A stretch of 64,000 nucleotides of DNA, taken from the NCBI GenBank assembly GCA_964398915.1, contig CAYNOR010000006.1, positions 14,068 through 78,067 on the forward strand. The letters are read 5' to 3'. The position numbers and the translations under genes are program-made. The number at the start of each line of letters is the position of its first letter. Position 1 is the first letter of the stretch. This document shows, piece by piece, positions 1 to 64,000 of the stretch. The notes beneath the pieces are model-generated. The model was not told where the DNA came from and ran no database searches. It was given only the letters and a program-made list of their open reading frames with translations. Source of the DNA: an uncultured Verrucomicrobiota bacterium. Lineage in GTDB: Bacteria > Verrucomicrobiota > Kiritimatiellia > Kiritimatiellales > Tichowtungiaceae.

Positions 1-1044
1 GTCGCTGCCGTATTCCTTACGAACGGAGCCGGGCTGCGCTTTACTTGGATCGGTCGGGCCGAGAATGTTGCGGATTTTATTTACGGCATCTTTGCCGGCG
101 TAGATGAGCACCAGACAGCGCACTTTACCGTCGGCGGCCATTTCGTTTTCCGGAACATCGGGCATCCACAGGCCGGTCATGAATTTCATGATTTCGTAAA
201 ACTGGTTGTCGCCGTATACCGGACCGAGAGTCTGTCCGAGCGCCTGTTTAACCTCATCAGGCATAGCGAATCCAAATTCGTCTTCCAGCGTGGAGCAGGC
301 TTTATCCGCCGCCCGGCCGCCGAGTTTTTCGCGCAGTACGGGTTGCACGGGGCCGTAGAACTGCCGGGCTTCGGCCATGCTCATGCGATGAACCTGTGCG
401 CCGACAATGCGCAGACCTGAACGCGAAAACAGGTCGACGATGTTGCCGGGGCGCGAGCTGGGGAAGCGGAAGTTGTCCGGCTTTATGATCACCAGCGTCC
501 GCTCTACATCGGCATCCGGCAGGCTGAGGGCGTTTTTGACAATACCGCCGTCGGTATCAGCATATTCCATCCAGAGCGAGAGAATTTGTTTTGCCGCGGA
601 AACAGTCGGCGCGATCAGAACGGCCGGCTCAAAATAAATAATATTTCCGGAAGCATCCCGGACGCAATCACCGTAGGTTCCGCGCACCGTGTCGGCCGAT
701 TCCTGTGCGTCGTTCAATGCCCCGGCGGCCTCATAGATTTTCCGGATGGCGTCTTCGCCTTCAAACAGCAACAGCATAACCCGGTGCGGGCGTCCGGTGT
801 CGGACTCCGGACCGAAGGCGCGCAGAACATAGTCGGCGAGCAGGGTGCGGCGGTCGGCTGCGACATCCGGCATGGTACGCAACTGCCCGGCGAAGCGATC
901 GACCAGCTCCTGACTCGGCCCGAACATCCTCGACGCAACCAGATCCAATCCTTCAATACGGCTGAATCGACCGATAATGCCGCCGGTACGCGATTTGCGC
1001 AGCGAATGGGGGGTGATCATCACAAATCCGAGTTCTTTTGCCAT
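1..1044 (-). CDS. tandem nucleoside-diphosphate-kinase-like protein (C-terminus lies beyond window start)
   Basis: Absent from the ORF track because it runs off the edge. My reverse-complement translation from the ATG (complement of 1042-1044) reads MAKELGFVMITPHSLRKSRTGGIIGRF... and later ERTLVIIKPDNFRFPSSRPGNIVDLFSRSGLRIVGAQVHRMSMAEARQFY, an NDK-fold signature. The frame stays open to position 1. Confidence 0.7.
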   Translation of the reverse strand, partial: MAKELGFVMITPHSLRKSRTGGIIGRFSRIEGLDLVASRMFGPSQELVDRFAGQLRTMPDVAADRRTLLADYVLRAFGPESDTGRPHRVMLLLFEGEDAIRKIYEAAGALNDAQESADTVRGTYGDCVRDASGNIIYFEPAVLIAPTVSAAKQILSLWMEYADTDGGIVKNALSLPDADVERTLVIIKPDNFRFPSSRPGNIVDLFSRSGLRIVGAQVHRMSMAEARQFYGPVQPVLREKLGGRAADKACSTLEDEFGFAMPDEVKQALGQTLGPVYGDNQFYEIMKFMTGLWMPDVPENEMAADGKVRCLVLIYAGKDAVNKIRNILGPTDPSKAQPGSVRKEYGSD

Positions 1045-1092
1045 AACAGTTGCCTTTCGTCCTCTTTTACCTGCAATCTCTAGTTCTTCTGG

Positions 1093-2403
1093 TTGGGGCA
1101 CGGATTATGTCCAACTTTTAAAACAAAAAAACAAAAATCTGCAAGGAACCCTGTGAAAAATCTGAACGAAAAAATCATCAACCAGCAAACCAGACTGGCC
1201 GTCGAAATTTTAGAAACGCTCACTCCGCATGTGCTGGAAAACCGGCATCCGGCCGATCGCGTCCTGTTGCGCTTCTTCAAAAACCGTCATGAACTGGGTT
1301 CCCGCGACCGCCGTTTCCTCTCCGAATGCTTCTTTTCCTATTTCCGCTGGCTCGGCTGGACCAAAGCCTTGCAGCTTCCGCCGATTGAAGCTGCCGCGTT
1401 GAGCTGGCTGCTTGACCGGACGGATCTGCACGTTGCGTTGCAATCCGCTGCGAAACCGGGCTGGGAGCCGCTTGGCGGTAAAACGCTTGAGGAAAAACGC
1501 GCCGCGCTGGTTGGCTGGTTTCCTAACTTCCAAGGGTTGGGTAAAGCAGACCTTGTGCCTCCAAACCTTGGAAAAAGCGTCGGATTGCCCATCGGGGGTG
1601 AGGATCTTTTTTATGAAACGTTGCAACAGCGTCCGCCGACCTGGTTGCGCCTGCGCAATGACGAGTTTAAGCAGATACTGACCGAAGCAGGCATTGCTTT
1701 TACGGAACATCCGAAACTTTCCGGTGCGATCTCGGTCGAAGCCGGCACATCGCTCGGTAAGCTGGGTCACGGCGGTCAGTATGAGGTGCAGGACATTGCG
1801 TCGCAAGCCGTTGCGCGGATTGCTGCACCGGCATCCGGCTCGGACTGGTGGGATGCTTGCGCGGGTGCGGGCGGGAAAACGGTTCAGTTGGCCGACCTGA
1901 TTGGTCGCGATGGCAAGGTGCTGGCGACCGATTTGAGGACTGAGGCTTTGCATGAGTGTAAAAAACGGGCACATGCCGGCGGGATTTCCAATGTCCGGAT
2001 GCAGCTGCACGATTTAGCCAAAGACAAACCCTTTACCAAGGAGTTCGATGGCGTATTGGTGGATGCGCCCTGTTCGGGCTGGGGTACATGGAGCCGTAAC
2101 CCGGATGCCCGTTGGCGGAGTGATCTGCGTGATCCGGCGCAGAAACGGAATTTACAGGTGAGGATGCTCCATAATGCTGCTCAGTGTGTGAAATCCGGCG
2201 GCGTGCTGGTGTATGCAGTCTGTACGTTTACCCGCGAGGAAACGGTTGAAGTGATCGAACGCTTCCTGCCGGAGCATCCGGGTTTTGTGCTGGATTCATT
2301 TGCCCATCCATTGACGGGCGAACCGGTTAATGGTGCGGTGCAAATCTGGCCGTGGGAGGGCCCCGGCGACGGAATGTTCATCGCGCGTTTACGGAAAAGC
2401 TAA
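1093..2403 (+). CDS. rsmB: NOL1/NOP2/Sun (RsmB-type) rRNA cytosine-C5 methyltransferase
   Basis: Motifs DACAGAGGKT, VLVDAPCSGWGTWSRNPDARW and YAVCTFTREE. The track start is a TTG; an in-frame GTG at 1153 is an alternative and would leave a more plausible divergent promoter gap. Confidence 0.8.
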   Translation: MGHGLCPTFKTKKQKSARNPVKNLNEKIINQQTRLAVEILETLTPHVLENRHPADRVLLRFFKNRHELGSRDRRFLSECFFSYFRWLGWTKALQLPPIEAAALSWLLDRTDLHVALQSAAKPGWEPLGGKTLEEKRAALVGWFPNFQGLGKADLVPPNLGKSVGLPIGGEDLFYETLQQRPPTWLRLRNDEFKQILTEAGIAFTEHPKLSGAISVEAGTSLGKLGHGGQYEVQDIASQAVARIAAPASGSDWWDACAGAGGKTVQLADLIGRDGKVLATDLRTEALHECKKRAHAGGISNVRMQLHDLAKDKPFTKEFDGVLVDAPCSGWGTWSRNPDARWRSDLRDPAQKRNLQVRMLHNAAQCVKSGGVLVYAVCTFTREETVEVIERFLPEHPGFVLDSFAHPLTGEPVNGAVQIWPWEGPGDGMFIARLRKS

Positions 2404-2520
2404 GGATATTGTTCGAAAATTGAGCAACGACCTGATGATACGGCTTGAGAAATAACGGCCTCCTTTTCTCTTGAAACTCTTAGTGCTACCGCCTGATGAA
2501 TACATGGCACTCTTCAATTG

Positions 2521-5004
2521 TTAGCTTAAATCGATTCCGAATGTGATTTCATTTCCGAGACTCCCAGCATACTCAACAATCTTGGGTTTGTTTTTTGTAT
2601 GAACGTTTTCTTCTACAAGTTCATTAGGGAGTTCGTTTAGGAAGTAGCTTTCTATCAGTTGTTCCGTATTTTCATTTGTCTGATTTGTCGGTTCCTGTAT
2701 GGATTCCTGTATCTCAAGGATTCCTTGGCAGGTCGCTTGTTTATTTAGTTTTTTATGAGATTGTGTCGTTGAAGTAATACGGTTTCTTCGTGTGATGATA
2801 AGCTCATCCTTTGCGCGTGTGAGTGCAACGTAAAGAACTCTTCGTTCTTCTTCGATATCGTCCAGATTTCCGATGGAAAATGTCGATGGGTATTGCCCTG
2901 CTGAAACGTTCTGAATGTAACAAACTTCCCGTTCGGTTCCCTTTGCAGAGTGTATTGTGATTATCTGAACCACATCTTCATTTTGTTTTCGGCTAAGCTC
3001 TGAGCTGTACGCTGGGTCGAGTACGTATTCCTCAATGAACTCCAGTATGGATCTGTGTTTTTTTGCCAACTTAGCAACAAAGTCAAAATCACGGCGGCGT
3101 TTTTCCCAGTCTTGATTTTTATATTTTTCACTAAGAATATTATTCATCATCGCAGCCACTGTTTTTATGATCTCTGGGATCTGTCCATCAAGTTTCTGAA
3201 TGGTTTTTATAATTTCAATTAACAATGGAGGGATTTTCTGTTGCATTGCTAGGTGCCGCAGGGTTTCATCCAAATCAGAGTGTTGGAGAATCTCGTTCGC
3301 TATTTTTGCCGCCGTGACTTCGCCTAATCCGTTCCAGAGAATTAAATATCTCATCCATCCAATTTCATCTTGATGGTTTGCCGTAACGCGGAGTGCAGAT
3401 AAGACATCTTTTACATGCGCAGCTTCGAGCAATTTCGTTCCACCAATAAATATGTAAGGAATCTCTTTGGCAAGAAGGGCCGCCTCGACAGTTCTGGCAA
3501 TAAAAGAGGATCGGACAAGGATCATGTGTCTTGACCATGTGCTGCCATCCGCTTTTCTTTTTTCTAGGTCTTCAGCAATCCATCTTCCCTCCTCCCATTC
3601 ACATGAAAAAGTGTGAATTTTTGGGATGACACCATCTCCTCTTATTGCGCGCAGCCGCTTGCCATAAGGAACTTCACTTCTTGATAAAAGCCAGTTAGAG
3701 ATGTTGAGGATCTCTTGTGTTGACCGGTAGTTATCTTCAAGTTTTAAAACCAGCGCACCCGGAACGCGCTCCTTAAAGCTATGTACATTTCTAAAATCCG
3801 CGCCTCTAAATCCGTAAATAGATTGTGCGTCGTCGCCCACACAAAATAACTTTGCAAAGTTTGTCAGCGGCTGAAGGAGTTCCCATTGGATGGGATTGGT
3901 ATCCTGCATCTCATCAACCAATATGTGATCGTATTGTGAACCTATCCATGCGCAGACATCTGGATATTGGGCGATTCCCCGAGCGACAATGTCTAGGATG
4001 TCGTCGTAGTCAAAATAGTTTCGCGCCCGTTTCCGTTCCTCATAGTGTTTCATGACCGTCGCTATGTGTTCTTTTTGCGGATGGAAATTAGGAAATTTTT
4101 TTAAGAGAGCTTTATCAAGGGAACTCCGAGTGTTTCTGGCGTAAGAGTACAAATCACAAAGTTCAGCAGCTGTTAGAAATTGTGCCTTAGCTTTTTTGCC
4201 GCGGAGTATTCTGAATAATTGCAATTGGTCGTCACGATCGATGATCGTGAAGCTTTTAAAGCCAAAGGCGATCGGGTTACGATGAAGAAGAGATGTGCAC
4301 CATGTATGAAAGGTTGAAGCCCTCAATCCTTTACTGCTATCTCCAATAGTTAATCGAACCCGTTCAACAATTTCTGAAGCTGATCGACGAGTAAAGGTGA
4401 GTATTTGAATTCTTTCCGGACGAGTGCCGCTGGAGATCAAATACGCGGCTCGGGCGATGATCGTTTTTGTTTTCCCGCACCCGGCGCCTGCTAAGACAAG
4501 TGTATGTGTAGCGGGGGCGGTTGCGGCGTGTCGCTGGCTGTCATTCAACTCCCTTAACAGAGAGTCTACTGTATTCGCTTGCCCCGACCCGCTTTTCATG
4601 AATTCGCCGCAAGGGGTAAGATTCTTGGCTACAGTAAGTATTTGCTCGGAACAGATAGGTTGGGGGCGAGTTTGTCCGGGTGTTTCCGCTGGGATAAAGG
4701 GGAGAATCTCCGGAGTTTCTTGATGAATATCTTTTGTGGTTGCTATGCGTTCTGATTCTTTGGGCACATCAAAAGATGGTGGTGCCGGCATTTCTTTTGG
4801 TATCGGCTCTTTGCAGGTTGAACAACGCCATCGGGGTGCATCCGGGTTATAGTCGCTGGGATTATACTTTGCCCCGCAACCATTACATATGCACTCTATC
4901 GGCGTTTTAGTTTCCATATTCAGATTTCTGTTGTTTCGGGGGGCGTCTGAAAAGCGCCGTATCACTGACACAGTCTCACTTTTTACTCTTCCGCCAAGAC
5001 TCAT
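2521..5004 (-). CDS. UvrD/Rep/PcrA-family superfamily-1 helicase with N-terminal zinc ribbon and C-terminal extension
   Basis: Walker A LVLAGAGCGKTKT, then ILVDEMQDTN, GDDAQSIYGFRGA, EDNYRST, TIHSAKGTE and VLYVALTRAK. The N-terminus has CxxC...CxxC (CICNGCG...RCSTCK). An alternative ATG start lies at 4917. Confidence 0.85.
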   Translation of the reverse strand: MSLGGRVKSETVSVIRRFSDAPRNNRNLNMETKTPIECICNGCGAKYNPSDYNPDAPRWRCSTCKEPIPKEMPAPPSFDVPKESERIATTKDIHQETPEILPFIPAETPGQTRPQPICSEQILTVAKNLTPCGEFMKSGSGQANTVDSLLRELNDSQRHAATAPATHTLVLAGAGCGKTKTIIARAAYLISSGTRPERIQILTFTRRSASEIVERVRLTIGDSSKGLRASTFHTWCTSLLHRNPIAFGFKSFTIIDRDDQLQLFRILRGKKAKAQFLTAAELCDLYSYARNTRSSLDKALLKKFPNFHPQKEHIATVMKHYEERKRARNYFDYDDILDIVARGIAQYPDVCAWIGSQYDHILVDEMQDTNPIQWELLQPLTNFAKLFCVGDDAQSIYGFRGADFRNVHSFKERVPGALVLKLEDNYRSTQEILNISNWLLSRSEVPYGKRLRAIRGDGVIPKIHTFSCEWEEGRWIAEDLEKRKADGSTWSRHMILVRSSFIARTVEAALLAKEIPYIFIGGTKLLEAAHVKDVLSALRVTANHQDEIGWMRYLILWNGLGEVTAAKIANEILQHSDLDETLRHLAMQQKIPPLLIEIIKTIQKLDGQIPEIIKTVAAMMNNILSEKYKNQDWEKRRRDFDFVAKLAKKHRSILEFIEEYVLDPAYSSELSRKQNEDVVQIITIHSAKGTEREVCYIQNVSAGQYPSTFSIGNLDDIEEERRVLYVALTRAKDELIITRRNRITSTTQSHKKLNKQATCQGILEIQESIQEPTNQTNENTEQLIESYFLNELPNELVEENVHTKNKPKIVEYAGSLGNEITFGIDLS

Positions 5005-5015
5005 TCACCTTACGT

Positions 5016-6287
5016 CTATTCTTTTAGAAGCCTAACCCACGGAACAGTTTTTGAGGCTCCACTCACCGTAGTATAATTTTTTGAGCCAAGCAAAACGATG
5101 AACCCTTTTATCGCTTGCCCATCGACCATTTGGTCTGATGTTTCGTGGTCGACCATTAGAATAGAGCTTTCAGCAATTCGCATGCTTTTTGTCCCGAAAT
5201 TAAAATCACCTACAGCATGTATCAGAAGCACCTTTTTGTCGCATTGCAAAACCTCCCAAGATACGCGACCCACATCCAGTTCAAAAAATTCACCGATTTG
5301 GCTATCGATTGATTTCCCATCTACTATTACCGAAGATAGAAAGGCAAATGCGGTTCTGCCCTTAAAACAGTAGGAAGAGTTGAAGCCCTTTGCCCAGCTG
5401 TCAATTCTAACAATTCTGTCCGCTTGTGCGTTCTTTCGGGCCTCCTCAGCAGCCAGAGCTACCTCAGTCTGTCTCTTTATTACAGCCTGTTCCTTTTCTT
5501 TTTCTTCAAGCCGCAGCTGTTCCCACTGCGCTTCTTTCGCTTTCCGTTCGTCATCTTTAATTTTTTGATCTTTAATTCGCGCGGCCTCTTCGTCTTTTCG
5601 TTTAATTTCCCACGCTTTTTCCCGCGCATCCTCTTCGTCTTTTTTTCTAATTTCCCATGCTTTTGCTCGCGCCTTTTCTTCTTGTAGTAGTTTAATTTCC
5701 CATGCTCTCCCCATCGCTTTTTGGGGGTCAAATCCCTGTTCCTTCTTAACCAGCGGATTGAGGATTCCAGCGCGCTTTTTGAAGAAAGTCAGGTCTTCTT
5801 TGAAGTGGCGGGGGCCAATAGCCAGTTCGATGAACGCATCATCTCCGACCATGTATAGGCTAAGTAGTTTACCATCCCGATTATCTCCATTTGGAGGATT
5901 AGATGAACAATCTTTCGCGAAGCAATACTCTGTGCGGCCTTGAATCAGGTCGTTCAGCGCGCCTCCGCCGGACGGATCTCCAAATCGAAGGATTTTGATG
6001 TCAGGGGCAAACGCTAATGTCTGCGCAATGCTGGTAAATTTTTCGATAGCTTTGTCTGGGGGGCAGACCCATACCGCCCCGTATAAATCTGTGTCAGCTT
6101 CAAAATATTTCGAGTAGTTGGTGGAGGCAGATTCCCAGCCTGACGCGCCAGCGATTGCTTCCGGTTTGAGCCGATTTTTGTTTTGTTGGTCGTAGAGGAT
6201 GTCGTCTTCATAACTTTTGGTTACCTCTAGCAGCGTGCATCCGTTCAGTAAAAACACCCCGGCAATAATGATTAAAAACCGTCGCAT
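5016..6287 (-). CDS. lipoprotein with a central charged coiled-coil carrying AWEI repeats, function unknown
   Basis: Signal peptide plus lipobox MRRFLIIIAGVFLLNGC. The central region reads GRAWEIKLLQEEKARAKAWEIRKKDEEDAREKAWEIKRKDEE. It lies 11 nt upstream of the helicase ORF on the same strand. Confidence 0.6.
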   Translation of the reverse strand: MRRFLIIIAGVFLLNGCTLLEVTKSYEDDILYDQQNKNRLKPEAIAGASGWESASTNYSKYFEADTDLYGAVWVCPPDKAIEKFTSIAQTLAFAPDIKILRFGDPSGGGALNDLIQGRTEYCFAKDCSSNPPNGDNRDGKLLSLYMVGDDAFIELAIGPRHFKEDLTFFKKRAGILNPLVKKEQGFDPQKAMGRAWEIKLLQEEKARAKAWEIRKKDEEDAREKAWEIKRKDEEAARIKDQKIKDDERKAKEAQWEQLRLEEKEKEQAVIKRQTEVALAAEEARKNAQADRIVRIDSWAKGFNSSYCFKGRTAFAFLSSVIVDGKSIDSQIGEFFELDVGRVSWEVLQCDKKVLLIHAVGDFNFGTKSMRIAESSILMVDHETSDQMVDGQAIKGFIVLLGSKNYTTVSGASKTVPWVRLLKE

Positions 6288-6443
6288 TATAGTTCCTTTC
6301 GTTCGTGGACTAAGCATATTGGCTGTTTCTGAGCAGGGCTACTTCCTCATAACCTAAAATTTAAATGCCTGAGTGGGAAGCTAGACCTTACCGGCGGGCG
6401 ATAAAAGTGGAAAGAGCAGTTTATTGTATAACCTTAGAATTCG

Positions 6444-6467
6444 GCATATTTATTGAAAAGCTAAGGA
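6444..6467 (+). pseudogene. short remnant of the rsmB 3' end
   Basis: GAAAAGCTAAGGA at 6455-6467 is identical to 2394-2406, which spans the rsmB stop codon. The upstream positions partly match (..AYLLKS* versus ..ARLRKS*). Confidence 0.4.
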
Positions 6468-6493
6468 GTTGGCTTTCCCGTTGACCATCGGGA

Positions 6494-6526
6494 GGGGCAC
6501 GGCTATGCTGTGCCCCTGTTTTTTGT
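6494..6526 (+). terminator. rho-independent terminator with no adjacent plus-strand gene upstream
   Basis: GGGGCAC-ggctatgct-GTGCCCC followed by TGTTTTTTG. It sits about 30 nt after the rsmB-end remnant stop and just upstream of the ppiD-like gene. Confidence 0.6.
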
Positions 6527-6547
6527 TGTAAAACCAAGGGGTCTATT

Positions 6548-8200
6548 ATGGCTATGTTGATTACGCGCTTTCACAAACTGATTCAGTCCAAAGTGCTTTG
6601 GTACATCATTCTCGGGGTAATCGTTGTCTCGTTCGTCGGATTTTTTATGCCGACAAATAATGCGGGAGCCAAGGTTCGTGATGTTCCGCCCGTCGGTGAA
6701 GTGTTCGGCAAAAAGATATCACAGGATGAATACCGTCTTGCTTATCAAAATACCTATCTCTGGTACATCCTCTCTTCAGGCCGGATGATTCCTATGACCG
6801 ATGAGCTGACTGCGGAGCTTCGCAAGGAAGCCTGGCAGCGTGTTGCTATTTTGCGTAAAGCTCAGGCTGACAAGGTTCTGGTGGCTGACAATGAAGTGAT
6901 ACAACAATTGCAGTCTTTGCCTCTTTTCCATGCACAGAACGGGGCTTTTGATAAAAATGTCTACAAGGCCGTTCTGAAGCAGCTTAATCTTACACCGCGT
7001 CAGGCCGAAGAACTTTTCCGTGAACAGATTGCCATCTATAAACTCATGTACCGGCCAGCACAGGCTGCACTGATTTCGCCCTATGAGCTGACGAGGGCCT
7101 ATCATCTTTATACGGACCGCTTCGTGCTCGACTATGTTGTGGTGCCGCGCTCACAAGTTGAAAAAACCGTCACGGTTTCCAAGGAAGCCGCACAGGCTCT
7201 GTTTGCTCAGAATCCGGAAGCGTTTCGTATGCCAGCCAAGGTGCGCGTTTCTTACGTTGAATTTGCGGTCAGCAATTTCATGGCCAAAGCTGAAGTTCCG
7301 GAAGGGGCGGCTTTGCAGGTTTACAATCGGAACATTGAGAACTATCGCGTGGAAAACACGAATGAGAATGCGGCTGTGGAATATAAAGCCTTTGAAAAGG
7401 TAGAAGGCGAAATCACCAAACAGCTTAAGCAGGCAGCTGCCCGTAAACTGGCTGTGGAGAAGGCAACTGAGTTTGTCGTTGAGGTTTCACCTAAAGCCGA
7501 AGGCGGACAGCCTGACTTCCCCGGAGCGGCTGCAAAGGCCGGCCTGAAAATAAAAACCATGCCAGCTTTTAGCTCGAACGATGACCTTAAGGGGATCGAC
7601 AACACGGCACCCTTCCGTCAGGCGGCGTTCAGTCTGGAGAATGACTCTTATACGTCCTTCAGCGATGCCATTATCGGTAAAGATACCGTTTACGTGCTTT
7701 CGCTGAATCAGAAGCTGCCATCCTTCCTCCCTGCATTTGATGCGGTCGAGAAACAAGTGATGGACGCGGCGCGCGAACAGGCCCTTGCCAGAGCGCTGGC
7801 TGAGCATGCTGTTGAAATCGAAACCAAGGTTAAAGCTTCGCTGGCTTCCGGTGCAGGATTTAAAGAGGCGGTCAAGCCGCTCGGATTAAAAGTGCAAACG
7901 ACGTCCGAATTCGACTTGTCAACTGAACTCAAAGACAAATACGCCAGCACACTTACGGCAATTTGTCTTAACGTGCAAAAAGGGGAGCTCTGCAAACCTG
8001 CGCCGGTTGAAGGCGGCGTGCTTTTCGCCTTTGTAACGGAACGTAAAGCGACCGACGCAGTTTCCGGTCTGCCAGCCATTCGGCAGGAACTGGTTGACGG
8101 GCTATCCCGTAACCGCGCCCAGCGTTTGGCTTATTCCTGGCAGACATCACTTCTAAGCGAAGGAAACTTCAAAGAGATACATCGTCAGCCCGCCGAATAA
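6548..8200 (+). CDS. PpiD/SurA-N family periplasmic chaperone, membrane anchored
   Basis: The N-terminus MAMLITRFHKLIQSKVLWYIILGVIVVSFVGFF is typical of PpiD-type proteins. The length and a SurA_N-like region fit; I could not confirm a clear parvulin motif by eye. Confidence 0.65.
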   Translation: MAMLITRFHKLIQSKVLWYIILGVIVVSFVGFFMPTNNAGAKVRDVPPVGEVFGKKISQDEYRLAYQNTYLWYILSSGRMIPMTDELTAELRKEAWQRVAILRKAQADKVLVADNEVIQQLQSLPLFHAQNGAFDKNVYKAVLKQLNLTPRQAEELFREQIAIYKLMYRPAQAALISPYELTRAYHLYTDRFVLDYVVVPRSQVEKTVTVSKEAAQALFAQNPEAFRMPAKVRVSYVEFAVSNFMAKAEVPEGAALQVYNRNIENYRVENTNENAAVEYKAFEKVEGEITKQLKQAAARKLAVEKATEFVVEVSPKAEGGQPDFPGAAAKAGLKIKTMPAFSSNDDLKGIDNTAPFRQAAFSLENDSYTSFSDAIIGKDTVYVLSLNQKLPSFLPAFDAVEKQVMDAAREQALARALAEHAVEIETKVKASLASGAGFKEAVKPLGLKVQTTSEFDLSTELKDKYASTLTAICLNVQKGELCKPAPVEGGVLFAFVTERKATDAVSGLPAIRQELVDGLSRNRAQRLAYSWQTSLLSEGNFKEIHRQPAE

Positions 8201-8266
8201 CACAGTACGAGGCGCGGTGCTTCAGCGTCGATTTATATCAAAAATGCATGATACTCGGTTTGAAGA

Positions 8267-8318
8267 CAGGGCAGGCTGGAAGCCTGCGATACGTACCGCA
8301 GGCTTCCAGCCTGCCTTG
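8267..8318. terminator. long perfect hairpin between convergent genes (bidirectional terminator or REP-like element)
   Basis: GGCAGGCTGGAAGCCTGCG (8270-8288) pairs perfectly with CGCAGGCTTCCAGCCTGCC (8297-8315) around an 8-nt loop, and the stem can be extended by 3 more pairs. Confidence 0.5.
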
Positions 8319-8349
8319 ATAAAATACTGGATATCATCCGCAAATGGTA

Positions 8350-8955
8350 TTAGCGGTCGTATTGAATGATCCATTCGGTTGAGGGAAGTTGCAATTGCAC
8401 CTCGTGAGGAGTGGCAGAAAGTTCCCCCTTTTCTTCGGCAAGCCGGCCGCGGCAGATAATTTTATAAGCACGGCATCCTGCAAGGCCGGTGGCTTGGAGG
8501 AAATTTTCGGTTCGTATCATAATCGAAATAAGTCCTTGAAGCCGTCCGTTCGCGAGGATGGGATAACGTAAAGAGATTAAGCGCGGCTGGAAGAGGGTCC
8601 CGTGGTTTGGTTCGCTGAGTTGCGGGGCGGGTGCCGTGCGCATTAAATCCCAGAAATAATCAAGTTCTTTGACCTTTTTCAGATCATATCCGTTGGCAAG
8701 CGCGTGGATTTTGTAATAACTCTGATCAATTACAAAGCCGGAAGTGATCAGCGTACCGCCGAAAAAGCCATCCACGGAGTCGGCTAGCGGTTTCATGACC
8801 TCGCGCAGTGTATCGTGCGTCGGGTTCTGTGCGGCGACTGTTTCGAGTTTTGCAAAGAGCCCGGTAAAATAGGTTTCCACTGCGAAGCCGATCGGGTCTT
8901 CAGCCTGTACGGCAAGCACAGCGAACAGCGTGATCAGAATGATGAAACGTTTCAT
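8350..8955 (-). CDS. secreted protein of unknown function
   Basis: Signal peptide MKRFIILITLFAVLAVQA. Its start overlaps the stop of the upstream methyltransferase gene. Confidence 0.55.
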   Translation of the reverse strand: MKRFIILITLFAVLAVQAEDPIGFAVETYFTGLFAKLETVAAQNPTHDTLREVMKPLADSVDGFFGGTLITSGFVIDQSYYKIHALANGYDLKKVKELDYFWDLMRTAPAPQLSEPNHGTLFQPRLISLRYPILANGRLQGLISIMIRTENFLQATGLAGCRAYKIICRGRLAEEKGELSATPHEVQLQLPSTEWIIQYDR

Positions 8956-9632
8956 AATGCCGTCTTTTGCAGTTCAAAAACGGTGATGTACCCGGAGTGG
9001 TGTGACACCGCTTTCCATTTAAACGGACTCGCACTGAAGGCGTCGCGCAGTTTGCCGTCGATGTTCTCGGCAATTTCGTTCTGCTGAAAAAGCCAGTGGC
9101 CGGAGTGTGCGCAGAGGGACCCGAACCACGTTGTGGGGACGTCCACATCAACGATGATAAACCGTCCGCCGGGCTTCAGTACACGCGCTGTTTCAGTCAG
9201 TACCTTTTTTTTAAGGTCGAAATTAATGTGGTGGAAGAAGAAGGTGGAAACAGCGGAATCAAAGGTTGCGTCGGGGTGCGGCAGCTTTTCAGCTATAGCC
9301 GACTCAAAGCGGATATTTGGAATGTCAGCGGCCTTGCGTTGTGCGATTTCTATCATTTTTTCGGCGGCATCCAGACCGGTGCAGCAGGATTTCTGTTTAT
9401 CTGTCAGTGCGGCGGCGATGTCCTGCGTCAGCGTTCCCGTGCCGCAGCCGAGATCGAGGATTTTTTCGTCGCCGCGCAGCGCGAGTTGCTGAATAACGAT
9501 GCGGTGATAGCTCCGTTCAAGGCCGAGGGTCATCAATGGCGCAAGGAAGTCGTAGACTTTAGCGGCATGGTCGAGCGTGACGCCGGCGGTCTGTTGCGCG
9601 GTGGCGGAACGCGGATGTTTTTTTTTATGCAT
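8952..9632 (-). CDS. class I SAM-dependent methyltransferase (UbiE/Methyltransf_11-like)
   Basis: ILDLGCGTGTLT glycine-rich SAM loop, then LKPGGRFIIVD. Confidence 0.8.
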   Translation of the reverse strand: MHKKKHPRSATAQQTAGVTLDHAAKVYDFLAPLMTLGLERSYHRIVIQQLALRGDEKILDLGCGTGTLTQDIAAALTDKQKSCCTGLDAAEKMIEIAQRKAADIPNIRFESAIAEKLPHPDATFDSAVSTFFFHHINFDLKKKVLTETARVLKPGGRFIIVDVDVPTTWFGSLCAHSGHWLFQQNEIAENIDGKLRDAFSASPFKWKAVSHHSGYITVFELQKTAL

Positions 9633-10641
9633 AGTTCAAATCCTGCAGGTCGAGTAGGGCAAACATGGAATCAGCCATGTGTCCGGCCGTTTTCCTGCTG
9701 ATACCGAGGCCCATGTCGCCCAGAGCTGTAAGTCCTTCCCGCATCATGCTGCATCCGAGCCGTGCGGCGGGCAGCGCGTACTGCGGAACTTCCAGATAGA
9801 GGCGGTCGGTGACGTTGAGTTTGCGGGTTTCCAGAGTTTGGAAAAAGTCCGGCTGATTTTCCCAAAGTCTGGAAAGCAGGTAGTTGTGGCGGCGTTCAAC
9901 GCAGTCGCGGGCCATATCGCGGATATCGTCGAGGATTTGGCATCCAATACCGAACTTCATGAGCGCTTCTTTGAGTGCGGCGGCGCGTACCCGGTTGAGC
10001 TGAGGTTCTATGATTTCCGGTGCAAGGAAGGCCACATTGAAGAGAATGCCGGTCTTATAACGGTGGATGACGGAAAGGACATGCTCGGACGACGGACGTT
10101 CAGTGACGCCCATTTCTTCACTGGCTTCCTGCGCCGCGCTCGGCAGAAGAATTTGTAGCGAGCGGTCGGAGAGTTCGCGTGCCTGCGCTGCATTCAACGC
10201 ACCGGAGGCGAGACCTTCGGCTAGTAGTTGCTGGAAAATGCGGTCGGCGGTCATGATGGATACGACCTGTCGCATGACGCGTGATGAGCCGGGCATCTGG
10301 ATCGGGATGACGACCTTATCTTCATCGTCGAGCAGGTTGTCGGCGCTGGTTACCCAGATGCGAAACAGGTGAATCAATTTGCCGTAAAAGAGACGGTGCT
10401 GCGGGGCGCAATCCATCAGGTGATACATGGATTGGAAGAGTGTGGAGAAAATATTTTTGCGCAGGCTGTAGAATGAATCGGGAATTGAATCCATTGAAAC
10501 GGCATATTCGGCGGGTGTGCCGGGCGGAACCTGCAGTACCTTTCCCGCTATTTCGTAAATCGACTTGATGGCGATCTGCTGTTCGTCGAAGGATGCTTTA
10601 AAAACCTTGCCTGCGTTCCAAAAATCAGTCCATGCATTCAT
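9625..10641 (-). CDS. divergent polyprenyl-synthetase-like (class 1 isoprenoid synthase fold) protein
   Basis: Second Asp-rich motif GIGCQILDDIRDM (GxxFQxxDDxxD-like), KTGILFNVAF (KT motif), and a degenerate first motif ADNLLDDEDK that lacks the usual RRG. Confidence 0.55.
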   Translation of the reverse strand: MNAWTDFWNAGKVFKASFDEQQIAIKSIYEIAGKVLQVPPGTPAEYAVSMDSIPDSFYSLRKNIFSTLFQSMYHLMDCAPQHRLFYGKLIHLFRIWVTSADNLLDDEDKVVIPIQMPGSSRVMRQVVSIMTADRIFQQLLAEGLASGALNAAQARELSDRSLQILLPSAAQEASEEMGVTERPSSEHVLSVIHRYKTGILFNVAFLAPEIIEPQLNRVRAAALKEALMKFGIGCQILDDIRDMARDCVERRHNYLLSRLWENQPDFFQTLETRKLNVTDRLYLEVPQYALPAARLGCSMMREGLTALGDMGLGISRKTAGHMADSMFALLDLQDLNYA

Positions 10642-10743
10642 AAGATTGTTTCCTGAGCGATAAACTCACATATTGAGCTTAACCGCAAGCTTTCCGGTAA
10701 ATTACCATTTGGTAATCGGACGATCAGCCTCTGCGGCGCCTTG

Positions 10744-11616
10744 TCAGTTGTAGAGTATCTGAATGGCGAGGCCCGCGATGGTGCTGATAAAAACAAGTAG
10801 CGCCACGATACGCAGGGTGTCCTTCAAATTATGGTTTTCTTTGAGCAAAACCAGCAGACCAAGTCCGCCGCTGCAGCACAGGCCGGATACAGTTGCCCCG
10901 TAGCCGAGTCCGCCTTTCAGGAATAATTCAGCGATGGCCACCGATGTGGCGCAGTTGGGAATTAATCCAACCAGTGCGGCCAGAAACGGCTGGAGAAGTG
11001 AATGGCGCAGCAGAACGTGACCTAGATTTTCTTCGCCGACCAGAGCGATGAGTCCGTTGATGCTGAGTGTTACTATAAAGATGAAAACAAAAATTTTCGA
11101 TGTGTGGATCAGCGGATGTTTAAGCAGCTGCCACCGGTTAGGCCCGCCCGAAAGCTGGTGATTGCAGCAGCCCAGCTCGTGATGTTCGTCCGCGTGATCG
11201 TCACGGACGGGTTCGGCTGACTTGCGGCGTCGCGATATCAGGTCAATCAGATATCCGGCGGTTATGCCGATGATCAACTTGGTGACCAACAGCGTTACAA
11301 CAATTCCGCTTCGGCCCGGTTGCGCCAGAATGACCGGAATGGCTTCATCGGAGGTTGAGAGAATCACAGCCAGCAATGTACCTGTGGTAATCAGGCGGCG
11401 TGAATAAAAGGATGCGGCGACTACAGAAAAACCGCATTGCGGAACACAGCCGAAAAGAGCGCCCAGTGCCGGACCGGTTTGGGCGGATTTTTTCAGCTGG
11501 TGTTCGATGGCTTTTCCGAATTTCCGTTCAAACCACTCCACGATAAAATAGACCAGTAGCAGGAATGGGATTATTCCGGCGCTATCGAATAAAGCATCAA
11601 GGACGAGTTCTTTCAT
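10744..11616 (-). CDS. ArsP_2-type putative 10-TM metal permease
   Basis: MKELVLDALFDSAGIIPFLLLVYFIVEWFE... and GCVPQCGFSVVAA are typical of this family. There is a central His-rich loop (DDHADEHHELGCCNH). Confidence 0.6.
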   Translation of the reverse strand: MKELVLDALFDSAGIIPFLLLVYFIVEWFERKFGKAIEHQLKKSAQTGPALGALFGCVPQCGFSVVAASFYSRRLITTGTLLAVILSTSDEAIPVILAQPGRSGIVVTLLVTKLIIGITAGYLIDLISRRRKSAEPVRDDHADEHHELGCCNHQLSGGPNRWQLLKHPLIHTSKIFVFIFIVTLSINGLIALVGEENLGHVLLRHSLLQPFLAALVGLIPNCATSVAIAELFLKGGLGYGATVSGLCCSGGLGLLVLLKENHNLKDTLRIVALLVFISTIAGLAIQILYN

Positions 11617-11738
11617 ACGTGTTGTGATTTTATAACAGCCCGTTTGCTTCGCGCAAAGTTCCAAACATCGGAAATGGGGACTGGCCCCATTTTTATTTTC
11701 AGGTTAGATTTTCCACTTTGACTGATTCAGGCCTGATT

Positions 11739-11966
11739 ATGCTGACAGAAATCATTAAACTGCTGAAAGAACGCGGGCCGATGTCGCTCGCGGAACTGGC
11801 ACGCCATTTTCAAACGGAAGTCCCGGCCATGGAAGGCATGCTTGAAATGCTGGAGCGTAAAAGCCGTATCCGGCGTTTGGCAAACAAGTGTTCCGGTTGT
11901 AAAGGGTGTGCCGAAGTGAAGCCGGAAGACGCGGCGGTTTTCCAGGCAGCTGATAAAACGGGCTGA
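11739..11966 (+). CDS. FeoC-like winged-helix protein
   Basis: IKLLKERGPMSLAELARHFQ...MLEMLERKSRIRRL followed by a CSGCKGC cysteine cluster. No feoA or feoB is nearby. Confidence 0.6.
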   Translation: MLTEIIKLLKERGPMSLAELARHFQTEVPAMEGMLEMLERKSRIRRLANKCSGCKGCAEVKPEDAAVFQAADKTG

Positions 11967-12021
11967 ATTTCCAGCCCTTGGAATCTGCCGGAAGCAGCCC
12001 AAGGGGTGGAAGGGGCCGATG

Positions 12022-12360
12022 TTAATGATCGCAGGCGTTTGTGCCGGACACCAGAGTTCCGGCCAGATAGGCTGCGGTCAATTCTTCCGGCGTAGCGGCA
12101 GGAGCGCCGACGACGACCGAAATATTCTGTTCCGCAAACAGCTGTTGCGCCCGCTGTCCCATGCCGCCGGCGATAATGACGGTTACCTTTTGTTCTCCCA
12201 GCCAGCGCGGCAGAACGCCCGGCTCGTGCGGCGGCGGGACGAGGTTTTCGCGAGCGGTGACTTTTTTCGTTGATGAGTCAACGGTCAACACAGCGAAGGT
12301 TTCGCAGTGGCCGAAGTGCATGCAGAGTTGTTGATTGGCGACGGGTATGGCGATTTTCAT
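12022..12360 (-). CDS. NifB/NifX-family (dinitrogenase FeMo-cofactor-binding fold) small protein
   Basis: MKIAIPVANQQLCMHFGHCETFAVLTVD is the family-typical N-terminus. An ATGA overlap links it to the upstream gene. Confidence 0.7.
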   Translation of the reverse strand: MKIAIPVANQQLCMHFGHCETFAVLTVDSSTKKVTARENLVPPPHEPGVLPRWLGEQKVTVIIAGGMGQRAQQLFAEQNISVVVGAPAATPEELTAAYLAGTLVSGTNACDH

Positions 12361-13157
12361 TCGGATTCTCCTTTTTGTGCAACGAACAGTTCCGGTTCTT
12401 TGCGGGTTTGACACGTTTTGTAAAGGCGTTCGGCAATTTCATGGATTTTGGGCAGGGTGATGGTTCGTGCACCGGTCGGGCAGTTTTTTACACAGGCGGT
12501 GCACCAGATGCATAAAGCCGGATCGGTTAGCGGCAATCCTTCGCTGATACGGATCGCATTCGCAGGACAGTGCGCGACACACTGTCCGCAACGGATGCAG
12601 GTTTCAGGATTGGAATCAGTCGCCGCGCCTGCCGGTTTCATTTCCGGTTTGTATGGCCGGTTTCCGGGAATTTTATTTATATCCAGAAGCGGCTTTCCGC
12701 TGATAAATTGACTGCCGAACTGTTCAGCCTGCCGGATATCTTTTTCGTCCGGTCGGTTGGCAGCAATCGGGAAATCGGCGGAAGAAAAAGAATGCTTTCC
12801 GACGAAAGCCGCCGCGCCAGTCACCTTGAACCCTTGCGCAGTACACAGGTCGCAAAGTTCCAGCAACGCATCGTCGTAAGCGCGGTTACCGTAAACAACT
12901 ACCGCAATGGCGGGCGCTTCCGATCCCCTGACCGCAGCAAACCGTTCAACTGCAAGGCGGGGCAGTCTTCCGGCGTAAACCGGCATGCCGATCACAACCG
13001 GATCATCCACAGCGAAAAACAGATGTCCGTCGATGGGTTCTTTCAGGTCGATCTCGAGGTCTGGGCCTTGTCCGGTTCCCCGGCAGACGGCTTGAACCAC
13101 GGTGCGGGTTGTTCCAGTCGGTGAAAAGAAAATAGAATACATCGGTTTATTGTTCAT
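12357..13157 (-). CDS. flavodoxin-like domain fused to a 2x[4Fe-4S] ferredoxin domain (EFR1-type)
   Basis: YSIFFSPTGTTR N-terminus, then CIRCGQCVAHCP and CIWCTACVKNCP. Confidence 0.7.
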   Translation of the reverse strand: MNNKPMYSIFFSPTGTTRTVVQAVCRGTGQGPDLEIDLKEPIDGHLFFAVDDPVVIGMPVYAGRLPRLAVERFAAVRGSEAPAIAVVVYGNRAYDDALLELCDLCTAQGFKVTGAAAFVGKHSFSSADFPIAANRPDEKDIRQAEQFGSQFISGKPLLDINKIPGNRPYKPEMKPAGAATDSNPETCIRCGQCVAHCPANAIRISEGLPLTDPALCIWCTACVKNCPTGARTITLPKIHEIAERLYKTCQTRKEPELFVAQKGESE

Positions 13158-13161
13158 CGTT

Positions 13162-13413
13162 CTATTCCCATTCTTTCGCCTCAATGGCAATCAGGCAGTC
13201 GGCTCCGGTCCAGACGAGATCGCAGTTGGGAACAACCATTACCGGGGCCTGCCGGATCTGGCGGTGGTCAAGTTTCCGGGCGGTGACTTCTTTGATCAGG
13301 TCGTCCATATGTTCCTCTGCGGACAGAATCTGATGAGGAATCGGTTTTAATGCAGCTTTAACCTGTTCGCAGATCGGGCAGTTCTTACTTGTATACAATT
13401 TAATCCTGTTCAT
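13162..13413 (-). CDS. glutaredoxin/NrdH-like thioredoxin-fold protein
   Basis: KLYTSKNCPICEQVK CxxC motif in a protein of about 83 aa. Confidence 0.6.
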   Translation of the reverse strand: MNRIKLYTSKNCPICEQVKAALKPIPHQILSAEEHMDDLIKEVTARKLDHRQIRQAPVMVVPNCDLVWTGADCLIAIEAKEWE

Positions 13414-14342
13414 TGTGCGGCATCTTCCTGTTTTGCACTGTAAAAAGTCCGTCCACCGGATTCCCGTGCGTCCAGCAGGCCGCCGGTCTTGAGCTCTTCA
13501 ATATATTTGATGGCTTCATTCCGGTGAATGCCGAGTCCTTCTGCAACGTCATCCAGCGTGCACGGACGGCGGCGGAGCATTTCCAGTATGGTTTGTTTCT
13601 GTACGGTAAAATCGGTTTGGGCGTGTACACCCCGGTAATCAGCAATGATTTCAGCGGCCGGACTGAACTGAACCGCAATTTCGCTCAATCGGGTTTTGCT
13701 GACCTGAACAGCATATTTTTCTGCAGGCGGGCGGGTGGCGGTGTTCAGTTGAATCCGGTCGGGCTGAATCTGTTTGGCGCAGTCGGCCATTTCGCGAACC
13801 TGACTTTGGGACGTGTTGATTCCCTCCAGAAAAAACACTTCCAGCCAGTATTGGTTTTTAAATTCCCTCCGGAAGCGAACCAGCCCTTCCAGCATCTTGG
13901 CAAACGTGATTTCCGGTGCGGGCCGGTTCATGGCATCAAATACAGTCTGACTTCCGGCATCCAGCGAGGGAATCACCAGATCGGAGTTCAGTAATTGCGC
14001 CCGTACTTCTGTTTTCCAGAGTAACGACCCGTTGGTCAGGACGGCCACCGGAACTTTTGTAATGGAATGAATGCGGTCAATCAGTTCGTCGAGACGTGAA
14101 TACAGCGTCGGTTCACCCGAACCGCTGAGCGTGATCCAATCCGGCTTTAACGCCAGTTTCGCCTGCAAATCCTCAATCACGGTGTCCATCGGAACCCATT
14201 CGCGCCGTTCGACGGTTTTACAGGTGGTGCGTCCAAGCTGGCAGTAGATGCAATCATAGGAGCAGGTTTTAAATGGAACCAGATCAACCCCGAGCGACCG
14301 CCCGAGCCTGCGGGATGGAACTGGACCGAATACATAGCTCAT
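13410..14342 (-). CDS. radical SAM protein with C-terminal winged-helix-like domain
   Basis: YVFGPVPSRRLGRSLGVDLVPFKTCSYDCIYCQ contains the CxxxCxxC motif. The probable ATG at 14342 overlaps the stop of the upstream gene. Confidence 0.8.
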   Translation of the reverse strand: MSYVFGPVPSRRLGRSLGVDLVPFKTCSYDCIYCQLGRTTCKTVERREWVPMDTVIEDLQAKLALKPDWITLSGSGEPTLYSRLDELIDRIHSITKVPVAVLTNGSLLWKTEVRAQLLNSDLVIPSLDAGSQTVFDAMNRPAPEITFAKMLEGLVRFRREFKNQYWLEVFFLEGINTSQSQVREMADCAKQIQPDRIQLNTATRPPAEKYAVQVSKTRLSEIAVQFSPAAEIIADYRGVHAQTDFTVQKQTILEMLRRRPCTLDDVAEGLGIHRNEAIKYIEELKTGGLLDARESGGRTFYSAKQEDAAQ

Positions 14343-14343
14343 A

Positions 14344-15180
14344 TCAATCCTCGATTTGTATGACTGTACCGGACGGGCACGTTTCGCATTTTTCCGGGAA
14401 TTCATTCCATAAGCGCACTATCGCTGCGAAGCCGGTGCAGTGGCAGGGGATCAGCCGTTGAACATTAAAACGGCGCAGTTCAGCCACGGTTTTATTCATA
14501 CGTTCCGGGCTGGCGTTGAGCAGATGCATCCCGCCGATGACGGTATGGATCGGACGGTTATCCGTGAGAGTCTGGATATAGCGCAGCGTGTTGATGACGC
14601 CGGAGTGCGCACAACCGAGAATTACGGCGGTTCCGTTTTTTGTTTCTGTGAATAGTGCCTGATCATCCGGAAGATCATCCGGAATCCGGCACTCCGGGTC
14701 TTTGAAAAACGCGCCGCCGGTATCTTCAAAGCGGGTGGTTCTGGGAATCGGTCCGGTCAGGAAAAGTCCAGGAGCAATCATTGTTTTTTCTTCGACAAAA
14801 ACAATCTCTGCGAGTTCACCCGCTGTAATTTTGTTGCCGGCCGTCATGCCGACCTCGCGGGCAGAGCCACTCGGATTGAGTGCATATTTCAATGAGAAGG
14901 CTTCCGGATGGACGTAGAGACGCGGACAGTCCATGCCGTTCAGCGCATAGGTCAGTCCTCCGGTGTGATCGTAGTGTCCATGGCTCAAAACGACAGCATG
15001 GATTGTTTTCAGATCGACGTCCAGCGTCTCGGTGTTATGCCGCAACGCCAGCCCCTGACCGGTATCGAAGAGAATTTTATCCCGTCCGCTTTCGATCAAA
15101 AACGAAAGTCCGTGCTCTGCCAGCAGATCGCGTTTCCCGGCAGCATTCTCAACCAGAACGGTAATTTTTAGATTATTCAT
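14344..15180 (-). CDS. MBL-fold metallo-hydrolase
   Basis: VLSHGHYDHTGG motif. Confidence 0.8.
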   Translation of the reverse strand: MNNLKITVLVENAAGKRDLLAEHGLSFLIESGRDKILFDTGQGLALRHNTETLDVDLKTIHAVVLSHGHYDHTGGLTYALNGMDCPRLYVHPEAFSLKYALNPSGSAREVGMTAGNKITAGELAEIVFVEEKTMIAPGLFLTGPIPRTTRFEDTGGAFFKDPECRIPDDLPDDQALFTETKNGTAVILGCAHSGVINTLRYIQTLTDNRPIHTVIGGMHLLNASPERMNKTVAELRRFNVQRLIPCHCTGFAAIVRLWNEFPEKCETCPSGTVIQIED

Positions 15181-15782
15181 GTGTTTTTATCCTTTGAAAA
15201 GAGAAGCGGGAATACGATGTCGCTGGTACAGCAGGGAATCCATACTGCCAGAAACAGAAAGACTGCTGTGAGAATGATGGCAACCGCGCTCATGGTTGCA
15301 CCGGTCGCCATGGTGATGTGAAACAGGGAGGCCCAAGTGCTCAGGAGTACGTGGGTGGCGTGCGGAAATTTTGTTCTAGGCCATACGCAGGCCCACGCAA
15401 TACCGGCAAGTGCCAGCGGATTAACCAGCCACCATTTCTCGATAAATCCCAGATGCAGTCCGCGATGAGGTAGATCGAGCAGGATTTCTCCAATAAACGG
15501 GATGATACTGTCGCTGAGCGTTGCAATTCCAACAGAACCAAAGTAGCCGATAGCCAGCGTTTTCCAGAATCCCTTGTTGCCATGCAACCGGTACATGGCG
15601 GTTGTAACCAAAGCGCTGAGAAAAACGTGAACCGGATGGCACGTCCAAAACAAGACGGACGAAATCTCATGCGGCACCTGTGCCTGAATAAAAACGGCCA
15701 TCAGCACAATGCCTGTCACGGTTCCGAACGCTGTAAACGGCGCATGCTGTTTCAGCTCTTTTGCTATGATTCCGGCGCTCAT
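15177..15782 (-). CDS. polytopic membrane protein with conserved histidines, function unknown
   Basis: About 6 hydrophobic segments, several His residues (CHPVHVF, HATHVL), and overlaps with both neighbouring genes. Confidence 0.5.
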   Translation of the reverse strand: MSAGIIAKELKQHAPFTAFGTVTGIVLMAVFIQAQVPHEISSVLFWTCHPVHVFLSALVTTAMYRLHGNKGFWKTLAIGYFGSVGIATLSDSIIPFIGEILLDLPHRGLHLGFIEKWWLVNPLALAGIAWACVWPRTKFPHATHVLLSTWASLFHITMATGATMSAVAIILTAVFLFLAVWIPCCTSDIVFPLLFSKDKNT

Positions 15783-16252
15783 GCAGACACCTCACGATTC
15801 ATTGGAGACTTTGTCGTATTATAGTCACAGATCAGCACACCGTTCAGGTGATCCAGTTCGTGCTGAACCGTACGCGCCCACAAGCCGTCCAGCCGGTGAA
15901 GTTGTCTATGCCCGAGGATATTATACCCGACTACGTCAATGCAGGAGTCCCGTTCAACCGCTACGGATAATTCGGGAAGACTCAGACACCCTTCTGTCAT
16001 TTGACTGCGTCCGGTGTTGTTAATAACCATCGGATTGATCAAACACAAAAACCGGTTGTTGATTTCGGCGACAAAAAACCGGCCGGTTAGGCCCGCCTGA
16101 GGTGCCGCCAATCCGATTCCCTTGTGCATTTGCATCAGGGTGAACATTTCATTAATGACATCTGAAAGCCAGGTGTCGAATTTCTCAACCGGCATACAAA
16201 CCTGTCGCAGAACCGGATCGGGATGCATTTTCAGAGTAAGTGGCTGCGGCAT
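15779..16252 (-). CDS. def: peptide deformylase
   Basis: Motifs GIGLAAPQ, EGCLS and HELDHLNG. Confidence 0.9.
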   Translation of the reverse strand: MPQPLTLKMHPDPVLRQVCMPVEKFDTWLSDVINEMFTLMQMHKGIGLAAPQAGLTGRFFVAEINNRFLCLINPMVINNTGRSQMTEGCLSLPELSVAVERDSCIDVVGYNILGHRQLHRLDGLWARTVQHELDHLNGVLICDYNTTKSPMNREVSA

Positions 16253-16270
16253 AATGGGTTCTCTTTTTTA

Positions 16271-17488
16271 TCAGAATTCTTTTTTCAGCGCGGCATCAAT
16301 TTGTTCAACCGCTTTTTCAAACGCCTGTGCGGCGGCGGATTCGCTGTGTTTTTGCAGAAAGCTGTGTCCGGCATCGCCGCAAAGGCCGACGTTCGGATCA
16401 ATCGGAATGCGGCCAAGAAACGCAAGGTTGTATTTCTCCGCGGTCTTGTATCCGCCGTTTTTTCCGAACAGGTGGATGGTTTCTCCGCATTTCGGGCAGG
16501 TGTACCCGCTCATGTTTTCTAAAACTCCAAGAATCGGCAGATCAATTTTCCGGCAGAACTGAACCGACTTGCGTACATCGGCAGCAGCGATTTCCTGAGG
16601 CGTGGTCACAATGACCGCGCCATCCGGCGAGCCGATCAGCTGGCAGACGGAAAGAGGTTCGTCACCGGTGCCGGGCGGACAGTCTGTAATCAGATAATCC
16701 AGCTCGCCCCAGTTCACGCCGTGCAGCATTTGTTCGAGAACTTTCATTTTCAGCGGTCCGCGCATGATGACGGCCTGATCGGGATGCTCCAGCATAAAAC
16801 CGGAAGACATCAGTTTGATACCGCTGGCCCGCACGGGCTCAACGGTGTCGCCGAACTGTTCTGCGTGTGAGCCGACCTGATTGAACAGGGTGGGAATACT
16901 GGGGCCGTGAATGTCGGCATCGAGCAATCCGACCTTGAATCCTTTGGCCGCCAGCGACAGGGCCAGATTAGCCGCGACTGTGCTCTTGCCGACACCGCCT
17001 TTTCCGGAAAGCACCACGATGTTGTGTTTTACCCCGGAGAGTCCGTTAGATCCTGCTTGAACCGGCGGAGAGGTTTCCTTGCGCGAACTGCACTCTTTTT
17101 CGCAAGAGGAGCAGGCTTCCGGCGGACAGTGTTTTTTCCGGTAATCGGAAATCGCCGCCCGCAAGGTCGTGATCGCCAGAAGGGCACAATGGCTGGACTC
17201 CTCGGGAAACCCCGGCAGCAGAGCTAAAACATCTGCCGGTTCCAACGCAAAAGCGACAGACTCCGGAGCGCCGGAAGCCAGTGTGCAGGCGCTGGTACCG
17301 CAGGCGACGGAGTCGGTGCATCCGTCGGTTGTGAAGGTGCAGCGTGTAATCCGCTCTTCCTGAATTTTTACCCAGAACTCCATCGTGTCGCCGCACGGCC
17401 CGGTGAACCGTGCATTGCCGTTAGCTCCTTTAAGTGGCCCGAATACGCCGGGCAGGGCGGTGTTTCCATCTATTGCATTCGCTGACAT
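16271..17488 (-). CDS. NifU-N-like domain fused to an Mrp/NBP35/ApbC Fe-S cluster carrier ATPase
   Basis: N-terminal GPCGDTMEFW...TDGCTDSVACG, then VLSGKGGVGKSTVAANLA and a CPKCG motif. Confidence 0.8.
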   Translation of the reverse strand: MSANAIDGNTALPGVFGPLKGANGNARFTGPCGDTMEFWVKIQEERITRCTFTTDGCTDSVACGTSACTLASGAPESVAFALEPADVLALLPGFPEESSHCALLAITTLRAAISDYRKKHCPPEACSSCEKECSSRKETSPPVQAGSNGLSGVKHNIVVLSGKGGVGKSTVAANLALSLAAKGFKVGLLDADIHGPSIPTLFNQVGSHAEQFGDTVEPVRASGIKLMSSGFMLEHPDQAVIMRGPLKMKVLEQMLHGVNWGELDYLITDCPPGTGDEPLSVCQLIGSPDGAVIVTTPQEIAAADVRKSVQFCRKIDLPILGVLENMSGYTCPKCGETIHLFGKNGGYKTAEKYNLAFLGRIPIDPNVGLCGDAGHSFLQKHSESAAAQAFEKAVEQIDAALKKEF

Positions 17489-18339
17489 AGTTTCTCCCAT
17501 AAGGTTTGTATGAATTGCGAAGCGGGTCCTTCGTTATGTTCCACTACGCTTTGCCCGTTAATTTGGGCTTCCGTAATGGATTTATCGTAAGGAATCCGCG
17601 TTAAAACGGTTGCGCTGGCATTTGCTGCGGCGGATTCAATGGCCGCCGTCATCGCTGGATTGATGTCCCATTTGTTGACGCAGATGAACGCGGGAATCTG
17701 AAAGTGGCGCGTCAGTTCAAGAACCCGCAACAGATCGTGCTGCCCGGACAGTGTGGGCTCAGTGACCGCCAGTACAGCATCCGCGCCGGTGAGCGAGGCG
17801 ATAACCGGACAGCCGGTGCCGGGCGGGCCGTCCACTAAAATCCAGTCCGCTTGAATGGCTGCTGCAACTTGCTTGGCCTGACTGCGCACGGTACTCACGA
17901 GTTTACCGGAGTTTTCAGCGCCGATTCCAAGCCGAGCATGAACCATCGTACCGCAACGGGTTTTTGAAAGGAACCACTCGCCGCAGAGACGTTCTGGAAA
18001 ATCAATCGCCTTGGCCGGGCAGAAGTGGACGCAAACTCCGCAGCCTTCGCAGGAAGCCGGATCAATCCGGAAGAGCCCGTCGATTGCTTCGATCGCATCG
18101 AACCGGCAGAGCGTCTGGCAGAGTCCGCACTGCAAGCAATCTGCTGTACGGATGACCGCCTCGTGTCCGCTGTAAAACGGATGAGTTTGCTGTGCCTCGG
18201 GCCGGAGAATCAAATGCAGATCGGCTGCATCGACATCGCAGTCGGCCAGCACCGCGTTGTTCGCGAGCGTGGCGAAGGATGCCGTGATGCTGGTTTTACC
18301 GGTTCCGCCTTTGCCGCTGATGATGACGAGTTCTTTCAT
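17470..18339 (-). CDS. MinD/ParA-type P-loop ATPase with inserted 4Fe-4S ferredoxin domain
   Basis: IISGKGGTGKTS, then CLQCGLCQTLC and CEGCGVCVHFCP. Confidence 0.8.
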   Translation of the reverse strand: MKELVIISGKGGTGKTSITASFATLANNAVLADCDVDAADLHLILRPEAQQTHPFYSGHEAVIRTADCLQCGLCQTLCRFDAIEAIDGLFRIDPASCEGCGVCVHFCPAKAIDFPERLCGEWFLSKTRCGTMVHARLGIGAENSGKLVSTVRSQAKQVAAAIQADWILVDGPPGTGCPVIASLTGADAVLAVTEPTLSGQHDLLRVLELTRHFQIPAFICVNKWDINPAMTAAIESAAANASATVLTRIPYDKSITEAQINGQSVVEHNEGPASQFIQTLWEKLCQRMQ

Positions 18340-18348
18340 GGGGAATTC

Positions 18349-18669
18349 CTAAACCGTAATCAGTCTGTCCGAGTCCCGGACAATTTCGTAGTGATCTTTG
18401 AGTGTAGAAAGCGGGCAGATTTCAGAGCCGTCCGAGCGCCTCAATTTCAGGCAGGTCCCGCAGGCAAAAAATCTCCCGCCTTCCTTGAGAATGGATTCTG
18501 CAAGCGCTTTAATATCAAACTTCAGGTCTTCAATCCGGTCGATTTCCACGCCGCGGCCGGAAAGAAAAATTCTGACATCATCGCCTTCTTTTAAGCTGTA
18601 GAGTGCTAATCTTAATGCATTAAAAACTGTTTCCGGATCGGTTTGAGTGATGATGATTCCCAGCCTCAT
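18349..18669 (-). CDS. DsrE/DsrF-like family protein
   Basis: MRLGIIITQTDPETVFNALRLALYSLKEGDDVRIFL, and FFACGTCL. Confidence 0.65.
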   Translation of the reverse strand: MRLGIIITQTDPETVFNALRLALYSLKEGDDVRIFLSGRGVEIDRIEDLKFDIKALAESILKEGGRFFACGTCLKLRRSDGSEICPLSTLKDHYEIVRDSDRLITV

Positions 18670-19505
18670 TTCGGCTCCTTTTTTTGAATGACTTGAATCA
18701 TTTCCTGAAAGGTGGAACGGAGTTCCGGCGCGGAGGACAGAATGCTTTCGCCGCGTGAAGTTGCTTCCGCGATTTTACGAGATTCCGGGATTTGCAGTAG
18801 CAGACGGATATTTTCTTTTTCGCAATACTCGACCACGCGGTTATCGCCTGAATCGGAGCGGTTGATGAGTACGCCAAAGGGGATGTTCAGTAATCGCACG
18901 GTTTCGACCGCCAGTGTCAAATCATGCAGACCAAACGGCGTCGGCTCGGTGACGAGGATGACATAATCAGAGCCTTTGACGGCGGTAATCATCGGGCAGG
19001 AGGTGCCGGGCGGGCAGTCGATCAAAACCGGTAAAGCCGGATCGGCGGCCTTCTTTACGGCGCGGATGACCGGCGGGGCCATGGCATGACCGATGTTTAA
19101 CCGGCCTTCTATAAACCGGATGTTTCCGCTTTGTCCGCGAACGATTTTTCCGACAGAACGCGGTTGTTCGGCTATTGCATGTTCCGGACAGACTCGTGCG
19201 CACCCGCCGCAACTGTGACACAGATCATCAAACACCATCACGGTTTTTCCCGCTACGGCGAGGGCATTGAACTGACAGATTTTTGCGCACTGTCCGCAGC
19301 CGGTACAGCGGGAAGAATCCACGACAGGAACCGAAACAGAAACCGCTTGTTCTGTGGTGCTTTCCAGACTCAGGAAAAGCGCCGCATTCGGCTCTTCGAC
19401 ATCGCAGTCGAGCAGTTGAACCGGGCCGTCCCAGACCTTCGCCAGCGCGACCGACAGAGTCGTCTTGCCGGTTCCCCCTTTTCCGGATGCAATCGCAATT
19501 TGCAT
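18666..19505 (-). CDS. MinD/ParA-type P-loop ATPase with 4Fe-4S ferredoxin domain (second copy)
   Basis: MQIAIASGKGGTGKTT, then CTGCGQCAKIC and CHSCGGCARVCP. Its start overlaps the upstream stop as TAATG. Confidence 0.8.
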   Translation of the reverse strand: MQIAIASGKGGTGKTTLSVALAKVWDGPVQLLDCDVEEPNAALFLSLESTTEQAVSVSVPVVDSSRCTGCGQCAKICQFNALAVAGKTVMVFDDLCHSCGGCARVCPEHAIAEQPRSVGKIVRGQSGNIRFIEGRLNIGHAMAPPVIRAVKKAADPALPVLIDCPPGTSCPMITAVKGSDYVILVTEPTPFGLHDLTLAVETVRLLNIPFGVLINRSDSGDNRVVEYCEKENIRLLLQIPESRKIAEATSRGESILSSAPELRSTFQEMIQVIQKKEPK

Positions 19506-20377
19506 TACAAACTCCTTTTTGCGCAGCGCAGCACATGGGTGCCGATCGGTAGGTTGACCGATGCCGCTACGACTGGGCACTTAGCTTTAAACAGGAAGAA
19601 AATATTTTTTCCGCAGTGACTAAGCGTTTCAAAATTTCCCTGACCTTTGGAAACGATCAGATCGGATGTCTCAAAGGCGTTTTGGAATTCCCTGCTGCAA
19701 TCGTTCAGCAGTGTACCGGGCGCATCGGAGCCGTTTCCGATGACGCGGACGATTTGGTCGAGTCCGGCAGTTTGCGCATCAACCAGCGTGGCATCATTGA
19801 TAATCGGCATCCCACGCACAGCGACTGTGACCCAGTTGGCTCCAAGCTGTTCAATCAGCAGTGTATCGAAAACGATTTCGCCGCAGTTGTCGGCCAGATA
19901 AAGGATTTTTTTCGCCCGTGCAACTTCCTGGCGGAAATGTTCTCGGTCGCCTTCGAGCGGTTGCTCGGCGGCATGGCGGATCGCATCGTGAATTTCGTTT
20001 TCGTTCAGTCCGCTTTTTGCACCTAGATCGATAATGTTTCCGGCAACGGCCAGATTGGCTGCGGTCATCAGCGGATCATTAGAGGATTTGACCTGCGTGC
20101 GCAATCCGGGCAGCAACCGCAGCGCCATTTGGTTATGCTGATCTTTCTGCTCCCGGTACGGATCTTCAACGCCGGTGAGCTCGCGCAGGCGACGGTGAAT
20201 CCGTTGAGCCAGCGCGGGCGGCGACAGACTCATATCCATCTCGCTCAGCCAGCGCAGTACGTCGCGAATGATCTGTTCATGAACCACCGGATCGGCAGAA
20301 CTCATCCGGGCGGCATCCAGCGTCTGCCGGACAAAACAGGGAATACAATTGAGATAGGTTTTCATAATAAGTGGCAA
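19505..20377 (-). CDS. DUF89 (ARMT1-like damage-control phosphatase) family protein
   Basis: MKTYLNCIPCFVRQTLDAAR N-terminus, and KGQGNFETL. Confidence 0.7.
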   Translation of the reverse strand: MPLIMKTYLNCIPCFVRQTLDAARMSSADPVVHEQIIRDVLRWLSEMDMSLSPPALAQRIHRRLRELTGVEDPYREQKDQHNQMALRLLPGLRTQVKSSNDPLMTAANLAVAGNIIDLGAKSGLNENEIHDAIRHAAEQPLEGDREHFRQEVARAKKILYLADNCGEIVFDTLLIEQLGANWVTVAVRGMPIINDATLVDAQTAGLDQIVRVIGNGSDAPGTLLNDCSREFQNAFETSDLIVSKGQGNFETLSHCGKNIFFLFKAKCPVVAASVNLPIGTHVLRCAKRSL

Positions 20378-20450
20378 GTGGCGGGTATCGAGTGGCGGTC
20401 GGGTTGTTTCTTCATCAAATCGGAAATCACCAATCGGTAATCGTCAATTC

Positions 20451-20813
20451 TCACACCCAGTGTCCTTCGACATCCGCTTCCTGCGCGGCCGTCAGTTTCC
20501 CGGTCGCATACAAGTCCAGTGCTTCCTGAACGGTTGAGGCGGTACTCGGATAAACCGCGATTTTTGAAGCGCTTAACACCCGGAACGCTTTCGGGCCGAA
20601 GTGGCCGCTGATCACCGCAGCTGCTCCGGTGGAGGCCGCATTTTGCGCGGCCTGAATTCCTGCGCCCTGGGCTGCGTTCAGGTTCTGTGAATTATCGGCG
20701 ATTTCAAACGTTCCGGTTTCTGTTTCATAGATGATAAACCGTGCGGCGCGTCCGAAGCGCGGATCGAGCGGGGCGCTCAGATCGTTTCCCGATGTGGTAA
20801 TGGCAATTTTCAT
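20451..20813 (-). CDS. NifB/NifX-family small protein (second copy)
   Basis: MKIAITTSGNDLSAPLDPRFGRAARFIIYE. An ATGA overlap links it to the upstream gene. Confidence 0.7.
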   Translation of the reverse strand: MKIAITTSGNDLSAPLDPRFGRAARFIIYETETGTFEIADNSQNLNAAQGAGIQAAQNAASTGAAAVISGHFGPKAFRVLSASKIAVYPSTASTVQEALDLYATGKLTAAQEADVEGHWV

Positions 20814-21154
20814 GATGGAGTTTCCTTTGTAATCTCTTCCAGCAGTCCGGCAGCGGTTGCGACGCAATCGGCGCAGGGCATAACCCGGTTGCGGCGGATT
20901 TCCCGGCAGACGGTATGTCCGGATGCGTGTTGACTGAATTTTTCTTTAATCATTTCTTTTAAATGCGATTCGGCCAGTTCGCAGGCGGCGTGCAACGCGC
21001 CGCAAAGTCCTTCCGGAGCCTGACCGTTGCCGCAGTCTGAAAAACGGATGTGATGATCCGACTCCGGCTGTTTTTTATCTTTCCACGCCAAGGCAACTGC
21101 TTGTGCGCAGTTGCCCCGGCGGGCTTTGTAGTGTTCGACAGCGGATTTTTTCAT
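20810..21154 (-). CDS. C_GCAxxG_C_C family putative redox protein
   Basis: GNCAQAV, CGALHAA, CREI and CADCV match the family cysteine pattern. Confidence 0.6.
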   Translation of the reverse strand: MKKSAVEHYKARRGNCAQAVALAWKDKKQPESDHHIRFSDCGNGQAPEGLCGALHAACELAESHLKEMIKEKFSQHASGHTVCREIRRNRVMPCADCVATAAGLLEEITKETPS

Positions 21155-21408
21155 GACCGGGTCTGAATTTCTCCGATCCGCTTTTCAATCCGCGCCATCT
21201 GTTGTTTCAGTTCGAGCAGTTCATCGTCCTGTGACGGCTGAACGGGTTGCACGAACCGGTTGCGGAATCCGAAGCCCCGTCCGCATCCGCGTCCGAAGCC
21301 TCCGCCGACTGTTTGAAAGCCAGCTGTGTTGTATCCTGCGCAGAAGCCTGCGCTGCGTCCGGTCATCGGGCCTGCGCCCGCCGGACCTGTTCTGTCTCCC
21401 CTCGGCAT
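21151..21408 (-). CDS. DUF5320 family protein
   Basis: MPRGDRTGPAGAGPMTGRSAGFCAG N-terminus plus a C-terminal coiled coil. Confidence 0.65.
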   Translation of the reverse strand: MPRGDRTGPAGAGPMTGRSAGFCAGYNTAGFQTVGGGFGRGCGRGFGFRNRFVQPVQPSQDDELLELKQQMARIEKRIGEIQTRS

Positions 21409-21432
21409 GTTATGCCTCCTTTTCTTTTTAAA

Positions 21433-21801
21433 TTATTGGCAGCCGTGTCCATGGCCGTGCCCGCCTCGTCCGCATCGGCAGCCGCCATGTGGTTCATTCG
21501 GAGTTTCCGGTATGGTTATTTCTTTTCCGCCTTCCATGCGGATGGCTTTACCGTGTGTCAGGGCTTCGGCCACCTTTTTATGGGCTCTGGCGATGATCAG
21601 TCCGAACGTTTGGCGCGAAACGCCCATCCGTTCTGCCGCTTGTTCCTGATAGAGCTCCTCAAAGTCAGCCAGCCGGATGGCTTCCAGTTCATCCGGAGCC
21701 AGCTCGACGGCTTCCAGCATCCGCAGAGGAATCCCCTGAGGTTTAAAGTAAGTCACCGGCGCGCAATGGCCGATCCGTCGTTCTTTTTGGGGTCTTGGCA
21801 T
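21433..21801 (-). CDS. DUF134 (UPF0251) predicted DNA-binding protein, first gene of the operon
   Basis: MPRPQKERRIGHCAPVTYFKPQGIP, an HTH-like EQAAERMGVSRQTF, and a C-terminal Cys/His-rich tail. Confidence 0.7.
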   Translation of the reverse strand: MPRPQKERRIGHCAPVTYFKPQGIPLRMLEAVELAPDELEAIRLADFEELYQEQAAERMGVSRQTFGLIIARAHKKVAEALTHGKAIRMEGGKEITIPETPNEPHGGCRCGRGGHGHGHGCQ

Positions 21802-21926
21802 GTTTTATTTATGGCATATGCCAATAATTAAAGCAACCGCTGTTTTGATTTTTCTGATCTGCCGGATTTGAACATTGAGACTTTCGTTCGCATAGGGTTA
21901 TTCTCCGGAAGTTTTGGAGAATAACT

Positions 21927-22505
21927 ATGTTTGAAGGCATTTATGACAAAATCGGGATGGCGGGCGTGGTGCTGGCGTTTCTGCCGTTTTTCAGCCTCTA
22001 TTTCTTTTTGCAGACCCTGATCTATCTGGCGTGGGTTCCGCGCGGATTTAAAAAATTCCGCGCGGCATTTGAAAGTCCTGCTCCGGCGGTGACCGAAGCC
22101 CAGGCACGTTGCAATCCGCTCAGTTCGGTTCTTTGGGATGTTCTGAAGCATCAAACGCCGCGCGGCGAGGTGCAGGAGGAAGTGCAGTATCTTTTTCAGA
22201 GAACCTTTGGGCGCACCTATGTGGCTGTCACCGTATTGCGGCTGATTTCGGTGATTTCCCCGTTGTTGGGGCTGTACGGGACGGTGCTGGGGATCTCGAA
22301 AGTTTTCCATGGCATGGCTGCGCAGGCAGTGGTCGACCAAACGGTTCTGGCCAACGGCATTTGGGAAGCGCTGATCACAACCATCATGGGGCTGACCATC
22401 GCCATTCCGACGCTGGTTTTTTATTATTTGGTTCGTCTGCGCATCCGTTCGCTGATGATTGAGTGCATCGAAACAGCCCGTTCTCTGCAGAGAAATTTAA
22501 AATAG
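21927..22505 (+). CDS. exbB: MotA/TolQ/ExbB proton-channel protein
   Basis: GLYGTVLGISKVF...WEALITTIMGLTIAIPTLVFY. Confidence 0.8.
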   Translation: MFEGIYDKIGMAGVVLAFLPFFSLYFFLQTLIYLAWVPRGFKKFRAAFESPAPAVTEAQARCNPLSSVLWDVLKHQTPRGEVQEEVQYLFQRTFGRTYVAVTVLRLISVISPLLGLYGTVLGISKVFHGMAAQAVVDQTVLANGIWEALITTIMGLTIAIPTLVFYYLVRLRIRSLMIECIETARSLQRNLK

Positions 22506-22515
22506 AAATCAGGTT

Positions 22516-22920
22516 ATGTTTGAGCATTTTTCACTGGATGATGAATTTGATGCGGAGATTGATTTAACTCCGCTGGTGGATACGATTTTTATCCTGCTGA
22601 TATTTTTTGTTCTCACGACGACCTTTGTGCGCCCTTCACTGCCTGTGAATTTGTCGAAGGCCGCGTCGGCGGCAGTCTCCAGTGAGCGCAAGGAGCAGCT
22701 GGCGATCACGATTGATGCGCAGGGCAAGATATTTCATGGCAATGCAACGCTGAGTCGCGCAGAGATACCGGCCTTACTTAAAGCCAATCCGGATCGTGGT
22801 ATTAATCTGTTTGTGGATCGTGCGGCACCGTTCGAGGCTTTTTTATCGGTGGTGGATGAGGCCCGCCTGCTGAACCGCGAAGATATTTCGATCACAACGC
22901 TTCCTGCCGGCCGTGAATAA
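22516..22920 (+). CDS. exbD: ExbD/TolR biopolymer transport protein
   Basis: DLTPLVDTIFILLIFFVLTTTF. Confidence 0.8.
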   Translation: MFEHFSLDDEFDAEIDLTPLVDTIFILLIFFVLTTTFVRPSLPVNLSKAASAAVSSERKEQLAITIDAQGKIFHGNATLSRAEIPALLKANPDRGINLFVDRAAPFEAFLSVVDEARLLNREDISITTLPAGRE

Positions 22921-23584
22921 ATTCCGCAAAGTTGAACGGCACAGCGGGTTGCTGGCATTTCTGCTCAGCGGCCTGTTTTATGTTGCGACGGGTTCTTTCG
23001 TTTTTTTTATGGCGCAGCATGCGAAGGTCGATTCGCCTCCTGCCATGGGGCCGAAAGCGGTTAATTTGAGTTTTGCACAGATGGAGTTGCATGCCGTTGC
23101 GCCGGCACCGGCTCAACCGGTTCCTCCGCCGCCTGAAAGGGCGGATGTGGCACCGGAGGAAGTCAAAAAAGCTCCGGAGCCTGAGATTAAACCAGAGCCT
23201 GTTGCGGAACAGGTGGCGCAAGTGAATCAAGAAGCTTCTGTGATGGAAACCCCGATCATCGCAACCGTGCCGTTGACAGGCTCTCCGGCGATCGCGGTGG
23301 ATTGGCGGGCAATGGCGATCGCCAAGCTCCGTTCAATGATTGAGTACGAAAAATATTATCCGGCGGCGGCTCAAAAGGCGGGCTACACCGGCCGGGTCAG
23401 CGTACAAATCCGCCTTGAACCAGACGGTACGATTGTCAGTTATGAAGTCAAAGATCGGCGCGGTCATCCGCTGCTCGGCAAAGCAGTCGAAACGACGATG
23501 GAAAAAATTAAGGGCAGAAACGTTGGATTGACCCTGCCGGAACCGTTTGAGGTTCTATTGCCTATCGAATTCGAGTTGAATTGA
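22913..23584 (+). CDS. tonB: TonB-family energy transducer
   Basis: N-terminal TM segment, Pro-rich spacer PAPAQPVPPPPE...PEPEIKPEP, and C-terminal YPAAAQKAGYTGRVSVQIRLEPDGTI. Confidence 0.75.
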   Translation: MNKFRKVERHSGLLAFLLSGLFYVATGSFVFFMAQHAKVDSPPAMGPKAVNLSFAQMELHAVAPAPAQPVPPPPERADVAPEEVKKAPEPEIKPEPVAEQVAQVNQEASVMETPIIATVPLTGSPAIAVDWRAMAIAKLRSMIEYEKYYPAAAQKAGYTGRVSVQIRLEPDGTIVSYEVKDRRGHPLLGKAVETTMEKIKGRNVGLTLPEPFEVLLPIEFELN

Positions 23585-23601
23585 TTTAATCAGGACTGCG
23601 G

Positions 23602-23778
23602 ATGAACTGGGATTCAATCAGAAGTTGGGCGGCGATTCTGCTGTTGCTGGATGCGGCATTCGGGCTGTGGAACCATGAACGGGTCAAGGCACTGGTGCCA
23701 AAAGTTAATATTATGCGCATAGCGCTGATTGAGGCTTGTGCTGCGCTGATTCTTGTCCTGCTTGGATTGTGGCTGTGA
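23602..23778 (+). CDS. possible 58-aa two-TM membrane peptide
   Basis: Below the track cutoff. I translate MNWDSIRSWAAILLLLDAAFGLWNHERVKALVPKVNIMRIALIEACAALILVLLGLWL*. It directly follows tonB. Confidence 0.3.
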   Translation: MNWDSIRSWAAILLLLDAAFGLWNHERVKALVPKVNIMRIALIEACAALILVLLGLWL

Positions 23779-23864
23779 TTGCCTTTGTACGGCTTCTTGT
23801 GCTTATATCTCCGGCCTGTAAGGCGGATCCTTTTCCTTAGTTAGTGATGCGCGGAGTATTTTAT

Positions 23865-26399
23865 ATGGCGAAATCCACATTTTTAAGGTTTCTTTTCCTT
23901 AGTCTTTTGATTTTTCCACCGGCCATGCGCGCTGCAGAAGAGGCTCAGGAGTGGCCTCCTTTGACGCGAATTGAACTTACACGCGGTCCCTTTGATCTTC
24001 GTCTTTATGCCACGGCGGGCGGCGACCCGCGTGCACTGATAGTCTTCGGTTCGGGTGACGGCGGCTGGAGCGCATGGGAACACACCGTTTGCACATGGTT
24101 ACAGGAGGCCAATCTGGCGGTGGTCGGGATCGATTTCGATAAATATGCCGCTACGGACTTTAATCAACCGACACTTGCGAAAGATATGGCTGCAGCTGCC
24201 GCGTTTGCTGCCGGACAGTTGAATGCAAAGGAGGTCCCTGTTCTTTATGCAGGCTGGAGTATTGGCGCTGTGCAGGCGGTTGCGGCGGCGGGCGGAACCA
24301 ATCGTCCGCCATCACTTGCCGGGCTGTTGCTGCTGAGTCTGGACAGTCGCGGGCGTTATGGAATCCGCGCTCCGGATATGGTCGGGATCACACCGACCGG
24401 GCCGGGAACCTTTGATTTGCATGAGTTCAATCAGGCGATGGAAGGATTGCGGGTGGTCCAATATCACGGAACGGCCGATTTTATGGCTAAAACGACCTGG
24501 ATCCGGCTGCTGAAATCTCCGCATCAGGTGTATCTGCTGCAAGGGATGAACCATGGATTCGACGGACCGGTTCCGGAATTTATTCCCGTATTGTTGCAAG
24601 GTGCAGCCTGGGCATTAGGGGACGATTCGGCTGCGGCATCATCTGAAGAATCAAAGAACACATTTTCCGGGGAGATGTTTATCTACGGTACGTTGCTGAT
24701 TCTCCTCACGATCGCTTTGATTTCCAGCCGAGCCGCCCTGATTTTTCTGCCCGTCTCAGTGGCTCTTTGCGGAATCGCCGGTATTCTGGCAACCGTTTTT
24801 CATGAAGCACCTTCCTTTATTGCAGAAATGGAAGCATGGGTCCCTTTGGAAGTCAGTCAGCACGGCCGTTTTCTTCTGTTTCTTTCGGGAGCACTGCTGC
24901 TGGTGCTGGCCCGGGGATTATACCGGCATAAACGGGTTGCTTGGCACATGACAGTGATTGTCCTGACCATATCAGCAATTTTAAATTTCACACAGACGTT
25001 CAATTGGAACCGTTCGGCGGTTGCCGTTATTCTGCTGGTCGCATTGATTCGGCACCGCAAAATGTTTTCAGCCCGATCCGATAAACATTCTTTCTGGGCC
25101 GGAACTGGACTTGCAGTCGGAACACTGGTGTTGATCGTTGGATATGGTGCGGTGTCTCTTTATGTGGTTGGTGAACGCGGACTTTTCGGTAATCCGTTGT
25201 CATGGATGGAGTCGTTTCGCGGTGCGGCCTTGACGGTGTTGCAGGTTAAGACCGATCTGGATGAACTCGCCGGACGGGAAGCCGTTCATCTGTTGAATAC
25301 GATCCGGTTGCAAGGGCTGATGGCTGGGCTTGCGGCGTTGATTATGGTGCTACGCCCAGTAATTTTACGGCAGCATGCACACAGCCCGGAAGATTTTGAG
25401 AATGTGAAAAGGCTGGTGGACGCCTATTCAGACGACCCGATGTCAGTATTCGCCCTGCTTCCGGATAAGCATTATTATTTTGAGGAAGGCGTGGACGGCG
25501 TTGTGGCCTACGCGCTGTGGTGGAATATTGCGGTGGTGCTGGCGGATCCGATTTGCAGGCCGGATTGCCGGGAGAAGCTGGCACATGGGTTTATTCATCA
25601 TTGCCGCACCTGTGACTGGAAACCGGTTTTCTACTGTTCGCACTACAGTAATCGGGAGATTTATGACCGCGCGGGCTTCCAGCTTGTCCGGATTGCGGAA
25701 GAGGCCCGGCTTAAGCTGGCTGAATTCAAATTAGATGGCGCCCGGTTTCAGAATTTACGGACGGCCCGGAACAAGGCCCGTAAAAACGGTCTGGTATTCG
25801 GATGGTACGGCGGCGACGGAACGTCGCAGGACGAACAGCTTGAGCAGCAGCTTCTGGATTTATCCAGGGAATGGCTGGCAAGAAAACGCGGCGGAGAAAT
25901 GAGCTTCGATCTCAGTTCGTTTAACAAACAAACCATTCGTGAAAAAGGCGCGGCAGTTGTCCGGTCTCCGGACGGACGGCTGGAAGCTTTCGCCACATGG
26001 CATCCCTATGCCCATGGCAGAGGCCGATGTCTTGATCTCATGCGGAGTCATGTTCAGGCCCGGGATGTGATGGACTTTCTCATTCTGGAAGCAATACAAT
26101 CGTTCCGGGATCAAGGGGTCGAGGAGGTCTGTTTCGGTAGCGCACCTCTTGCGAATACCGCGGATCCGAGCGAACACAATGTGTATGATCGGTCCATCCG
26201 GTTTGTCTTTGAAAATCTCGAACGGTTTTACGGCTACAAACGGCTGTTTTTCTTTAAGCAGAAGTATTATCCCTGCTGGACCCCGCGTTATCTTGCTTAT
26301 CCGTGCGGCACCTCGCTGCTGCTGGTGGGTCTGGCAATTGCTGGCGTTCATTTGACGAGCGGATTCCGAAGCCTTTTCCGCCGTTCCGGCCGGGGGTAA
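23865..26399 (+). CDS. fusion of a VirJ/AcvB-like periplasmic hydrolase domain, a TM region and an MprF-type aminoacyl-phosphatidylglycerol synthase C-domain (DUF2156)
   Basis: Signal peptide MAKSTFLRFLFLSLLIFPPAMRA. VirJ-like FGSGDGGWSAWE...VVGIDFDKY...GWSIGA. About 6 TM segments. DUF2156-like VVAYALWWNIAVVLADPIC...KPVFYCS...RIAEEARLKLAEFKLDGARFQNLRTARNKARKNG. Confidence 0.7.
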   Translation: MAKSTFLRFLFLSLLIFPPAMRAAEEAQEWPPLTRIELTRGPFDLRLYATAGGDPRALIVFGSGDGGWSAWEHTVCTWLQEANLAVVGIDFDKYAATDFNQPTLAKDMAAAAAFAAGQLNAKEVPVLYAGWSIGAVQAVAAAGGTNRPPSLAGLLLLSLDSRGRYGIRAPDMVGITPTGPGTFDLHEFNQAMEGLRVVQYHGTADFMAKTTWIRLLKSPHQVYLLQGMNHGFDGPVPEFIPVLLQGAAWALGDDSAAASSEESKNTFSGEMFIYGTLLILLTIALISSRAALIFLPVSVALCGIAGILATVFHEAPSFIAEMEAWVPLEVSQHGRFLLFLSGALLLVLARGLYRHKRVAWHMTVIVLTISAILNFTQTFNWNRSAVAVILLVALIRHRKMFSARSDKHSFWAGTGLAVGTLVLIVGYGAVSLYVVGERGLFGNPLSWMESFRGAALTVLQVKTDLDELAGREAVHLLNTIRLQGLMAGLAALIMVLRPVILRQHAHSPEDFENVKRLVDAYSDDPMSVFALLPDKHYYFEEGVDGVVAYALWWNIAVVLADPICRPDCREKLAHGFIHHCRTCDWKPVFYCSHYSNREIYDRAGFQLVRIAEEARLKLAEFKLDGARFQNLRTARNKARKNGLVFGWYGGDGTSQDEQLEQQLLDLSREWLARKRGGEMSFDLSSFNKQTIREKGAAVVRSPDGRLEAFATWHPYAHGRGRCLDLMRSHVQARDVMDFLILEAIQSFRDQGVEEVCFGSAPLANTADPSEHNVYDRSIRFVFENLERFYGYKRLFFFKQKYYPCWTPRYLAYPCGTSLLLVGLAIAGVHLTSGFRSLFRRSGRG

Positions 26400-26414
26400 A
26401 AGTTTTTCCCGGTT

Positions 26415-28556
26415 TTACAGATAGAGCGCGGTCGTCGGCTTGCTTTCCAGAATATTGTATTGCCGCAGTGCGGTTTTCCACCACGGGGCAAGCTTCTCAA
26501 GCGGCAGTAGCCATATCTGTTCGTGCAGCCAGGCCATACATTCAGGATTTAACAGTAAGGCCATTTGCTCGCGGCGGCTGAGAACATCAGGACCTTCCGT
26601 GACGACGCGATCCTGAAGATGTGTAAAGTAGACGCTGTCGAGACGGCGGTGTTTATTGCGTCGCCGCAGGAGGGAGATGTGGATGGCGTTGACGTAGGGA
26701 TCAATGACGACCTGCATGAAGCCATAGTTTTTCCGGAGCAGTTCAAGCGGGGGAATATGCTGTTTGCAGGCATCCAGATTGGTTTGCAGTTCAGCGATCT
26801 CGAGCGGCGGATGGCTTTCCTGCGGAGTTACAAAAAGTCCCATCTGGAGAAACAGGGTTCCCAGTGATGTTTTGCTGGATAGTACGGAGAGCGGAATCGA
26901 GCAGATCAATCCGATGAAAATGGGGCTCATCCACCAGAAAAAGGCGGGATTAATCCACCAGGCCAGTGCGCCCCATACAGCACCGATGAGAGAGTGTCCC
27001 CAGTGTGCTTCAATGGCTTCTGCCCATTCAATACCGTCGTCTCCGCCACGACGCTGGGAACCCCAGCCGACTTCCTGCCCCGCCATTACACCGAGCACGA
27101 AACGGGAGTGAAACAGCATGAGGATCGGGGTGATCAGCATGGAAAAGAAGTGTTCAATCAGTACGCTGGCTGTGACACGCAGGCGTCCTCCGAACGGTTT
27201 AGCTTCCTGTTTTCTAAACAGAACGAGAAGCAGTCCGAGCAGTTTGGGCAGGAAGAGCAGGAAAATCGTAGTGCTGAAGAGAATAATGGCCAGTCGGTTC
27301 CCGCCGATGTCCAGAAAAGAGGACAACCCGACATCGTAGTCGAAGCTTCGTTGCGTAAAGCGGGACGCAAATACGAACTGCATGGTTCCTAAAAGCATAA
27401 AGAAGAGCCAGAGCGGCGAGGAGAGATAACTCATGATGCCAAGCGCAAGATGCAACCGGTTGATTGGACGAACATGGGGCGAAAGCATGAGCCAGCTGTG
27501 CTGAAAATTTCCCCGGCACCAGCGCCGGTCGCGTTTAGCCATGTCGGTGAGCGTCGGCGGGCCTCCTTCATAGCTGCCGCCCAGCCCATAGGCCAGCCAG
27601 ACTTCATAGCCAGCGCGGCGCATAAGGGCTGCTTCGACATAGTCGTGGCTCATAAATTTAGCCCGGGGTGTTTTGCTGGCTGGCAGGTCGGGCAGTGCAC
27701 AGTGCTCGATGAATGGAGCCAGACGTATAATTGCATTATGACCCCAGTAGTTTCCTTCGTCGGCCTGCCAGAAATTAAGACCGGCCTGAAAAATCGGGCC
27801 GTACAAGGTGCCCGCAAACTGCATGCAGCGGCAAAAGAGACTTTCGCTCATGGCCTGAACAGGCGCAGCCTGAATAATACCGGACTGCGGGTGCAGTTCC
27901 ATGAGTTGTGCGAGTTTGACGAGGCAGTCACCGCTCATCACGCTGTCGGCATCCAGGATAACCATGTAGCGGTATTTACTGCCCCACCGGCGGCAGAAAT
28001 CACTGATGTTTCCGCTCTTACGGTTCAGAGCTATTTTACGTTTGCGGTAGAAGATGCGTCCGAAGCCGTGCACCTGTTTACAGAGTTCAGCCCAGGCCAT
28101 TTCCTCTTCGATCCATTTGTTCGGATCATTCGAATCGCTGAGAATGAAAAAGTCGAATCGCGAGAGGTTTCCGGTTTTCTCAACGGAACGGTAGATGGTC
28201 CGCAACCCTTCATAAACGCGGCTGACATCTTCATTGAAAATCGGCAGAACCACTGCGGTAACGGGAAGTTCTACCGGCGTATTCGTTTTCTCGAGCAGTG
28301 AAAGCAGGCGGGCGGAGTCGCGACGGTGCCAGAGAATAAGGAACCCGGTCAGCGCTTGAACGATACCGAAGGAAACTGGTGTAAAAAGTATGGCGAACAG
28401 GATCAGGATGGCGACTTCGCAACTGTTCATGCCGCCGCGCCAGAGAATGTCGGCCATGACCCAGGTGGCCAGGGTGGTGAGTAACAGCACCAGCGAAAAG
28501 AAGAGAATCCGCCGGCGCACTTTCTGCGCGCCTGATAGAAGTTTTACAGCCGTCAT
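26415..28556 (-). CDS. opgH: osmoregulated periplasmic glucan glucosyltransferase
   Basis: GT2 core ILSDSND...MVILDADSVM...GHNAIIR...QRRWCRGN-like (RDRRWCRGNFQH), flanked by multiple TM segments. Confidence 0.85.
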   Translation of the reverse strand: MTAVKLLSGAQKVRRRILFFSLVLLLTTLATWVMADILWRGGMNSCEVAILILFAILFTPVSFGIVQALTGFLILWHRRDSARLLSLLEKTNTPVELPVTAVVLPIFNEDVSRVYEGLRTIYRSVEKTGNLSRFDFFILSDSNDPNKWIEEEMAWAELCKQVHGFGRIFYRKRKIALNRKSGNISDFCRRWGSKYRYMVILDADSVMSGDCLVKLAQLMELHPQSGIIQAAPVQAMSESLFCRCMQFAGTLYGPIFQAGLNFWQADEGNYWGHNAIIRLAPFIEHCALPDLPASKTPRAKFMSHDYVEAALMRRAGYEVWLAYGLGGSYEGGPPTLTDMAKRDRRWCRGNFQHSWLMLSPHVRPINRLHLALGIMSYLSSPLWLFFMLLGTMQFVFASRFTQRSFDYDVGLSSFLDIGGNRLAIILFSTTIFLLFLPKLLGLLLVLFRKQEAKPFGGRLRVTASVLIEHFFSMLITPILMLFHSRFVLGVMAGQEVGWGSQRRGGDDGIEWAEAIEAHWGHSLIGAVWGALAWWINPAFFWWMSPIFIGLICSIPLSVLSSKTSLGTLFLQMGLFVTPQESHPPLEIAELQTNLDACKQHIPPLELLRKNYGFMQVVIDPYVNAIHISLLRRRNKHRRLDSVYFTHLQDRVVTEGPDVLSRREQMALLLNPECMAWLHEQIWLLPLEKLAPWWKTALRQYNILESKPTTALYL

Positions 28557-29146
28557 CGTGTCATCCAGAAAAGATAAGTTAGAATCGTCAGAAAAATAAG
28601 CCAGCCAATGAATGCCTTGATAACCGGCATGCGGTTCAGGGTGTCCATCGCATCGTCGGCAAAAGCGGGAATCATTCCCAGATCAATTGGGCGGGGAACC
28701 ATGTTGCTGATTTGCAGTTCAGGTCCGGCGCGCATCAGACTGCTGCGCATAGCGGTTTTCAGTTCTTCCGGTATCTGCTGAGTGGCCATAAAGGCATAGG
28801 GCCAGCGAAGGGGGCCGTCGCAGAGGAACAGTGCAACGCGTCCGTCGGCCGCTGTGAAATTGGTGTCTGTCCCGGCAGGGAGATCCATGATGCGGGTAAA
28901 CCATTCATTGAGCAGGCGGTTGGTTTCCTCGATTACGAGAGTTGCCAGAGGCTCCGGCGGGGTCTGACCCTGCCAGCGGTGGCTGACGCGCCGCAAAATC
29001 ATCGTAATCAGGTGCGCGCGGTGCAAATGACTGTCGACCTCGTGAGCCCGTAAGTAGCTCTCGAGTTTTTCGCAGGCGCCGTTCCATTCCTCAGGGCTGC
29101 CCCAGGAGGGAACAAAGGGTTCTATGGGTTCCAGAAGTAAGTCCAC
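28553..29146 (-). CDS. hypothetical protein with C-terminal TM anchor, wedged between opgG and opgH
   Basis: The ORF overlaps the opgG end by about 25 nt and the opgH start by 4 nt. It has a C-terminal hydrophobic segment IKAFIGWLIFLTILTYLFW. Confidence 0.5.
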   Translation of the reverse strand: MDLLLEPIEPFVPSWGSPEEWNGACEKLESYLRAHEVDSHLHRAHLITMILRRVSHRWQGQTPPEPLATLVIEETNRLLNEWFTRIMDLPAGTDTNFTAADGRVALFLCDGPLRWPYAFMATQQIPEELKTAMRSSLMRAGPELQISNMVPRPIDLGMIPAFADDAMDTLNRMPVIKAFIGWLIFLTILTYLFWMTR

Positions 29147-30630
29147 GTTTCACTCCGCGGCAGTCCGCCCGATTGCAGGAAACAGCGCATTTCAACAGGT
29201 TTGGTTTTATCAACGGGTTCAACATCAAAGAATACGCGCCAAGCGTTGCCGGGGTCATTGCGTTGGAGATGTTTGCCCTTCAGGTTGCCGTTGGTGACGG
29301 ATACAATCGGCTTAACGCTGTCAGGGTTGTTCCGGTCAAGCCCCGCACCGTTACTGAAATCGAGCACAAATTTTTTGGAACCGGGGTATTCAGTGGCATT
29401 GCCGATGCGGGTGGCCAGTGTCCGTGCAAGCGGCGGCAACGCAGGATCGTCCTTGAACCAGTGCAGGCGGTATGAAAATTCAAGCGGTTTTTCGGGGGTA
29501 AGCGGTTCAGCCGGAGTCCAGAAGGCAACGATGTTGTCGAAGTATTCCTCGCCGTACGGTAATTCAACGAGCCGGATTTCGCCGCAGCCCCAATCTGATC
29601 CCGGTTCAATCCAGGTGCTCGGACGGTTATGATAGAAGGTTTCTAGATCTTCATAGCTCGAGAAACTCCGATCGCGCTGGAACAGGCCGAAGCCTCGCGG
29701 GGTTTTGTCGGCAAAGCAGGAAATCCGTACGTCCTTTTCCTTGGTGAGCGGACGCCAAAGCCATTCGTCGGCGCCGGTGTGAAGAAGCAATCCATCGGAA
29801 TCATGTACTTCAGGACGGAAATCACCGTGGCGGGATGCGGAGTTTTCGCCGAACCAGAACATGCTGGTCAGCGGGGCCAGACCAAGGCCTTCGACCGTGG
29901 TGCGGGCGAACAGTGTGGCTTTAATCTCCATGACCGTGTCTGCACCGGGGATGAGGAGCATTTCATAGGCACCGGCCAGACTCGGGCTGTTCAGTAGAAT
30001 AAATATTTTTATACGGTCGGCCCGGTTATCCGGTTTCTCAATCCAGTATTCTACAAACTCCGGAAATTCTTCGTTTGTCTGACCCGCCACGTTGATGGCC
30101 AGTCCGCGGGCGGACAGCCCGTAGTGCAAGCCCTTGCCCGGAGCCCGGAAATAAGAGGCTCCCTGAAAGGCCACGATTTCGTCGAGATATTCCATCGAGT
30201 TGATTGGATAATGAATGCGGAAGCCGTTGAAACCCAGATCGTCCGGCAGGCGGCCAGTGATTTTCGCCTGTGAATAATTGAAAAGACTCTTCGAAAAAGG
30301 AATCGGCTCAACCCGCCCGTTTTCTACGGAATTGATGGTAATACGTCCGGTTTGTGCCCCGCCGCGGTGAACGCACTGGAGCTGAAAGGGGAGGCGTTCC
30401 ATACGCCAGATGGCGGCCTTAGGGTCAAAGCGGATGTTGCGCATCTCGTCGTAATTTAAACGGCTTAGTTCCTGAGGAAGTGTTTTGTCAGGAGCCTGAT
30501 AAGGTGCGGCCGCCAGATTCTGCGCACGGTTCTTGAGCGCATTGAAATCGAAAGACGAACCATCATCCTGTGCAACACCGTGGAGTGTCGCACACGCGAG
30601 TACAACGGACATAAGAATTTGTTTATTCAC
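29122..30630 (-). CDS. opgG: periplasmic glucan biosynthesis protein G
   Basis: Signal peptide, then MdoG-like RFDPKAAIWR, FRAPGKGLHYGLSARGLAI and HDSDGLL. Confidence 0.85.
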   Translation of the reverse strand: MNKQILMSVVLACATLHGVAQDDGSSFDFNALKNRAQNLAAAPYQAPDKTLPQELSRLNYDEMRNIRFDPKAAIWRMERLPFQLQCVHRGGAQTGRITINSVENGRVEPIPFSKSLFNYSQAKITGRLPDDLGFNGFRIHYPINSMEYLDEIVAFQGASYFRAPGKGLHYGLSARGLAINVAGQTNEEFPEFVEYWIEKPDNRADRIKIFILLNSPSLAGAYEMLLIPGADTVMEIKATLFARTTVEGLGLAPLTSMFWFGENSASRHGDFRPEVHDSDGLLLHTGADEWLWRPLTKEKDVRISCFADKTPRGFGLFQRDRSFSSYEDLETFYHNRPSTWIEPGSDWGCGEIRLVELPYGEEYFDNIVAFWTPAEPLTPEKPLEFSYRLHWFKDDPALPPLARTLATRIGNATEYPGSKKFVLDFSNGAGLDRNNPDSVKPIVSVTNGNLKGKHLQRNDPGNAWRVFFDVEPVDKTKPVEMRCFLQSGGLPRSETWTYFWNP

Positions 30631-30752
30631 GCGCCGAGCATATTAAAAGCCCATGTAAATGCACGAAAAAAAAAGCTGCAGCTCTCAAATTGACCCCAGT
30701 ATACTTTCAAAACCCCGTGAAGGGGGCCCGGACATGCAGAAAATGCCCGAAT

Positions 30753-33023
30753 TTATAGTCCCGCAAACGGATTGGCGGAAAATCCGCGCGGCGGCTGGCG
30801 TTGCGGAGGCTTGTTTTGCTGCGGTCGCGGTACGGAACCTTTGGCCGGAGCCGTCTTGCCGCTGTCCTTGCGGGCCGTCAGCGAAATCCGTTTGCGCTCC
30901 AGATCGACCTCCAGCACCTTCACGGTAATGCGGTCGCCCGCCTGAACCGCTTCGGACGGATCGCTGATGAACCGGTCGCAGAGCTGGGAAATGTGAACCA
31001 GTCCGTCCTGATGCACGCCGACATCGACGAACGCGCCGAAAGCGGTGACGTTGGTGACGATTCCTTTGAGTTCCATCCCTTCCTTGAGATCGTTCATGGT
31101 CATCACGTCGTCTCGGAAGCCGACGGCTTCAAACTGTTCGCGCGGATCGCGGCCCGGCTTTTTTAATTCGTCGATGATGTCCTTTAGTGTCAGCTCGCCG
31201 ACGCTGTCGCTCTTGTACTTTTCGATCTTCACTTTGCTGACGATCTCTACATTGCCGACCAGCTTGTTGAGCGGCTCGCCGAGGTCGGCGGCAATCTGTT
31301 CGACCAGTTTATAGCGTTCCGGATGAACCGCCGAGGCGTCGAGCGGATTTTCGCTACCGTGAATGCGCAGGAATCCTGCCGCCTGTTCAAAGGCGCGCGG
31401 GCCAAGGCTTGGAACTTTCGTCAGCTCCTGACGGCTTTTAAACGCACCGTGTTCATTGCGGTAGGTGACGATTTTTTTGGCGAGGCTTTCGCCGATCCCG
31501 GCGACGCGCGAGAGCAGGGGGGCGCTGGCGGTGTTGAGTTCGACGCCGACGCGGTTCACGCAACTGACGACTACTTCGTCGAGTTTGTCCTTCAGCAGTT
31601 CCTGATAGACGTCGTGCTGGTACTGCCCGACGCCGATGGATTTCGGATCGGTTTTCACCAGTTCGGCCAGCGGATCTTGAAGGCGGCGGGCAATCGAGAT
31701 CGCGCCGCGGATGGTCAGGTCGAGGTCCGGAAACTCCTCGCGGGCGATTTCCGACGCGCTGTAAACCGACGCTCCGGCCTCGCTGACGGAAACTACGCTG
31801 GTGCCGGTTTTCTTCATCAGGCTGAGCAGCTTTTTGACGAATGTTTCGGTTTCGCGTCCGGCGGTGCCGTTACCGACGGCGATGGCCTGCGGCTGGTGCT
31901 TTTCAATGAACTTCGCTAGCGTGATTTGCGCCTGCTGGGTTTTCTCCGCGCCTTGCTCAGGATAGATGGTGACGGTGTCGAGGTATTTGCCGGTGGCGTC
32001 AATGGCAACGCATTTGCAACCGGTGCGCAGACCGGGGTCGATGCCGATAACCGGCTTTTCGCCGTATGGGGCAGCCAGCAGCAGACTCCGCAGGTTTTTG
32101 GCGAAAATTTCGACGGCGGCGCGGTCGGCCTTCATTTTCATTTCGACCGACACGTCGATTTCGACGCTGAGCGTCAGCATCCGCTTGTAGGCATCCTGAA
32201 TGGTCTTTTCGAGTTCACCGGCGAACGGCGAAGCGAGGTTGAGTCCGCAAAGTTCTTTCATCCGGTTAATCTGTTTGTCGGCGTCGATCACCAGTTTGCG
32301 GCGCAGTTCACCTTCGGTTTCGCCGCGGCGGATCGCCAGGTAGCGGTGCGACGGAATGTCGGAAATCGCCTGGCTGAAGTCGAAATAGTCTTTGTACTTG
32401 GAGGTTTCCGGCTTGGCGTCGGCCTTGACCGGCTCGGAGGCGATCACGCCGGTTTTGAAATAGGCTTCGCGGATCAGCGCACGGACGTCGGCTTTTTCAG
32501 CGACCTGCTCGGCGACGATGTCGCGTGCTCCGGCCAGCGCCTCTTCGGCGGTGGCGACCTCTTTTTCCGCATTGATGAACGCGGCGGCGGCTTTCAACGG
32601 ATCACTTTCCAGTGACTGGCTGGCGATCAGTTCGGCCAGCGGTTCGAGTCCTTTTTCCTTGGCGATGGTCGCGCGGGTGCGGCGTTTCGGTTTGTAGGGC
32701 AGATAAAGGTCTTCGAGTTCGGTTTTGGAAATTGTCCGCTCGATCTGCTCGCGCAGCTCGTCGGTCAGCTTGCCCTGTTCATTGATCGAACCGAGGATGG
32801 TCACGCGGCGGGCTTCCAGCGTGTTGTAGTAAGTCAGCTTTTCCTGAATGTTCAGAATCTGCACTTCGTCGAGATTGCCGTGCGCCTCCTTGCGGTAGCG
32901 GGCGATGAACGGGACGGTTGCCCCTTCGGCGAAAAGCTGGGCGACGGCGGCCACCTGGCGCGGGCCGATGCTGAGGTCTTTGGACACAAACGGGACGGCA
33001 TCAAACAGGTTTTGCTCGGACAT
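30753..33023 (-). CDS. tex: Tex-family transcription accessory protein (YqgF/HhH/S1 domains)
   Basis: VAQLFAEGATVPFIARYRKE, GIDPGLRTGCK, and a C-terminal S1 domain GIVTNVTAFGAFVDVGVHQDGLVHISQL. The ATG is at 33021-33023. Confidence 0.9.
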   Translation of the reverse strand: MSEQNLFDAVPFVSKDLSIGPRQVAAVAQLFAEGATVPFIARYRKEAHGNLDEVQILNIQEKLTYYNTLEARRVTILGSINEQGKLTDELREQIERTISKTELEDLYLPYKPKRRTRATIAKEKGLEPLAELIASQSLESDPLKAAAAFINAEKEVATAEEALAGARDIVAEQVAEKADVRALIREAYFKTGVIASEPVKADAKPETSKYKDYFDFSQAISDIPSHRYLAIRRGETEGELRRKLVIDADKQINRMKELCGLNLASPFAGELEKTIQDAYKRMLTLSVEIDVSVEMKMKADRAAVEIFAKNLRSLLLAAPYGEKPVIGIDPGLRTGCKCVAIDATGKYLDTVTIYPEQGAEKTQQAQITLAKFIEKHQPQAIAVGNGTAGRETETFVKKLLSLMKKTGTSVVSVSEAGASVYSASEIAREEFPDLDLTIRGAISIARRLQDPLAELVKTDPKSIGVGQYQHDVYQELLKDKLDEVVVSCVNRVGVELNTASAPLLSRVAGIGESLAKKIVTYRNEHGAFKSRQELTKVPSLGPRAFEQAAGFLRIHGSENPLDASAVHPERYKLVEQIAADLGEPLNKLVGNVEIVSKVKIEKYKSDSVGELTLKDIIDELKKPGRDPREQFEAVGFRDDVMTMNDLKEGMELKGIVTNVTAFGAFVDVGVHQDGLVHISQLCDRFISDPSEAVQAGDRITVKVLEVDLERKRISLTARKDSGKTAPAKGSVPRPQQNKPPQRQPPRGFSANPFAGL

Positions 33024-33104
33024 AAGTTGGATCAATTCCTCGGTTAGCAGTTACAAAATCAGCTACCGATGGTCTTTGAAACAGGCTGGTCCGTCAAGAC
33101 GTTC
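32981..33104. repeat. direct repeat copy A: tex 5' codons plus upstream leader
   Basis: Hand alignment to 34942-35065 gives 79 of the first 90 positions identical. Confidence 0.75.
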
Positions 33105-33215
33105 TGGCGGGCGGAACGGCAGCAAAGAGTTTAAACACCCCTTTATGTCATTTTTTTTGATAAAAAAGCACTTTCGCGATAGCTTAGGTTTACCGCTCAG
33201 TGATTCCGCTGATTT

Positions 33216-33452
33216 TGACCCTCGCGAACAAAAGAGCCTTGTTTACTTGCAAGCGGTTTTTCACCTTCGTATCGTTATGCCAGTGGTAAAGGCGTTCCGC
33301 AGGATTACGTTCAGTCTTATGCATGGTGCAATATAGCGGCGGCGCCCGCAATAAAAGCGCGAGAAATCATCCTGAAAAGAATGACCCCGGCCCAGATTGA
33401 AGAAGGACAGCGGCTATCTCGGGAGTGTGTAGAGAAGTTTATTAAAAAATAG
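33216..33452 (+). pseudogene. C-terminal fragment of a Sel1-repeat protein with no start codon
   Basis: The frame opens after a TGA and reads ...YRYASGKGVPQDYVQSYAWCNIAAAPAIKAREIILKRMTPAQIEEGQRLSRECVEKFIKK*. There is no in-frame ATG and no entry in the track. Confidence 0.5.
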
Positions 33453-33488
33453 GGAGTTTTTGAAAACTCAATAAAGGAGTCACCTATT

Positions 33489-34343
33489 ATGGGCTTTCTA
33501 GCGAAGAGTGAGGCGTTTGTTTTGAAAAAAAGGGCTGAAACAGGAGATGCGATAGCACAGCACGACTTGGGGATTTGCTACGCTACAGGGAGTGGGGTTC
33601 CTCAGAATCATATAGAGGCGGTGAAATGGTACCGTCTAGCTTGTGCGCAAGGGATTCCAAACTCTCAGCACAACCTCGGTGTCTGCTACTTAGATGGCAC
33701 AGGTGTTCCGCAGGATTATAAAGAAGCTGCGAGGTGGTTCCGCCTTGCCGCTGAACAGGGCCATCCGGCGGCGCAAGCTAATCTCGGGATATGCTTCTGT
33801 TACGGGGTCGGAGTTCCGCAGGATTACATCCAAGCTTATGCGTGGCTTTCTCTTTCGGCCGACCAAGGCAATGAGATCGGTAAGTTGGAAGAGGAGAAAT
33901 TACGAAACAATATATCAACGCTGAAGTATTTAGAAGGGAGGCGGATGGCGGAGACGTATCGGGAATGTCAGTCGATTTGGAAGAAGATTAAACATGAAAA
34001 TGGTGACGTTACCATGAGCGACAAATCTACAGGTAAAATGTGGACCGGCATTGCGAACCTTGGCGGCCGCAAGCGATGGGATGATGCTTTAACCTTTTGC
34101 AAGAGCCTAACCTATGCGGGGTATTCGGACTGGCGACTGCCTAATAAAACCGAGCTCCGTGCTCAATTCCAGCACCAAAGAGAGTTTTCGGGTGTGGAGC
34201 GCGGTGGTAACTTATACTGGTCGGGAACCCTCTGTGGATATATTCCAGGTTTCGCGTGGTATGTGGATATGAACACCGGAAATGTAAGTACGCTAAGTAA
34301 GAGTTGGGATCTTTTTGTGTGGCCGGTGCGCGGCAAACAATAA
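33489..34343 (+). CDS. Sel1-repeat protein with C-terminal DUF1566 (Lcl-C-like) domain
   Basis: Repeated G(V)PQ(D/N)...A..W...A..QG units (four copies). The C-terminus has YSDWRLPNKTEL and WSGT. Confidence 0.75.
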   Translation: MGFLAKSEAFVLKKRAETGDAIAQHDLGICYATGSGVPQNHIEAVKWYRLACAQGIPNSQHNLGVCYLDGTGVPQDYKEAARWFRLAAEQGHPAAQANLGICFCYGVGVPQDYIQAYAWLSLSADQGNEIGKLEEEKLRNNISTLKYLEGRRMAETYRECQSIWKKIKHENGDVTMSDKSTGKMWTGIANLGGRKRWDDALTFCKSLTYAGYSDWRLPNKTELRAQFQHQREFSGVERGGNLYWSGTLCGYIPGFAWYVDMNTGNVSTLSKSWDLFVWPVRGKQ

Positions 34344-34366
34344 ACAACTAAAGCTAAAGGAAGAGA

Positions 34367-34750
34367 ATGAACATACCATATCTTAAAATCGATCACCGAT
34401 CAGATACGACTATTGGATTCATTTTTAGAGTAAAAACAGGGCTTTTTTCAGGATTTGATTGCGTAGGGGTGCTTTCTAACACCCGCACCCCCACAAATAA
34501 TAAAAGTGGGTGGGGTGTTTACCGGTCTCCCAGTGCTCGGAGCATTCGACATTCTTTAGAGGGAATAATAACACCGGGCTGTTTCGAGTCATCGGACAAC
34601 TCTTTTGGAGGACGGATAGAAGACGTGTGTGGAAATTTTACTTTGAGGAAATTTGATAGCAGCGACTATGCATGGCACGGTGGGTATGCTGCTTGGAAAA
34701 ATCACGACCGGCTATTCCCAAGCTCAGAGGAGGATATAGATATCGCGTAG
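34367..34750 (+). CDS. hypothetical protein
   Basis: 127-aa ORF with an upstream AAGGAAGAG Shine-Dalgarno-like sequence. I recognised no motif. Confidence 0.35.
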   Translation: MNIPYLKIDHRSDTTIGFIFRVKTGLFSGFDCVGVLSNTRTPTNNKSGWGVYRSPSARSIRHSLEGIITPGCFESSDNSFGGRIEDVCGNFTLRKFDSSDYAWHGGYAAWKNHDRLFPSSEEDIDIA

Positions 34751-34869
34751 GGGAGCCTTTCAAGATGCAGAGAGGGGTCCTTGAATCTTGATCTGCGATA
34801 GGCGGGAACCGGGCCTCATTTCCCAGGCTTCGGAAAGAAACCGGATGGGGCGGTTGTGCGGGATTTTCA

Positions 34870-34896
34870 ACGTAGATGCGACGCCCTCGTCGCATC
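34870..34896. repeat. solo REP-like unit (GTAG head plus 9-bp hairpin)
   Basis: aCGTAGATGCGACG-CCCT-CGTCGCATC, the same unit as the arms of the intragenic doublets. Confidence 0.7.
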
Positions 34897-34936
34897 CAGT
34901 TCGGAGCAGGAAACGCAGTCAGCGCCCGCGGTTACA

Positions 34937-34984
34937 GTCTGTGGAAACAAACGGAACAACATCAAAAAGGTTTTGCTCGGACAT
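34937..34984 (-). pseudogene. remnant of the tex 5' end (first 16 codons)
   Basis: Reads MSEQNLFDVVPFVSTD and reaches a stop after 5 more codons. Intact tex begins MSEQNLFDAVPFVSKD. Confidence 0.75.
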
Positions 34985-35065
34985 AAGTGAAATCAATTCC
35001 TCGGTTAGCGGTTAAAAAATCAGCCACCGATGCTCTGCAAAACCGCTCCCGAGGTCAAGCTGTTC
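34942..35065. repeat. direct repeat copy B of the tex 5' end and leader
   Basis: See copy A at 32981-33104. Confidence 0.75.
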
Positions 35066-35228
35066 CAATCATTGGGAAAATTTCACCGCGAGAGAGCGCA
35101 AGGAACGCAAAAAATTCCAGATTTTGGGAAATATGCATCAGAGTGATCTGATAACGTTCAGGGTGACTTTCGGTGCGCGTAAACCATAGACCGAATCAAC
35201 AGGCGGTTTCACCGTAAAGTCCAACCGC

Positions 35229-36173
35229 TTAGCTACCTTTATTGTTTTGTTTTGTCTGGTTCTTCTCCCATGAGTCTTCTGGCTCAATACCAAGGTCAAA
35301 CCAGATGTCCTTTCTAATGTTCCTGTTCGAAATACAGTATTTGTCACAAAGACACCCTGTTCGGCGATTATACTCTTCAACTGCTCGCTTATTATTTAAC
35401 TCTAGGTACCCATCTTTCTGTTCGTCCCACGATATTAATATGATTTGCTCGGGAGAAACTGGCAACGTAACTTCCGTTTTCTTTTGCCCCAGACCAATAT
35501 GGCGATAGAAGGGAGGAAGTTTGTGGATTTCTGGGTTAACCCATACACAAGGCGAATCAGATGTAATGAAAGTAGAAGACGAATTTGTCCCAATTATTGA
35601 AAGATGCATTTGAGCCAATAGCTCTGTTTGAGAAATTATCATTGGAAACAGCGAATTTTGCATTGGTTTTTCTGCAAGGTTACGAACCTGCTCATGCGAA
35701 AGAGATTCTCCAGAGCCAGAAGAATGTTGTGTCGCTATAAATCGCTCTGCTCCTTCTTTTGTCATTTGTTCAGCTAATGAATCCATCATCTTTAGAGCTT
35801 CGCCCCATTGATTCTGCATATGATCGCGTTGCGCTACAGTGCGACTCTTCATAGCAGCAACGAATAATAACAATTGGAATTTTTCATCAGGCAAAAGATC
35901 CATTCTGTTTGTTAATTTTTCACGACGTAATCGAGCAAAAAAACCTTCAAGTCCTGAAAGGCCATGCTCTAAGGTCAAATCTCTTTCGCCTCCGCTCCCG
36001 TGAATGGTATACATCTCGCTCTCACAAAAAATGTTTTGCGGAGCTTTGTTTTTTGAAGCAGAACCATCCTTGGCAATCATCCATACATATGGCTCATGAT
36101 TTTTTGGCGCGTCAGGATCACACCAAGCCTTGAGATATGATTCAGGTATCCAGTGCTGTTTCTTGTGCCTCAT
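35229..36173 (-). CDS. DUF4238 domain protein
   Basis: The N-terminus KKQHWIPESYLKAWCD matches the H(Y/W)(V/I)P..YL..(F/W) start of DUF4238. The gene is AT-rich. Confidence 0.6.
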   Translation of the reverse strand: MRHKKQHWIPESYLKAWCDPDAPKNHEPYVWMIAKDGSASKNKAPQNIFCESEMYTIHGSGGERDLTLEHGLSGLEGFFARLRREKLTNRMDLLPDEKFQLLLFVAAMKSRTVAQRDHMQNQWGEALKMMDSLAEQMTKEGAERFIATQHSSGSGESLSHEQVRNLAEKPMQNSLFPMIISQTELLAQMHLSIIGTNSSSTFITSDSPCVWVNPEIHKLPPFYRHIGLGQKKTEVTLPVSPEQIILISWDEQKDGYLELNNKRAVEEYNRRTGCLCDKYCISNRNIRKDIWFDLGIEPEDSWEKNQTKQNNKGS

Positions 36174-36397
36174 GTTTTTTATTCGTAGCTAACAGTTTGT
36201 TAGGCAGAAACGGACTCTGCTTATCACGGGGATTTCGGTGTTCGGCAGAAACCTGCCGATCCGGAGTCCGAAGCCGGATTGCTTATAGCAGTCTGGGGAG
36301 GGGCGTTCAATCTTTCATCCGCCTCCGCCGACGGGCTACGGCGCGACACGAAGGGTGGAAAAAATCTTGGCGGCTCTGCGCCTCTTTGCGCGAGGAA

Positions 36398-36571
36398 TTT
36401 CCAATGTTTGGAAAAGTGCGGGGTAAAAGTTCCGAACATTGGAAAAACATGGTTGCTACCCGCTGGTAGGGACGGTTCGCCGAACTGTCCGCGGCGCGCT
36501 CGGCGAGCACGCCCTACCTTCTTCTTCCAAGCATTGGAAAAGTTGGGCAAAAAGTTCCAAACATTGGAAAA
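36398..36571. repeat. two copies of a composite module made of TTCCAA-N3-TTGGAA type palindromes around a GC-rich imperfect palindrome
   Basis: TTTCCAATGTTTGGAAAAGTgcGGggtAAAAGTTCCGAACATTGGAAAA (36398-36446) versus CTTCCAAGCATTGGAAAAGTtgGGcaAAAAGTTCCAAACATTGGAAAA (36524-36571). Between them lies GGTAGGGACGGTTCGCCGA...TCGGCGAGCACGCCCTACC. Confidence 0.7.
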
Positions 36572-36700
36572 TGAGTCTGTGCGCCGAGCGGCGTTTTCTT
36601 ATTAAAAACCCTATCCAAAAGCGGGATGGACGGCTATTTTCCGGATGTGGAAAAGTTAGACAGACTTTATAACCAAAAGTATCAACAGGAGACATCAGTC

Positions 36701-37552
36701 ATGAGTGCTGAAAAGACAACCAAGCTGACCGTGTTTGAAGGTAAGCATATCCGCAAGGTTCTTCACGGCGGCGAATGGTGGTTTTCGGTTATTGATGTTA
36801 TTGAGGTGCTGGTCGGTGGGGATCGTCCTCGCAAATACTGGAATGACTTGAAGAAGAAGCTGTTACAAGAGGGCTATATTGAACTGTCCGATAAAATCGG
36901 ACAGTTGAAAATGCCAGCACCGGACGGGAAACAACGTCTGACCGACTGCGCTAATACGGAGACGATGTTCCGTATCATCCAGTCCATTCCTTCGCCTAAA
37001 GTCGAGCCGCTCAAACGCTGGCTGGCCCGGGTCGGCAAAGAGCGCATCGACGAGATCGAAAACCCCGAACTGGCTATGGCCCGGATGCAGGAACTTTATG
37101 AAAAGAAGGGCTACCCCAAGGAGTGGATTGATAAGCGGCTGAGGGGCATTGCCGTCCGGCAGGATTTGACCGACGAATGGAAAAACCGGGGTGCCCGAAC
37201 CGCTTTGGAATACGCGCTTCTGACCAACGAGATCATGCAGGGGACTTTTGATCTGAAAGTTGAGGAATATAAGCAGATCAAAAATATCGACCGTGAAAAC
37301 CTGCGCGATCACATGACCGATATTGAGTTGATCCTGACTATGCTGGGTGAGGCGACCACCACGAAAATTCACCGGGATCTTGATTCTCAGGGCTTAATTC
37401 CGCTAACAAAAGATGCCCGGGATGGCGGGGCGGTGGCGGGCAGAACACGGAAGGATATTGAGGCTCAGACCGGCAATCCGGTCATCTCAGCCGGCAACTT
37501 CAAAAAACTGTCCGCAAAGAAGTCGAAAAAGTCGCCTGAGAATGAGGGGTAA
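36701..37552 (+). CDS. Bro-N domain protein (phage antirepressor / DinD-like family)
   Basis: FEGKHIRKVLHGGEWWFSVIDVIEVL (Bro-N), then KRWLARVGKERIDEIENPE...LTDEW...YALLTNEI. AGGAGA lies 7 nt before the ATG at 36701. Confidence 0.7.
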   Translation: MSAEKTTKLTVFEGKHIRKVLHGGEWWFSVIDVIEVLVGGDRPRKYWNDLKKKLLQEGYIELSDKIGQLKMPAPDGKQRLTDCANTETMFRIIQSIPSPKVEPLKRWLARVGKERIDEIENPELAMARMQELYEKKGYPKEWIDKRLRGIAVRQDLTDEWKNRGARTALEYALLTNEIMQGTFDLKVEEYKQIKNIDRENLRDHMTDIELILTMLGEATTTKIHRDLDSQGLIPLTKDARDGGAVAGRTRKDIEAQTGNPVISAGNFKKLSAKKSKKSPENEG

Positions 37553-37779
37553 TGAGAATGAAAGCTTGCTCCTGTTAAGGGTGGAGCGCACGAGCACACG
37601 GCCCGCATGAGAAACGCGCCCAGAGGTCGCGTTCCACCTGCCGTTTTCGTGGCTTTTCGTGTTTTTCGTGGCCATTCCCGGCTTGAGTCTGTTCCATTTT
37701 TCCAAGGGTTGGAAAAATCGGGTTTGGCATCCCCCTTCATTCGTGTACATTCGCGGCCTCTTTTAAAAAAGGAATTCCA

Positions 37780-40700
37780 ATGATTTATAGAATTGAAATC
37801 GGACTGAAACAGGGCGTGCCGGATGCTCGCGGACGCGGCGTGATCGGGCGGGCGAAAAGCGCGCTGGGTATGAAGATCAAGGGTTGCCAGACGCGCGACG
37901 TTTATAAGGTGGACGCCAACATTAAGCGCGCCGAGGCCAAGGCGGTTCAGCTCGGCTTTGCCGACGCCGTGGTCGCCCGTTCCGCTCTCGGTCGCCTGAA
38001 AGCTCCCGGCAGCTTCGATTGGATGCTCGAAATCGGCTTTAAGCCGGGCGTAACTGATAACGTCGGTCGTACCGCCCGCGGCGCGATGGCTGATATTCTC
38101 GGCCGCGAACTGGCGTGGGAGGAACAGGTGTACACCTTAATTCAGTATTTCCTCAAAGGCGACCTGACCCGCGAAGACGTTTTGCATCTCGGCAAAGACC
38201 TGCTGGCCAATACGCTGATTCAAACGATTCAGGTTTTCTCGAAGGAAGAGTGGCTGGCCGCTGAACCGGATATGACCGCGCCGATCTTCGACGACCATCA
38301 GGAAGTCAAAGTTAACGTGATCGAGCTGCCGGACAACGATGCCGCGCTGATGAAGATTTCCAGCGACGGGATTCTATCCCTTTCTCTCGAGGAAATGCGC
38401 GTGATCCGCAACCACTACCTGAGTGACGCTGTGAAAGCGCACCGCGCCGAACTCGGCATGCCCGTCTGGCCGACCGACGTCGAGCTGGAGTGTATCGCCC
38501 AGACCTGGTCGGAGCACTGCTCGCACAAGGTGTTTGCCGGAACGATCGAATACAAAGACGAAGAAACCGGCAAAGAGGAGATCATCAATTCCCTCTACAA
38601 AACCTACGTCAAAGCCTCCACCAAGAAGGTGGCTGAAAAAATCGACTGGCTGGTTTCGGTGTTCACCGACAACGCGGGCGTGATCAAATTTAACGAAGAC
38701 CTCCATCTGGTCTATAAAGTTGAAACCCATAACTCGCCGTCGGCGCTTGATCCGTTCGGCGGATCGATGACCGGCATTGTCGGCGTCAACCGCGACCCGA
38801 TGGGCACCGGCATGGGCGCGCAGCTGGTTTCCAACGTCTGGGGCTACTGCCTCGGCTCGCCGTTCTACGATAAGGAAATTCCTGCCGGGCTGATGCATCC
38901 GCGCCGTATTCGCGACGGCGTACATGCCGGCGTGATTGCGGGCGGCAACGAGTCAGGCATTCCGTGGAGCCGCGGCTTTGAATGTTTTGACGAGCGCTAC
39001 CTAGGCAAGCCGCTGGTTTACTGCGGCACGATGGGAACTCTGCCGGTTAACGTCGGCGGACGGCCTTCCGAACGCAAAGAGGTGCAGGTCGGCGACTGGA
39101 CCGTCATGTGCGGCGGCCGCATCGGCAAAGACGGCATTCACGGCGCGACGTTCTCGTCCGAAGAACTCCGCACCGAATCGCCCGCGCAGGCAGTGCAGAT
39201 CGGCGACCCGCTGACCCAGCGCAAGCTCTACGAATTTCTGATGGAAGCGCGCGATCTCGGCCTTTTCCGCTGTATCACCGATAACGGCGCGGGCGGCATT
39301 TCCTGCTCGTTCGGCGAAATGGGCAAATATTCCGGCGGCTGCGAATGCGAACTCAAAGACGCTCCGCTGAAATACGAAGGGCTCCAGCCGTGGGAAATTC
39401 TGGTTTCCGAAGCGCAGGAACGCATGACGCTGGCCGTTCAGCCCGAATGCCGCAGCGCTTTTGAAGCGTTAGCTAAAAAGCGCGATGTAGAGGTATCCTT
39501 TATGGGTACCTATAACGACAGCGGATATTTTACAGTGAAATATGAAGGCAAGGTCGTCGCCAGTCTCGATATGGATTTCCTCTACGAAACCGGCTGTCCG
39601 AAACTGCACATGAAAGGCGTCTGGAAGAAACCGGAAGTTCCGGCGCCGGAAAAAGCGAAGGGCGGAAACCGCACGAAATCTCTCCGTCAGATGATGGGCC
39701 GACTCAATATCTGCTCTCGCGAATACAAGAGCCGCATCTATGACGGCGAAGTCAAAGGCCTTTCGGTCGTCAAACCGTTTGTCGGCGTCAACGCCGACGT
39801 GCCGTCCGACGCGACCGTCATGCGTATCGAATACAACAAAGATCGCGGCGCGATTCTGGCCGAAGGGATTAATCCGTGGTTTTCCGATATCGACACCTAC
39901 CACATGACGGCGTCAGTTATCGACGAATCCATCCGCCGCGTTATCAGCGTCGGCGGACGGCTTGATCGTATCGCGATTCTCGACAACTTCTGCTGGCCCG
40001 ATCCGGTGCAGTCGCCCAAGACGCCGGACGGTGAATACAAGATGGCTCAGCTCGTCCGCTCCAACAAAGCGCTCTACGACTACACCATTGCGTTTGGCAC
40101 ACCGGCGGTTTCCGGTAAGGACTCCTGCAAGAACGACTCGACGCGCGGCGGAAAGAAAATCTCCATTCCGCCGACACTGCTCATTTCATCCATCGGCCAG
40201 ATCGACGACGTGAAGAAAGCGGTTACCATGCCGCTCAAAGAAACGGGCAGTCTGATCTACATGGTCGGTGTGACGAAAAACGAGCTCGGCGCTTCCGAAT
40301 GGAACCGCATGCTGGCCGAAGAGCAGGGCAATCCGTGGAACTACGGCGGTGACGTGCCGACCGTTGATGCCGCCTCCGCGCTGGCAATTTATCGCGCGAT
40401 GAACAAAGCGCAGGATGAAGGAATTCTGCTTTCGTCGCATACGCCGTCCAAAGGCGGACTGGCGATCGGTTTCGCGCTCATCTGCATGGGCGGCGGACTC
40501 GGTGCAGAAATCGATCTGGCAAAAGTTCCAACACCTGGCAAACGGAAACTCAAAGACGATTCGATTCTCTTCTCGGAATCCAACAGCCGCTTCATCGTTT
40601 CGGTTAAACCTGAAAATGCCGCGAAGTTTGAAGCGCTGTTTTCCGGCCTGCCGGTCGCGCAGATCGGAACCGTCACGGCGGATAAAAAGTTGGTGGTTAA

Positions 40701-40782
40701 AGGGGTCAAAGGCGCGACGCGCATCAACACAGCAATTTCTGATTTGGTGAAGCCTTTCAAAAAGACACTGTACGGAATATAG
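37780..40782 (+). CDS. purL: phosphoribosylformylglycinamidine synthase, PurS-like N-domain fused to PurL
   Basis: 1000 aa, with HNSPSALDPFGGSMTG, DNGAGGISCS and SGKDS. Confidence 0.9.
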   Translation: MIYRIEIGLKQGVPDARGRGVIGRAKSALGMKIKGCQTRDVYKVDANIKRAEAKAVQLGFADAVVARSALGRLKAPGSFDWMLEIGFKPGVTDNVGRTARGAMADILGRELAWEEQVYTLIQYFLKGDLTREDVLHLGKDLLANTLIQTIQVFSKEEWLAAEPDMTAPIFDDHQEVKVNVIELPDNDAALMKISSDGILSLSLEEMRVIRNHYLSDAVKAHRAELGMPVWPTDVELECIAQTWSEHCSHKVFAGTIEYKDEETGKEEIINSLYKTYVKASTKKVAEKIDWLVSVFTDNAGVIKFNEDLHLVYKVETHNSPSALDPFGGSMTGIVGVNRDPMGTGMGAQLVSNVWGYCLGSPFYDKEIPAGLMHPRRIRDGVHAGVIAGGNESGIPWSRGFECFDERYLGKPLVYCGTMGTLPVNVGGRPSERKEVQVGDWTVMCGGRIGKDGIHGATFSSEELRTESPAQAVQIGDPLTQRKLYEFLMEARDLGLFRCITDNGAGGISCSFGEMGKYSGGCECELKDAPLKYEGLQPWEILVSEAQERMTLAVQPECRSAFEALAKKRDVEVSFMGTYNDSGYFTVKYEGKVVASLDMDFLYETGCPKLHMKGVWKKPEVPAPEKAKGGNRTKSLRQMMGRLNICSREYKSRIYDGEVKGLSVVKPFVGVNADVPSDATVMRIEYNKDRGAILAEGINPWFSDIDTYHMTASVIDESIRRVISVGGRLDRIAILDNFCWPDPVQSPKTPDGEYKMAQLVRSNKALYDYTIAFGTPAVSGKDSCKNDSTRGGKKISIPPTLLISSIGQIDDVKKAVTMPLKETGSLIYMVGVTKNELGASEWNRMLAEEQGNPWNYGGDVPTVDAASALAIYRAMNKAQDEGILLSSHTPSKGGLAIGFALICMGGGLGAEIDLAKVPTPGKRKLKDDSILFSESNSRFIVSVKPENAAKFEALFSGLPVAQIGTVTADKKLVVKGVKGATRINTAISDLVKPFKKTLYGI

Positions 40783-40821
40783 GTCGAATAGGGCTTATTT
40801 GATCTATTGAAAGAAGTTCGC

Positions 40822-41382
40822 ATGCACGGCAAAGACGATTTAATTAAGGCGCACGGCGGCTACCGTGATCTGAAGTCGTTTCAGATGTCTGAAATCGTGT
40901 TTGATGGGACCGTGAAGTTTTGCGAGCGCTTCGTGGATCGTTTTTCCCGCACAACGGATCAGATGATTCAGGCCGCCCGATCCGGCAGGCAGAACATCGC
41001 CGAAGGATCGCAGGTCTCCGGAACCTCCAAGAAAACTGAACTGAAGCTGGTCAGTGTGGCTCGCGGCAGTTTGGAAGAACTTCTGCTCGACTACGAAGAT
41101 TTTCTGCGCCAGCGCGAGCTGAAGAAATGGGAGAAAGATTCCAAAGAAGCGTTGTTCGTGCGCAAACTTGGCAAGCAGGAGGATAGGTCTTATAGGACTT
41201 ATAAGACCTATCTCGAGACCCGCCCGGCCGAAGTTTGTGCGAACATCCTGATCTGCCTGATTTATCAGGCCAATTATCTGCTCGACCAGCAGCTCAAAGC
41301 GCTTGAGACGGATTTTCTCGAAGAAGGCGGCTTCACTGAACGCCTTTACAACTCCCGTCGCCGCAAGAGGGGAGATGGATGA
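40822..41382 (+). CDS. four-helix-bundle protein (23S-rRNA-IVS / Avd-like fold) with the four-helix-bundle suffix domain
   Basis: SRTTDQMIQAARSGRQNIAEGS and ARGSLEELLLDYEDFLRQR. Confidence 0.7.
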   Translation: MHGKDDLIKAHGGYRDLKSFQMSEIVFDGTVKFCERFVDRFSRTTDQMIQAARSGRQNIAEGSQVSGTSKKTELKLVSVARGSLEELLLDYEDFLRQRELKKWEKDSKEALFVRKLGKQEDRSYRTYKTYLETRPAEVCANILICLIYQANYLLDQQLKALETDFLEEGGFTERLYNSRRRKRGDG

Positions 41383-41606
41383 ATACTCAGGCACAAGCTG
41401 AAGATATTTGGCAGTACGGCACCTACGAAGGTGAGGAGAAGCTTCGTATGCAGCAGGAGCGAAAACTTTCGCTCGCACAAAAGCTGGATTTGCTGGATGA
41501 AATGATCGACTTCGCCACGAGCACCCACGGCACCCAAATGCTGGTTCGTGAGGATTCTCCCGGTTACGGTACCTTTGCCAAAAAAACAAAATCGGATGAT
41601 TCGTGA
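41379..41606 (+). CDS. hypothetical 75-aa protein
   Basis: ATGA overlap with the upstream gene. It contains SLAQKLDLLDEMIDFA. Confidence 0.4.
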   Translation: MNTQAQAEDIWQYGTYEGEEKLRMQQERKLSLAQKLDLLDEMIDFATSTHGTQMLVREDSPGYGTFAKKTKSDDS

Positions 41607-41842
41607 TGAATAAGGACGTACTCAAGATTCTAAAGCAGGCCTCGCCGGAAGATTTCGACGGACATACGGCGTTTGCGAGAATGACACCCGATCAGCGTCT
41701 AACATGGCTTGAAGAAGCCAATGCCGCCTATTTCGAGCTACACGGACGCGCCGTGCCGGAACTTCGCGTAAAATTGACACCGACCTCGACTCGCTCCGCA
41801 AACCGTTCAAGAAAACGCTCTATGGGATATAGATCTTTTTGA
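41603..41842 (+). CDS. hypothetical 79-aa protein; its 3' end reads through the purL remnant in another frame
   Basis: ATGA overlap with the upstream gene. TPDQRLTWLEEANAAY resembles the motif of the preceding ORF. Confidence 0.35.
   Translation: MMNKDVLKILKQASPEDFDGHTAFARMTPDQRLTWLEEANAAYFELHGRAVPELRVKLTPTSTRSANRSRKRSMGYRSF
41767..41832 (+). pseudogene. remnant of a diverged purL 3' end
   Basis: Translates RKIDTDLDSLRKPFKKTLYGI*, compared with TRINTAISDLVKPFKKTLYGI* at 40720-40782. The last 10 codons encode identical residues but 8 of them differ at synonymous sites. Confidence 0.75.
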
Positions 41843-41908
41843 AGGTTATCGGAGAAGTTATTTGTCTGCTATGAAACACGCCGAAAACACAGAACCAAAA
41901 ATTAATAC

Positions 41909-42169
41909 CTAAATCATATCGAGTGCCATTCGCCGTGTCTCTCTGGCATCGGAGTCGCCAGAAGTTGCAAGTTTATCTACGATGTATGCGAGAGCTTCGG
42001 TATAACCGTATTCGCCGAGCTTTTTCAGTGCGGCACGTCTGGTTTCGCGCGCATCAGAATCGCCGCTTGTCGCGTACTTCATAACAATTCGAAGAAGTTC
42101 TGCACATCTGGTGTCTGCTTCGATCCCGCCAAATTCGACTAACGTGATTCTGGGCATGAAACTCTCCAT
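41909..42169 (-). CDS. small HEAT-like repeat protein
   Basis: Internal duplication ATSGDSDARETRR(A/M)AL, present twice. Confidence 0.45.
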   Translation of the reverse strand: MESFMPRITLVEFGGIEADTRCAELLRIVMKYATSGDSDARETRRAALKKLGEYGYTEALAYIVDKLATSGDSDARETRRMALDMI

Positions 42170-42198
42170 TCTTGTTTCAAAACCGGTGCAGATTAGGA

Positions 42199-42822
42199 CT
42201 ATCTTCGCTTGGAATTCCGCATGACTTTTCTGCCTGCCAAGAGCACACCTGCACCTGAAGCCAAAAGTCCAATAGTCATGGGTTCGGGAATTGCCACTGG
42301 CACATTAATTTGGGCGATTTGGGTTGCTCCTGAGTTAGCAAAACCTTGAATTCCAACCTGCTCTTGACCAATTATTCGATCTGCATCAATCAAAGCACGG
42401 AAATAGTGGAGATCATTTCCTCTGATGGGCTCGTTTCCAGGTAGATTAGCCACCCAAGAATAGTTGCCATTATCTTCGCCGGAACTCCACTTTGTAAAAC
42501 TAGGAAGATCAAAATTATTGTCATAATTGTTATTACTGAAACCATACATTCCTCTTTGTGCTAAATCTGCACCAATAGTTACTTTCCATAAGGCATCTTC
42601 CGTATAATCACCTGCTGGAGGGTCTTGGTTTCTTATTCGCCATTCATACATCAGCTGAATTCCTTCCCGGGCCGTATCCATGTCTTGAGAGTCGTAAACC
42701 GTTGTTTGGATGTAATCAAGATTAAGAACTTTGTCCGCCCGCACCTTCATAGGCACCAAAGCGGCGAGCGCTAGCGCAACCAAAACATTTGAGAACATAA
42801 ACGCGCGAATTGTCTTGTTCAT
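42199..42822 (-). CDS. PEP-CTERM sorting-domain secreted protein
   Basis: Signal peptide MNKTIRAFMFSNVLVALALAALVPMKVRA. The C-terminus reads PEPMTIGLLASGAGVLLAGRKVMRNSKRR. Confidence 0.75.
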   Translation of the reverse strand: MNKTIRAFMFSNVLVALALAALVPMKVRADKVLNLDYIQTTVYDSQDMDTAREGIQLMYEWRIRNQDPPAGDYTEDALWKVTIGADLAQRGMYGFSNNNYDNNFDLPSFTKWSSGEDNGNYSWVANLPGNEPIRGNDLHYFRALIDADRIIGQEQVGIQGFANSGATQIAQINVPVAIPEPMTIGLLASGAGVLLAGRKVMRNSKRR

Positions 42823-43005
42823 AAACGCCCCTCTTTTCTGTTTGCGCAGACGGTAATCACATCTTTTCATCCGGTCAAGTTCAGATCGAGTCAGCACGCA
42901 TGTTCGTCAATAATCACTCTGGTATTTAAGAGTTTACATCCGTTATGTCGGCTGTTATAGCGACGTGGTCTATTGAGCCAAACCTTTGTTTGAAAGGGCT
43001 GCTTT

Positions 43006-44031
43006 ATGGCGACAGAACATTCGTACGACTATATCGTTACTCCTTATCCAGAGTATTGGGCGAAGAAGCTACATGTCGCCTATCCTATTTTATGGGGGCT
43101 TTTTTCCGGAGCTTTGTTTTGTCTGCAACTCGGAACGCTTTTACTTGCCGGTGAAAGAGAGCGTCTGATTTGCAGCTCAGTTTGGCCGTATGTCGCACTC
43201 AGCCTGCTTCCTGCAATCCTGGCGATCACCATAGTCCGGTTTTCAAAAATTCTGGAAGATTTCTCTCCATCTCTTATGTCCTTTGTGACTTGGCCAAAAG
43301 AGAAAGCACTCGACTGGTACTCCGGGCAGGTTCGTAAGATTTTCGATACGCGTCGCATGTGCATCGTCGGCCTTTGTTTCATTTGCAGCCTTCTTTATGT
43401 GACGCTTAACAGCCCCGTTCTGCCCTCCGCCACTGCGCCACGAATTGTTTTTCTGATCATCATGCTGGCGATTCAGTTTTTTGGCGGCGGAATGCTTTAT
43501 GTGATGTGGCACATAGCCCGGATGATCCGGGAGCTCGGACAAATTGATGCGATTAAGATTTCAGTGTACCAGCACCCCATGTCCAGTGTGAAAGCGGTGG
43601 GGGTGTTGATGGCTAAAGTGGCATTCACCATCGTGCTGATTTATCTATTTGGCATTTCGTACAGCATGTTCTGCACGCCGACCAAAGCTGTTTTGGCCAC
43701 GAACTTTATATTCGGCCTGATCGTCTTGTTCTTTTTTATTTTTCCGCAGATGGAGATTCACCGATTGATGGTCAAAGTAAAGCATCAGCGCTTGATACAG
43801 TTTTCCGGTCATTTGGAAAACGCCTTGCAACAGGTTGCAGAGAATCCATCAGGGGAAGCTGCCCAGCATGTCAAGGAGCTGTTTGATATCCAGAATTCTC
43901 TCAATGAAATGGGTGAGTGGCCGTTTAACACCAAAATGTTTATGACCATTTTTACTGGGATAGCCGTTCCCCTACTGGCGGTTCTTCTCCAGATCGCCTG
44001 TCAGTGGATAGAAAAGGTGGTTTCGCCTTAA
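43006..44031 (+). CDS. polytopic membrane protein, function unknown
   Basis: Six to seven hydrophobic segments. I recognised no motif. Confidence 0.5.
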   Translation: MATEHSYDYIVTPYPEYWAKKLHVAYPILWGLFSGALFCLQLGTLLLAGERERLICSSVWPYVALSLLPAILAITIVRFSKILEDFSPSLMSFVTWPKEKALDWYSGQVRKIFDTRRMCIVGLCFICSLLYVTLNSPVLPSATAPRIVFLIIMLAIQFFGGGMLYVMWHIARMIRELGQIDAIKISVYQHPMSSVKAVGVLMAKVAFTIVLIYLFGISYSMFCTPTKAVLATNFIFGLIVLFFFIFPQMEIHRLMVKVKHQRLIQFSGHLENALQQVAENPSGEAAQHVKELFDIQNSLNEMGEWPFNTKMFMTIFTGIAVPLLAVLLQIACQWIEKVVSP

Positions 44032-44052
44032 AATCGTGGCGGGGGATATCAC

Positions 44053-44670
44053 ATGGTACGTCGTTGCACACACATCTATCTGATTCGTCACGGCGAAAGC
44101 ATCCACAATGCGGACAGGAATAGATTTTCGGGAGTAACGGATATCCCCCTCTCCGAGAATGGAAAGAGGCAGTGTGCAGAAATGGCAACCTCACCTCTTT
44201 GGAGTGATATCGACAGCATATGGAGCAGTCCTCTCGAACGGGCTATCGACAGTGCCAAGCTTATTTTCCCGGACAGACAGGATTGCATAGAAACAGTTCC
44301 CAGCCTGATTGAATTTGATTACGGCAAATATGAAGGTAAATTGCCTGCCGAGTTGCCTTCGGACGACCCTGTAACTGTTCAGTGGGAATCGGATCCGACT
44401 CATCTCGCTTTTCCCGGCGGCGGTAACATCTCTGAACATGCTGACAGGGTGTGCGACGATTTGTTGAGATTGCTTGACCGTGCCGGCGACAGCAAGATAG
44501 CTGCCGTTTCCCACCGCACTACAATCCGGCTGTTGATCGCCAAAATCATGCATATTCCTCTACGATATTTCCGCGACATTCCTTGCGAGAATTGTAGCGT
44601 TACCGCGCTGACCTATTGCGACCGAAAATTGTCTCTCAAGAATCTGAATCTTAAACTGAGGTGTATATGA
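44053..44670 (+). CDS. histidine phosphatase (phosphoglycerate-mutase-like / CobC-like) family protein
   Basis: IYLIRHGESIHN catalytic RHG motif, and a later SHRTTIR. Confidence 0.75.
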   Translation: MVRRCTHIYLIRHGESIHNADRNRFSGVTDIPLSENGKRQCAEMATSPLWSDIDSIWSSPLERAIDSAKLIFPDRQDCIETVPSLIEFDYGKYEGKLPAELPSDDPVTVQWESDPTHLAFPGGGNISEHADRVCDDLLRLLDRAGDSKIAAVSHRTTIRLLIAKIMHIPLRYFRDIPCENCSVTALTYCDRKLSLKNLNLKLRCI

Positions 44671-45272
44671 GTCTGGCATCTGTTCTTAACTGGGCGGGTT
44701 ATATTTTTGCAGTCATAGGCCTTCTTGCGACGGTTTACAAATCTGTGACCGCTTGGCTAAGTTTAAAGACATTCAATTGGAAAGAATTCGACCGGATTGC
44801 CAAGCGGGTGATTGCAAAAATAGCTGCGGATAAATTTTATCCGGACGTAATCGTGACGATTGGGCGAGGCGGCGCGATTCTCGGAGCCGTTTTGTCGGGA
44901 AATCTTCCCGATGTGGGGCATCCGCTAAAAACGAAAAAGCGAAACATTCCGATTCTTGGAACGGACAGGCTTTACAAATGGGAAGATGGAAATCGTATCG
45001 AAATTCCGAATGAGATGGTGAGCTTTTTTCCACTTAGAGGGAAGAAAGTGTTAATTGTTGCCGCTGATGTTTTGTCTGGCGGCACAATGGAGTTTTTTGC
45101 AGAGCAAATCAGCGTGATTCAGCCCGCCGTGTTAAGGACGGCATGTCTGGTTAAAGGAATCACTTCAACTTTTGTTCCGAATTATTACGGCAAGGAAATT
45201 CCTGCCGATTTCAAGATGCCGTGGATGTACAAGGGATTTGGATACAGTCGGGATTCTCGGAAACCAAACTAA
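44661..45272 (+). CDS. membrane-anchored type I phosphoribosyltransferase-like protein with a divergent PRPP loop
   Basis: N-terminal TM segment, PDVIVTIGRGGAILG, and VLIVAADVLSGGTM in place of the canonical VLIVDDxxDTGxT. It overlaps the upstream gene by 10 nt. Confidence 0.55.
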   Translation: MYMSLASVLNWAGYIFAVIGLLATVYKSVTAWLSLKTFNWKEFDRIAKRVIAKIAADKFYPDVIVTIGRGGAILGAVLSGNLPDVGHPLKTKKRNIPILGTDRLYKWEDGNRIEIPNEMVSFFPLRGKKVLIVAADVLSGGTMEFFAEQISVIQPAVLRTACLVKGITSTFVPNYYGKEIPADFKMPWMYKGFGYSRDSRKPN

Positions 45273-45315
45273 CAATTTTTCTTAATAGTTGACGGAATTC
45301 CTGTAGTTTCCCCGA

Positions 45316-47079
45316 ATGCTAATAATTATCCAACACAGTGACGGCTGGCTTCGATTTGAGAAGCCGGTCGAAGTGCTGACGGCGCGCGCATCGGATGAAG
45401 TTTTCCAATGTCTGGAAAAAATTGAAGCCAGCGGTTTGTGGGCCGCCGGATTTATTTCCTACGAAGCCGCCGGCGCGTTTGATTCCGTATTGAAAACGCG
45501 CGCGACGGGTAATCTGCCGCTTCTGCAGTTCGGGCTTTTTAAAAATGTGGAAACCCACCCCGGCCTGCGGCCACCCCTCCATGGGAGGGGATTGTATCAA
45601 CTCGGCGAATGGACGCCGTCGGTGACGCGCGGAGAATATTCCGAAGCAATTGCGAAAATCAAAGAGCACATTGCGGCGGGCGACACGTATCAGGTGAATT
45701 ACACCTTCCGGCTGAATGCCGATTTTTCCGGTTCGCCGTTCGACTTTTTTTGCGATTTGGCCGTCGCCCAGCAGGGCAGTTATGCCGCCTTTATAGAAAC
45801 CAATGAGTTCGCTATCTGTTCGGCTTCGCCGGAACTTTTTTTCGAACTCAAAGACGGCGTGATTACATCGCGTCCGATGAAAGGCACCCTGCCGCGCGCG
45901 TTGACGGCGGAGGCGGATCGCGCCGCCGCTGAAGCACTGAAGAATTCGGCGAAAGATCGTGCGGAAAATATTATGATCGTCGATATGATCCGCAACGATA
46001 TCGGGCGCATTGCTGAGGCGGGAAGTGTCGAAACGCTCAGCCGGTTCGATGTCGAAAAATATCCGACTGTCTGGCAGTTGACTTCGACGGTGCGAGGAAA
46101 TGTAGACGCGACGCCCTCGTCGCGTTTCCCATCTGGAATAAAACGCGACGAGGGCGTCGCGTCTACGTTGAGACCTCTGTTTACGGCGTTATTTCCCTGC
46201 GCATCGATTACCGGCGCGCCGAAGGCGAAGACGATGGAGATTATCCAAGGTTTGGAGAAGTCGCCGCGCGGCGTTTATACCGGAGCGATTGGTTTTATTG
46301 CGCCGGACGGTTCAGCTCAGTTCAATGTTGCGATCCGGACAGCCGTGGTGGATCGGAGTGCTGGAGTGGTGGAGTACGGGATTGGCGGGGGGATTGTTTG
46401 GGACTCTGATCCGGATCAGGAATATCAGGAAGCCATGTCCAAAGCGGCGATCCTGACGAAAAAGATGCCGCAGTTTCAGTTGCTGGAAACGATGCTTTGG
46501 GAGGATGGAGAAATCTTTCTGCTGGAGCGCCACCTGAAACGGCTGGCGGAGTCGGCGGAGTATTTTGACGTCAAAATCGATCTGAATGAAATCCGCGACC
46601 ATCTGCGCCATCTGCGGTTTGAATATCCAACACGAATCCGGCTGTTGTTGAGCCGGGACGGGCAATTTAAGGTGGAAGCGGCATCCTGCTGCTGGACTCA
46701 GCGGCAGGATGCCGCTTCCACACTGGCGCTTGCGAAGCGTCCGGTCGATTCCGGGGATGTTTTCCTTTATCACAAGACGACGAACCGCTCGGTTTATGAA
46801 AAAGCGAAGGCGGACTTTCCGGAGGCCGACGACGTATTGCTGTTTAATGAGCGCGGCGAGGTGACGGAGAGCTGTATGGCCAACATCGTGGTCGAGCTGG
46901 ACGGGCGCAAGGTGACGCCGCCGGTCTCCTGCGGGCTGCTTGCGGGAACGTTCCGCGACGAACTGCTCGCAAAGGGCGAGATTGAGGAGCGGGCCATTAC
47001 ACTGGATGATTTAATGCGTGCCGACTCCGTCTGGTTGATCAATTCGGTGCGGCGATGGCAAGTCGCCAGCCTGCTCTAA
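45316..47079 (+). CDS. pabB: aminodeoxychorismate synthase component I fused to an aminotransferase class IV (ADC lyase-like) domain
   Basis: FPCASITGAPK, RGVYTGAIGF and GGGIVWDSDP, followed by a class IV-like C-terminal half (FLYHKTTNR). Confidence 0.85.
   Translation: MLIIIQHSDGWLRFEKPVEVLTARASDEVFQCLEKIEASGLWAAGFISYEAAGAFDSVLKTRATGNLPLLQFGLFKNVETHPGLRPPLHGRGLYQLGEWTPSVTRGEYSEAIAKIKEHIAAGDTYQVNYTFRLNADFSGSPFDFFCDLAVAQQGSYAAFIETNEFAICSASPELFFELKDGVITSRPMKGTLPRALTAEADRAAAEALKNSAKDRAENIMIVDMIRNDIGRIAEAGSVETLSRFDVEKYPTVWQLTSTVRGNVDATPSSRFPSGIKRDEGVASTLRPLFTALFPCASITGAPKAKTMEIIQGLEKSPRGVYTGAIGFIAPDGSAQFNVAIRTAVVDRSAGVVEYGIGGGIVWDSDPDQEYQEAMSKAAILTKKMPQFQLLETMLWEDGEIFLLERHLKRLAESAEYFDVKIDLNEIRDHLRHLRFEYPTRIRLLLSRDGQFKVEAASCCWTQRQDAASTLALAKRPVDSGDVFLYHKTTNRSVYEKAKADFPEADDVLLFNERGEVTESCMANIVVELDGRKVTPPVSCGLLAGTFRDELLAKGEIEERAITLDDLMRADSVWLINSVRRWQVASLL
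46102..46166. repeat. REPIN-like inverted REP doublet inserted in-frame in pabB
   Basis: GTAGACGCGACGCCCTCGTCGCGTT-spacer-AACGCGACGAGGGCGTCGCGTCTAC, translated as VDATPSSRFPSGIKRDEGVAST. Confidence 0.8.
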
Positions 47080-47178
47080 CCGGTTGTTCCATCAGGATGG
47101 TCGTTGTTAGCGTTGTTTTGACAGTCGTTCGCGCGGCGTTTAGCATGCTGGCATTTCATGCTAAAGGATTGGAGATTT

Positions 47179-47847
47179 ATGAAGGCATTTCAAATCGGGT
47201 TGATGGTTCTTCTGTTCGCAGGGATCGTTTGCGGCCAGCCGCTGGAGATCACTGCTTATGATCCGGTGAGCGGGGAGGTGAAAATCAAAGACGGGTCGGG
47301 GAGTGCCACCCGGCTGTTCGACACATTCAGTGCGGAAGAACAACAGCAAATTACCGAATGGCTGGCGGATAAGGAGTTTAGAAAATTAAAAATAACGATC
47401 CAAAAAGAAAGCAAGAAGGAATATAAAGAAGAATCTTTCTTCACGTCCGGCAGTATTAAGAAGGTGTCATATAGTATAACGGTGAAAAATCCTGCACAGA
47501 TCGAATTCAAGGATCTCGAGCTGGTCTGCCGCATATTTTGTGAAACGAAAGGAGGGAAAGTGGATCGACCATGGGGCGTGGAGGACAAAAAAAAATTCAC
47601 AATTGCACCCGGTGAAACCCAGCGGTTTGAGCAGTCTGTGGGGATTCGTGACCAAAAAACTGAATTTGAATCTTACCGCGACTCCTCATGGAATTCCGCA
47701 GTGGTTTCTCCGGAGGATATAATCATAAAGGATAAGCTTCTGGGTTTGTACTTGTGCATCAGTAAAAAAGGTCGGAATGGGAAGGTCATGAAACTGGAGC
47801 AGGAAGCGGGCCATATCCCCGATGAGAAAAAATGGTCGCAGTATTGA
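47179..47847 (+). CDS. secreted hypothetical protein
   Basis: Signal peptide MKAFQIGLMVLLFAGIVCG, with GGAG 8 nt upstream of the start. Confidence 0.5.
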   Translation: MKAFQIGLMVLLFAGIVCGQPLEITAYDPVSGEVKIKDGSGSATRLFDTFSAEEQQQITEWLADKEFRKLKITIQKESKKEYKEESFFTSGSIKKVSYSITVKNPAQIEFKDLELVCRIFCETKGGKVDRPWGVEDKKKFTIAPGETQRFEQSVGIRDQKTEFESYRDSSWNSAVVSPEDIIIKDKLLGLYLCISKKGRNGKVMKLEQEAGHIPDEKKWSQY

Positions 47848-47880
47848 CCTTTGGTTCAGCCAAAAACAACGACTTCCCGC

Positions 47881-48864
47881 ATGCCGGAAAATGTTTCTGC
47901 TGACCGAAAAAACAGCGGAAAGGCAAGCGCGGAGGGCCTGGTGTTCGCGGAGGGCGGAACTTTTATAATGGGCGGGGGGGATGTATCCGATGACATGCTG
48001 CGGGGTGAAGATGAACTTCCCGCTCATTCCATAACGTTAGATTCGTTTGAGATCGCAAAATATGAAACCACTCATGAAGAAGTGTTCCGGGTTTTAAGCT
48101 GGGCTCTTAAAGGCGGAAAGGTATGGCTGAAAGGGAATACCGGCAAAGGATACGGAGCCATGGTGTATCTGTCTGCCGGGAAAAAGAAACAGCTTCTGCG
48201 CACGTATATAGTCGGGGTTTCGTGTGACGACAATGGACTTGTGTTAAAGCGAGGGTGGGAGAATCACCCCTGCTCTCAAGTCACCTGGTACGGTGCAGCA
48301 GCTTACTGCAATTTCCGTTCCGAGATGGAGGGGCTGGCTCCCTGTTATGACATGGAGAAGGGTTGGGAATGTAATTTTAAGGCAAGCGGGTATCGGCTGC
48401 CGACCGAAGCCGAGTGGGAATATGCCGCGAGAGGCGGGGCGTCCGGAAGGGGAACTATATACAGCGGGTCTGATTCTCTTGAAGATGTCGGGTGGTGTAA
48501 TCAAAAACAGACGACAGTGGATTACCGGACAACGGAGATTAAGATTAGGCAGGATGATGACCGGGAGCAACCCGTTGGAACCAAAGAGCCCAATGAACTG
48601 GGGATCTATGATATGAGCGGCAATGTGTCGGAGTGGTGTAACGATTGGTACGGAGAATACGATGACAAAGCGCAGACAAACCCTGTTGGGGAAAAACGCG
48701 GGAAGAGTCGTGTTGTGCGAGGTGGGAGTTATATTGATTCACCACAGTTTTGCCGAGTTTCGGCCCGGCGGAACGAAGACCCGGACAGGGGCGTTTCAGG
48801 GCTGGGGTTACCTGACGGCGGATTTCGTGTTGTTAAACCGGTTCCTAAAAATTCCGGCGATTAA
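47881..48864 (+). CDS. formylglycine-generating-enzyme (SUMF1/FGE-sulfatase) family protein
   Basis: GYRLPTEAEWEYAARGG, GNVSEWCNDWY and RVVRGGSY. The start is uncertain (TTG at 47851 or ATG at 47881). Confidence 0.8.
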   Translation: MPENVSADRKNSGKASAEGLVFAEGGTFIMGGGDVSDDMLRGEDELPAHSITLDSFEIAKYETTHEEVFRVLSWALKGGKVWLKGNTGKGYGAMVYLSAGKKKQLLRTYIVGVSCDDNGLVLKRGWENHPCSQVTWYGAAAYCNFRSEMEGLAPCYDMEKGWECNFKASGYRLPTEAEWEYAARGGASGRGTIYSGSDSLEDVGWCNQKQTTVDYRTTEIKIRQDDDREQPVGTKEPNELGIYDMSGNVSEWCNDWYGEYDDKAQTNPVGEKRGKSRVVRGGSYIDSPQFCRVSARRNEDPDRGVSGLGLPDGGFRVVKPVPKNSGD

Positions 48865-48890
48865 TTGCAGCCATGAAGGCGGCCCGGGTG

Positions 48891-49074
48891 CAAGGTGACG
48901 CCGCCGGTCTCCTGCGGGTTGCTTGCGGGAACGTTCCGCGACGAACTGCTCGAAAAGGGCGAGATTGAGGAGCGGGCTGTCTCACTTAGTGACCTGAAAC
49001 GGGCAAAAGCTGTCTGGCTGATAAATTCTGTTCGCAAATGGCGGAGGGTTTCTGTTAACTGGACGGCCTTATGA
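48891..49074 (+). pseudogene. remnant of the pabBC 3' end, with its stop overlapping the purQ ATG
   Basis: 85 of 88 nt are identical to 46908-46995, followed by a diverged tail encoding ...AVSLSDLKRAKAVWLINSVRKWRRVSVNWTAL*. Its TGA (49072-49074) overlaps the purQ ATG (49071-49073). Confidence 0.85.
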
Positions 49075-49868
49075 AACCTAAGATTTTAATTATTACGGGC
49101 TATGGAGTGAACTGCGAAGCGGAGTCATCGCGGGCGTGGGAACTGGCGGGCGGGTCACCGGTTAAGGTTCATCTGAATGACCTGCTGGACAGTCCGGTGC
49201 AGATGCGCGATTTCTGCGGGCTGATGTTTATCGGCGGATTCTCCTACGGCGACCACATGACCAGCGGCCATGTTTTCGCTTTGCGGGTGAAGCACCACCT
49301 GCGCGAAGAACTTCAGAAATTCATCGACGACGGAAAAATCATTCTCGGCGTCTGCAACGGGTTTCAGACAATGACCAAGATCGGCCTGCTGCCGGGGCTG
49401 AACGGCGAATATTTTGATCCGAAGGTTTCACTGATGCAGAACGACTGCGGCACCTTCCAGAATTTCTGGGTCAATTTGAAGTTCGAGGCTAACTCGCCGT
49501 GTATCTTCACCAAAGGACTCGACACGATGCCGCTGCCGATCCGCCACGGTGAAGGTAAGATTTTTACCACGGACAAAGCCGTCATCGAACAGATCGAAAA
49601 ACTCGGTTGCGCCGCCGCGCGCTATGCGGATGCTGCCGGCAATCCGACCAAAGATTTTCCGGCCAACCCGAACGGCTCGCTGAATGCCATTGCCGGACTG
49701 TGCGATCCGACCGGACGCATCTTCGGCCTGATGCCGCATCCCGAGGCCTATCTTTTTCCGGAAAATCATCCCAACTGGGACATTCAAAAACTGAACGGCA
49801 CGCTTCCCGCGCACGGGCTCGGGCTGAAGTTTTTTGAAAACGGCGTGAAGTATCTCGCCGCCAGCTAG
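49071..49868 (+). CDS. purQ: phosphoribosylformylglycinamidine synthase glutamine amidotransferase subunit
   Basis: GVCNGFQ, HGEG and MPHPE motifs. Confidence 0.9.
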   Translation: MKPKILIITGYGVNCEAESSRAWELAGGSPVKVHLNDLLDSPVQMRDFCGLMFIGGFSYGDHMTSGHVFALRVKHHLREELQKFIDDGKIILGVCNGFQTMTKIGLLPGLNGEYFDPKVSLMQNDCGTFQNFWVNLKFEANSPCIFTKGLDTMPLPIRHGEGKIFTTDKAVIEQIEKLGCAAARYADAAGNPTKDFPANPNGSLNAIAGLCDPTGRIFGLMPHPEAYLFPENHPNWDIQKLNGTLPAHGLGLKFFENGVKYLAAS

Positions 49869-50044
49869 CTGGTCTATAGATTTTTCAAAATACTAAAAAA
49901 TGCAGTTCTTGAGCCGCGAAGCGCTGTGCCGCAACGCAGTTGCTTCCAAAGTTTGGAGAAAAGAGACATTGACGAGGCGGGGCTTTCCACGTAAAACGCC
50001 CGCTTGCTTAGGGGATAGGCCCACTATACTAAAGGAGAAAAACC

Positions 50045-51145
50045 ATGGCAGTTATTGATTTCGGCGGCACAAAAGAAACCGTCGTCACCCGCAAAGAGTT
50101 TTCGCTGGCGAAAGCCCGCAAAGTTCTGAAGAACGAAGTGATCGCGGTTATCGGCTACGGCGTACAGGGCCCGGCCCAGGCGCTTAACCTGCGCGACAAC
50201 GGCTTCAACGTCATCATCGGTCAGTCCAAACAGTTCATGCAGGACTGGAACCGCGCGATCAAAGACGGTTTCGTCCCGGGCAAAACCCTGTTCGAAATCG
50301 AAGAAGCAGTTCAGAAAGGAACTGTCATTCAATACCTCCTTTCCGACGCCGCCCAGAAACTCTGCTGGCCGCAGATCAAGCGCAACCTGAAAGCGGGCGA
50401 CGCCCTCTACTTCAGCCACGGCTTCTCGATCGTTTACAAAGATCTGACCAAAATCATTCCACCGACTAACGTGGACGTTCTTTTGGTTGCTCCGAAAGGT
50501 TCCGGCTTGAATGTTCGCCGCAACTTCCTGACCGGCGCAGGGATCAACTCCAGCTTCGGCGTATTCCAAGACGCCACCGGCCGCGCCGAAGAGCGTTGCA
50601 TGGCACTCGGTATCGGTATTGGTTCAGGCTACCTGTTCCCGACCAGCTTTGAAAAAGAAGTAACGTCCGACCTCGTCGGCGAGCGCGGCGTCCTGATGGG
50701 CTGTCTCGCTGGTGTTATGGAAGCGCAGTATGAAGTGCTCCGCAAGAACGGTCATAGCCCGTCCGAAGCGTTTAACGAAACGGTTGAAGAGCTCACTCAG
50801 AGCCTGATCCGCCTCGTTGACGAAAACGGCATGGACTGGATGTTCTCGAACTGTTCCGCCACCGCACAGCGCGGCGCGCTGGACTGGGCGCCGAAGTTCA
50901 AAAAAGCCACGTTGCCGGTATTCAATGACCTCTACAAAGCGGTCAAAACGAAATCCGAAGCCAAGCGCGTTCTGAAAGTCTGCGGTGCCAAGGACTACAA
51001 AGTCCGCCTGACCGCAGAACTGAAAGCCATCCACGACTCTGAAATGTGGCAGGCTGGCGCAGCTTCCCGTTCGCTCCGTCCGAAAGGCGAAGCCAAAGTG
51101 ATCGCCAAAGGCACCAAAGGGGTCGGCGGTCGCGCCACCAACTAA
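50045..51145 (+). CDS. ilvC: ketol-acid reductoisomerase
   Basis: VIGYGVQGPAQALNLRDNGFNVIIG Rossmann motif. AAAGGAG lies upstream of the start. Confidence 0.85.
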   Translation: MAVIDFGGTKETVVTRKEFSLAKARKVLKNEVIAVIGYGVQGPAQALNLRDNGFNVIIGQSKQFMQDWNRAIKDGFVPGKTLFEIEEAVQKGTVIQYLLSDAAQKLCWPQIKRNLKAGDALYFSHGFSIVYKDLTKIIPPTNVDVLLVAPKGSGLNVRRNFLTGAGINSSFGVFQDATGRAEERCMALGIGIGSGYLFPTSFEKEVTSDLVGERGVLMGCLAGVMEAQYEVLRKNGHSPSEAFNETVEELTQSLIRLVDENGMDWMFSNCSATAQRGALDWAPKFKKATLPVFNDLYKAVKTKSEAKRVLKVCGAKDYKVRLTAELKAIHDSEMWQAGAASRSLRPKGEAKVIAKGTKGVGGRATN

Positions 51146-51168
51146 AGTCTGAATCCATCAGACGACGA

Positions 51169-51199
51169 AACGGGCTCCCGCAAAGGAGCCCGTTTTTTA
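51169..51199 (+). terminator. rho-independent terminator after ilvC
   Basis: ACGGGCTCC-cgcaaa-GGAGCCCGT followed by TTTTTT. Confidence 0.75.
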
Positions 51200-51290
51200 T
51201 GAGGCGTGCAGGGCCGTTCCTAAGTTGACTCCGGCCCTTTTTTCCTTATATTCGGGGCTCATTTTTTAACCTTTGGAAAGGAATGTTGCT

Positions 51291-52547
51291 ATGAAGAAAA
51301 TGACGATTCGTGATGTGGATGTGAAAGGTCACCGGATTTTGATGCGTGTGGATTTCAATGTGCCGGTTAAAGAAGGTAAAGTGGGCGATGTAACCCGTAT
51401 TACTGCCGCTATTCCGACGATCAAGTATGTGCTCGAAAAGGGCGGTTCGCTCGTGCTGATGAGCCATCTCGGACGTCCGAAAGGTAAAGGTTACGAAGCG
51501 GAATTCAGTCTTAAGCCGGTTGCCGCCAAGCTGGAAGAGCTGCTGGGCAAGCCGGTTCAATTCGGAACCGATTGTGTTGGTGCTGAAACCATAGCTCAGG
51601 CCAAGGCACTCAAGGCCGGCGAAATCATGGTGGTCGAGAACACCCGTTTCTATAAGGAAGAAGAAGGCAAAGCCAAGCTGGCTGACGATGCTACCGACGA
51701 GCAGAAGAAAGCCGCCAAGGCTGAAATGAAGGCCAAGCAGAAAGAACTCGCCAAGAAGCTGGCCGAACTCGGCGATGGCGAAATCTTCTGCAACGACGCC
51801 TTCGGTTCCGCTCACCGCGCCCATGCTTCCACCGCGATTGTCTGTCAGTTTTACAAAAAGAACGTCGCCGGCTTCCTGATGGAGAAGGAAATTGATTACC
51901 TCGGCAAGGCGCTCGAAGCTCCGGAAAAACCGTTTGTCGCCATTATCGGCGGCGCGAAAATTTCCGGCAAGATCGACGTGGTTACCAGTCTGATGGATAA
52001 GTGCGACGCCATTCTGATCGGCGGCGGCATGGCGTATACCTTCTACAAGGCGCAGGGCTTTAAGGTTGGCAATTCGCTGGTTGAAGATGATCGCGTTGAA
52101 ATGGCGAAAGACATTCTGGCCAAGGCCAAAGCCAAAGGCGTCAAACTGATGCTTCCTGTCGATAATATTGCCGCTGACAAATTTGATATTGCGGCGAACA
52201 CCAAAGTGGTTGGCGAAAACATCGAAGACGGCTGGATGGCTCTTGATGTCGGCCCGAAAACAATAGCCCTTTACTGTGCGGAAGTCGCCAAAGCCAAAAC
52301 GGTGGTCTGGAACGGCCCGATGGGATGCTTCGAAATGGCTCCGTTTGCCAAAGGCACTTTCGCGGTCTGTCAGGCGGTAGCCGATTCCGACAGCGTCAGC
52401 ATTATCGGCGGCGGCGACAGCGTGAGCGCAGTCAACAAGAGCGGTCTGGCCGACAAGATGACCCACATCAGCACCGGCGGCGGAGCCAGCCTTGAGTTTC
52501 TCGAAGGCAAGCAACTTCCCGGCGTTACCGCGCTGACAGATAAGTAA
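51291..52547 (+). CDS. pgk: phosphoglycerate kinase
   Basis: MSHLGRPKG and [15 protein letters not shown]. Confidence 0.9.
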
Positions 52548-52572
52548 CTTTAAAATCAGACTGGAAAATCTT

Positions 52573-53328
52573 ATGAGAAAAAAAATTATTGCGGGCAACT
52601 GGAAGATGAATAAGACCGTTGCCGATGCGGTGACGCTGGCCAAGGGTATTCACGCTGAACTGGCTGGATGTACAGAAGTTGAAGTAGTGGTCTGTCCGCC
52701 GTTCACGGCGCTTAAATCCGTCAGCGACGTGCTGACTGACAGCCAGATCAAGCTGGGCTGTCAGAATATGAGCTCGGAAGACGACGGAGCGTACACCGGC
52801 GAAATTTCCCACGCCATGCTCAAAGAGCTTTTCGTCAAGTATGTCATTCTCGGCCACAGCGAGCGCCGTGATTATTACAAAGAAACCGACTTCTGGGTGA
52901 ACAAGAAGGTCAAAAAAGCGCTCGAAAAAAATATGCGTCCGATCGTTTGTGTCGGAGAAAAGCTGGCTGACCGCGAAGCCGGGAACACCGAGAAAGTTGT
53001 TGAGGCGCAGGTTCGCGGCAGTCTGGCCGATATTACCGCTGAACAGTTTGAGAATGTTGTGGTGGCGTATGAGCCGGTCTGGGCGATCGGCACCGGTAAA
53101 ACGGCAACCAGCGAACAGGCACAGCAGGTGCATGCCTTTATCCGTGGCATCATCCGCGACATGGTTGGCGAAAAGGCGGCCAAAGGTCTGCGTATTCAGT
53201 ACGGCGGAAGCATGAAGGCTTCGAATGCCAAGGAACTGCTTTCGCAGCCGGACATTGACGGCGGTTTGATCGGCGGCGCGGCGCTTGAGGCTCGTTCCTT
53301 CATCGATATCGTCAAAGCAGGAATGTAA
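52573..53328 (+). CDS. tpiA: triosephosphate isomerase
   Basis: AGNWKMN, LGHSERR and YEPVWAIGTGKTAT. Confidence 0.9.
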   Translation: MRKKIIAGNWKMNKTVADAVTLAKGIHAELAGCTEVEVVVCPPFTALKSVSDVLTDSQIKLGCQNMSSEDDGAYTGEISHAMLKELFVKYVILGHSERRDYYKETDFWVNKKVKKALEKNMRPIVCVGEKLADREAGNTEKVVEAQVRGSLADITAEQFENVVVAYEPVWAIGTGKTATSEQAQQVHAFIRGIIRDMVGEKAAKGLRIQYGGSMKASNAKELLSQPDIDGGLIGGAALEARSFIDIVKAGM

Positions 53329-53438
53329 GAGAAGAAGGTATTGGTCTTTAGGTTGTGGACTTTGGGGACATGAATTTGTGTTGGCAGAGTTCTTCCTAAA
53401 GCCTAAAGTCCAAAGCCTAATGTCTTAGGAGAAAATTT

Positions 53439-53783
53439 ATGGCTGTTATTCGTACATTGCTCATTATTCTGGAAGCCGCGTGCAGTTTGGCGCTGATCGG
53501 TTTGATTCTGCTGCAAAAATCTAAAAACGAAGGCCTCGGCCTGGCGTTCGGTTCCGGCGGCGGCGATTCACTTTTCGGCGCGCGGGCCGGTAACGTGCTG
53601 ACTAAAGCGACGGTTGTGATCGGTGGTGTCTTTTTATTGAACACGCTGATTCTCGGTATGCTTTTTGCCGGCAGTGCCAGCGAGTCGCTTATGGATAATG
53701 CCAAGGTTGAACAACCCGTTCCGATGGAACAGACTGCAATGCCTCAGGCTCCGGTGCAAATGCCGGTCAGTCCTGCGGAGTAA
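53439..53783 (+). CDS. secG: preprotein translocase subunit SecG
   Basis: LILLQKSKNEGLGLAFGSGGGDSLFGARAG, in the conserved pgk-tpiA-secG order. Confidence 0.85.
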   Translation: MAVIRTLLIILEAACSLALIGLILLQKSKNEGLGLAFGSGGGDSLFGARAGNVLTKATVVIGGVFLLNTLILGMLFAGSASESLMDNAKVEQPVPMEQTAMPQAPVQMPVSPAE

Positions 53784-53837
53784 CGGAGGCTTTCCTCCCA
53801 TATCGAACAAGGAACTCCGAATAATGAAGTAAGAGTT

Positions 53838-55658
53838 ATGCGCAAATTCACTTCGTTATTCATTATTCCCTGTTCGATATTTTTTTGTTTGCTTATTACT
53901 GCCTGCGGGCGGCGTGAGCTGGATACATTACGTTTCGAAGGCGAGCAGGTTCTTTACGGTCAGACTTCACGCATCAAGGGGCTTGATCCGGCCCGGGCTG
54001 GCGACGTGGCATCTTCCGCGATCATCGGCCGCATTTATGAAGGTCTGCTTGAATACGCGTATCTCGACCGTCCCTATCATCTTCAGCCTATGCTGGCCTC
54101 CGCCATGCCGGATATTTCCGCCGATGGGCGCATCTATACCTTTCATATCCGCAAGGGCATCTTTTTTCAGGATGACCCCTGTTTTCCCGGCGGGAAAGGG
54201 CGCGAGCTGACGGCGGAGGATTTTGTTTATTCAATTAAACGCATTGCCGATTTGAAAAATGCCTCTTCCGGTTATTGGGCCTTCAACGGGCGCATTGTCG
54301 GTCTCGATGAATTCCGGGCTGCGTCGGCGGGCGGGACCCCGACTGCGTATGATGCGCCGGTTGAGGGTTTGTCCGCGCCCGATCGATATACCTTTCAGAT
54401 TAAGCTCAAAGAATCTTATCCGCAGCTTCTCTGGGTGCTGGCCATGCATTATGCCTTTGCCGTGCCGCGTGAAGCGGTGGAGTTTTATGGCGCCGGGTTT
54501 GTTAATCATCCCGTTGGCACCGGACCGTATATTCTCGAAAAATGGAAACACAACTATCGTATCGAATTCGTCCGCAATCCTAAGTGGGCTGAAACCGGCC
54601 GGATCGAAACGTATCCTTCGACCGGAACCGAATCGGCCCGTTCAGCCGGACTGCTCGACGACGCGGGCAGGCAGCTTCCGTTTGTTGACCGCATTGTGCA
54701 GTATGTCGTAGATGATGCGGCGACTTCATGGATGATGTTTCTTGCCGGCCAGTTCAGCTACAGCAGTATTTCGCGCGACAACTGGGATGCTGTTATTAAG
54801 CCCGACAGCGGTCTGGTTGAAGAGCTTAAGAACCAGGGCGTTGAGTTGCTTTCCAGTCCGACTCTCAATCTTTATTACATCGGCTTCAATCTGGACGATC
54901 CGGTCGTCGGCAAAAATAAAAAACTGCGTCAGGCGCTCAGCTGTGCGTTCGAGCCTGCTCTGCTGGTTCAGTATTACAATGGACGCGTCACGCCCATTTA
55001 CGGTCCGCTTCCCGACCCGCTGGCCGGCTTTAAGCCGAACCCGACGACGTATTCGTATAACCTTGAGAAAGCGAAACAGCTTCTGGCCGAAGCTGGCTAT
55101 CCGGAAGGCATTGATCCGGCAACCGGCCGGCGGCTGGAACTGACGCTTGAACTGGGCGGTGCAACCCCCGATGTCCGGCAGGTCGTTGACCTGATGGCCG
55201 GTATGTTTGACAAAGTCGGCGTGGTGCTCAAAGCCAGCTACAACAACTGGCCCGCCTTCCTCGACAAAATGGATCGCCGTCAGGCGCAGCTTTTTGAGCT
55301 CGGCTGGGTTGCCGACTATCCGGATGCCGAAAATTTCCTGCAGCTGTTCTACAGTGCCAACGCCTCGCCGGGGCCCAACCACGCCAATTATGCCAATTTG
55401 CAATTTGACAGGCTCTACGAGCAAATGCGCATCATGCTTCCCGGTCCGGAAAAAGACCGTCTTTGCGAACAGATGGCCGATCTGGTCATTGAAGACTGCC
55501 CGTGGATTTTTATGTACCAGCCGATGGATTTTGCTGTTATTCACGACTGGCTGAAGAATTACAGCCTCCACGATTTTCCATACACCATGGTTAAATACCG
55601 CCGTGTTGATAATGCGGTTTGGGGTGAATGGAAAGAGAAGCGAGGGAGAAACAACTGA
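53838..55658 (+). CDS. ABC transporter substrate-binding protein, family 5 (peptide/nickel type)
   Basis: Lipoprotein-like start ...LLITACG, with SBP_bac_5-like length and sequence (WVADYPDAENFL). Confidence 0.75.
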   Translation: MRKFTSLFIIPCSIFFCLLITACGRRELDTLRFEGEQVLYGQTSRIKGLDPARAGDVASSAIIGRIYEGLLEYAYLDRPYHLQPMLASAMPDISADGRIYTFHIRKGIFFQDDPCFPGGKGRELTAEDFVYSIKRIADLKNASSGYWAFNGRIVGLDEFRAASAGGTPTAYDAPVEGLSAPDRYTFQIKLKESYPQLLWVLAMHYAFAVPREAVEFYGAGFVNHPVGTGPYILEKWKHNYRIEFVRNPKWAETGRIETYPSTGTESARSAGLLDDAGRQLPFVDRIVQYVVDDAATSWMMFLAGQFSYSSISRDNWDAVIKPDSGLVEELKNQGVELLSSPTLNLYYIGFNLDDPVVGKNKKLRQALSCAFEPALLVQYYNGRVTPIYGPLPDPLAGFKPNPTTYSYNLEKAKQLLAEAGYPEGIDPATGRRLELTLELGGATPDVRQVVDLMAGMFDKVGVVLKASYNNWPAFLDKMDRRQAQLFELGWVADYPDAENFLQLFYSANASPGPNHANYANLQFDRLYEQMRIMLPGPEKDRLCEQMADLVIEDCPWIFMYQPMDFAVIHDWLKNYSLHDFPYTMVKYRRVDNAVWGEWKEKRGRNN

Positions 55659-56899
55659 TGCTTCGTTACATCACCAAACGAATATTGCAAATGATCCCGA
55701 CGGTGTTCGGGGTCATCCTGATCACGTTCATCCTGTTCAATATCGTTGGCGGCAGTCCGGCTCAGCAGGTGCTCGGTCCGCATGCACAGGCCGATACGCT
55801 CGAAGCATTTGATGAGCAGCGCGGTTTCAATAAACCTCTTTTCTTTGGGACGAAAACGAAAACCCGCGCGTTTACCGACCCGGACTTTGAACGATCTGCC
55901 GGCGACTGGAAGGGGATGCGCGGCGTTTCCTGGACGAACGGTGTCATGGTTTTCGCCGCTGAGGGTGAGTACGCTGTTCCGCTCAAATTTGCCCTGCGTA
56001 CAGACTGTAAATATGAACTGGAAACAGAGACATTCGTTTCCAACTCTTGGAAAATCACCCGTGAAGTTTTCCAAGGTTCGGAAAAACCGGCCATCCGGAC
56101 GGGCGTCCGGCCCTTGGAAATCCGCTCCATCAAATTGCGGCGGGTAATGAATAGTCCGTTTGACTCGCAGTTTATGTTTTATCTCAACCGGCTGGCTCAC
56201 CTCGATTTCGGTGTCTCGCATAGCACGAATCAGCGGGTTTCAAAACTCCTCCTCGACGGTATCGGCCCGTCGCTGATGCTCACCGCGCCGATTTTCTTTG
56301 TTGGACTGATTACCTCCGTCATGCTGTCGCTCTTCTGTGCTTTCTGGCGCGACACCTGGGTAGACCGCTTTTTCGTGGTTTTCTCTGTCGCACTGATGAG
56401 CGTGAATTATCTCGTCTGGATTGTCGGCGGACAGTATCTGCTCGGTTTTAAACTAGGCTGGTTCCCGGTCTGGGGGTTTGAAGATCCTCGCTACCTGATT
56501 CTGCCGGTGCTGATCGGCGTATTCAGCGGACTCGGCGCTGAACTGCGTTTTTATCGCACCATCATGCTCGACGAAGCGCACCGTGACTATGTCCGCACCG
56601 CGCAGGCCAAAGGCGTCAGCCGCGGCGGGGTGCTGTTCAAACACGTTTTGAAAAACGCGATGATTCCCATCATCACCAACACCGTCATCGCAATTCCTTT
56701 TCTTTATACCGGTAGCCTGCTGCTTGAGAGCTTCTTCGGTATTCCCGGCCTCGGCTACCTCGGCATCAACGCCATCAACTCGTCCGACGTGGATGTCGTG
56801 CGCGCCATCGTGCTGGTCGGCTCCATCATGTTTGTTATCGCCAATCTCCTGACCGACCTCTGCTACGCGCTGGTTGATCCGCGGGTGAAGCTTAAATAA
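55658..56899 (+). CDS. ABC transporter permease (DppB/OppB type) with a long periplasmic insert after TM1
   Basis: MLRYITKRILQMIPTVFGVILITF start, with an EAA-like region YVRTAQAKGVSRGGVLFKHVLKNA. A TGATG overlap links it to the binding-protein gene. Confidence 0.8.
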   Translation: MLRYITKRILQMIPTVFGVILITFILFNIVGGSPAQQVLGPHAQADTLEAFDEQRGFNKPLFFGTKTKTRAFTDPDFERSAGDWKGMRGVSWTNGVMVFAAEGEYAVPLKFALRTDCKYELETETFVSNSWKITREVFQGSEKPAIRTGVRPLEIRSIKLRRVMNSPFDSQFMFYLNRLAHLDFGVSHSTNQRVSKLLLDGIGPSLMLTAPIFFVGLITSVMLSLFCAFWRDTWVDRFFVVFSVALMSVNYLVWIVGGQYLLGFKLGWFPVWGFEDPRYLILPVLIGVFSGLGAELRFYRTIMLDEAHRDYVRTAQAKGVSRGGVLFKHVLKNAMIPIITNTVIAIPFLYTGSLLLESFFGIPGLGYLGINAINSSDVDVVRAIVLVGSIMFVIANLLTDLCYALVDPRVKLK

Positions 56900-57046
56900 G
56901 GCTTTACGTGGATGATGCTACTTTAAGGGTCAAAGCGAAACCGAAGGACGCATTAAAGTGATGAAAAAAAGCGTTCGGACTCTTTTGATATGAGATTGTG
57001 CGTGACAGCGATAACGAGTGGGGCAGTTTGGTGCTCTCTGTCTAAT

Positions 57047-57078
57047 AAAAAACCCCGCTCGTTGAGCAGGGTTTTTTA
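57047..57078. terminator. bidirectional terminator-like hairpin between convergent genes
   Basis: AAAAAACCCCGCTC-gtt-GAGCAGGGTTTTTT, with one mismatch in the stem. Confidence 0.55.
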
Positions 57079-57098
57079 GAATCGGACAACACTGGTAT

Positions 57099-57470
57099 TT
57101 ATTTTGCAGACTGCCAGACGTAATCGGGATTCATCAGGCTGTCATAGCCGAGTTCTTCATTCAGCGGCAACGGGAATGTGACGATTTCAACCACGCCGGC
57201 ACCGGTACGGACGATAGTCATGAAGACGCCGTTGAGAATTCCGGTGGGAACGCCGACGAGACCATCTTCCTGAGTCATGACGATCGGTTGACGGAAGAGT
57301 TCGCCCCAGCCGGTGAGTGTATTCACAATACCACGCCAGAGTTTTACGCTCACTGGTTTCACGGAGTATTCAGGATCACCCATTTTTGTCTGTTCGGCAA
57401 AAGAGACCTGAGTCAGAAGAACTGTCAGAAGAAAAAGACCTGTAACGACCATCTTGCGAGAACGAATCAT
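57099..57470 (-). CDS. small secreted protein resembling the exosortase-associated TIGR04073 family
   Basis: Signal peptide MIRSRKMVVTGLFLLTVLLTQVSFA, and RGIVNTLTGWGELFRQP. The family assignment is from memory. Confidence 0.45.
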   Translation of the reverse strand: MIRSRKMVVTGLFLLTVLLTQVSFAEQTKMGDPEYSVKPVSVKLWRGIVNTLTGWGELFRQPIVMTQEDGLVGVPTGILNGVFMTIVRTGAGVVEIVTFPLPLNEELGYDSLMNPDYVWQSAK

Positions 57471-57650
57471 ACCCAACTCCTTATGTTTAAGTTCCATCTG
57501 CGGCAACACTTGCGTCCACTTGATGTGGGGAATGTCTTAACAAACAGAACTGAACGGATCAAGAGAAATTCAGTTTTGTGTCGTATTGGGTGAATTTCTC
57601 ATTAAAACCCCTATCCAAAGTCAGGGCGGACGGCTATTTTCAGACCTGCG

Positions 57651-57869
57651 ATGGTGATTTGTACGCTGGCAGAGTTGATGGGAGGGTACAAAGATGAAAC
57701 TGACCCGATTGTAGAAGAGGTGCGGAACGCGCGCCGGAAACTGGCTGAAAAATTCCAGTTTGATATCAAAAAAATATTTGAAGATGCAAAAACAGAACTG
57801 GAAACCGGCGGCAGAGCCGCCTCGTCTTTCAGACCGCCGCCCAATAGACTTTGGACTCATCAAATATGA
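57651..57869 (+). CDS. hypothetical small protein
   Basis: 72-aa ORF; the start is uncertain and I recognised no motif. Confidence 0.3.
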   Translation: MVICTLAELMGGYKDETDPIVEEVRNARRKLAEKFQFDIKKIFEDAKTELETGGRAASSFRPPPNRLWTHQI

Positions 57870-57936
57870 AACCGTGGGTTAAAGAGCTTCGTGTATTGGC
57901 GCACTCCCCGTATCGTTTCTCCGCTGGAGGTAGAAG

Positions 57937-58182
57937 ATGAAGAAGGTTGAAAAATCAGGAATCCCCGCCGCTTTGCGTGAAGTCTGGGCCTGGAAAGAGG
58001 CGGTCTATCGCGAAACAGAAAAACTGAGTACAGCGGAAGCGCTGGAGCGGATTCATGCGGATGCCGCAGTGATACGTCAACGGTTCGGACTCTCCGTTGC
58101 CGAGCCGCAGTTCGCCGCCGGACTGGTTTGCGAAGAACCGGCGGAATACAAAACGAAGAAAACGGGGAACGAAAAGCCATAG
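57937..58182 (+). CDS. hypothetical small protein
   Basis: 81-aa ORF MKKVEKSGIPAALREVWAWKEAVYRE... Confidence 0.35.
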   Translation: MKKVEKSGIPAALREVWAWKEAVYRETEKLSTAEALERIHADAAVIRQRFGLSVAEPQFAAGLVCEEPAEYKTKKTGNEKP

Positions 58183-58526
58183 ACTTTCAGACCTTCGACC
58201 TTTAGACTTTCGACTCATTAACAAAGGAACCAGAAACTGATAACTCATAACTAAATTTTAAATGCGTTAACGCGCAGTGTTGCTTCTTCTGAAAACCGCC
58301 AAATTTAAAGTTTGGAAGCGAGACACGCGGAGACGCGTCCCATGTGGGCGCGGCTCCCTGTCTTGTGTTTCCAAACAGGGGCTTGGCGGTCCCTCGAACG
58401 GGGCATGAGCTTGGAGTTCGCGCCCCTTTTTTGTTTCCAATCCTTGGAAACAACCTCGGCATAGTCCTGTAAGGACGAAGCTGGGTTAAGTTGGCGGCTC
58501 CTTGTCTGCACAAGGAAGCACGCCTC

Positions 58527-59069
58527 ATGGGAATTTGGAAAACAGCTCTTTTGCTGACCGCCGCACTGGTTATCGTTCTGCTGGTCAGCCGCAGCATCCG
58601 CAAAACGGTTTGCGTAGCCGCCGGATACGGCATCTACGCGCTCTTCGGAGAACTGTACGACAAAATCCTTTGGCCAATTGTGCAGGGACGTTACGGCCTG
58701 ACGGGAGCAGTGGCGATGTCCGCCGGAGCGCTGGTCATCAACTTCTCCCTGTTGATTATTTATCAGAAGTGTGGCGTTGATTGGCTGGGCGTCTCTCTGC
58801 TCGATGATTTGCAAAAACGTACCAGTCAAGTTCGGGCATCTCTGAAACACGGCACCGCGAGAAGCTTTCTTCTCCGTCCCCCTGTGATGGTGATGCAGGC
58901 GGCCATGTGGATGCTCCAGACGCCATGGTCGGCCTTTATCCTGCTCACGGTCTGGGAGGATTCTTTTGTACCACCGCCTTTCTTCGTCAGGGCCGGTTCG
59001 GCCCGCTCGAACGCCGGGATATCCGCAGGCGGTAAAACCGTTTGCAGAGGCGGCGTTACGGACAGCTGA
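58527..59069 (+). CDS. membrane protein, function unknown
   Basis: MGIWKTALLLTAALVIVLLV plus further hydrophobic segments. The track ORF begins earlier, at 58491. Confidence 0.45.
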   Translation: MGIWKTALLLTAALVIVLLVSRSIRKTVCVAAGYGIYALFGELYDKILWPIVQGRYGLTGAVAMSAGALVINFSLLIIYQKCGVDWLGVSLLDDLQKRTSQVRASLKHGTARSFLLRPPVMVMQAAMWMLQTPWSAFILLTVWEDSFVPPPFFVRAGSARSNAGISAGGKTVCRGGVTDS

Positions 59070-59096
59070 AGAACGCAGTTTGAAATGAGGGATGTC

Positions 59097-59144
59097 CTTA
59101 AGGTGAATTCAGCAGTTCCTTCGGATCGATAGCATCGGTACGGC
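59097..59144 (-). pseudogene. remnant of the AddB-like gene 3' end
   Basis: Translates CRTDAIDPKELLNSP*, compared with CRTTAIDPKELLKS* at the end of the intact gene (59250-59294). Confidence 0.7.
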
Positions 59145-59249
59145 ATCCAAATCGCAAAATTAACCTTTTCTGCCTTTTGACCTCTCGGAGCTACTCTGAC
59201 TTTCTCTGGCGAAGCGGGTGGTAGAATATCTTTTTTGTGTTTTTCGTGG

Positions 59250-62200
59250 CTATGACTTGAGCAGTTCTTTTGGATCGATGGCGGTGGTGCGGCAGATGTG
59301 GGAATAGTCGTCGTACCCGGCGATGAGCGGTTCGGTGGCGAGGTCGCCGGCACGCAGTTTCCGGACATTGGAAAAGAGTGTTTTGAGGAACGCTTCCGTC
59401 AGCTCCGGATTCATTGAAAGCCGTTTCTTTGTGAAGTGTTTGGTCATTTCGTTCAGGTCGCGTTCCTGCAGGTGATAGACGGCCTGTGTTTTTTCGTTCA
59501 GTTCCGGCGTGTTGTGCGCGCCAAAAAACTTTTGCTGCGCCGCAAAGGTGTAGAGCGGAAGCTGGCAGTCGAGATTGAGCGCGATTTTCTTTTCGAGGTT
59601 GTCCAGCGAGTCCTTGCGCGACTTGCTCTTGTAGTCCACCACCAGCAACCGTTCCAGTTCGCCATTGGAGTCGAAGATCAGATCAATGCGGTCGATTTTA
59701 CCTTTCAGCCGGACTTCTTCATCGCCGCGCTTTAGCGTCACCGGCAAATCGTGTTTGGCGTCGAACTTCAGTTCGAACAGTGCCGGATAACGATTTTCAG
59801 CATGCGCCGTTTCGATATCCATGCGGACAAAGTTTTCGATCATCTGCCGCAGCTTGCGTTTTTCGGTTTCCCATATCGCGGGGTGGCCGAGGTGACGGCT
59901 GGGCCGCCGCTCCGCTTTTTTGAATTCTTCTTCCGCAATGCTGCGTGCCAGCGCCAGCAGTTCGCCGGACTTCGACGGATCAAAAACCGCCAGCGGGATA
60001 GAATCTGCTCCGGACTTTTGGCTGATCTTCCAACGTAGATGCGACGCCCTCGTCGCATTTTCATCCTGTGAGGAACGCGACGAGGGCGTCGCGTCTACGT
60101 TAATTCTTGTCGCGTACCGACCGCTTTGTCTGGCGATGGCGGTATAAACCTGTTCGAGAATGTCGTGAATGACGTTGCCGCGGTCTGCCGGGTCGGTGCC
60201 GTCTTCGTGTGTGCGGTCGGGCCGGATGCTCAGTACCTTTTCGAGGAAGAAAACAAACCGGTTGCGGGCCAGCGATTCCAGTGCCGTTGCGCTGAACTCC
60301 GGATGGTCTTTGAGCCATTTCTGGATCGTAGACGCGACGCCCTCGTCGCGTTCAGATTTTCCAATGTTTGGAAAACGCGACGAGGGCGTCGCGTCTACGT
60401 TAAAAGCCAGCTTCGCCCGTGTCTGCCGGACTTCATCCTCGGCGCGGCAGAGTTCCGGCGGCAGAATCGTGTGAAACGATGCGCCGAGTACCGGTTTTTC
60501 GATTCCGGTCAGGCTGCGCATCCGTTCAAAAAATTCACCCGGCGCGCGCTCTTTGCCGTCGGCACCGGTGCGGGTATAGGAAAGCGTCAGCCGTTCACGC
60601 GCCGCGCTCATGGCGGTGAGAAAAAGAATTTCTTCCTGAATCAGCGCGGCTCCGGTTTCCGAAAGCGCCAGCCGCGGGCAGGGAATTTTCCGTTCGTCCA
60701 GAAATGCCCGTAGCGCTTTGCGCTCGTTCCCGTTCAGCAGAGAATCAACTTTTGGAATCTGAGGGAAAGTACGGTCATCCATTCCGGCAATATAAACCGA
60801 TTCGAAGCGCAGCCCCGCCGTGTCCATCGGATTGACAATCCAGACGCCGCTTTCTGTTCCGGCGTCATCTTTGAGTGTGACGTTATCGAGCAGTTCCTCA
60901 AACAGCGGAATCATTTGCCCGATCGGGAGCGCCGGGATAGCGGGTGTGTTCAGTTCTTCAATTAAAACCAGAACCTCATCAGGCAATTTCAGGCTGTGTT
61001 GCTGAATCAGAACCGTGACTTGTTCTGAGAAACGTAGACGCGACGCCCCCGTCGCGTTTCTTTGCACACGGGCCGCGACGGGGGCGTCGCGTCTACACTC
61101 AAAGAAGCTTTCCAGTTCCTTCGGCAGGCGGCGCAGGCGCGGAGGTTCTTTGTGGCGGATTTCCTGAATCAGTGCCGCGGGGTCTTCAATACCGGGCCAC
61201 TGGATGCCGGGCATTAACAGCAGGTCGCAAAGCCGGTCGCGCGAAAGCGTTTGGGGAAATGCGAGTAAAGCCATCAAGGCTTTAACCGGCGGATGAGCGG
61301 CGGCGGGCGTACCGCGCCGGAAATGGTACGGGATGCTGAAGCGCGCAAAGACGTCGGGGATAATGTCAGTGTACGGGCTCAGGTCGCGCAGGATCAGCGC
61401 GATTTCGTCGGGCGGAGTTCCGGCCTCGATCTCATGGGCGATGCGCCGCGCGGCATCTTCGATTTCGCCGTACGGGTGGGCGGAAACAAAAAACGAAACC
61501 CGTTCCCGCGATTCCGATTCGAGGATATTGCTGTCGTCAGCTTCGATGGCATCGGCGAAATCCTCCAACCACGGTTTCCATTCTTCTTCGGATCCTCGCA
61601 TCAGCTCGCTGCGTACGACGGCGCAGAGCCGGTCTTCAGCCGCTTCGGCGTGGGCACCCGGCAGAACGGAATAGATTTTCACGCGATCCGTCCCTAGCCG
61701 TTTTTTGAGCGCGGCTACGAAACGCTCTTCGAACGGGTTGAACCAGCGGACGGCACGGAAGTGGATTTTTCCAGCCAGTTCGCGGGGCAGTTTGCCGGAT
61801 TCAATCAGACGGAGCAGGGCGGTGTTGACAGCGAAGCGGTCGGCGATGTCCATTTTTGTACACCATGCGCGCCATGCTTTGAGAAGCTGGCCGATACCGT
61901 GCAGTTTATGGTTCGGCTCATGCGCCAGCAGCCATTCAGTAATGCCGGATTCGTTTTCGGCAAAAACGGCGAAGGTTTCAATCGTCTGCCGGAGCAGTCC
62001 AGCTCGCGCGGCAGACGAAAGGCTGGCGAGCGGCTGGCCGGATGCAAAAGAAACGTTTCTAGCGGCTTCTTCGAGAAGCAGGCGGATTTCGGTTGGGCCG
62101 GGCACGCGGCCCTTGAGCAGTCCTGTGCGCCGGGCGGCCCGTTCGCAAAGGATAAGGAGCTTTTTCTGGGTTAAAAGGCGGGATGTATCGACAACCCCGT

Positions 62201-62282
62201 GTTCGTTGACGCAATGGCGTTCATACCGGCGTTTAGCCAGTTCAGTCGGGAAAATCATCAATGCCTCGCCGCTCATCTTCAT
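59250..62282 (-). CDS. AddB/RexB-like PD-(D/E)xK nuclease family protein (inactive-helicase-like N-region plus C-terminal nuclease)
   Basis: VWIVNPMDTAGLRFESVYIAGMDDRTFP, ERLTLSY, DRGNVIHDILEQ and KGKIDRIDLI...LLVVDYKSK. No AddA partner gene lies next to it. Confidence 0.7.
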   Translation of the reverse strand: MKMSGEALMIFPTELAKRRYERHCVNEHGVVDTSRLLTQKKLLILCERAARRTGLLKGRVPGPTEIRLLLEEAARNVSFASGQPLASLSSAARAGLLRQTIETFAVFAENESGITEWLLAHEPNHKLHGIGQLLKAWRAWCTKMDIADRFAVNTALLRLIESGKLPRELAGKIHFRAVRWFNPFEERFVAALKKRLGTDRVKIYSVLPGAHAEAAEDRLCAVVRSELMRGSEEEWKPWLEDFADAIEADDSNILESESRERVSFFVSAHPYGEIEDAARRIAHEIEAGTPPDEIALILRDLSPYTDIIPDVFARFSIPYHFRRGTPAAAHPPVKALMALLAFPQTLSRDRLCDLLLMPGIQWPGIEDPAALIQEIRHKEPPRLRRLPKELESFFECRRDAPVAARVQRNATGASRLRFSEQVTVLIQQHSLKLPDEVLVLIEELNTPAIPALPIGQMIPLFEELLDNVTLKDDAGTESGVWIVNPMDTAGLRFESVYIAGMDDRTFPQIPKVDSLLNGNERKALRAFLDERKIPCPRLALSETGAALIQEEILFLTAMSAARERLTLSYTRTGADGKERAPGEFFERMRSLTGIEKPVLGASFHTILPPELCRAEDEVRQTRAKLAFNVDATPSSRFPNIGKSERDEGVASTIQKWLKDHPEFSATALESLARNRFVFFLEKVLSIRPDRTHEDGTDPADRGNVIHDILEQVYTAIARQSGRYATRINVDATPSSRSSQDENATRASHLRWKISQKSGADSIPLAVFDPSKSGELLALARSIAEEEFKKAERRPSRHLGHPAIWETEKRKLRQMIENFVRMDIETAHAENRYPALFELKFDAKHDLPVTLKRGDEEVRLKGKIDRIDLIFDSNGELERLLVVDYKSKSRKDSLDNLEKKIALNLDCQLPLYTFAAQQKFFGAHNTPELNEKTQAVYHLQERDLNEMTKHFTKKRLSMNPELTEAFLKTLFSNVRKLRAGDLATEPLIAGYDDYSHICRTTAIDPKELLKS
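60033..60100. repeat. REPIN-like doublet inserted in-frame in the AddB-like gene (copy 1)
   Basis: ACGTAGATGCGACGCCCTCGTCGCAT...AACGCGACGAGGGCGTCGCGTCTACGT. On the minus strand it reads INVDATPSSRSSQDENATRASHLR. Confidence 0.8.
60327..60400. repeat. REPIN-like doublet inserted in-frame in the AddB-like gene (copy 2); its spacer carries TTTCCAATGTTTGGAAA
   Basis: CGTAGACGCGACGCCCTCGTCGCGTT-cagaTTTTCCAATGTTTGGAAAA-CGCGACGAGGGCGTCGCGTCTACGT. It reads NVDATPSSRFPNIGKSERDEGVAST. Confidence 0.8.
61033..61097. repeat. REPIN-like doublet inserted in-frame in the AddB-like gene (copy 3, other reading frame, compensated loop change)
   Basis: ACGTAGACGCGACGCCCCCGTCGCG...CGCGACGGGGGCGTCGCGTCTAC. It reads CRRDAPVAARVQRNATGASRLR. 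Confidence 0.8.
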
Positions 62283-62354
62283 GATTGATGAAACTAGCAG
62301 AGAACGGTAGGGTTTGCCACCGTTTTAGATCCGGGCAGTAAACAAGGAATAGCG

Positions 62355-63326
62355 ATGAATTTTCAAAAACGCGCCAGAGAAGTGATGGATGTTGAAATTG
62401 CAGGCATGGAGAAAGTCCGCGACAGTATCAGCGGGAATTTCAGTACGGCGGTGGAGTGGATTCTTGCGACTATAAAAAACGGCGGCAAGGTGGTCGTCAC
62501 CGGCGTCGGTAAGAATTTTCATATTGGACAGAAGATGGTCGCCACATTTAACAGTACCGGAACGCCTTCAGCCCTGTTGCATCCGATTGAGGCCATGCAC
62601 GGCGACTTCGGGCTTGTCGGCGGAAAAGACATTGCGCTGGCGCTCAGCTACAGCGGCGGATCTGACGAGCTGCTCGCCCTGCTTCCGGCGCTCAAGCGGC
62701 GCGGTCTAAAAATTATCGGCATGACGGGTGACGCGACCAGTCCGTTGGGACAGCAGAGCGATTTGATTCTGCCGATCACGGTGGACAGAGAAGCCTGTCC
62801 GTTCGGCATGGCGCCGACCACCAGTACGACGGTGACGCTGGCACTCGGCGATGCGCTGGCGATTGTTCTGCTTGAAGCGCGTGGATTTAAAAAAGAAGAC
62901 TACGCCAAGCTGCATCCCGGCGGGGCGATTGGCCGCACGCTCTTGCTTAAAGTTTCTGATGTGATGCGCACCAAAGACCGGCTGGCGAAAGTGAAAAGCG
63001 GTGCCAAGGTGAAAGAGGCCGTGCTGGCCATGACCGGCGCGCGTTCCGGGTGTGTCGCAGTGGTGGATGAGAAAGAAAAACTGCTTGGCATTTTCACCGA
63101 CGGCGACCTGCGCCGCCATTTGATTAAAACCCCCGATATTACCGAAGTTGCCATCGACTCCGTCATGACACGAAATCCGGTTACGCTCAAGGCGGACCAG
63201 CTTGCAGTGGATATTCTGCAAATCTACGAGCAGAAAAACATCGACGACCTGATTGTGGTGGATGACGCCGGACACATCGTCGGTGCGGTGGATATTCAGG
63301 ATCTGCCGAAGTTGAAGATTCTTTGA
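62355..63326 (+). CDS. kdsD: arabinose-5-phosphate isomerase (SIS domain plus CBS pair, KdsD/KpsF type)
   Basis: VVVTGVGKNFHIGQKMVATFNSTGTPS, a GGSDE-like motif, and C-terminal CBS repeats. Confidence 0.85.
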   Translation: MNFQKRAREVMDVEIAGMEKVRDSISGNFSTAVEWILATIKNGGKVVVTGVGKNFHIGQKMVATFNSTGTPSALLHPIEAMHGDFGLVGGKDIALALSYSGGSDELLALLPALKRRGLKIIGMTGDATSPLGQQSDLILPITVDREACPFGMAPTTSTTVTLALGDALAIVLLEARGFKKEDYAKLHPGGAIGRTLLLKVSDVMRTKDRLAKVKSGAKVKEAVLAMTGARSGCVAVVDEKEKLLGIFTDGDLRRHLIKTPDITEVAIDSVMTRNPVTLKADQLAVDILQIYEQKNIDDLIVVDDAGHIVGAVDIQDLPKLKIL

Positions 63327-63333
63327 TTTCAGA

Positions 63334-63564
63334 CTACGTCTTGATCGGCTCGTTCTGCTTTCCGCATTTCGGGCAGCGGGCGAGCGGAATGCGGCAGGGT
63401 ACGGTGTAAATGTGACGGCAGGCGTCGCAACGGTAAACCACGGCTTTGTTAATATTTTTGCGGCGGCGGAAGAGGATACAATCGTAGGCTGCGGTTGCGG
63501 CAAAAAGAGCCGTCAAAGCAAGTACAAGCGGAAGTACGAACAAACTGAGCGGATCGACAGGCAT
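63334..63564 (-). CDS. small membrane-anchored zinc-ribbon protein
   Basis: N-terminal TM segment, then CDACRHIY...CPKCGKQN. Confidence 0.45.
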   Translation of the reverse strand: MPVDPLSLFVLPLVLALTALFAATAAYDCILFRRRKNINKAVVYRCDACRHIYTVPCRIPLARCPKCGKQNEPIKT

Positions 63565-64000
63565 TACTCTTTTCCCTCCTGCGTAAAATGGATGTCCATC
63601 CAGCCTTCTGTCGGTCCGGATGCCGACTTGAAGTGCAGTTGCCGAACGGCGTTGAGCAGGGCAATGCCAGCCGCCGGATTTTCAAACAGTGCGCGTTCGA
63701 CGGTTCCGTCCGGTCCGACGGTTAGATTCACGCGGATGGTTTCGGGCAGTCCGGCAGAGACAATGTTGATGCGTAGCGCGTCATGAGCACGCGGGGTCAG
63801 TTCGGGCGACAGGAATAGCTGAGTGGTTGCTCCGGGTGGCGGGATTTGTCGCGGTGTTGCGCCGGGAACCGGGAGTTCATTTTTTGGGATGATCGCTTTT
63901 GTTGTCAAAAGGGTTAGATTTGCACTAGGTCCTATAGCGTTCTCTTGCGGCAGATAGCGGATGGGGCTGGCTGGTTTTTCGAGGGAGAGTCGTATATCCA
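63564..64000 (-). CDS. hypothetical protein, probably 5'-partial (the frame is open to the window end)
   Basis: The track starts it at a TTG (63908), but the same frame continues without a stop to position 64000. The C-terminal region is vaguely TonB-C-like. Confidence 0.35.
   Translation of the reverse strand, partial: DIRLSLEKPASPIRYLPQENAIGPSANLTLLTTKAIIPKNELPVPGATPRQIPPPGATTQLFLSPELTPRAHDALRINIVSAGLPETIRVNLTVGPDGTVERALFENPAAGIALLNAVRQLHFKSASGPTEGWMDIHFTQEGKE

Follow-up and report, generated by a model that had tools for sequence, protein, structure and literature searches.

Introduction

The closest described counterpart of the arrangement reported here is insertion with long target duplication, which reportedly goes back to Nobusato et al. 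in 2000. In this process, genes are inserted without a transposase or an integrase (Furuta et al. 2010, PMC2853133). Direct repeats of 30–420 bp lie on either side, where a related genome with an empty site has the sequence only once; in many cases they cover the start or stop of a flanking gene, and the mechanism is unresolved (PMC2853133). Among the integrase-less derivatives of islands that site-specific recombinases integrate into gene ends are cis-mobilisable elements (CIMEs) and tycheposon remnants (bioRxiv 10.1101/2020.12.28.424599).

The DNA analyzed here, referred to as the window, is a 64-kb stretch from an uncultured freshwater bacterium of the Pontiellaceae (Kiritimatiellales), in which core genes are tightly packed with small accessory cassettes between them. 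It carries a recurrent scar, five times in 64 kb, in which a complete core-gene end lies on one side of a cassette and a truncated second version of it on the other. Homology-facilitated illegitimate recombination, reportedly observed during natural transformation of Acinetobacter baylyi and Streptococcus pneumoniae by de Vries and Wackernagel in 2002 and by Prudhomme et al. in 2002, is a second process to be compared. Its products have one junction in a homologous anchor and one at microhomology, with 0.1–4 kb of foreign DNA trapped beside the anchor. A third is that of the minimal mobile elements of Neisseria, said to have been described by Saunders and Snyder in 2002.

Identification of the Repeat Pairs

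Candidate pairs were tested by self-BLAST of the window and by local alignment scored against shuffles, and the terminal 30 amino acids of each of 44 genes were searched within ±7 kb in a protein scan. Four of the five pairs are above chance at the DNA or protein level, namely the tex 5′ end and the purL, pabBC, and addB-like 3′ ends, and exactly these four were returned by the protein scan of the 44 gene termini. In the self-BLAST comparison, the tex pair (32976–33104 versus 34937–35065; 85% over 107 bp, E 4e-24; N-terminus in the protein scan 2e-8) and the pabBC pair (46902–47059 versus 48885–49042; 82% over 158 bp, E 1e-35; C-terminus 2.4e-10) are clear. The purL pair (40750–40785 versus 41800–41835; score 18, shuffle maximum 13.5; C-terminus 4.5e-6) and the addB-like pair (59253–59294 versus 59104–59145; score 24, shuffle maximum 13; C-terminus 2e-5) score above the shuffle maximum, but the rsmB pair (2388–2406 versus 6449–6467) only equals it with a score of 15 and is not significant alone. 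The five-fold duplication of gene ends proposed in the initial annotation is thus significant in four pairs and, for rsmB, depends on the gene spacing of a relative described below. The repeats measure 129 bp for tex, 158–190 bp for pabBC, 63 bp for purL, 42–48 bp for addB, and 13–19 bp for rsmB.

Native and Foreign Gene Ends

The purL locus contains the following features.

40720–40782, + strand: live purL 3′ end of foreign (L073) type, near copy, with the tail NTAISDLVKPFKKTLYGI and stop
40783–41766, + strand: cargo 3, with a four-helix-bundle/23S_rRNA_IVP gene (40807–41382), a 75-aa ORF (41379–41606), and a 78-aa ORF (41606–41842)
41767–41832, + strand: purL remnant of native type, with the tail KIDTDLDSLRKPFKKTLYGI and stop

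The live tail is 88.6% identical to that of L073, the only relative it matches, in which purL is followed by the same four-helix-bundle gene, and has no similarity to the tails of L001, L002, L007, and L020. The remnant shares 80–91% identity with the tails of purL in L001, L002, L003, L007, and L020, and empty sites, with the purL stop overlapping the pabBC start, occur in L001, L004, L020, L084, and L087. The two tails share 65% amino-acid identity; the copies had been said to differ almost only synonymously, which holds for the last 11 codons, but the nine codons upstream of KPFKKTLYGI also differ in amino acids. The switch from native to foreign sequence lies inside purL at about 40722–40730, beside the shared GTCAAAGGCGCG block. 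At the other side, the joint between cargo 3 and the remnant has only ATYRAYAC/CGCG-type microhomology, and the 78-aa ORF, complete in L092, loses its native last ~12 codons. The purL gene itself is a mosaic, being 96–98% identical to L002 where it is 74–76% identical to L001 and the reverse elsewhere, and this mosaicism indicates that homologous recombination between lineages is active.

A similar polarity is found at pabBC.

46902–47079, + strand: live pabBC 3′ end, near copy; first 93 nt 97% identical to the remnant, tail ~65% and unlike relatives
47080–48884, + strand: cargo 4 (GC 0.498), with a gene for a 229-aa protein (47158–47847) and one for an FGE-sulfatase-domain lipoprotein (47851–48864)
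48885–49074, + strand: pabBC remnant with the stop TGA at 49072–49074, containing the 27-nt block CTGATAAATTCTGTTCGCAAATGGCGG

The switch between native and foreign sequence lies inside pabBC near 47000. The remnant tail is of the common type, ending in RKWRKVS(L/V)NW(A/S)AL before the stop, from which the live tail differs, and its 27-nt block is invariant in nine relatives and missing from the live tail. As had been noted from the sequence, the TGA of the remnant and the ATG of purQ (49071) overlap, and L007, L016, L084, L086, and L087 lack cargo 4 and have empty sites in which the pabBC stop overlaps the purQ ATG. Because pabBC is 74–77% identical to its relatives, it was considered as a foreign gene as a whole, and this was rejected since the relatives differ from one another to the same extent, the gene simply evolving fast. 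Although remnant-type PabBC tails are the common type in relatives, a near-identical PabBC with such a tail, i.e., the pre-insertion allele, was not found, the closest other protein being 82% identical. A search of 5.8 billion proteins for the donor of the FGE cassette returned nothing beyond the organism itself (100%) and distant paralogues of at most 45%.

The tex locus differs in that a 5′ end is repeated.

32976–33104, − strand: live tex 5′ end and leader, near copy, with the ATG at 33035–33033
33105–34936, + strand: cargo 2 (GC 0.485), with a Sel1/Lcl_C protein gene (33489–34343), a 127-aa ORF (34367–34750), and a junction palindrome
34937–35065, − strand: tex remnant, with the first ~16 codons and the leader, running into the native upstream region common to L002, L007, and L087

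Cargo 2 is absent in these three relatives, which have empty sites in the tex leader, and a half-decayed palindromic element occupies 34869–34936 at its junction. No foreign tract was found inside tex beside the junction; the gene is 92–98% identical to L087.

At rsmB, the repeat is short.

2388–2406, + strand: live rsmB 3′ end, near copy, from local alignment, with the stop TAA at 2401–2403
2407–6448, − strand: cargo 1 (GC 0.447), with a GajB/UvrD-like helicase gene (2521–5004) and a gene for a 433-aa protein of unknown function (5016–6317)
6449–6467, + strand: rsmB 3′ remnant with the stop TAA at 6462–6464, followed by a conserved terminator/promoter block (6481–6527) and a SurA-like gene (from 6548)

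The live tail, FIARLRKS and stop, agrees with at least 40 relatives. In the P0001 contig, whose RsmB is 97% identical, the cargo 1 segment is missing and a 550-aa SurA-like gene starts 83 nt after the rsmB stop; in the window, exactly 83 nt separate the remnant TAA from the SurA-like ATG at 6548, and this identical spacing rescues the pair despite a repeat of 13–19 nt. The orphan terminator that had been reported after the remnant is a terminator-like hairpin at 6493–6517, and none follows the live rsmB stop.

The addB-like locus has the opposite polarity.

59250–59294, − strand: live addB-like 3′ end of native type, near copy, matching L087 and L004
59146–59249, − strand: spacer of 104 nt between the addB stop and the remnant
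59098–59145, − strand: xenologous addB tail remnant, with the tail CRTDAIDPKELLNSP and stop

The remnant borders a block at 51.2–59.1 kb that is non-syntenic with relatives. Here, the proposal that ancestral ends were displaced to the far side does not stand, since the remnant is foreign and the near copy is of the L087 and L004 type. The same proposal holds at rsmB, tex, purL, and pabBC, where the native end is the one on the far side and retains its connection to the signals of the neighboring gene, and where precise empty sites are present in related Pontiellaceae MAGs. The search of relatives suggested at the outset found empty sites in L087, L002, L007, L001, L004, and L016, and the P0001 contig provides another. 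That incoming DNA brings a replacement gene end was likewise borne out, as all four of these genes are intact through ends contiguous with the cargo.

Differences between the copies fall at codon positions 1/2/3 as 7/5/17 in purL, 8/3/14 in the pabBC tail, 1/1/7 in addB, and 1/3/5 in tex, and the third-position bias indicates that each end has evolved in a lineage of its own while coding for protein. Together with the live purL tail that matches a lineage carrying the same four-helix-bundle gene, this bias suggests that the second ends are xenologous rather than decayed duplicates. One alternative is that the target was truly duplicated at insertion, for example by filling-in of staggered breaks about 20–190 nt apart or by a Campbell-type single crossover of a circularized cassette with a copy of the gene end, after which the copies diverged or one was replaced by another lineage's allele. 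Near-identical repeats with lineage-specific states favor it, namely the first 93 nt of pabBC at 97% and the L007 pair (4232–4325 versus 5061–5153), as does the tex pair, in which one may see either a reciprocal chimera or a native segment that was duplicated and then decayed from GC to AT. Of six changes in the coding part of the tex remnant, five are GC-to-AT, a pattern that in-place decay after duplication of a native segment explains as well as xenology does. A scheme of this kind has been proposed for selfish restriction-modification genes (PMC2853133), and the MNT-HEPN cargoes of two relatives are addiction modules like restriction-modification systems. Against it, the live purL and pabBC tails are 65–70% identical to the remnants with third-position-biased differences and the purL tail is that of another lineage, which makes in-place decay of a duplicate impossible at these ends; the addB polarity is also reversed. 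Given its minimal homology requirements, RecA would not be expected to recombine within 60 nt at 70% identity. We regard duplication of the target itself as improbable on balance.

Cargo, Junctions, and Mobility Genes

The cargoes have a GC content of 0.41–0.51, compared with 0.55–0.59 in core genes, and their genes are defence-like, toxin-antitoxin-like, lipoprotein, or four-helix-bundle genes. As in the initial annotation, no recombinase was recognized in the window: Pfam/NCBIfam searches of about 60 ORFs detected none, and no integrase, transposase, or other recombinase was found in the 64-kb window or in the cargoes of the window and its relatives. Likewise, no tRNA or tmRNA genes, Rfam matches, or competence genes were found in the window. 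No inverted termini occur at the cargo ends, and a DDE/IS-type transposon does not fit, with no terminal inverted repeats, no transposase, and a repeat length that varies from 13 to 190 nt. The cargo-to-remnant joints share only 4–6 nt with the live copy, and no common motif or core was found across seven junction pairs. The Neisseria-type minimal mobile element, our first guess, was dropped in the absence of Neisseria-/Pasteurellaceae-type uptake sequences (DUS/USS).

These observations bear on the idea that the cassettes are integrase-less islets moved in trans by an unlinked tyrosine or serine recombinase with gene ends as attachment sites, in which case they would resemble CIMEs, dusA-/guaA-type islands, or degenerate tycheposons. 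A replacement end on the element with the native end beyond it recalls the attL/attR of gene-end islands, and the crossover points of the near and far purL copies agree within about 12 nt. The same boundaries are also reused by different cargo: in relatives, the pabBC/purQ boundary holds an MNT-HEPN pair, an Fe-ADH gene, a Zur-ZnuABC operon, or nothing, and the rsmB/surA boundary holds an aldolase gene or nothing. The likeness to site-specific island integration is nevertheless weak, with at least eight different target gene ends and no common junction motif among them, no tRNA or tmRNA, a repeat length ranging from 13 to 190 nt, no recombinase in the 64 kb or in any cargo of the window or relatives, and a cargo gene cut by ~12 codons at the junction, which leaves the cassette end undefined. 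Mobilization in trans is accordingly considered quite unlikely.

Recurrence in Relatives and Assembly Checks

The same architecture is present in three close relatives, with three more scars in 166 kb of their sequence, while more distant loci (1.63 Mb) yielded no convincing case and two ambiguous matches; all comparison loci come from purL/purQ/rsmB neighborhoods and are not a random genome sample. In L007, a pabBC 5′ pair (4232–4325 versus 5061–5153) includes 70 nt with one mismatch and has lineage-specific states in common. The cargoes of two relatives are MNT-HEPN toxin-antitoxin pairs. A pair in L005 (5043–5187 versus 6904–7047) was not counted, as it probably represents tandem paralogues with a common signal peptide.

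Strain or species variants of one locus might have been strung in series by a metagenome assembler or by binning, as the window comes from a metagenome contig, samples of this type evidently contain several related lineages together, and the Logan contig L083 ends inside the pabBC remnant. The junctions are, however, reproduced in three long-contig assemblies (JGI, ENA, and NCBI; 108.9–125 kb) and in a shorter ENA MEGAHIT contig, the 4–6 nt shared at the cargo-to-remnant joints are far below any assembler k-mer, and the architecture recurs in unrelated MAGs of other studies (L005, L007/L085, and L087). An artefact is thus highly improbable.

Proposed Mechanism

Of the three candidate mechanisms offered in the initial annotation, homology-driven exchange between lineages fits best. 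With a probability of roughly 55%, the scars reflect horizontal acquisition of small cassettes at core-gene boundaries by homology-anchored, partly illegitimate recombination with DNA of related lineages, filtered by selection. The donor would be a related lineage carrying the cargo beside the same core gene, and its DNA would pair through that gene, the homologous anchor. Lacking a partner, the opposite end of the fragment would be joined by illegitimate recombination within the first or last 20–190 nt of the recipient gene, with a few bases of microhomology at the joint. In this way, the donor's gene end would complete the gene, and the recipient's own end would be left beyond the cargo as a truncated remnant. 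The recipient end is interleaved with the neighbor's signals, i.e., an overlapping stop/start, a promoter, or a terminator; only products keeping both the gene and these signals would survive, so that end-duplicating products are those seen. Once formed, the two repeats could act as homology arms for spread by ordinary homologous recombination or for precise loss, and no dedicated recombinase would be involved.

An anchor junction in homologous sequence is present in the switches inside purL and pabBC. At the purL locus, the one case with a sampled donor type, the CGCG joint with its truncated cargo gene would fit a second junction at 3–10 nt of microhomology. We infer in what order the events took place, by which route the DNA was taken up, and how strands were exchanged, whether by linear one-sided recombination or by single crossover of a circle. 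Evidence against this reading comes from the first 93 nt of pabBC (97%) and the L007 pair, which look like true duplications of recipient sequence; a one-molecule linear event would produce them only if a sister chromosome, a circular intermediate, or subsequent gene conversion took part. The GC-to-AT changes of the tex remnant and the lack of any homologue above 45% identity as a donor of the FGE cassette also weigh against it. Such near-identical duplicated blocks are not a known outcome of homology-facilitated illegitimate recombination, and a literature search on duplications in that process yielded nothing useful.

More speculatively, and with low probability, the Pontiellaceae clade could harbor a recombinase-independent gene-end homing cassette, or an unlinked and unrecognized enzyme targeting gene termini. 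On the former idea, the gene-end copy would be a portable homology arm, the cassette would circularize by recombination between the repeats, and it would re-enter at the same gene end elsewhere; hairpin-forming palindromic elements may help create breaks. If true, either would explain how insertions with long target duplication arise, a puzzle that has stood for 25 years.

Homology-anchored acquisition would mean that a compact genome with overlapping genes can gain genes for accessory functions and defence while its core operons remain unbroken and no mobile-element enzymes are needed, as a spare gene end arrives with the incoming DNA and the old end stays with the neighbor's control signals. 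The displaced ends could also serve as practical markers to date and orient gene transfer in metagenome-assembled genomes and to identify the donor-lineage type.

Comparison with Known Systems

The scars resemble gene-end islands and CIMEs in the replacement end supplied by the element, in the displaced native end on the far side, and in successive insertions at one site that push older ones inwards. Unlike those islands, they have no recombinase (window and cargoes), tRNA target, or conserved core, their cargo ends are imprecise, and their targets are many and unrelated. With the minimal mobile elements of Neisseria they share alternative small cassettes in one slot between conserved genes, homologous exchange, and the lack of mobility genes; those elements, however, rely on a double crossover in both flanks and leave no duplicated gene ends, and no uptake sequences were found here. 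As in homology-facilitated illegitimate recombination, the joint can truncate a cargo gene, but the laboratory products of that process were reportedly insertion-deletions, whereas a remnant of the anchor's end is kept here.

The agreement with insertion with long target duplication comprises direct repeats of more than 30 bp at all loci except rsmB (13–19 bp), empty sites, and the absence of a mobility enzyme in the window and cargoes. In that process, the cargo consists of restriction-modification genes and the repeats are near-identical to the target, whereas the cargo here is varied without such genes, at least three pairs have one diverged foreign gene end, and one repeat is only 13–19 nt. 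Near-identity is confined to the first 93 nt of pabBC and the L007 pair, and is not seen in purL, the pabBC tail, or addB. The pattern, for which something new had been considered, thus has a precedent in the insertion of restriction-modification genes with long target duplication (PMC2853133), and on the best reading the scars are a variant of this known, mechanistically unsolved process. The high density of scars makes this clade a good place to solve its mechanism.

Repeat Pairs at Gene Ends

The initial annotation described five gene-end duplications, in each of which a complete (live) gene end stands beside an inserted cargo segment and a truncated remnant of the same end lies beyond it. 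Sensitive self-BLAST and local alignment with shuffle controls placed the pabBC and tex pairs beyond doubt, and the purL and addB-like pairs, whose tails are also clearly paired at the protein level, scored above every shuffle.

Repeat pairs of the window
46902-47059 and 48885-49042: pabBC 3' end, 82% identity over 158 bp
32976-33104 and 34937-35065: tex 5' end, 85% identity over 107 bp
purL 3' end: local alignment score 18 (shuffle maximum 13.5); live tail RINTAISDLVKPFKKTLYGI, remnant tail KIDTDLDSLRKPFKKTLYGI, both up to the stop
addB-like 3' end: local alignment score 24 (shuffle maximum 13); live tail CRTTAIDPKELLKS, remnant tail CRTDAIDPKELLNSP, both up to the stop

The proposed rsmB pair, at 13-19 nt, did not rise above the best shuffle, but it is rescued by the context in a relative. 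On a contig encoding a 97%-identical RsmB, the rsmB stop is followed after 83 nt by the start of a 550-aa SurA-like gene, and the rsmB remnant stop in the window (6462-6464) is likewise separated by 83 nt from the ATG of the SurA-like gene (6548). This interval contains a terminator-like hairpin and a promoter-like site and is conserved in the related locus L165. When all 44 larger genes were scanned blind, each with its terminal 30 residues against the surrounding sequence, the tex, purL, pabBC, and addB pairs were recovered and no further pair of this kind. The window comes from a metagenome contig of 108.9 kb (JGI 3300020048, Ga0207193_1000198). Because the purL, pabBC, and addB junctions were found again in other assemblies of the same organism, and MAGs of separate studies show comparable structures, it is very unlikely that the pairs are an assembly artefact, and we give that explanation hardly any weight.

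Empty Sites and Polarity

Its purL gene places the window in an uncultured freshwater lineage of the Pontiellaceae (Kiritimatiellales), and the nearest MAGs share 87-91% purL nucleotide identity with it. In one relative (L087), tex, purL, pabBC, purQ, and ilvC are tightly packed, representing the uninterrupted state, and the tex leader runs on into sequence that in the window comes after the tex remnant; the tex site is also empty in L002 and L007. Four relatives (L001, L004, L020, L084) have a purL stop that overlaps the start of pabBC, and in five (L007, L016, L084, L086, L087) there is an overlap of the pabBC stop with the purQ ATG. The purL remnant is 80-91% identical to the native tails of relatives, with which the live purL tail has no detectable similarity. 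The live tail is instead 88.6% identical to that of L073, a locus in which the same four-helix-bundle gene comes straight after purL. The pabBC remnant has the tail type common among relatives and a 27-nt block invariant in nine of them, whereas the live tail differs. The claim that the far copy is the displaced ancestral end thus stands for rsmB, tex, purL, and pabBC, by empty sites and tail types, and is reversed for addB, where the live tail is of the type found in L087 and L004 and the foreign copy is the remnant.

The 27-nt block, CTGATAAATTCTGTTCGCAAATGGCGG (49009-49035), lies inside the pabBC tail, about 35 nt 5' of the purQ ATG. It is unchanged in the nine relatives despite pabBC genes that are just 72-77% identical, is altered in the live tail, and is probably a purQ expression signal within the upstream gene. 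The foreign addB remnant forms the right edge of a block at 51200-59100, between ilvC and the addB-like gene, that comprises pgk-tpi-secG-oppA-oppB and small ORFs and is not syntenic with L087, L004, or L007; its position is occupied by pnp in L087 and by a mere 2.7 kb in L004.

Junctions and Absence of Mobility Genes

As had been claimed, no integrase, transposase, or other recombinase was found by Pfam and NCBIfam searches of the roughly 60 ORFs of the window, and the 64 kb contain no tRNA genes or Rfam families. We consider a recombinase acting in trans improbable; no motif was common to the junctions in the seven pairs examined. At purL, the event is a clean insertion of about 1046 bp, because the remnant begins within the very 12-nt interval in which the live gene switches from native to foreign sequence. 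On the cargo side, a small gene whose L092 counterpart is complete (67 aa, with a stop that overlaps the start of pabBC) is missing its final ~12 codons and now runs into the purL remnant in a different frame. With only CGCG-type microhomology, the joint has the look of illegitimate joining at an arbitrary fragment end and not of a cassette with a defined boundary. Lineages with the four-helix-bundle gene (L073 about 1661-1690; L014 and L016 after the purL stop) have a perfect 12-nt palindrome, GTCCTATAGGAC, between that gene and the purL stop; in the window it is degenerate (40783-40806).

At tex, half of a palindromic element forms the end of the cargo, exactly at the remnant junction. This element belongs to a family of near-perfect ~70-bp palindromes with the arm GTAGACGCGACGCCCTCGTCGCG, which as DNA hairpins reach -34 to -43 kcal/mol, with z of -8 to -13.

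Palindrome copies
46099-46170: window, within pabBC, frame unbroken
60031-60101, 60327-60401, 61031-61097: window, within the addB-like gene, frame unbroken
34869-34936: window, decayed half copy at the tex remnant
L087 17258-17328 and 17554-17626; L093 8927-8997; L004: copies in relatives

In one copy, both arms carry compensatory changes. In lying inside ORFs, these elements resemble the Rickettsia palindromic elements, which insert in frame into genes.

Origin of the Second Ends

By codon position (first/second/third), the copies of each pair differ at 7/5/17 sites in purL, 8/3/14 in the pabBC tail, 1/1/7 in addB, and 1/3/5 in tex. Such third-position bias is the mark of gene ends that stayed functional while diverging in two separate lineages, rather than of decay in place. 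Pointing in the opposite direction, GC-to-AT changes make up five of the six coding differences in the tex remnant, a bias that fits decay. The gene purL (37780-40782, compared with L001, L002, L007, and L087) is a mosaic among these lineages: in the window, a 120-nt stretch of it matches L002 and L087 at 96-98% identity but L001 and L007 at 74-81%, and in other parts L001 is closest. The mosaic indicates that homologous recombination between these lineages is frequent and active.

The two pabBC copies agree at 97% over their first 93 nt, and a pabBC 5' pair in L007 is nearly identical over 70 nt, with lineage-specific states in common. These blocks look like a true duplication of recipient sequence or the product of later gene conversion. 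They favor a true long target duplication or the integration of a circle as the origin of the scars; several of the repeats are foreign versions, not target copies, and we hold this origin to be possible but unlikely.

Most of the evidence fits homology-anchored recombination with DNA from related lineages, the favored explanation. A core gene common to both would pair donor with recipient DNA, the cargo end would join illegitimately within the terminal part of the recipient gene, and selection would retain only recombinants with a gene made whole by the donor end and a neighbor that keeps its own upstream signals. In the reversed addB case, the donor fragment would have ended within its own addB tail. 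Such events would account for foreign near ends, native far ends, and a truncated cargo gene, and also for the absence of recombinases and motifs, the opposite polarity at addB, and scar-free inserts at the same sites. The model does not by itself explain the near-identical blocks, which would need a second recipient copy, a circle integrating by single crossover, or gene conversion. Because these blocks remain outside it, we assign homology-anchored recombination a probability of about 55%.

Cargo and Other Inserts

Cargo segments have a GC content of 0.41-0.51, compared with 0.55-0.59 for core genes, and several are defense-like (PDC-S13, DUF4238, GajB-like helicase).

Further inserts and repeats
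36412-37639: Bro-N / PDC-S13 gene (PADLOC E 4e-113), itself an insertion relative to L002, L007, and L087 (50-130 bp there)
35229-36173: adjoining DUF4238 gene, GC 0.41
41833-45315: extra 3.5 kb between the purL remnant and pabBC, genes that overlap in close relatives; HEAT-repeat ORF, two unknown proteins, histidine phosphatase, phosphoribosyltransferase
36595-36641 and 57595-57641: 47-bp direct repeat, 85% identical; one copy just 5' of the PDC-S13 gene start, the other among small ORFs 3' of oppB

The tex-purL stretch is a small defense islet that has no gene-end repeats at its flanks. In 41833-45315 the pabBC 5' end has left no visible remnant, and the first ~8 codons of pabBC in the window are unlike those of relatives.

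Generality in Relatives

The pabBC-purQ boundary holds an MNT-HEPN pair (L020), an iron alcohol dehydrogenase (L003), a Zur-ZnuABC operon (L162), or nothing, and the boundary between rsmB and the SurA-like gene holds an aldolase (L165, L166) or nothing. In three close relatives, gene-end duplications of this type surround a PEP-CTERM protein (purL 5' end, L005) and MNT-HEPN pairs (pabBC 5' end, L007/L085; pnp 3' end with terminator, L087). The MNT (nucleotidyltransferase) and HEPN toxin-antitoxin pairs are cargo in three relatives, each time at a different core-gene boundary, and gene-end repeats bracket two of these pairs.

MNT-HEPN pairs
L020 10814-11822
L007 4323-5052
L087 14623-15487

The 166 kb of clade loci contain three scars and the 64-kb window contains four to five, a comparison limited by the origin of all loci in the same few neighborhoods; 1.63 Mb of more distant loci yielded no convincing gene-end duplication. 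The scars are of moderate interest as such, and of higher interest if clade-specific enrichment reflects a distinct mechanism.

Relation to Known Systems

The resemblance to islands integrated at gene ends is one of outcome only. The scars work in a manner similar to homology-facilitated illegitimate recombination and may belong to that class. Among described patterns the nearest is 'insertion with long target duplication', known from restriction-modification genes in Helicobacter, Haemophilus, Neisseria, and others, in which repeats of 30-420 bp, often across the start or stop of the flanking gene, occur without mobility genes and without an established mechanism (PMC2853133). The scars of the window share the first three defining features of that pattern and depart from the fourth, in that several of their repeats are foreign versions rather than copies of the target, and their cargo is different from the restriction-modification genes carried there.

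Follow-up and report, generated by a model that had tools for sequence, protein, structure and literature searches.

The tex gene occupies positions 30753-33023 on the minus strand of the window, that is, the whole stretch of 64,000 nucleotides that was analysed, which comes from an uncultivated freshwater member of the Pontiellaceae (Kiritimatiellales). From the ATG at 33023 it encodes a Tex/YqgF/HHH/S1 RNA-binding transcription accessory protein of 756 amino acids, with the Pfam domains Tex_N, Tex_central_region, Tex_YqgF, HHH_3, HHH_9 and S1 and with 88-94% identity to the Tex proteins of Pontiellaceae/Kiritimatiellales. Its open reading frame is complete despite a flanking repeat of the tex 5' end, which encloses an insert of about 1.8 kb (33118-34933). 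The proximal copy, P (32973-33117, minus strand), is contiguous with tex and comprises a conserved TTGAC box at 33093-33098, followed by the leader and by the start codon and opening 16 codons of the gene. The distal copy, D (34934-35078, minus strand), is a stranded tex promoter-like box and leader followed by an ATG at 34984 and 16 tex codons. P is probably the copy that drives tex, judging from its position and its intact conserved blocks.

When the window was compared with itself, 32976-33082 and 34937-35043 were identical at 91 of 107 positions (85%) with no gaps, and self-BLAST aligned 32976-33075 with 34937-35036 at 87% (E 7e-28), so that the similarity does not depend on alignment by hand. 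A preliminary description of this DNA had counted 79 identical positions out of 90 between 32981-33070 and 34942-35031; our recount gave exactly that number, and random pairs of 90-mers from the window gave a mean of 22.6 matches (sd 4.3, maximum 42). The longest run identical in P and D is 21 nt (33007-33027) and spans the ATG, while the outer 35 nt of the two copies agree at only 14 of 35 positions. By homology to the tex upstream regions of relatives, both copies extend over about 145 nt and take in a promoter-like CTTGAC box, the leader, the start codon and the codons up to the 16th; the box lies about 75 nt 5' of the ATG and is conserved among relatives. Depending on the span chosen, the repeat is thus 107-145 nt long and 72-85% identical. 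These alignments bear out the geometry first proposed, a tex 5' end with its leader and promoter present twice around a 1.8 kb insert, and they lengthen the copies, originally given as 16 codons and 50-80 nt of leader, to about 145 nt with the CTTGAC box included. The word "duplicated" is nevertheless misleading: the copies are different alleles of the tex 5' region, for each of which other lineages have a counterpart that is closer or as close, and they are not one sequence that was copied on the spot and then drifted.

The original reading of D, in which the ATG is kept and a stop is soon reached, also stands, with the qualification that not all of the frame derives from tex. The frame reads MSEQNLFDVVPFVSTD, continues through five unrelated codons (CNRGR) and ends at the stop at 34919-34921; homology to tex ceases after codon 16 and the reading frame goes on, giving a dead-end ORF of 21 codons (34919-34984). 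On its other side D is contiguous with the ancestral upstream flank. A REP-like element (TTCCCAATGATTGGAA ... GCGAGAGAGCGCAAGGAACGCAAAA, 35079-35140) lies directly upstream of the D promoter, and the related lineages L003, L004, L017 and L101 have this element in the equivalent position upstream of tex. Positions 35066-35118 are 92% identical to L017, and D is 80% identical to L101 over 142 nt. Homology of P to relatives reaches about 33104-33117.

The insert, or islet, has a GC content of 0.45-0.50, compared with 0.59 in tex, and its genes lie on the plus strand, opposite to tex. It contains the 3' remnant of a Sel1-repeat gene (33217-33452), which in translation consists of the last repeat and the C-terminal tail with no start codon and which resembles the neighbouring Sel1 gene (BLASTP E 1e-08); that neighbour is a gene of 284 amino acids with Sel1 repeats and an Lcl_C domain, formerly DUF1566 (33489-34343; Pfam Sel1 4.9e-39, Lcl_C 7.6e-20). 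A further ORF of 127 amino acids (34367-34750), which is among the gene calls of a Logan assembly, has no Pfam, PHROG or PADLOC match. This content, a Sel1 fragment, a Sel1/DUF1566 gene and a small ORF, had been recognised from the start and agrees with the translations and Pfam results. Just within the right end of the insert lies a REP-like palindrome of the genome's type (GCGACGCCCTCGTCGC, 34865-34895), 97% identical to a copy at 60028-60058. Pfam, PHROGs and PADLOC detected no integrase, transposase or recombinase among the ORFs of the insert and islets of the 64 kb window; there is no tRNA in the insert or the neighbouring islets, and the insert has no terminal inverted repeats. Rfam found nothing over 32800-35400, folding of the leaders gave unremarkable z-scores, and a consensus promoter/terminator scan neither picked out the conserved TTGAC block nor revealed a terminator. 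Phage-like or defence-like genes occur nearby, namely BroN, which matches the PADLOC candidate PDC-S13 (4e-113), and a DUF4238 gene.

Relatives had been suggested as a source of uninterrupted tex upstream regions for comparison, and in 30 related tex loci no duplicate tex 5' end was found. The genes upstream of tex differ in every relative, which marks the site as a variable hotspot; the insert is absent from this position in all relatives compared, and across about 100 related loci no homologues of its genes were found near tex. Searches with the Sel1/Lcl_C protein returned generic multi-repeat Sel1 proteins only, and no orthologue with its context. We found neither a donor genome, in which a P-type leader is followed directly by the Sel1 remnant, nor a same-species genome with an empty site. 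A scan of metagenome contigs with the 19-nt core around the ATG gave 15 loci, all of them chance matches with no similarity to the window.

Within the scope of the allele comparisons, about 130 nt and seven relatives, P is identical to the tex leader of L101 at 117 of 129 positions and to D at 102 of 129. In the outer part of the promoter the corresponding values are 37/40 and 25/40, and D is there closest to L001 (34/40). At 18 of the 27 positions that distinguish P from D both states are found in orthologous leaders, and private changes number 4 in D and 5 in P, so D is not P in a state of decay. The states of D are like those of L001, L003 and L004 and the states of P like those of L002, L017 and L101, in each case on both sides of a presumed core at the ATG, although informative sites are few. 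An 8-nt insertion in the leader is present in P, D and L101 and absent from L017, L002 and L003, with L001 and L004 differing there in other ways; it could be due to gene conversion or to common descent. P and D also share a C-to-T change (CGGC to CGGT), which L017, L002 and L003 lack. Lineages within the divergence that separates P from D lack the P-insert-D structure. The tex gene itself is a mosaic when compared with seven relatives, which argues for homologous exchange at this gene. An argument that the copies are hybrids from a Campbell-type crossover at the ATG rested on changes that, against five relatives, seemed unique at invariant sites of the P leader and of the coding part of D; it was dropped, because most of those in P were no longer unique once L101 was added.

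Two further gene ends are stranded within 16 kb. The first belongs to the pabB-pabC fusion gene, pabBC (45316-47079, plus strand), whose functional 3' end, F (46880-47079), terminates in WQVASLL. A second islet of lower GC (47080-48884, plus strand), with a 229-amino-acid ORF that has a weak KilA-N match and an FGE-sulfatase-domain gene, separates F from a stranded copy, S (48885-49074, plus strand). S is the ancestral pabBC 3' end: it keeps the widespread tail (...RKWRRVSVNWTAL, then stop) from which that of F differs, and its TGA overlaps the purQ ATG at 49071 in an ATGA. This 4-nt overlap of pabBC and purQ is present in L105 and L108, and the stretch of S, purQ and ilvC is collinear with its counterpart in L108 (89% identity). 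F and S are 97% identical over their left 88 nt (85/88), where relatives reach 82-85%, and 62% identical over the following 68 nt, where F is L107-like (55/68); the left 88 nt are the only segment in which the copies are mutually closest, which is not the case for P and D. We also considered pabBC as a whole-gene xenologue, given its 77-81% identity to relatives compared with 88-89% in the flanks, but it is simply fast-evolving, since all lineage pairs are 75-81% identical there. The second stranded end is a purL 3' remnant of 56 nt (41776-41831, plus strand; ...DTDLDSLRKPFKKTLYGI, then stop), 1 kb downstream of the stop of functional purL at 40782. It matches the purL end of L107 at 47 of 56 positions, that of L105 at 46 and the window's own at 32, while the functional end matches L108 at 49 of 56. 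The remnant thus matches the L105/L107 allele class and the functional end matches L108. No core motif is common to the tex, pabBC and purL junction sets.

On balance we lean towards reading the structure at tex as the recombination scar left by the gain of an islet from the DNA of a related lineage, at a hotspot beside a conserved gene; it is most likely neither a mobile element nor a working device. DNA of the related lineage, carrying that lineage's version of the tex promoter and 5' end next to the accessory genes that lay upstream there, would have entered the cell and paired with the resident chromosome through tex homology, and its non-homologous far end would have been joined illegitimately inside the resident tex end, at codon 16. 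The product would consist, in order, of tex, the incoming P, the islet, the resident D (promoter allele and 16 codons) and the resident upstream flank. In such an event tex would stay whole, since it retains a full 5' end and a promoter, and D would be left as a dead end. The route may have been homology-facilitated illegitimate recombination, or two steps of homologous recombination and illegitimate joining, and the polarity may be the reverse, in which case D and the right flank would have come in with the BroN/purL side as their anchor. The other two stranded gene ends, that of pabBC ahead of purQ and that of purL, could have arisen by the same process. Because stranded gene-end remnants of the other class mark three junctions, every event probably had at least one non-homologous end.

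In the laboratory, events of homology-facilitated illegitimate recombination usually delete recipient DNA and do not leave a partial duplicate, and for the partial duplicate seen here one has to assume that the chromosome was replicating or that recombination took place a second time. The structure resembles such events in that apparently foreign DNA adjoins a mosaic conserved anchor gene with no mobile-element genes, and in that the incoming material seemingly comes from a related lineage. Illegitimate junctions of this kind typically have 3-10 nt of microhomology; the far junction here has at most 3 nt (GTC, 32973-32975 and 34934-34936), which is close to chance. It differs in that the anchor end is partially duplicated rather than deleted, and in that the event is reconstructed from a natural, uncultivated genome rather than observed. 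Joins of this type, homologous on one side and illegitimate on the other, are known from transformable bacteria (work cited in PMC2884548), with Acinetobacter, Pseudomonas stutzeri and Streptococcus pneumoniae as examples in which transformation has shown them, and PMC2884548 discusses them as a source of integrase-free variable segments. Many transfer hotspots have no mobile-element genes, and homologous recombination is raised in the core genes that flank them (PMC5635113). The present locus is similar to those integrase-free hotspots, with low-GC islets between tex, purL, pabBC and purQ that differ in every relative, no integrases and a mosaic core gene; however, double homologous recombination in both flanks is scarless, whereas here three junctions carry stranded remnants of the other allele class.

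Direct repeats of a target gene end around an insert, with the gene intact, are also what would be expected of a decayed or trans-mobilised site-specific integrative element that targets the tex 5' end, of the type known from e14 and phage 21 at the 3' end of icd, whose attachment site includes a surrogate gene end; P and D would then be attL and attR. We regard such an element as unlikely. The identical 21-nt block over the ATG could be its crossover core, the neighbouring BroN and DUF4238 genes would suit a phage-like or defence-like context, and a lost integrase is conceivable because the Sel1 gene adjoining P has lost part of its length and a deletion could have removed an integrase; on the other hand, neither the insert nor any of the islets in the 64 kb window contains a recombinase. 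The outer promoter of P is nearly that of L101, an ordinary chromosomal leader with no insert, and at the few informative sites P and D do not look like hybrids, since the lineage affinity of each is unchanged across the presumed core. None of the 30 related tex loci has a repeat-flanked insertion, viral contigs yielded no mimic of the tex 5' end or the pabBC 3' end and none of the insert genes, the three junction sets share no core, and the abrupt fall in identity between F and S fits an attachment site poorly. The prophage e14 is 15 kb long and encodes its own site-specific recombination system. In Escherichia coli, e14 and phage 21 integrate into the icd 3' end (PMC13626634, and Hill et al. 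1989 cited there); icd lies on one side of e14 and icdC, a stranded 3' fragment, on the other, and e14 excises after SOS induction (PMC13626634). The likeness lies in a complete conserved gene, a stranded end of the same gene beyond the insert and copies that differ by substitutions. The inserts here, however, are about 1.8-2 kb with no recombinase, one of them involves a 5' end and promoter, and the copy adjoining the gene resembles an ordinary chromosomal allele of another lineage.

Somewhat less probable still is a duplication in situ, in which template switching or unequal exchange copied about 145 nt together with inserted DNA and the copies later diverged, with gene conversion or allele replacement from relatives. 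The gap-free alignment over 107 nt, the leader insertion and CGGT change shared by P and D, the host-type REP palindrome in the insert and the left part of the pabBC pair, which is as similar as a true duplication would be, all agree with it. The leader insertion is found in L101 as well, however, and P resembles L101 far more than it resembles D; in their outer parts P and D agree at only 25 of 40 positions. Private changes are balanced rather than concentrated in the stranded copy, most differences are shared polymorphisms, and lineages within the divergence between the copies lack the structure.

It is very doubtful that the islets form a class of integrase-free cassettes that home to conserved gene ends through a homology arm made of a surrogate gene end (a promoter with first codons, or last codons with a stop) and that depend for their movement on the host's recombination or on a recombinase whose gene lies elsewhere; were this true, insertion would never inactivate its target, and the three junctions within 16 kb would reflect one system and not independent accidents. 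An assembly artefact, in which the tex upstream regions of two strains would have been placed one after the other, is scarcely credible. The source sequence does come from metagenome assemblies, and two Logan contigs terminate within P (at window positions 32986 and 33000), which may reflect a branch in the graph; this reading, which the preliminary description had also raised, fails because the P-insert-D arrangement is 100% identical over the insert junctions in four independent assemblies from three pipelines and at least two sequencing runs (a JGI contig and an ENA MEGAHIT contig, each covering the whole structure with both junctions, and two Logan assemblies from two runs). Assembly k-mer sizes exceed 21 nt, the longest exact run common to P and D; the insert genes are intact and both flanks are collinear with relatives. 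A transposon or insertion sequence with a target-site duplication of 2-14 nt was rejected, as there are no transposase and no terminal inverted repeats and the repeat is far longer and imperfect.

Most bacterial transfer hotspots have no recognisable mobile elements, and how genes enter them has been argued mainly from statistics. This genome keeps physical scars at three adjacent junctions, and at these the stranded end differs in allele class from the end in use. If they are recombination scars, as we favour, they would be direct sequence evidence that islets arrive together with the neighbouring gene end from a related lineage, with one side non-homologous. No new mechanism is involved. Programs for gene calling and pangenome analysis will run into short dead-end ORFs at sites like these. 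For the bacterium itself, the tex promoter now in use may be an imported allele, and a second, apparently intact promoter would be directed antisense into the islet.

The tex gene (30753-33023, counted from its ATG; minus strand) encodes the full Tex domain set, and its 5' end is present in two copies with other genes between them, an observation of the preliminary description that is real and well described; the interpretation offered there holds as regards geometry. Its figure of 79 identities in 90 positions was reproduced exactly on recount, and random 90-mer pairs from the window give a mean of 22.6 matches and a maximum of 42. Alignment software also finds the similarity: self-BLAST of the 64 kb window returns the pair at E 7e-28, and a repeat search aligns 32976-33082 with 34937-35043 over 107 gap-free nt at 85% identity. 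By the extent of their homology to relatives, the two copies are each about 145 nt long, the proximal copy (P, contiguous with tex) at 32973-33117 and the distal, stranded copy (D) at 34934-35078. In the reading direction of tex, each has a conserved box, CTTGAC, some 75 nt before the ATG, a conserved block, GGTTTTxxAGAxCATCGG, a GAGGA that resembles a Shine-Dalgarno sequence, and the ATG with 16 codons of tex. In the distal frame, MSEQNLFDVVPFVSTD gives way to five unrelated codons before the stop.

Between P and D lie the 3' remnant of a Sel1 gene, a Sel1 and Lcl_C gene and a 127-aa ORF without a family match, and the repeat search placed a copy of a REP-like palindrome of the genome at 34865-34895. 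The insert genes run opposite to tex and have a GC content of 0.45-0.50 versus 0.59 for tex. Pfam, PHROGs and PADLOC detected no integrase or transposase either in the insert or in the window's other islets. The window has no tRNA gene, and the insert has no terminal inverted repeats. In the viral contigs searched, neither the insert genes nor a mimic of the tex 5' end or the pabBC 3' end is present.

The Tex protein is 88-94% identical to Pontiellaceae and Kiritimatiellales proteins from lake metagenome genomes. Among the closest loci of related genomes, the upstream neighbours of tex are an ankyrin-repeat gene (L017), two small genes followed by BroN and purL (L001), a LacI-type regulator and others (L003), RecA and DUF347 (L101), and ETF genes (L102), and in 30 Kiritimatiellales tex loci no second 5'-end copy occurs within 8 kb. 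Since the upstream genes differ in each closest locus and none of the 30 has the duplicate, the site is a variable hotspot and the duplication a private trait of this lineage. A REP-like element, TTCCCAATGATTGGAA, is directly upstream of the D promoter box and is placed in the same way in L003, L004, L017 and L101, and window positions 35066-35118 are 92% identical to L017. Judged from such flanking sequence, D, not P, is the copy in the ancestral context. Two of the loci, L001 and L002, come from one Lake Mendota MAG (JBIIYG01) with two different tex genes on separate contigs, whose products are 93% and 91% identical to the window's Tex; this suggests that the bin is a mix of two related strains or species.

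P and D were compared as alleles in an alignment of 129 positions that begins 81 nt before the ATG and ends with codon 16. P agrees with the L101 tex leader at 117 of 129 positions (37 of 40 in the outer promoter) and with D at 102 of 129 (25 of 40). The best outer-promoter match of D is to L001 (34 of 40; 94 of 130 over the whole), and GGTTTTGCAGAGCATCGG and GATTTCACTTATG are common to D and L017. For 18 of the 27 P/D differences both states are present among orthologous leaders of six relatives; four are private to D, three of these clustered in codons 9-10, and five are private to P. A first impression of unique changes in P was gone once L101 joined the comparison. A drifting copy derived from P would have mostly private changes, which D does not, so that D is not a decay product of P, and the two are different alleles. 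An 8-nt leader insertion common to P, D and L101 indicates that the lineages involved are close. The tex gene itself is a mosaic, its closest relative varying among 120-nt windows while each relative is about 88% identical overall.

Similar stranded ends occur at pabBC and purL, giving three cases within 16 kb. A second copy of the last 158 nt of the pabB-pabC fusion gene (46902-47059) lies at 48885-49042, just before purQ (self-BLAST E 3e-39), and the repeat copies are separated by a 1.98 kb islet; the islet at 47080-48884 holds a 229-aa ORF and an FGE-sulfatase-domain gene. The stranded end closes with the widespread ancestral tail, RKWRRVSVNWTAL and a stop; its TGA overlaps the purQ ATG (ATGA), as in L105 and L108, and it is collinear with L108 through purQ and ilvC at 89%. 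The functional end has a different tail and an L107-like right part (55/68). The two ends are identical at 85 of 88 positions on the left, where relatives reach only 82-85%, and at 42 of 68 on the right. The stranded purL 3' remnant (41776-41831, 56 nt) matches the end of the functional purL in L105 and L107 at 46-47 of 56 positions and the window's own purL end (40727-40782) at only 32 of 56; the latter matches L108 at 49 of 56. This pair, too diverged, is absent from the window self-BLAST. The remnant is flanked by islets at 40840-41625 and 41909-45272, which interrupt the ancestral junction of purL and pabBC. Each of the three cases pairs a used end with a stranded end of another allele class, the stranded one still beside its ancestral neighbour; no motif is common to the three junction sets.

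REP-like elements of the window, a palindrome ACGTAGACGCGACGCCCTCGTCGCGT combined with a TTTCCAATGTTTGGAAAA motif, also occur at 60028-60101, 60321-60401 and 61027-61099, with further ones at 35079-35140, 36381-36415 and 60341-60375; in several related genomes, one type immediately precedes the tex promoter box. Another, the inverted repeat GCGACGCCCTCGTCGC ... GCGACGAGGGCGTCGC at 46095-46170, is in frame within the chorismate-binding domain of pabBC (about codons 261-285). At the same place L108 has a palindrome of another sequence whose two arms carry matching changes, L105 a shorter, partial palindrome and L001 an unrelated short segment. A BroN-domain protein (36626-37552) matches the PADLOC candidate defence family PDC-S13 (E 4e-113), its gene being kept beside purL in L001 at 95% identity, and the neighbouring DUF4238 gene (35229-36173) weakly matches DUF4238-Pers; the tex-purL interval thus resembles a small islet region of the defence type. 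At 2521-6317, two large minus-strand genes of low GC (0.44-0.46), one for a UvrD/REP-type helicase of 827 aa and one for a protein of 433 aa without a Pfam match, may be another accessory or defence-type islet.

The most plausible reading of the tex structure is a scar of recombination in which an islet was gained, one of three such scars. In the simplest account, islets would enter the hotspot region on DNA of related lineages that also brings the adjacent end of a conserved gene; one side would be fixed by homologous pairing in that gene and the other by an illegitimate join within the resident version of that gene end, leaving a stranded remnant of the resident allele, and either allele could be the resident. 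This route, homology-facilitated illegitimate recombination, is known from transformable bacteria and has been put forward for integrase-free variable segments (PMC2884548). The account fits the finding that many hotspots are without mobile-element genes and show elevated recombination in the core genes beside them (PMC5635113). At pabBC, the near-identical left 88 nt could reflect a staggered join on a replicating chromosome, or a later homologous replacement of the gene body that ended where the alleles became too different. Weak points of the account are that no donor or empty-site genome was found and that junction microhomology is GTC only.

A possible but less likely alternative is an integrative element, decayed or mobilised in trans, that replaced the gene end of tex; it can give the same geometry, as in the gene-end replacement by e14 at icd (PMC13626634). 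However, a recombinase is missing, the promoter that the element would have carried resembles an ordinary chromosomal allele, and no insertion occupies any of the related tex loci. In situ duplication of the tex 5' end with subsequent drift is contradicted by the P/D allele comparisons, unless a later allele replacement is added. Assembly error is very unlikely, since four of the six contigs in public assemblies that encode the Sel1/Lcl_C protein were compared (one JGI, one ENA MEGAHIT, two Logan runs) and show 100% identity to the window throughout the insert, the whole structure is contained in both the JGI and the ENA contig, and the longest exact run common to P and D, only 21 nt, is below usual k-mer sizes and too short to mislead an assembler.

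Recombination with islet gain is a process of a known kind, unusually clear here in an uncultivated lineage. We infer that, by its position, it is the promoter allele of P that drives tex. In D the promoter box and the leader seem intact, and a promoter and terminator scan detected no terminator-like site; if active, the distal promoter would give rise to a 21-codon peptide and to antisense transcripts over the islet. Homologous recombination between the direct repeats (107 nt, 85% identical) might now and then delete the islet, which would leave tex with a hybrid leader.

Follow-up and report, generated by a model that had tools for sequence, protein, structure and literature searches.

The window analysed here, a stretch of 64,000 nucleotides from an uncultured Verrucomicrobiota bacterium, probably carries both alternative alleles of the spacer between purL and pabBC in tandem, connected through a single illegitimate joint, as the scar of a homology-facilitated illegitimate recombination (Table 1). 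Reading downstream, the order is the body of purL, a purL end of a first allele type (A), a four-helix-bundle gene, ORF2, ORF3 up to codon 56, a purL end of a second type (B) from codon -21 onwards, a segment of 3.5 kb and pabBC.

Table 1. Features of the purL-pabBC region of the window.
Feature	Coordinates	Strand	Basis
purL, PurSL-type FGAM synthase, 1000 aa, intact	37780..40782	+	ORF list, NCBIfam, identity to relatives
Working purL 3' end, A-type allele	40720..40782	+	codon comparison, diagnostic sites
Degenerate 9-nt tandem array in the purL-ORF1 gap: ATAGGTCGA ATAGGGCTT ATTTGATCT ATTG	40777..40807	+	direct repeat
ORF1, four-helix-bundle protein with suffix domain, 186 aa	40822..41382	+	TIGR04258, TIGR02436
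Internal 9-nt array and perfect 13-bp hairpin in the bundle/suffix-domain linker	41182..41212	+	inverted and direct repeat, motif scan
ORF2, 75 aa, no family	41379..41606	+	ORF list, family scans
ORF3', chimeric truncated gene	41603..41842 (start 41603/41606)	+	homology break, family lengths
Junction, probably illegitimate: A-allele ORF3 codon 56 / B-allele purL codon -21	41769..41770	.	homology ends
Displaced B-type purL 3' end remnant, 20 codons and stop	41770..41832	+	identity to B-type ends
Accessory segment after the B-type end	41833..45315	.	ORF list, family scans
HEAT-repeat ORF	41909-42169	-	
ORF with PEP-CTERM-like tail, read by eye	42199-42897	-	
341-aa ORF, no family match, hydrophobic by eye	43006-44031	+	
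Histidine phosphatase	44053-44670	+	
Phosphoribosyltransferase-domain protein	44661-45272	+	
pabB/pabC fusion (pabBC)	45316..47079	+	PF00425 + PF01063

The PurL protein of the window shares 84.5-96.5% of its amino acids with the PurL of the Pontiellaceae MAGs L001-L009. It matches the NCBIfam models TIGR01736/NF002290 (E <=1e-130), yet under their curated cut-offs; residues 231-997 reach 452 bits with TIGR01736 (E 3e-135), the equivalog cut-off being 526. Its relatives carry FGAR-AT_linker/AIRS/AIRS_C and have purQ downstream, that is, a purine-operon context. The protein ends with ...RINTAISDLVKPFKKTLYGI and, about 1 kb 3' of the gene and on the same strand, a second in-frame copy of this end (41770-41832) translates to KIDTDLDSLRKPFKKTLYGI, also followed by a stop. 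The last codons of purL are ACG CGC ATC AAC ACA GCA ATT TCT GAT TTG GTG AAG CCT TTC AAA AAG ACA CTG TAC GGA ATA TAG, and positions 41767-41832 read CGT AAA ATT GAC ACC GAC CTC GAC TCG CTC CGC AAA CCG TTC AAG AAA ACG CTC TAT GGG ATA TAG. The true homology of the remnant begins at 41770 (AAA) or at 41773 (ATT), not at 41767, the preceding bases belonging to ORF3; the remnant has no start codon and no purL sequence upstream of it.

The initial annotation had described a duplicated purL end with exclusively synonymous differences in its last 10 codons, and this was found exactly as listed: both copies finish with the same 10 residues and the same stop codon, and 8 of the 10 codons encoding them differ, in the third base alone. 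When the comparison is widened to the last 19 codons, the copies are 54% identical, the longest exact run in common being about 6-7 nt, and their third positions are equal at three of 19 sites, compared with 66% in the purL body of the same two lineages (binomial P ~1e-5). The local protein alignment of the purL tail with the downstream region scored 67, above the maximum of 58 obtained from 420 mismatched tail/downstream pairings (mean 24.7, 99th percentile 41); thus, a chance similarity is excluded. A regex search of 80 purL loci for further purL-tail remnants retrieved the window as the sole positive.

The window comes from a genome of the Pontiellaceae (Kiritimatiellales), and the comparison with the related genomes revealed that in this group the stretch between the purL body and pabBC exists as two old alternative alleles. 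In allele A, the purL end ...TAISDL(V/A)KPFKKTLYGI is followed by a 9-nt array, a four-helix-bundle-suffix gene, usually ORF2 and ORF3, and then pabBC. In allele B, the purL end ...DTDL(E/D)(T/S)LRKPFKKTLYGI either abuts pabBC or is followed by lineage-specific accessory genes. Ends of the A type were found in L007, L191 and L087, and ends of the B type in L001-L006, L008, L009 and P0159, a purL fragment that represents the one useful close match in a protein search with the C-terminal 400 aa of PurL, which otherwise returned mostly fragments. The nucleotide identity of the last 19 codons is 81-86% within A and mostly 79-98% within B (L009 being lower, 68-75%), and falls to 54-65% between A and B, while the gene body maintains about 85%. 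In the nearest purL clade (L001-L009, L087, L089, L191), the four-helix-bundle gene lies directly after purL in all the A-end genomes (L007, L191, L087, L089) and is missing from all the B-end ones (L001-L006, L008, L009); among the more distant Pontiella-type purL ends, some are accompanied by it and others are not.

The two ends of the window fall into different classes. The working one is 81-86% identical in nucleotides to the ends of L087, L007 and L191 and 56-60% to the B-type ones; for the remnant, the values with the purL ends of L001-L006 and L008 are 79-89%, and its peptide, IDTDLDSLRKPFKKTLYGI, is identical to the end of P0159. Hence, when both versions were compared with the relatives, they proved unequally close to the same genomes. 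It might be supposed that the purL 3' end was duplicated locally in tandem, and that the copies diverged and genes were later inserted between them, as two in-frame copies with the same stop codon lying about 1 kb apart could suggest. This is highly improbable: third positions are saturated and the protein is conserved, which is impossible for a dead copy, both copies match functional ends of other genomes at 79-89% identity, and the departures of the remnant from the B consensus are mostly synonymous. The earlier proposal that the ends do not stem from a recent local duplication is therefore well founded: they evolved separately, under purifying selection, and each has living counterparts elsewhere.

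The transitions between the two alleles can be placed with some precision. The homology of the window to L087 is continuous (84% in nucleotides) from 37780 to 41769 and breaks off where the remnant begins. Within purL, the sites are in the B state up to 40719 and in the A state from 40733 onwards, which places the switch in the interval 40719-40733; over the 300 nt that precede it, the window is B-like at six of the seven sites that separate L087 and L191 from the B genomes. At the other border, A-type homology (L087, L185, L181) stops at ...GAACTTCGCGT and B-type purL homology starts with AAA ATT GAC ACC. One junction is hence in homologous register and in frame (40719-40733), and the other lies between unrelated sequences (41769|41770). 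From the letters of the relatives taken as proxies for the parents, a microhomology of at most 4 nt is possible at the latter, namely the CGCG common to ORF3 (..TTCGCGT) and to B-type purL (..ACGCGC), the use of which needs an extra AAA; with an L009-like parent (..TCC AAA ATC) there would be no microhomology at the joint.

The second junction falls inside ORF3. Codons 1-56 of the chimeric gene (to 41769) belong to a family restricted to Kiritimatiellales, and its last 23 codons are purL remnant and spacer read out of frame, in agreement with the early remark that the third ORF runs through the remnant in another frame. The 38 members of the family normally measure 62-70 aa, and the protein of the window (P0146) is a 78-aa outlier; ORF3 is thus truncated and probably dead. 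In L181-L187 the ORF3 stop overlaps the pabBC start (translational coupling). ORF2, whose start overlaps the ORF1 stop (ATGA), has homologues in L087/L088 (79% in nucleotides, frameshifted) and in L005 (82%), where it lies directly 5' of pabBC in the absence of ORF1. Searches of Pfam and NCBIfam with ORF2 and ORF3, and of Pfam with the 165-aa partner of ORF3, gave no match. The three ORFs had been read as one cassette. This stands for ORF1, which forms a four-helix-bundle unit with the 9-nt array before it; it does not for ORF3, nor for the ORF2 of L005, which normally lie directly 5' of pabBC. We accordingly revised the model in which all three ORFs were a single imported cassette and the remnant was the vertical end, ORF3 being the usual upstream partner of pabBC.

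The window is of MAG type, and freshwater and sediment samples have yielded related MAGs with either allele class; a misjoining of contigs from co-occurring A-type and B-type strains during metagenome assembly had therefore to be considered. The junction, however, is not at a shared repeat, and its flanks have no k-mer overlap with the alternative continuation. Moreover, the chimeric ORF3 protein is identical on five contigs of differing lengths and sources (three of them of 50-200 kb), which may share the same or related samples, and the independent contig L180 (108,947 bp) is 100% identical to the window over 40783-42000. Since the same structure recurs on five contigs, one of them independent and identical, it is real and not an assembly artefact; a chimera is very unlikely.

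The segment that follows the remnant (41833..45315) has no counterpart in any of the fetched relatives, and it occupies the same position between purL and pabBC as the different inserts of L001, L003 and L189. Homology to the relatives restarts at codon 5 of pabBC (45328). The ancestral synteny is purL-pabBC-purQ-ilvC, as seen in L002-L006 and L081-L086, pabBC being the ancestral downstream neighbour of purL. The spacer between the two genes is a hot spot, with different inserts in L001, L003, L005, L008, L181 and L189. In L003 it bears a mirror-image scar, in which an MNT/HEPN cassette is bracketed by a directly duplicated stretch of 94 nt (93%) from the pabBC 5' end.

ORF1 can start at the ATG at 40822 or possibly at a TTG upstream (40807). 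Its product scores 78.1 bits with TIGR04258 (E 3e-22, cut-off 40) and 30.5 bits with TIGR02436 (cut-off 24), and 29.6 bits with PF05635 (E 9e-7), under the gathering score of 33.8. More than 8000 homologues were retrieved, those with 81-100% identity being from Kiritimatiellales/Verrucomicrobiota where the source gives a name; a PDB sequence search gave no match. The first unit of the array in the purL-ORF1 gap contains the purL stop codon, and the linker array encodes DRSYRTYKTY. Equivalent arrays lie 5' of four-helix-bundle-suffix genes at 46 of 82 distinct loci, against a background of 6%, and in the bundle/suffix-domain linker at 76 of 82. A search of the literature for the 9-nt array sequence and the family accessions found no description. 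No match was obtained from an Rfam scan of 40500-42300 (E<=1), nor did a scan for promoters and terminators give any above shuffles.

Two observations on this gene family extend beyond the locus. Across phyla, 9-nt tandem arrays, which can be written as (ATAGGACCT)n, border and interrupt four-helix-bundle-suffix genes, and these genes are wedged into unrelated operons, CRISPR adaptation modules included.

One might imagine that the gene and its arrays (5' flank, domain linker and often 3' flank) constitute an undescribed mobile cassette without a recombinase, which would wedge between translationally coupled genes (purL|pabBC, cas4|cas1|cas2, nadE|methylase, secA, radC) and spread by recombination co-transferring the tail of the upstream gene; the A-type end would then be cassette-borne, and the purL-tail duplication a rare footprint. 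We regard this as unlikely. When 70 four-helix-bundle-suffix loci were scored for a tail of the upstream gene duplicated within 2.5 kb downstream, the window was the sole positive (0/69 others); tail duplication as a general hallmark of four-helix-bundle cassettes was thus rejected.

A related possibility is a site-specific, Campbell-type integration, in which a small mobile four-helix-bundle element with a circular intermediate, carrying its own purL 3' end as attachment site, inserted at purL codon -21 and left att-like repeats, as tRNA-targeting islands do. Several features are consistent with it: the insert lies between direct repeats of the target 3' end, of which the one on the element's side supplies the gene with its final codons; the duplicated segment begins where the left switch is found (40719-40733), and no donor tract can be seen 5' of it; the first codons of the remnant (AAA ATT GAC) resemble AGA ATT GAT of L007, as expected from a reciprocal crossover; the genes of this family sit in unrelated operons with conserved 9-nt arrays at their borders; and L003 holds a second direct-repeat-flanked insert at the same hot spot. 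Nevertheless, the Pfam and NCBIfam scans of the ORFs in 35.2-47.1 kb identified no integrase, transposase or other recombinase in or beside the 1,050-bp patch, and the longest shared run implies that there is no common att core. Furthermore, on its right the patch breaks off at codon 56 of ORF3, which is an arbitrary position within a pabBC-associated gene and no cassette boundary, the other scorable loci have no duplicated upstream C-terminus, and other Pontiellaceae with the four-helix-bundle gene after purL have no remnant. An integrase-made att duplication was rejected for lack of a recombinase and of a core sequence, and we hold this kind of integration to be improbable. Islands and prophages residing in the 3' ends of tRNA or protein genes, which are restored by attP, resemble the window in that direct 3'-end repeats bracket the insert and the insert-borne copy keeps the gene intact; they differ from it in that the window lacks integrase and core, its repeats are 54% identical, the insert ends arbitrarily inside another gene and the other 69 loci show nothing similar.

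The affinity of ORF1 with PF05635/TIGR02436 recalls the 23S rRNA intervening-sequence proteins and Avd of diversity-generating retroelements (DGRs). Similarly to these four-helix-bundle proteins, ORF1 is a small insert within a conserved transcription unit, but it is neither within an rRNA intervening sequence nor beside a reverse transcriptase. If it were Avd-like, the copies of the purL end might represent the variable and template repeats of such a retroelement; a member of PF05635, the family to which Avd belongs (PMC10053308), does adjoin a repeated 3' gene end. This idea is barely conceivable, because the mismatches are not confined to adenines in either copy (G/A, T/G, A/G, G/A, A/G, G/C, C/T, A/G), the differences are synonymous, the opposite of diversification, and other genomes carry each repeat type as a fixed allele. 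It was rejected on the substitution pattern and on the lack of a reverse transcriptase among the ORFs of 35.2-47.1 kb.

The likely origin of the scar is homology-facilitated illegitimate recombination. As to its course, we infer that DNA of a related strain would have been taken up and integrated through homology on one side and illegitimately on the other, the in-register side of the exchange falling in homologous sequence of purL or of pabBC. The resident segment would have been displaced downstream and not replaced, since the joint formed next to the position beyond which the alleles are no longer alignable, and the outcome would be a working purL with an A end together with an orphan B end of 20 codons. 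In comparison with the sampled relatives, no clear donor-type anchor tract is visible beside the junction; given that the window is B-like at six of the seven sites before the switch, a simple anchored event needs a donor whose purL body was already B-like.

For bacteria with natural transformation, events of this kind have been described (de Vries & Wackernagel 2002; Prudhomme et al. 2002; Meier & Wackernagel 2003; cited from PMC5361080 and PMC3240628). They share with the window one in-register homologous side, one non-homologous joint near the border of the homology and the capture of about 1-3.5 kb of foreign DNA. Experimental events usually delete recipient DNA and show a microhomology of 3-10 nt and a donor anchor tract, whereas the window has no deletion on the purL side, a microhomology of <=4 nt that is uncertain and no recognisable anchor tract.

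The same mechanism has been invoked for T6SS effector displacement and rhs C-terminal displacement (Kirchberger et al. 2017, PMC5361080). In the C-terminal displacement of the rhs, CdiA and T6SS effector-immunity loci (Jackson et al. 2009; PMC5361080), as at purL, a conserved gene receives a new version of its 3' end with the incoming segment, the earlier version is displaced downstream and persists there as an orphan, the proposed mechanism combines homology at the conserved side with an illegitimate joint at the opposite one, and the locus is repeatedly targeted. Unlike those loci, purL codes for a housekeeping enzyme whose ends encode equivalent, partly identical peptides and not different toxins; it shows neither an immunity gene logic nor a series of successive orphans, the single orphan measures just 20 codons, and the direction of the event is nearly balanced.

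Concerning this direction, the initial annotation held that one of the ends was imported together with the cassette. The purL-body tree speaks for this part of the claim, as it places the window as sister to the B-type L002 (97% bootstrap), which favours the cassette and the A end as the incomer; the import of the remnant and of the 3.5-kb segment (41770-45315) into a cassette-bearing genome, however, fits equally. The remnant matches the end of L002 at 79%, the worst value among L001-L006 and L008 (89% for L005), and the four-helix-bundle gene of the cassette-bearing L185/L188 has a third-position identity of 77%, as close as L002 is in purL; both data favour the remnant and the 3.5 kb as the incomer. 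The sliding identity of pabBC is too mosaic for the direction to be read. All in all, the purL tree, the four-helix-bundle distances, the pabBC identity and the haplotype-diagnostic sites conflict or are uninformative; we lean slightly towards the entry of the cassette and the A end into a B-type genome, and grant a little under an even chance to the entry of the remnant and the 3.5-kb segment into an A-type one.

The locus is a well-documented but ordinary recombination scar, without a function of its own; as its consequences, purL is intact and both accessory gene sets are retained. It offers a clean natural case of a housekeeping gene gaining a replacement 3' end, a pattern so far discussed mainly for polymorphic toxin loci. 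It also indicates that, beside a presence/absence polymorphism, the last codons of a gene can be maintained over time as deeply diverged alleles, with saturated synonymous sites, next to a gene body homogenised by recombination. Both the remnant and the chimeric ORF3 are liable to mislead annotation. With their conserved 9-nt arrays, at the borders and in the linker, and their wedged operon positions, the four-helix-bundle-suffix genes point to an unstudied and very widespread gene family with mobile behaviour, and this side observation may outweigh the scar in value. Among Pontiellaceae strains, the purL-pabBC spacer is usable as a marker of gene flow.

The C-terminal end of purL is present twice in the window, and chance is excluded as the source of the resemblance: the local protein alignment between the purL tail and the 2.5 kb downstream of it scored 67, against a mean of 24.7, a 99th percentile of 41, and a maximum of 58 for 420 control pairs from other loci in which tail and downstream region had been mismatched on purpose. 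As the initial annotation had reported, the codon comparison revealed that the final 10 residues and the TAG stop codon are the same in both copies, with 8 of 10 codons differing, at the third base only. Over the last 19 codons, the two copies are 54% identical and agree at 3 of 19 third positions. The duplication itself therefore stands; its second copy (the remnant), previously placed from 41767, shows true purL homology only from 41770/41773.

A scan of species-representative genomes with the C-terminal half of purL as the query yielded 80 loci, the closest being from Pontiellaceae/Kiritimatiellales MAGs. In the eight nearest (L001-L006, L008, and L009), the purL product shares 84.5-96.5% amino acid identity with that of the window and always ends in ...RIDTDL(E/D)(T/S/A)L(R/I)KPFK(K/H)TL(Y/H)GI*, which is the type of the remnant (B); the four-helix-bundle gene (ORF1 in the window) is absent from all eight. 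In L007/L191, L087, and L089, purL ends in ...RIDTAISDLAKPFKKTL(Y/H)GI*, the type of the window's working copy (A), and the four-helix-bundle gene directly follows it in all of them. In the last 19 codons, nucleotide identity is 81-86% within class A (window working end, L087, L007/L191), mostly 79-98% within class B (remnant and the eight nearest loci, with L009 as an outlier at 68-75%), and only 54-65% between the classes. The purL bodies of these genomes are about 85% identical, with a third-position identity of 66%, a rate at which three or fewer matches out of 19 have a probability of about 1e-5.

The two ends differ in how close they are to the same relatives; the two discrete classes and the purifying-type pattern bear out the core of the initial reading, that is, two separately evolved purL ends. 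A local duplication followed by decay is ruled out by the saturated synonymous sites with a conserved peptide, and a diversity-generating retroelement by the substitution spectrum and by the absence of any reverse transcriptase among the ORFs from 35.2 to 47.1 kb. Nor is an assembly chimera likely, as the chimeric ORF3 is present on 5 contigs and one compared contig (L180) is identical across the region. Furthermore, P0159, a database purL fragment, has exactly the terminal peptide of the remnant, whose differences from other B ends are mostly synonymous; thus, the remnant evolved within a working purL until it was displaced.

The window and L087 align without interruption (84% over 3,999 nt) from the purL start at 37780 to 41769, and the alignment stops at the base preceding the remnant. 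At diagnostic sites, the window purL resembles type B as far as 40719, and from 40733 through its stop codon it resembles type A. The order is purL body, A end, 9-nt array, four-helix-bundle gene, ORF2, and ORF3 codons 1-56, then, beyond the joint, B end from codon -21, a 3.5-kb accessory segment with no counterpart in any relative examined, and pabBC (a pabB/pabC fusion). The window thus carries both alternative purL-pabBC spacer alleles in tandem.

Features of the window and of the purL-pabBC spacers of its relatives
Feature	Position	Strand	Content
DUF4238 gene	35229-36173	-	
Palindrome TTCCAANNNTTGGAA	36399-36569, 37700-37714, 12 other sites		
Bro-N domain gene	36626-37552	+	
purL	37780-40782	+	ends ...GATRINTAISDLVKPFKKTLYGI*
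9-nt arrays	40777-40807 and 41182-41212		
ORF1	40822-41382		four-helix-bundle protein with TIGR04258 suffix domain
ORF2	41379-41606		no family match
ORF3	41603-41842		no family match
Remnant, ~1 kb downstream of purL	41770-41832		second purL tail; encodes KIDTDLDSLRKPFKKTLYGI* in an otherwise closed frame
3.5-kb segment	41833-45315		HEAT-repeat ORF; PEP-CTERM-like-tail ORF (by eye); 341-aa ORF; histidine phosphatase; phosphoribosyltransferase-domain protein
pabBC	45316-47079		from family scan
L002, L004, L006 spacer			purL stop overlaps pabBC start (TAATG/TGATG)
L081-L086, L013, L191 spacer			four-helix-bundle gene alone
L005 spacer			ORF2 alone
L001 spacer			glycosyltransferase-like, radical-SAM-like, kinase-like ORFs (translations, by eye)
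L003 spacer			MNT (Polbeta)/HEPN toxin-antitoxin pair
L003 pabBC 5'-end duplication	4232-4325 and 5061-5153 (in L003)		
L189 spacer			AAA_14/DUF4143 gene
L181 spacer			GH16 gene and others

A family search with the 341-aa ORF gave no match. ORF1, ORF2, and ORF3 overlap throughout at ATGA-type junctions, and ORF3 does cross the remnant in another frame, as ORF and sequence reading had indicated. In L087, ORF3 has 68 aa and continues ...ELRVAEESAEYKARRNC*; the window copy is cut off at codon 56 and continues ...ELRV and then KLTPTSTRSANRSRKRSMGYRSF*, which is the remnant in the wrong frame. A protein search with the L087 version retrieved 38 relatives, all of 62-70 aa except for the 78-aa chimera of the window; most have no source name, and the named ones are Kiritimatiellales/Pontiellaceae. 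The view of the three ORFs as one cassette had to be abandoned: the ORF3 stop overlaps the pabBC start in every context recovered (L181-L187), and therefore ORF3 lies outside the four-helix-bundle cassette, as the usual upstream partner of pabBC. In L181-L184 (locus coordinates about 3511-4207), translational coupling to pabBC is a constant feature of ORF3 (67 aa, motif MTPDQRLTWLEEANAAY), which usually follows the gene of a 165-aa protein without a match in a Pfam search; ORF2 replaces this gene in the window, L087, and L005. ORF3 and the 165-aa gene may represent a small two-gene module, whose members with named sources are again Kiritimatiellales/Pontiellaceae.

Four-helix-bundle-suffix genes are also accompanied by tandem arrays whose 9-nt unit is about ATAGGACCT / ATAAGACCT, with GC-rich variants GACAGGTCT; a literature search found no description of them. 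Among 82 distinct loci from many phyla (L081-L179), 76 have such an array in the bundle-suffix domain linker, and 46 have one immediately 5' of the gene; a 3' array is present in 35 of 78 loci (background, 6% of random segments). Of the two arrays in the window, the upstream one has the purL stop codon inside its first unit, and the internal one makes a perfect 13-bp hairpin. Genes of this type, 65-72% identical to that of the window across phyla, are wedged between genes of unrelated operons on the same strand, their stop/start codons overlapping the neighbours, which suggests a horizontally mobile gene. Examples (X being this gene) are cas4-X-cas1-x-cas2 in Ca. Brocadia (L096-L098), where x is another small gene of the PF05635 family, and nadE-X-methylase, at the nadE/TP_methylase boundary, in Bacteroidetes (L092-L095); in L167/L163 and L111/L144, the C-terminal peptides of the upstream genes look, by eye, like secA and radC.

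Just upstream of purL, between repeat-rich spacers, the DUF4238 and Bro-N genes (35229-37552) are not matched at the corresponding place in L001, a syntenic relative, and this points to a further insertion. The palindrome occurs 17 times in the window (up to 1 mismatch) versus 0.25 expected, with several copies clustered in intergenic regions upstream of purL, and looks like a REP-like intergenic repeat family.

Judging from the gene orders compared, the ancestral arrangement is purL-pabBC-purQ-ilvC, and the purL-pabBC spacer is an accessory-gene hot spot, with a different gene set in almost every relative. The L008 spacer is likewise among the variants. In the sister genome L003, two direct copies of a 94-nt stretch from the pabBC 5' end (93% identical) bracket the toxin-antitoxin pair, a scar that is the mirror image of the purL-tail duplication; hence, inserts bracketed by a duplicated gene end recur at this site. 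Rearrangements also mark the closest relatives of the window's four-helix-bundle gene: the L185-L187 copies have lost their 5' part and lie immediately after a DDE transposase gene (IS), and the L188 copy has a rhamnosidase gene fused to its codon ~17, with pabBC directly after. Moreover, pabBC of the window and 12 relatives evolves far more rapidly than the adjacent genes (73-78% nucleotide identity where purL has 87-91%) and is strongly mosaic, the closest relative switching every few hundred bases.

An integrase-type att duplication fails to account for the two tails: Pfam/NCBIfam family scans of the ORFs from 35.2 to 47.1 kb found no recombinase, the copies have no common core, the right end is arbitrary, inside ORF3, and a duplicated upstream tail occurs in 0 of 69 other four-helix-bundle-suffix loci. 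A single non-homologous joint between 41769 and 41770 would suffice, together with a normal in-register exchange within the homologous gene alongside, and this is the outcome expected of homology-facilitated illegitimate recombination, the mechanism that we infer. The breakpoints adjoin the borders where A and B alleles become unalignable (purL codon -21 on one side, some 45 nt upstream of pabBC on the other), as would be expected had strand exchange stalled at heterology. Microhomology at the joint is at most 4 nt and varies with the parent assumed; neither a sliding comparison of pabBC nor the purL diagnostic sites revealed a recognisable donor anchor tract. At rhs, CdiA, and T6SS effector loci, such an outcome goes by the name of "C-terminal displacement" (PMC5361080).

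As for the direction, the entry of the cassette and A end into a B-type genome, as a piece of about 1,050 bp, has slightly better than an even chance. The window purL body is sister to that of the B-type L002 (97% bootstrap), nested among B-type genomes, and purL is a much better homologous anchor (85-91% nucleotide identity) than the mosaic pabBC (73-78%). The opposite event, entry of the remnant and 3.5-kb segment into an A-type genome, falls a little short of an even chance. The L002 end is the remnant's poorest match among L001-L006 and L008 (79%, versus 89% for L005; only L009, at 72%, is lower), despite the L001-L003 ends being 93-98% alike; the four-helix-bundle gene of the cassette-bearing lineages L185/L188 is as close to that of the window (77% third-position identity) as L002 purL is to the window purL (77.5%); and within the family, a four-helix-bundle gene after purL is an old arrangement. 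The earlier statement that one end was imported together with the cassette is thus likely, but these conflicting signals keep it from being established. Rather than a new system, the locus documents a recombination scar of a known kind, at a hot spot for accessory genes.
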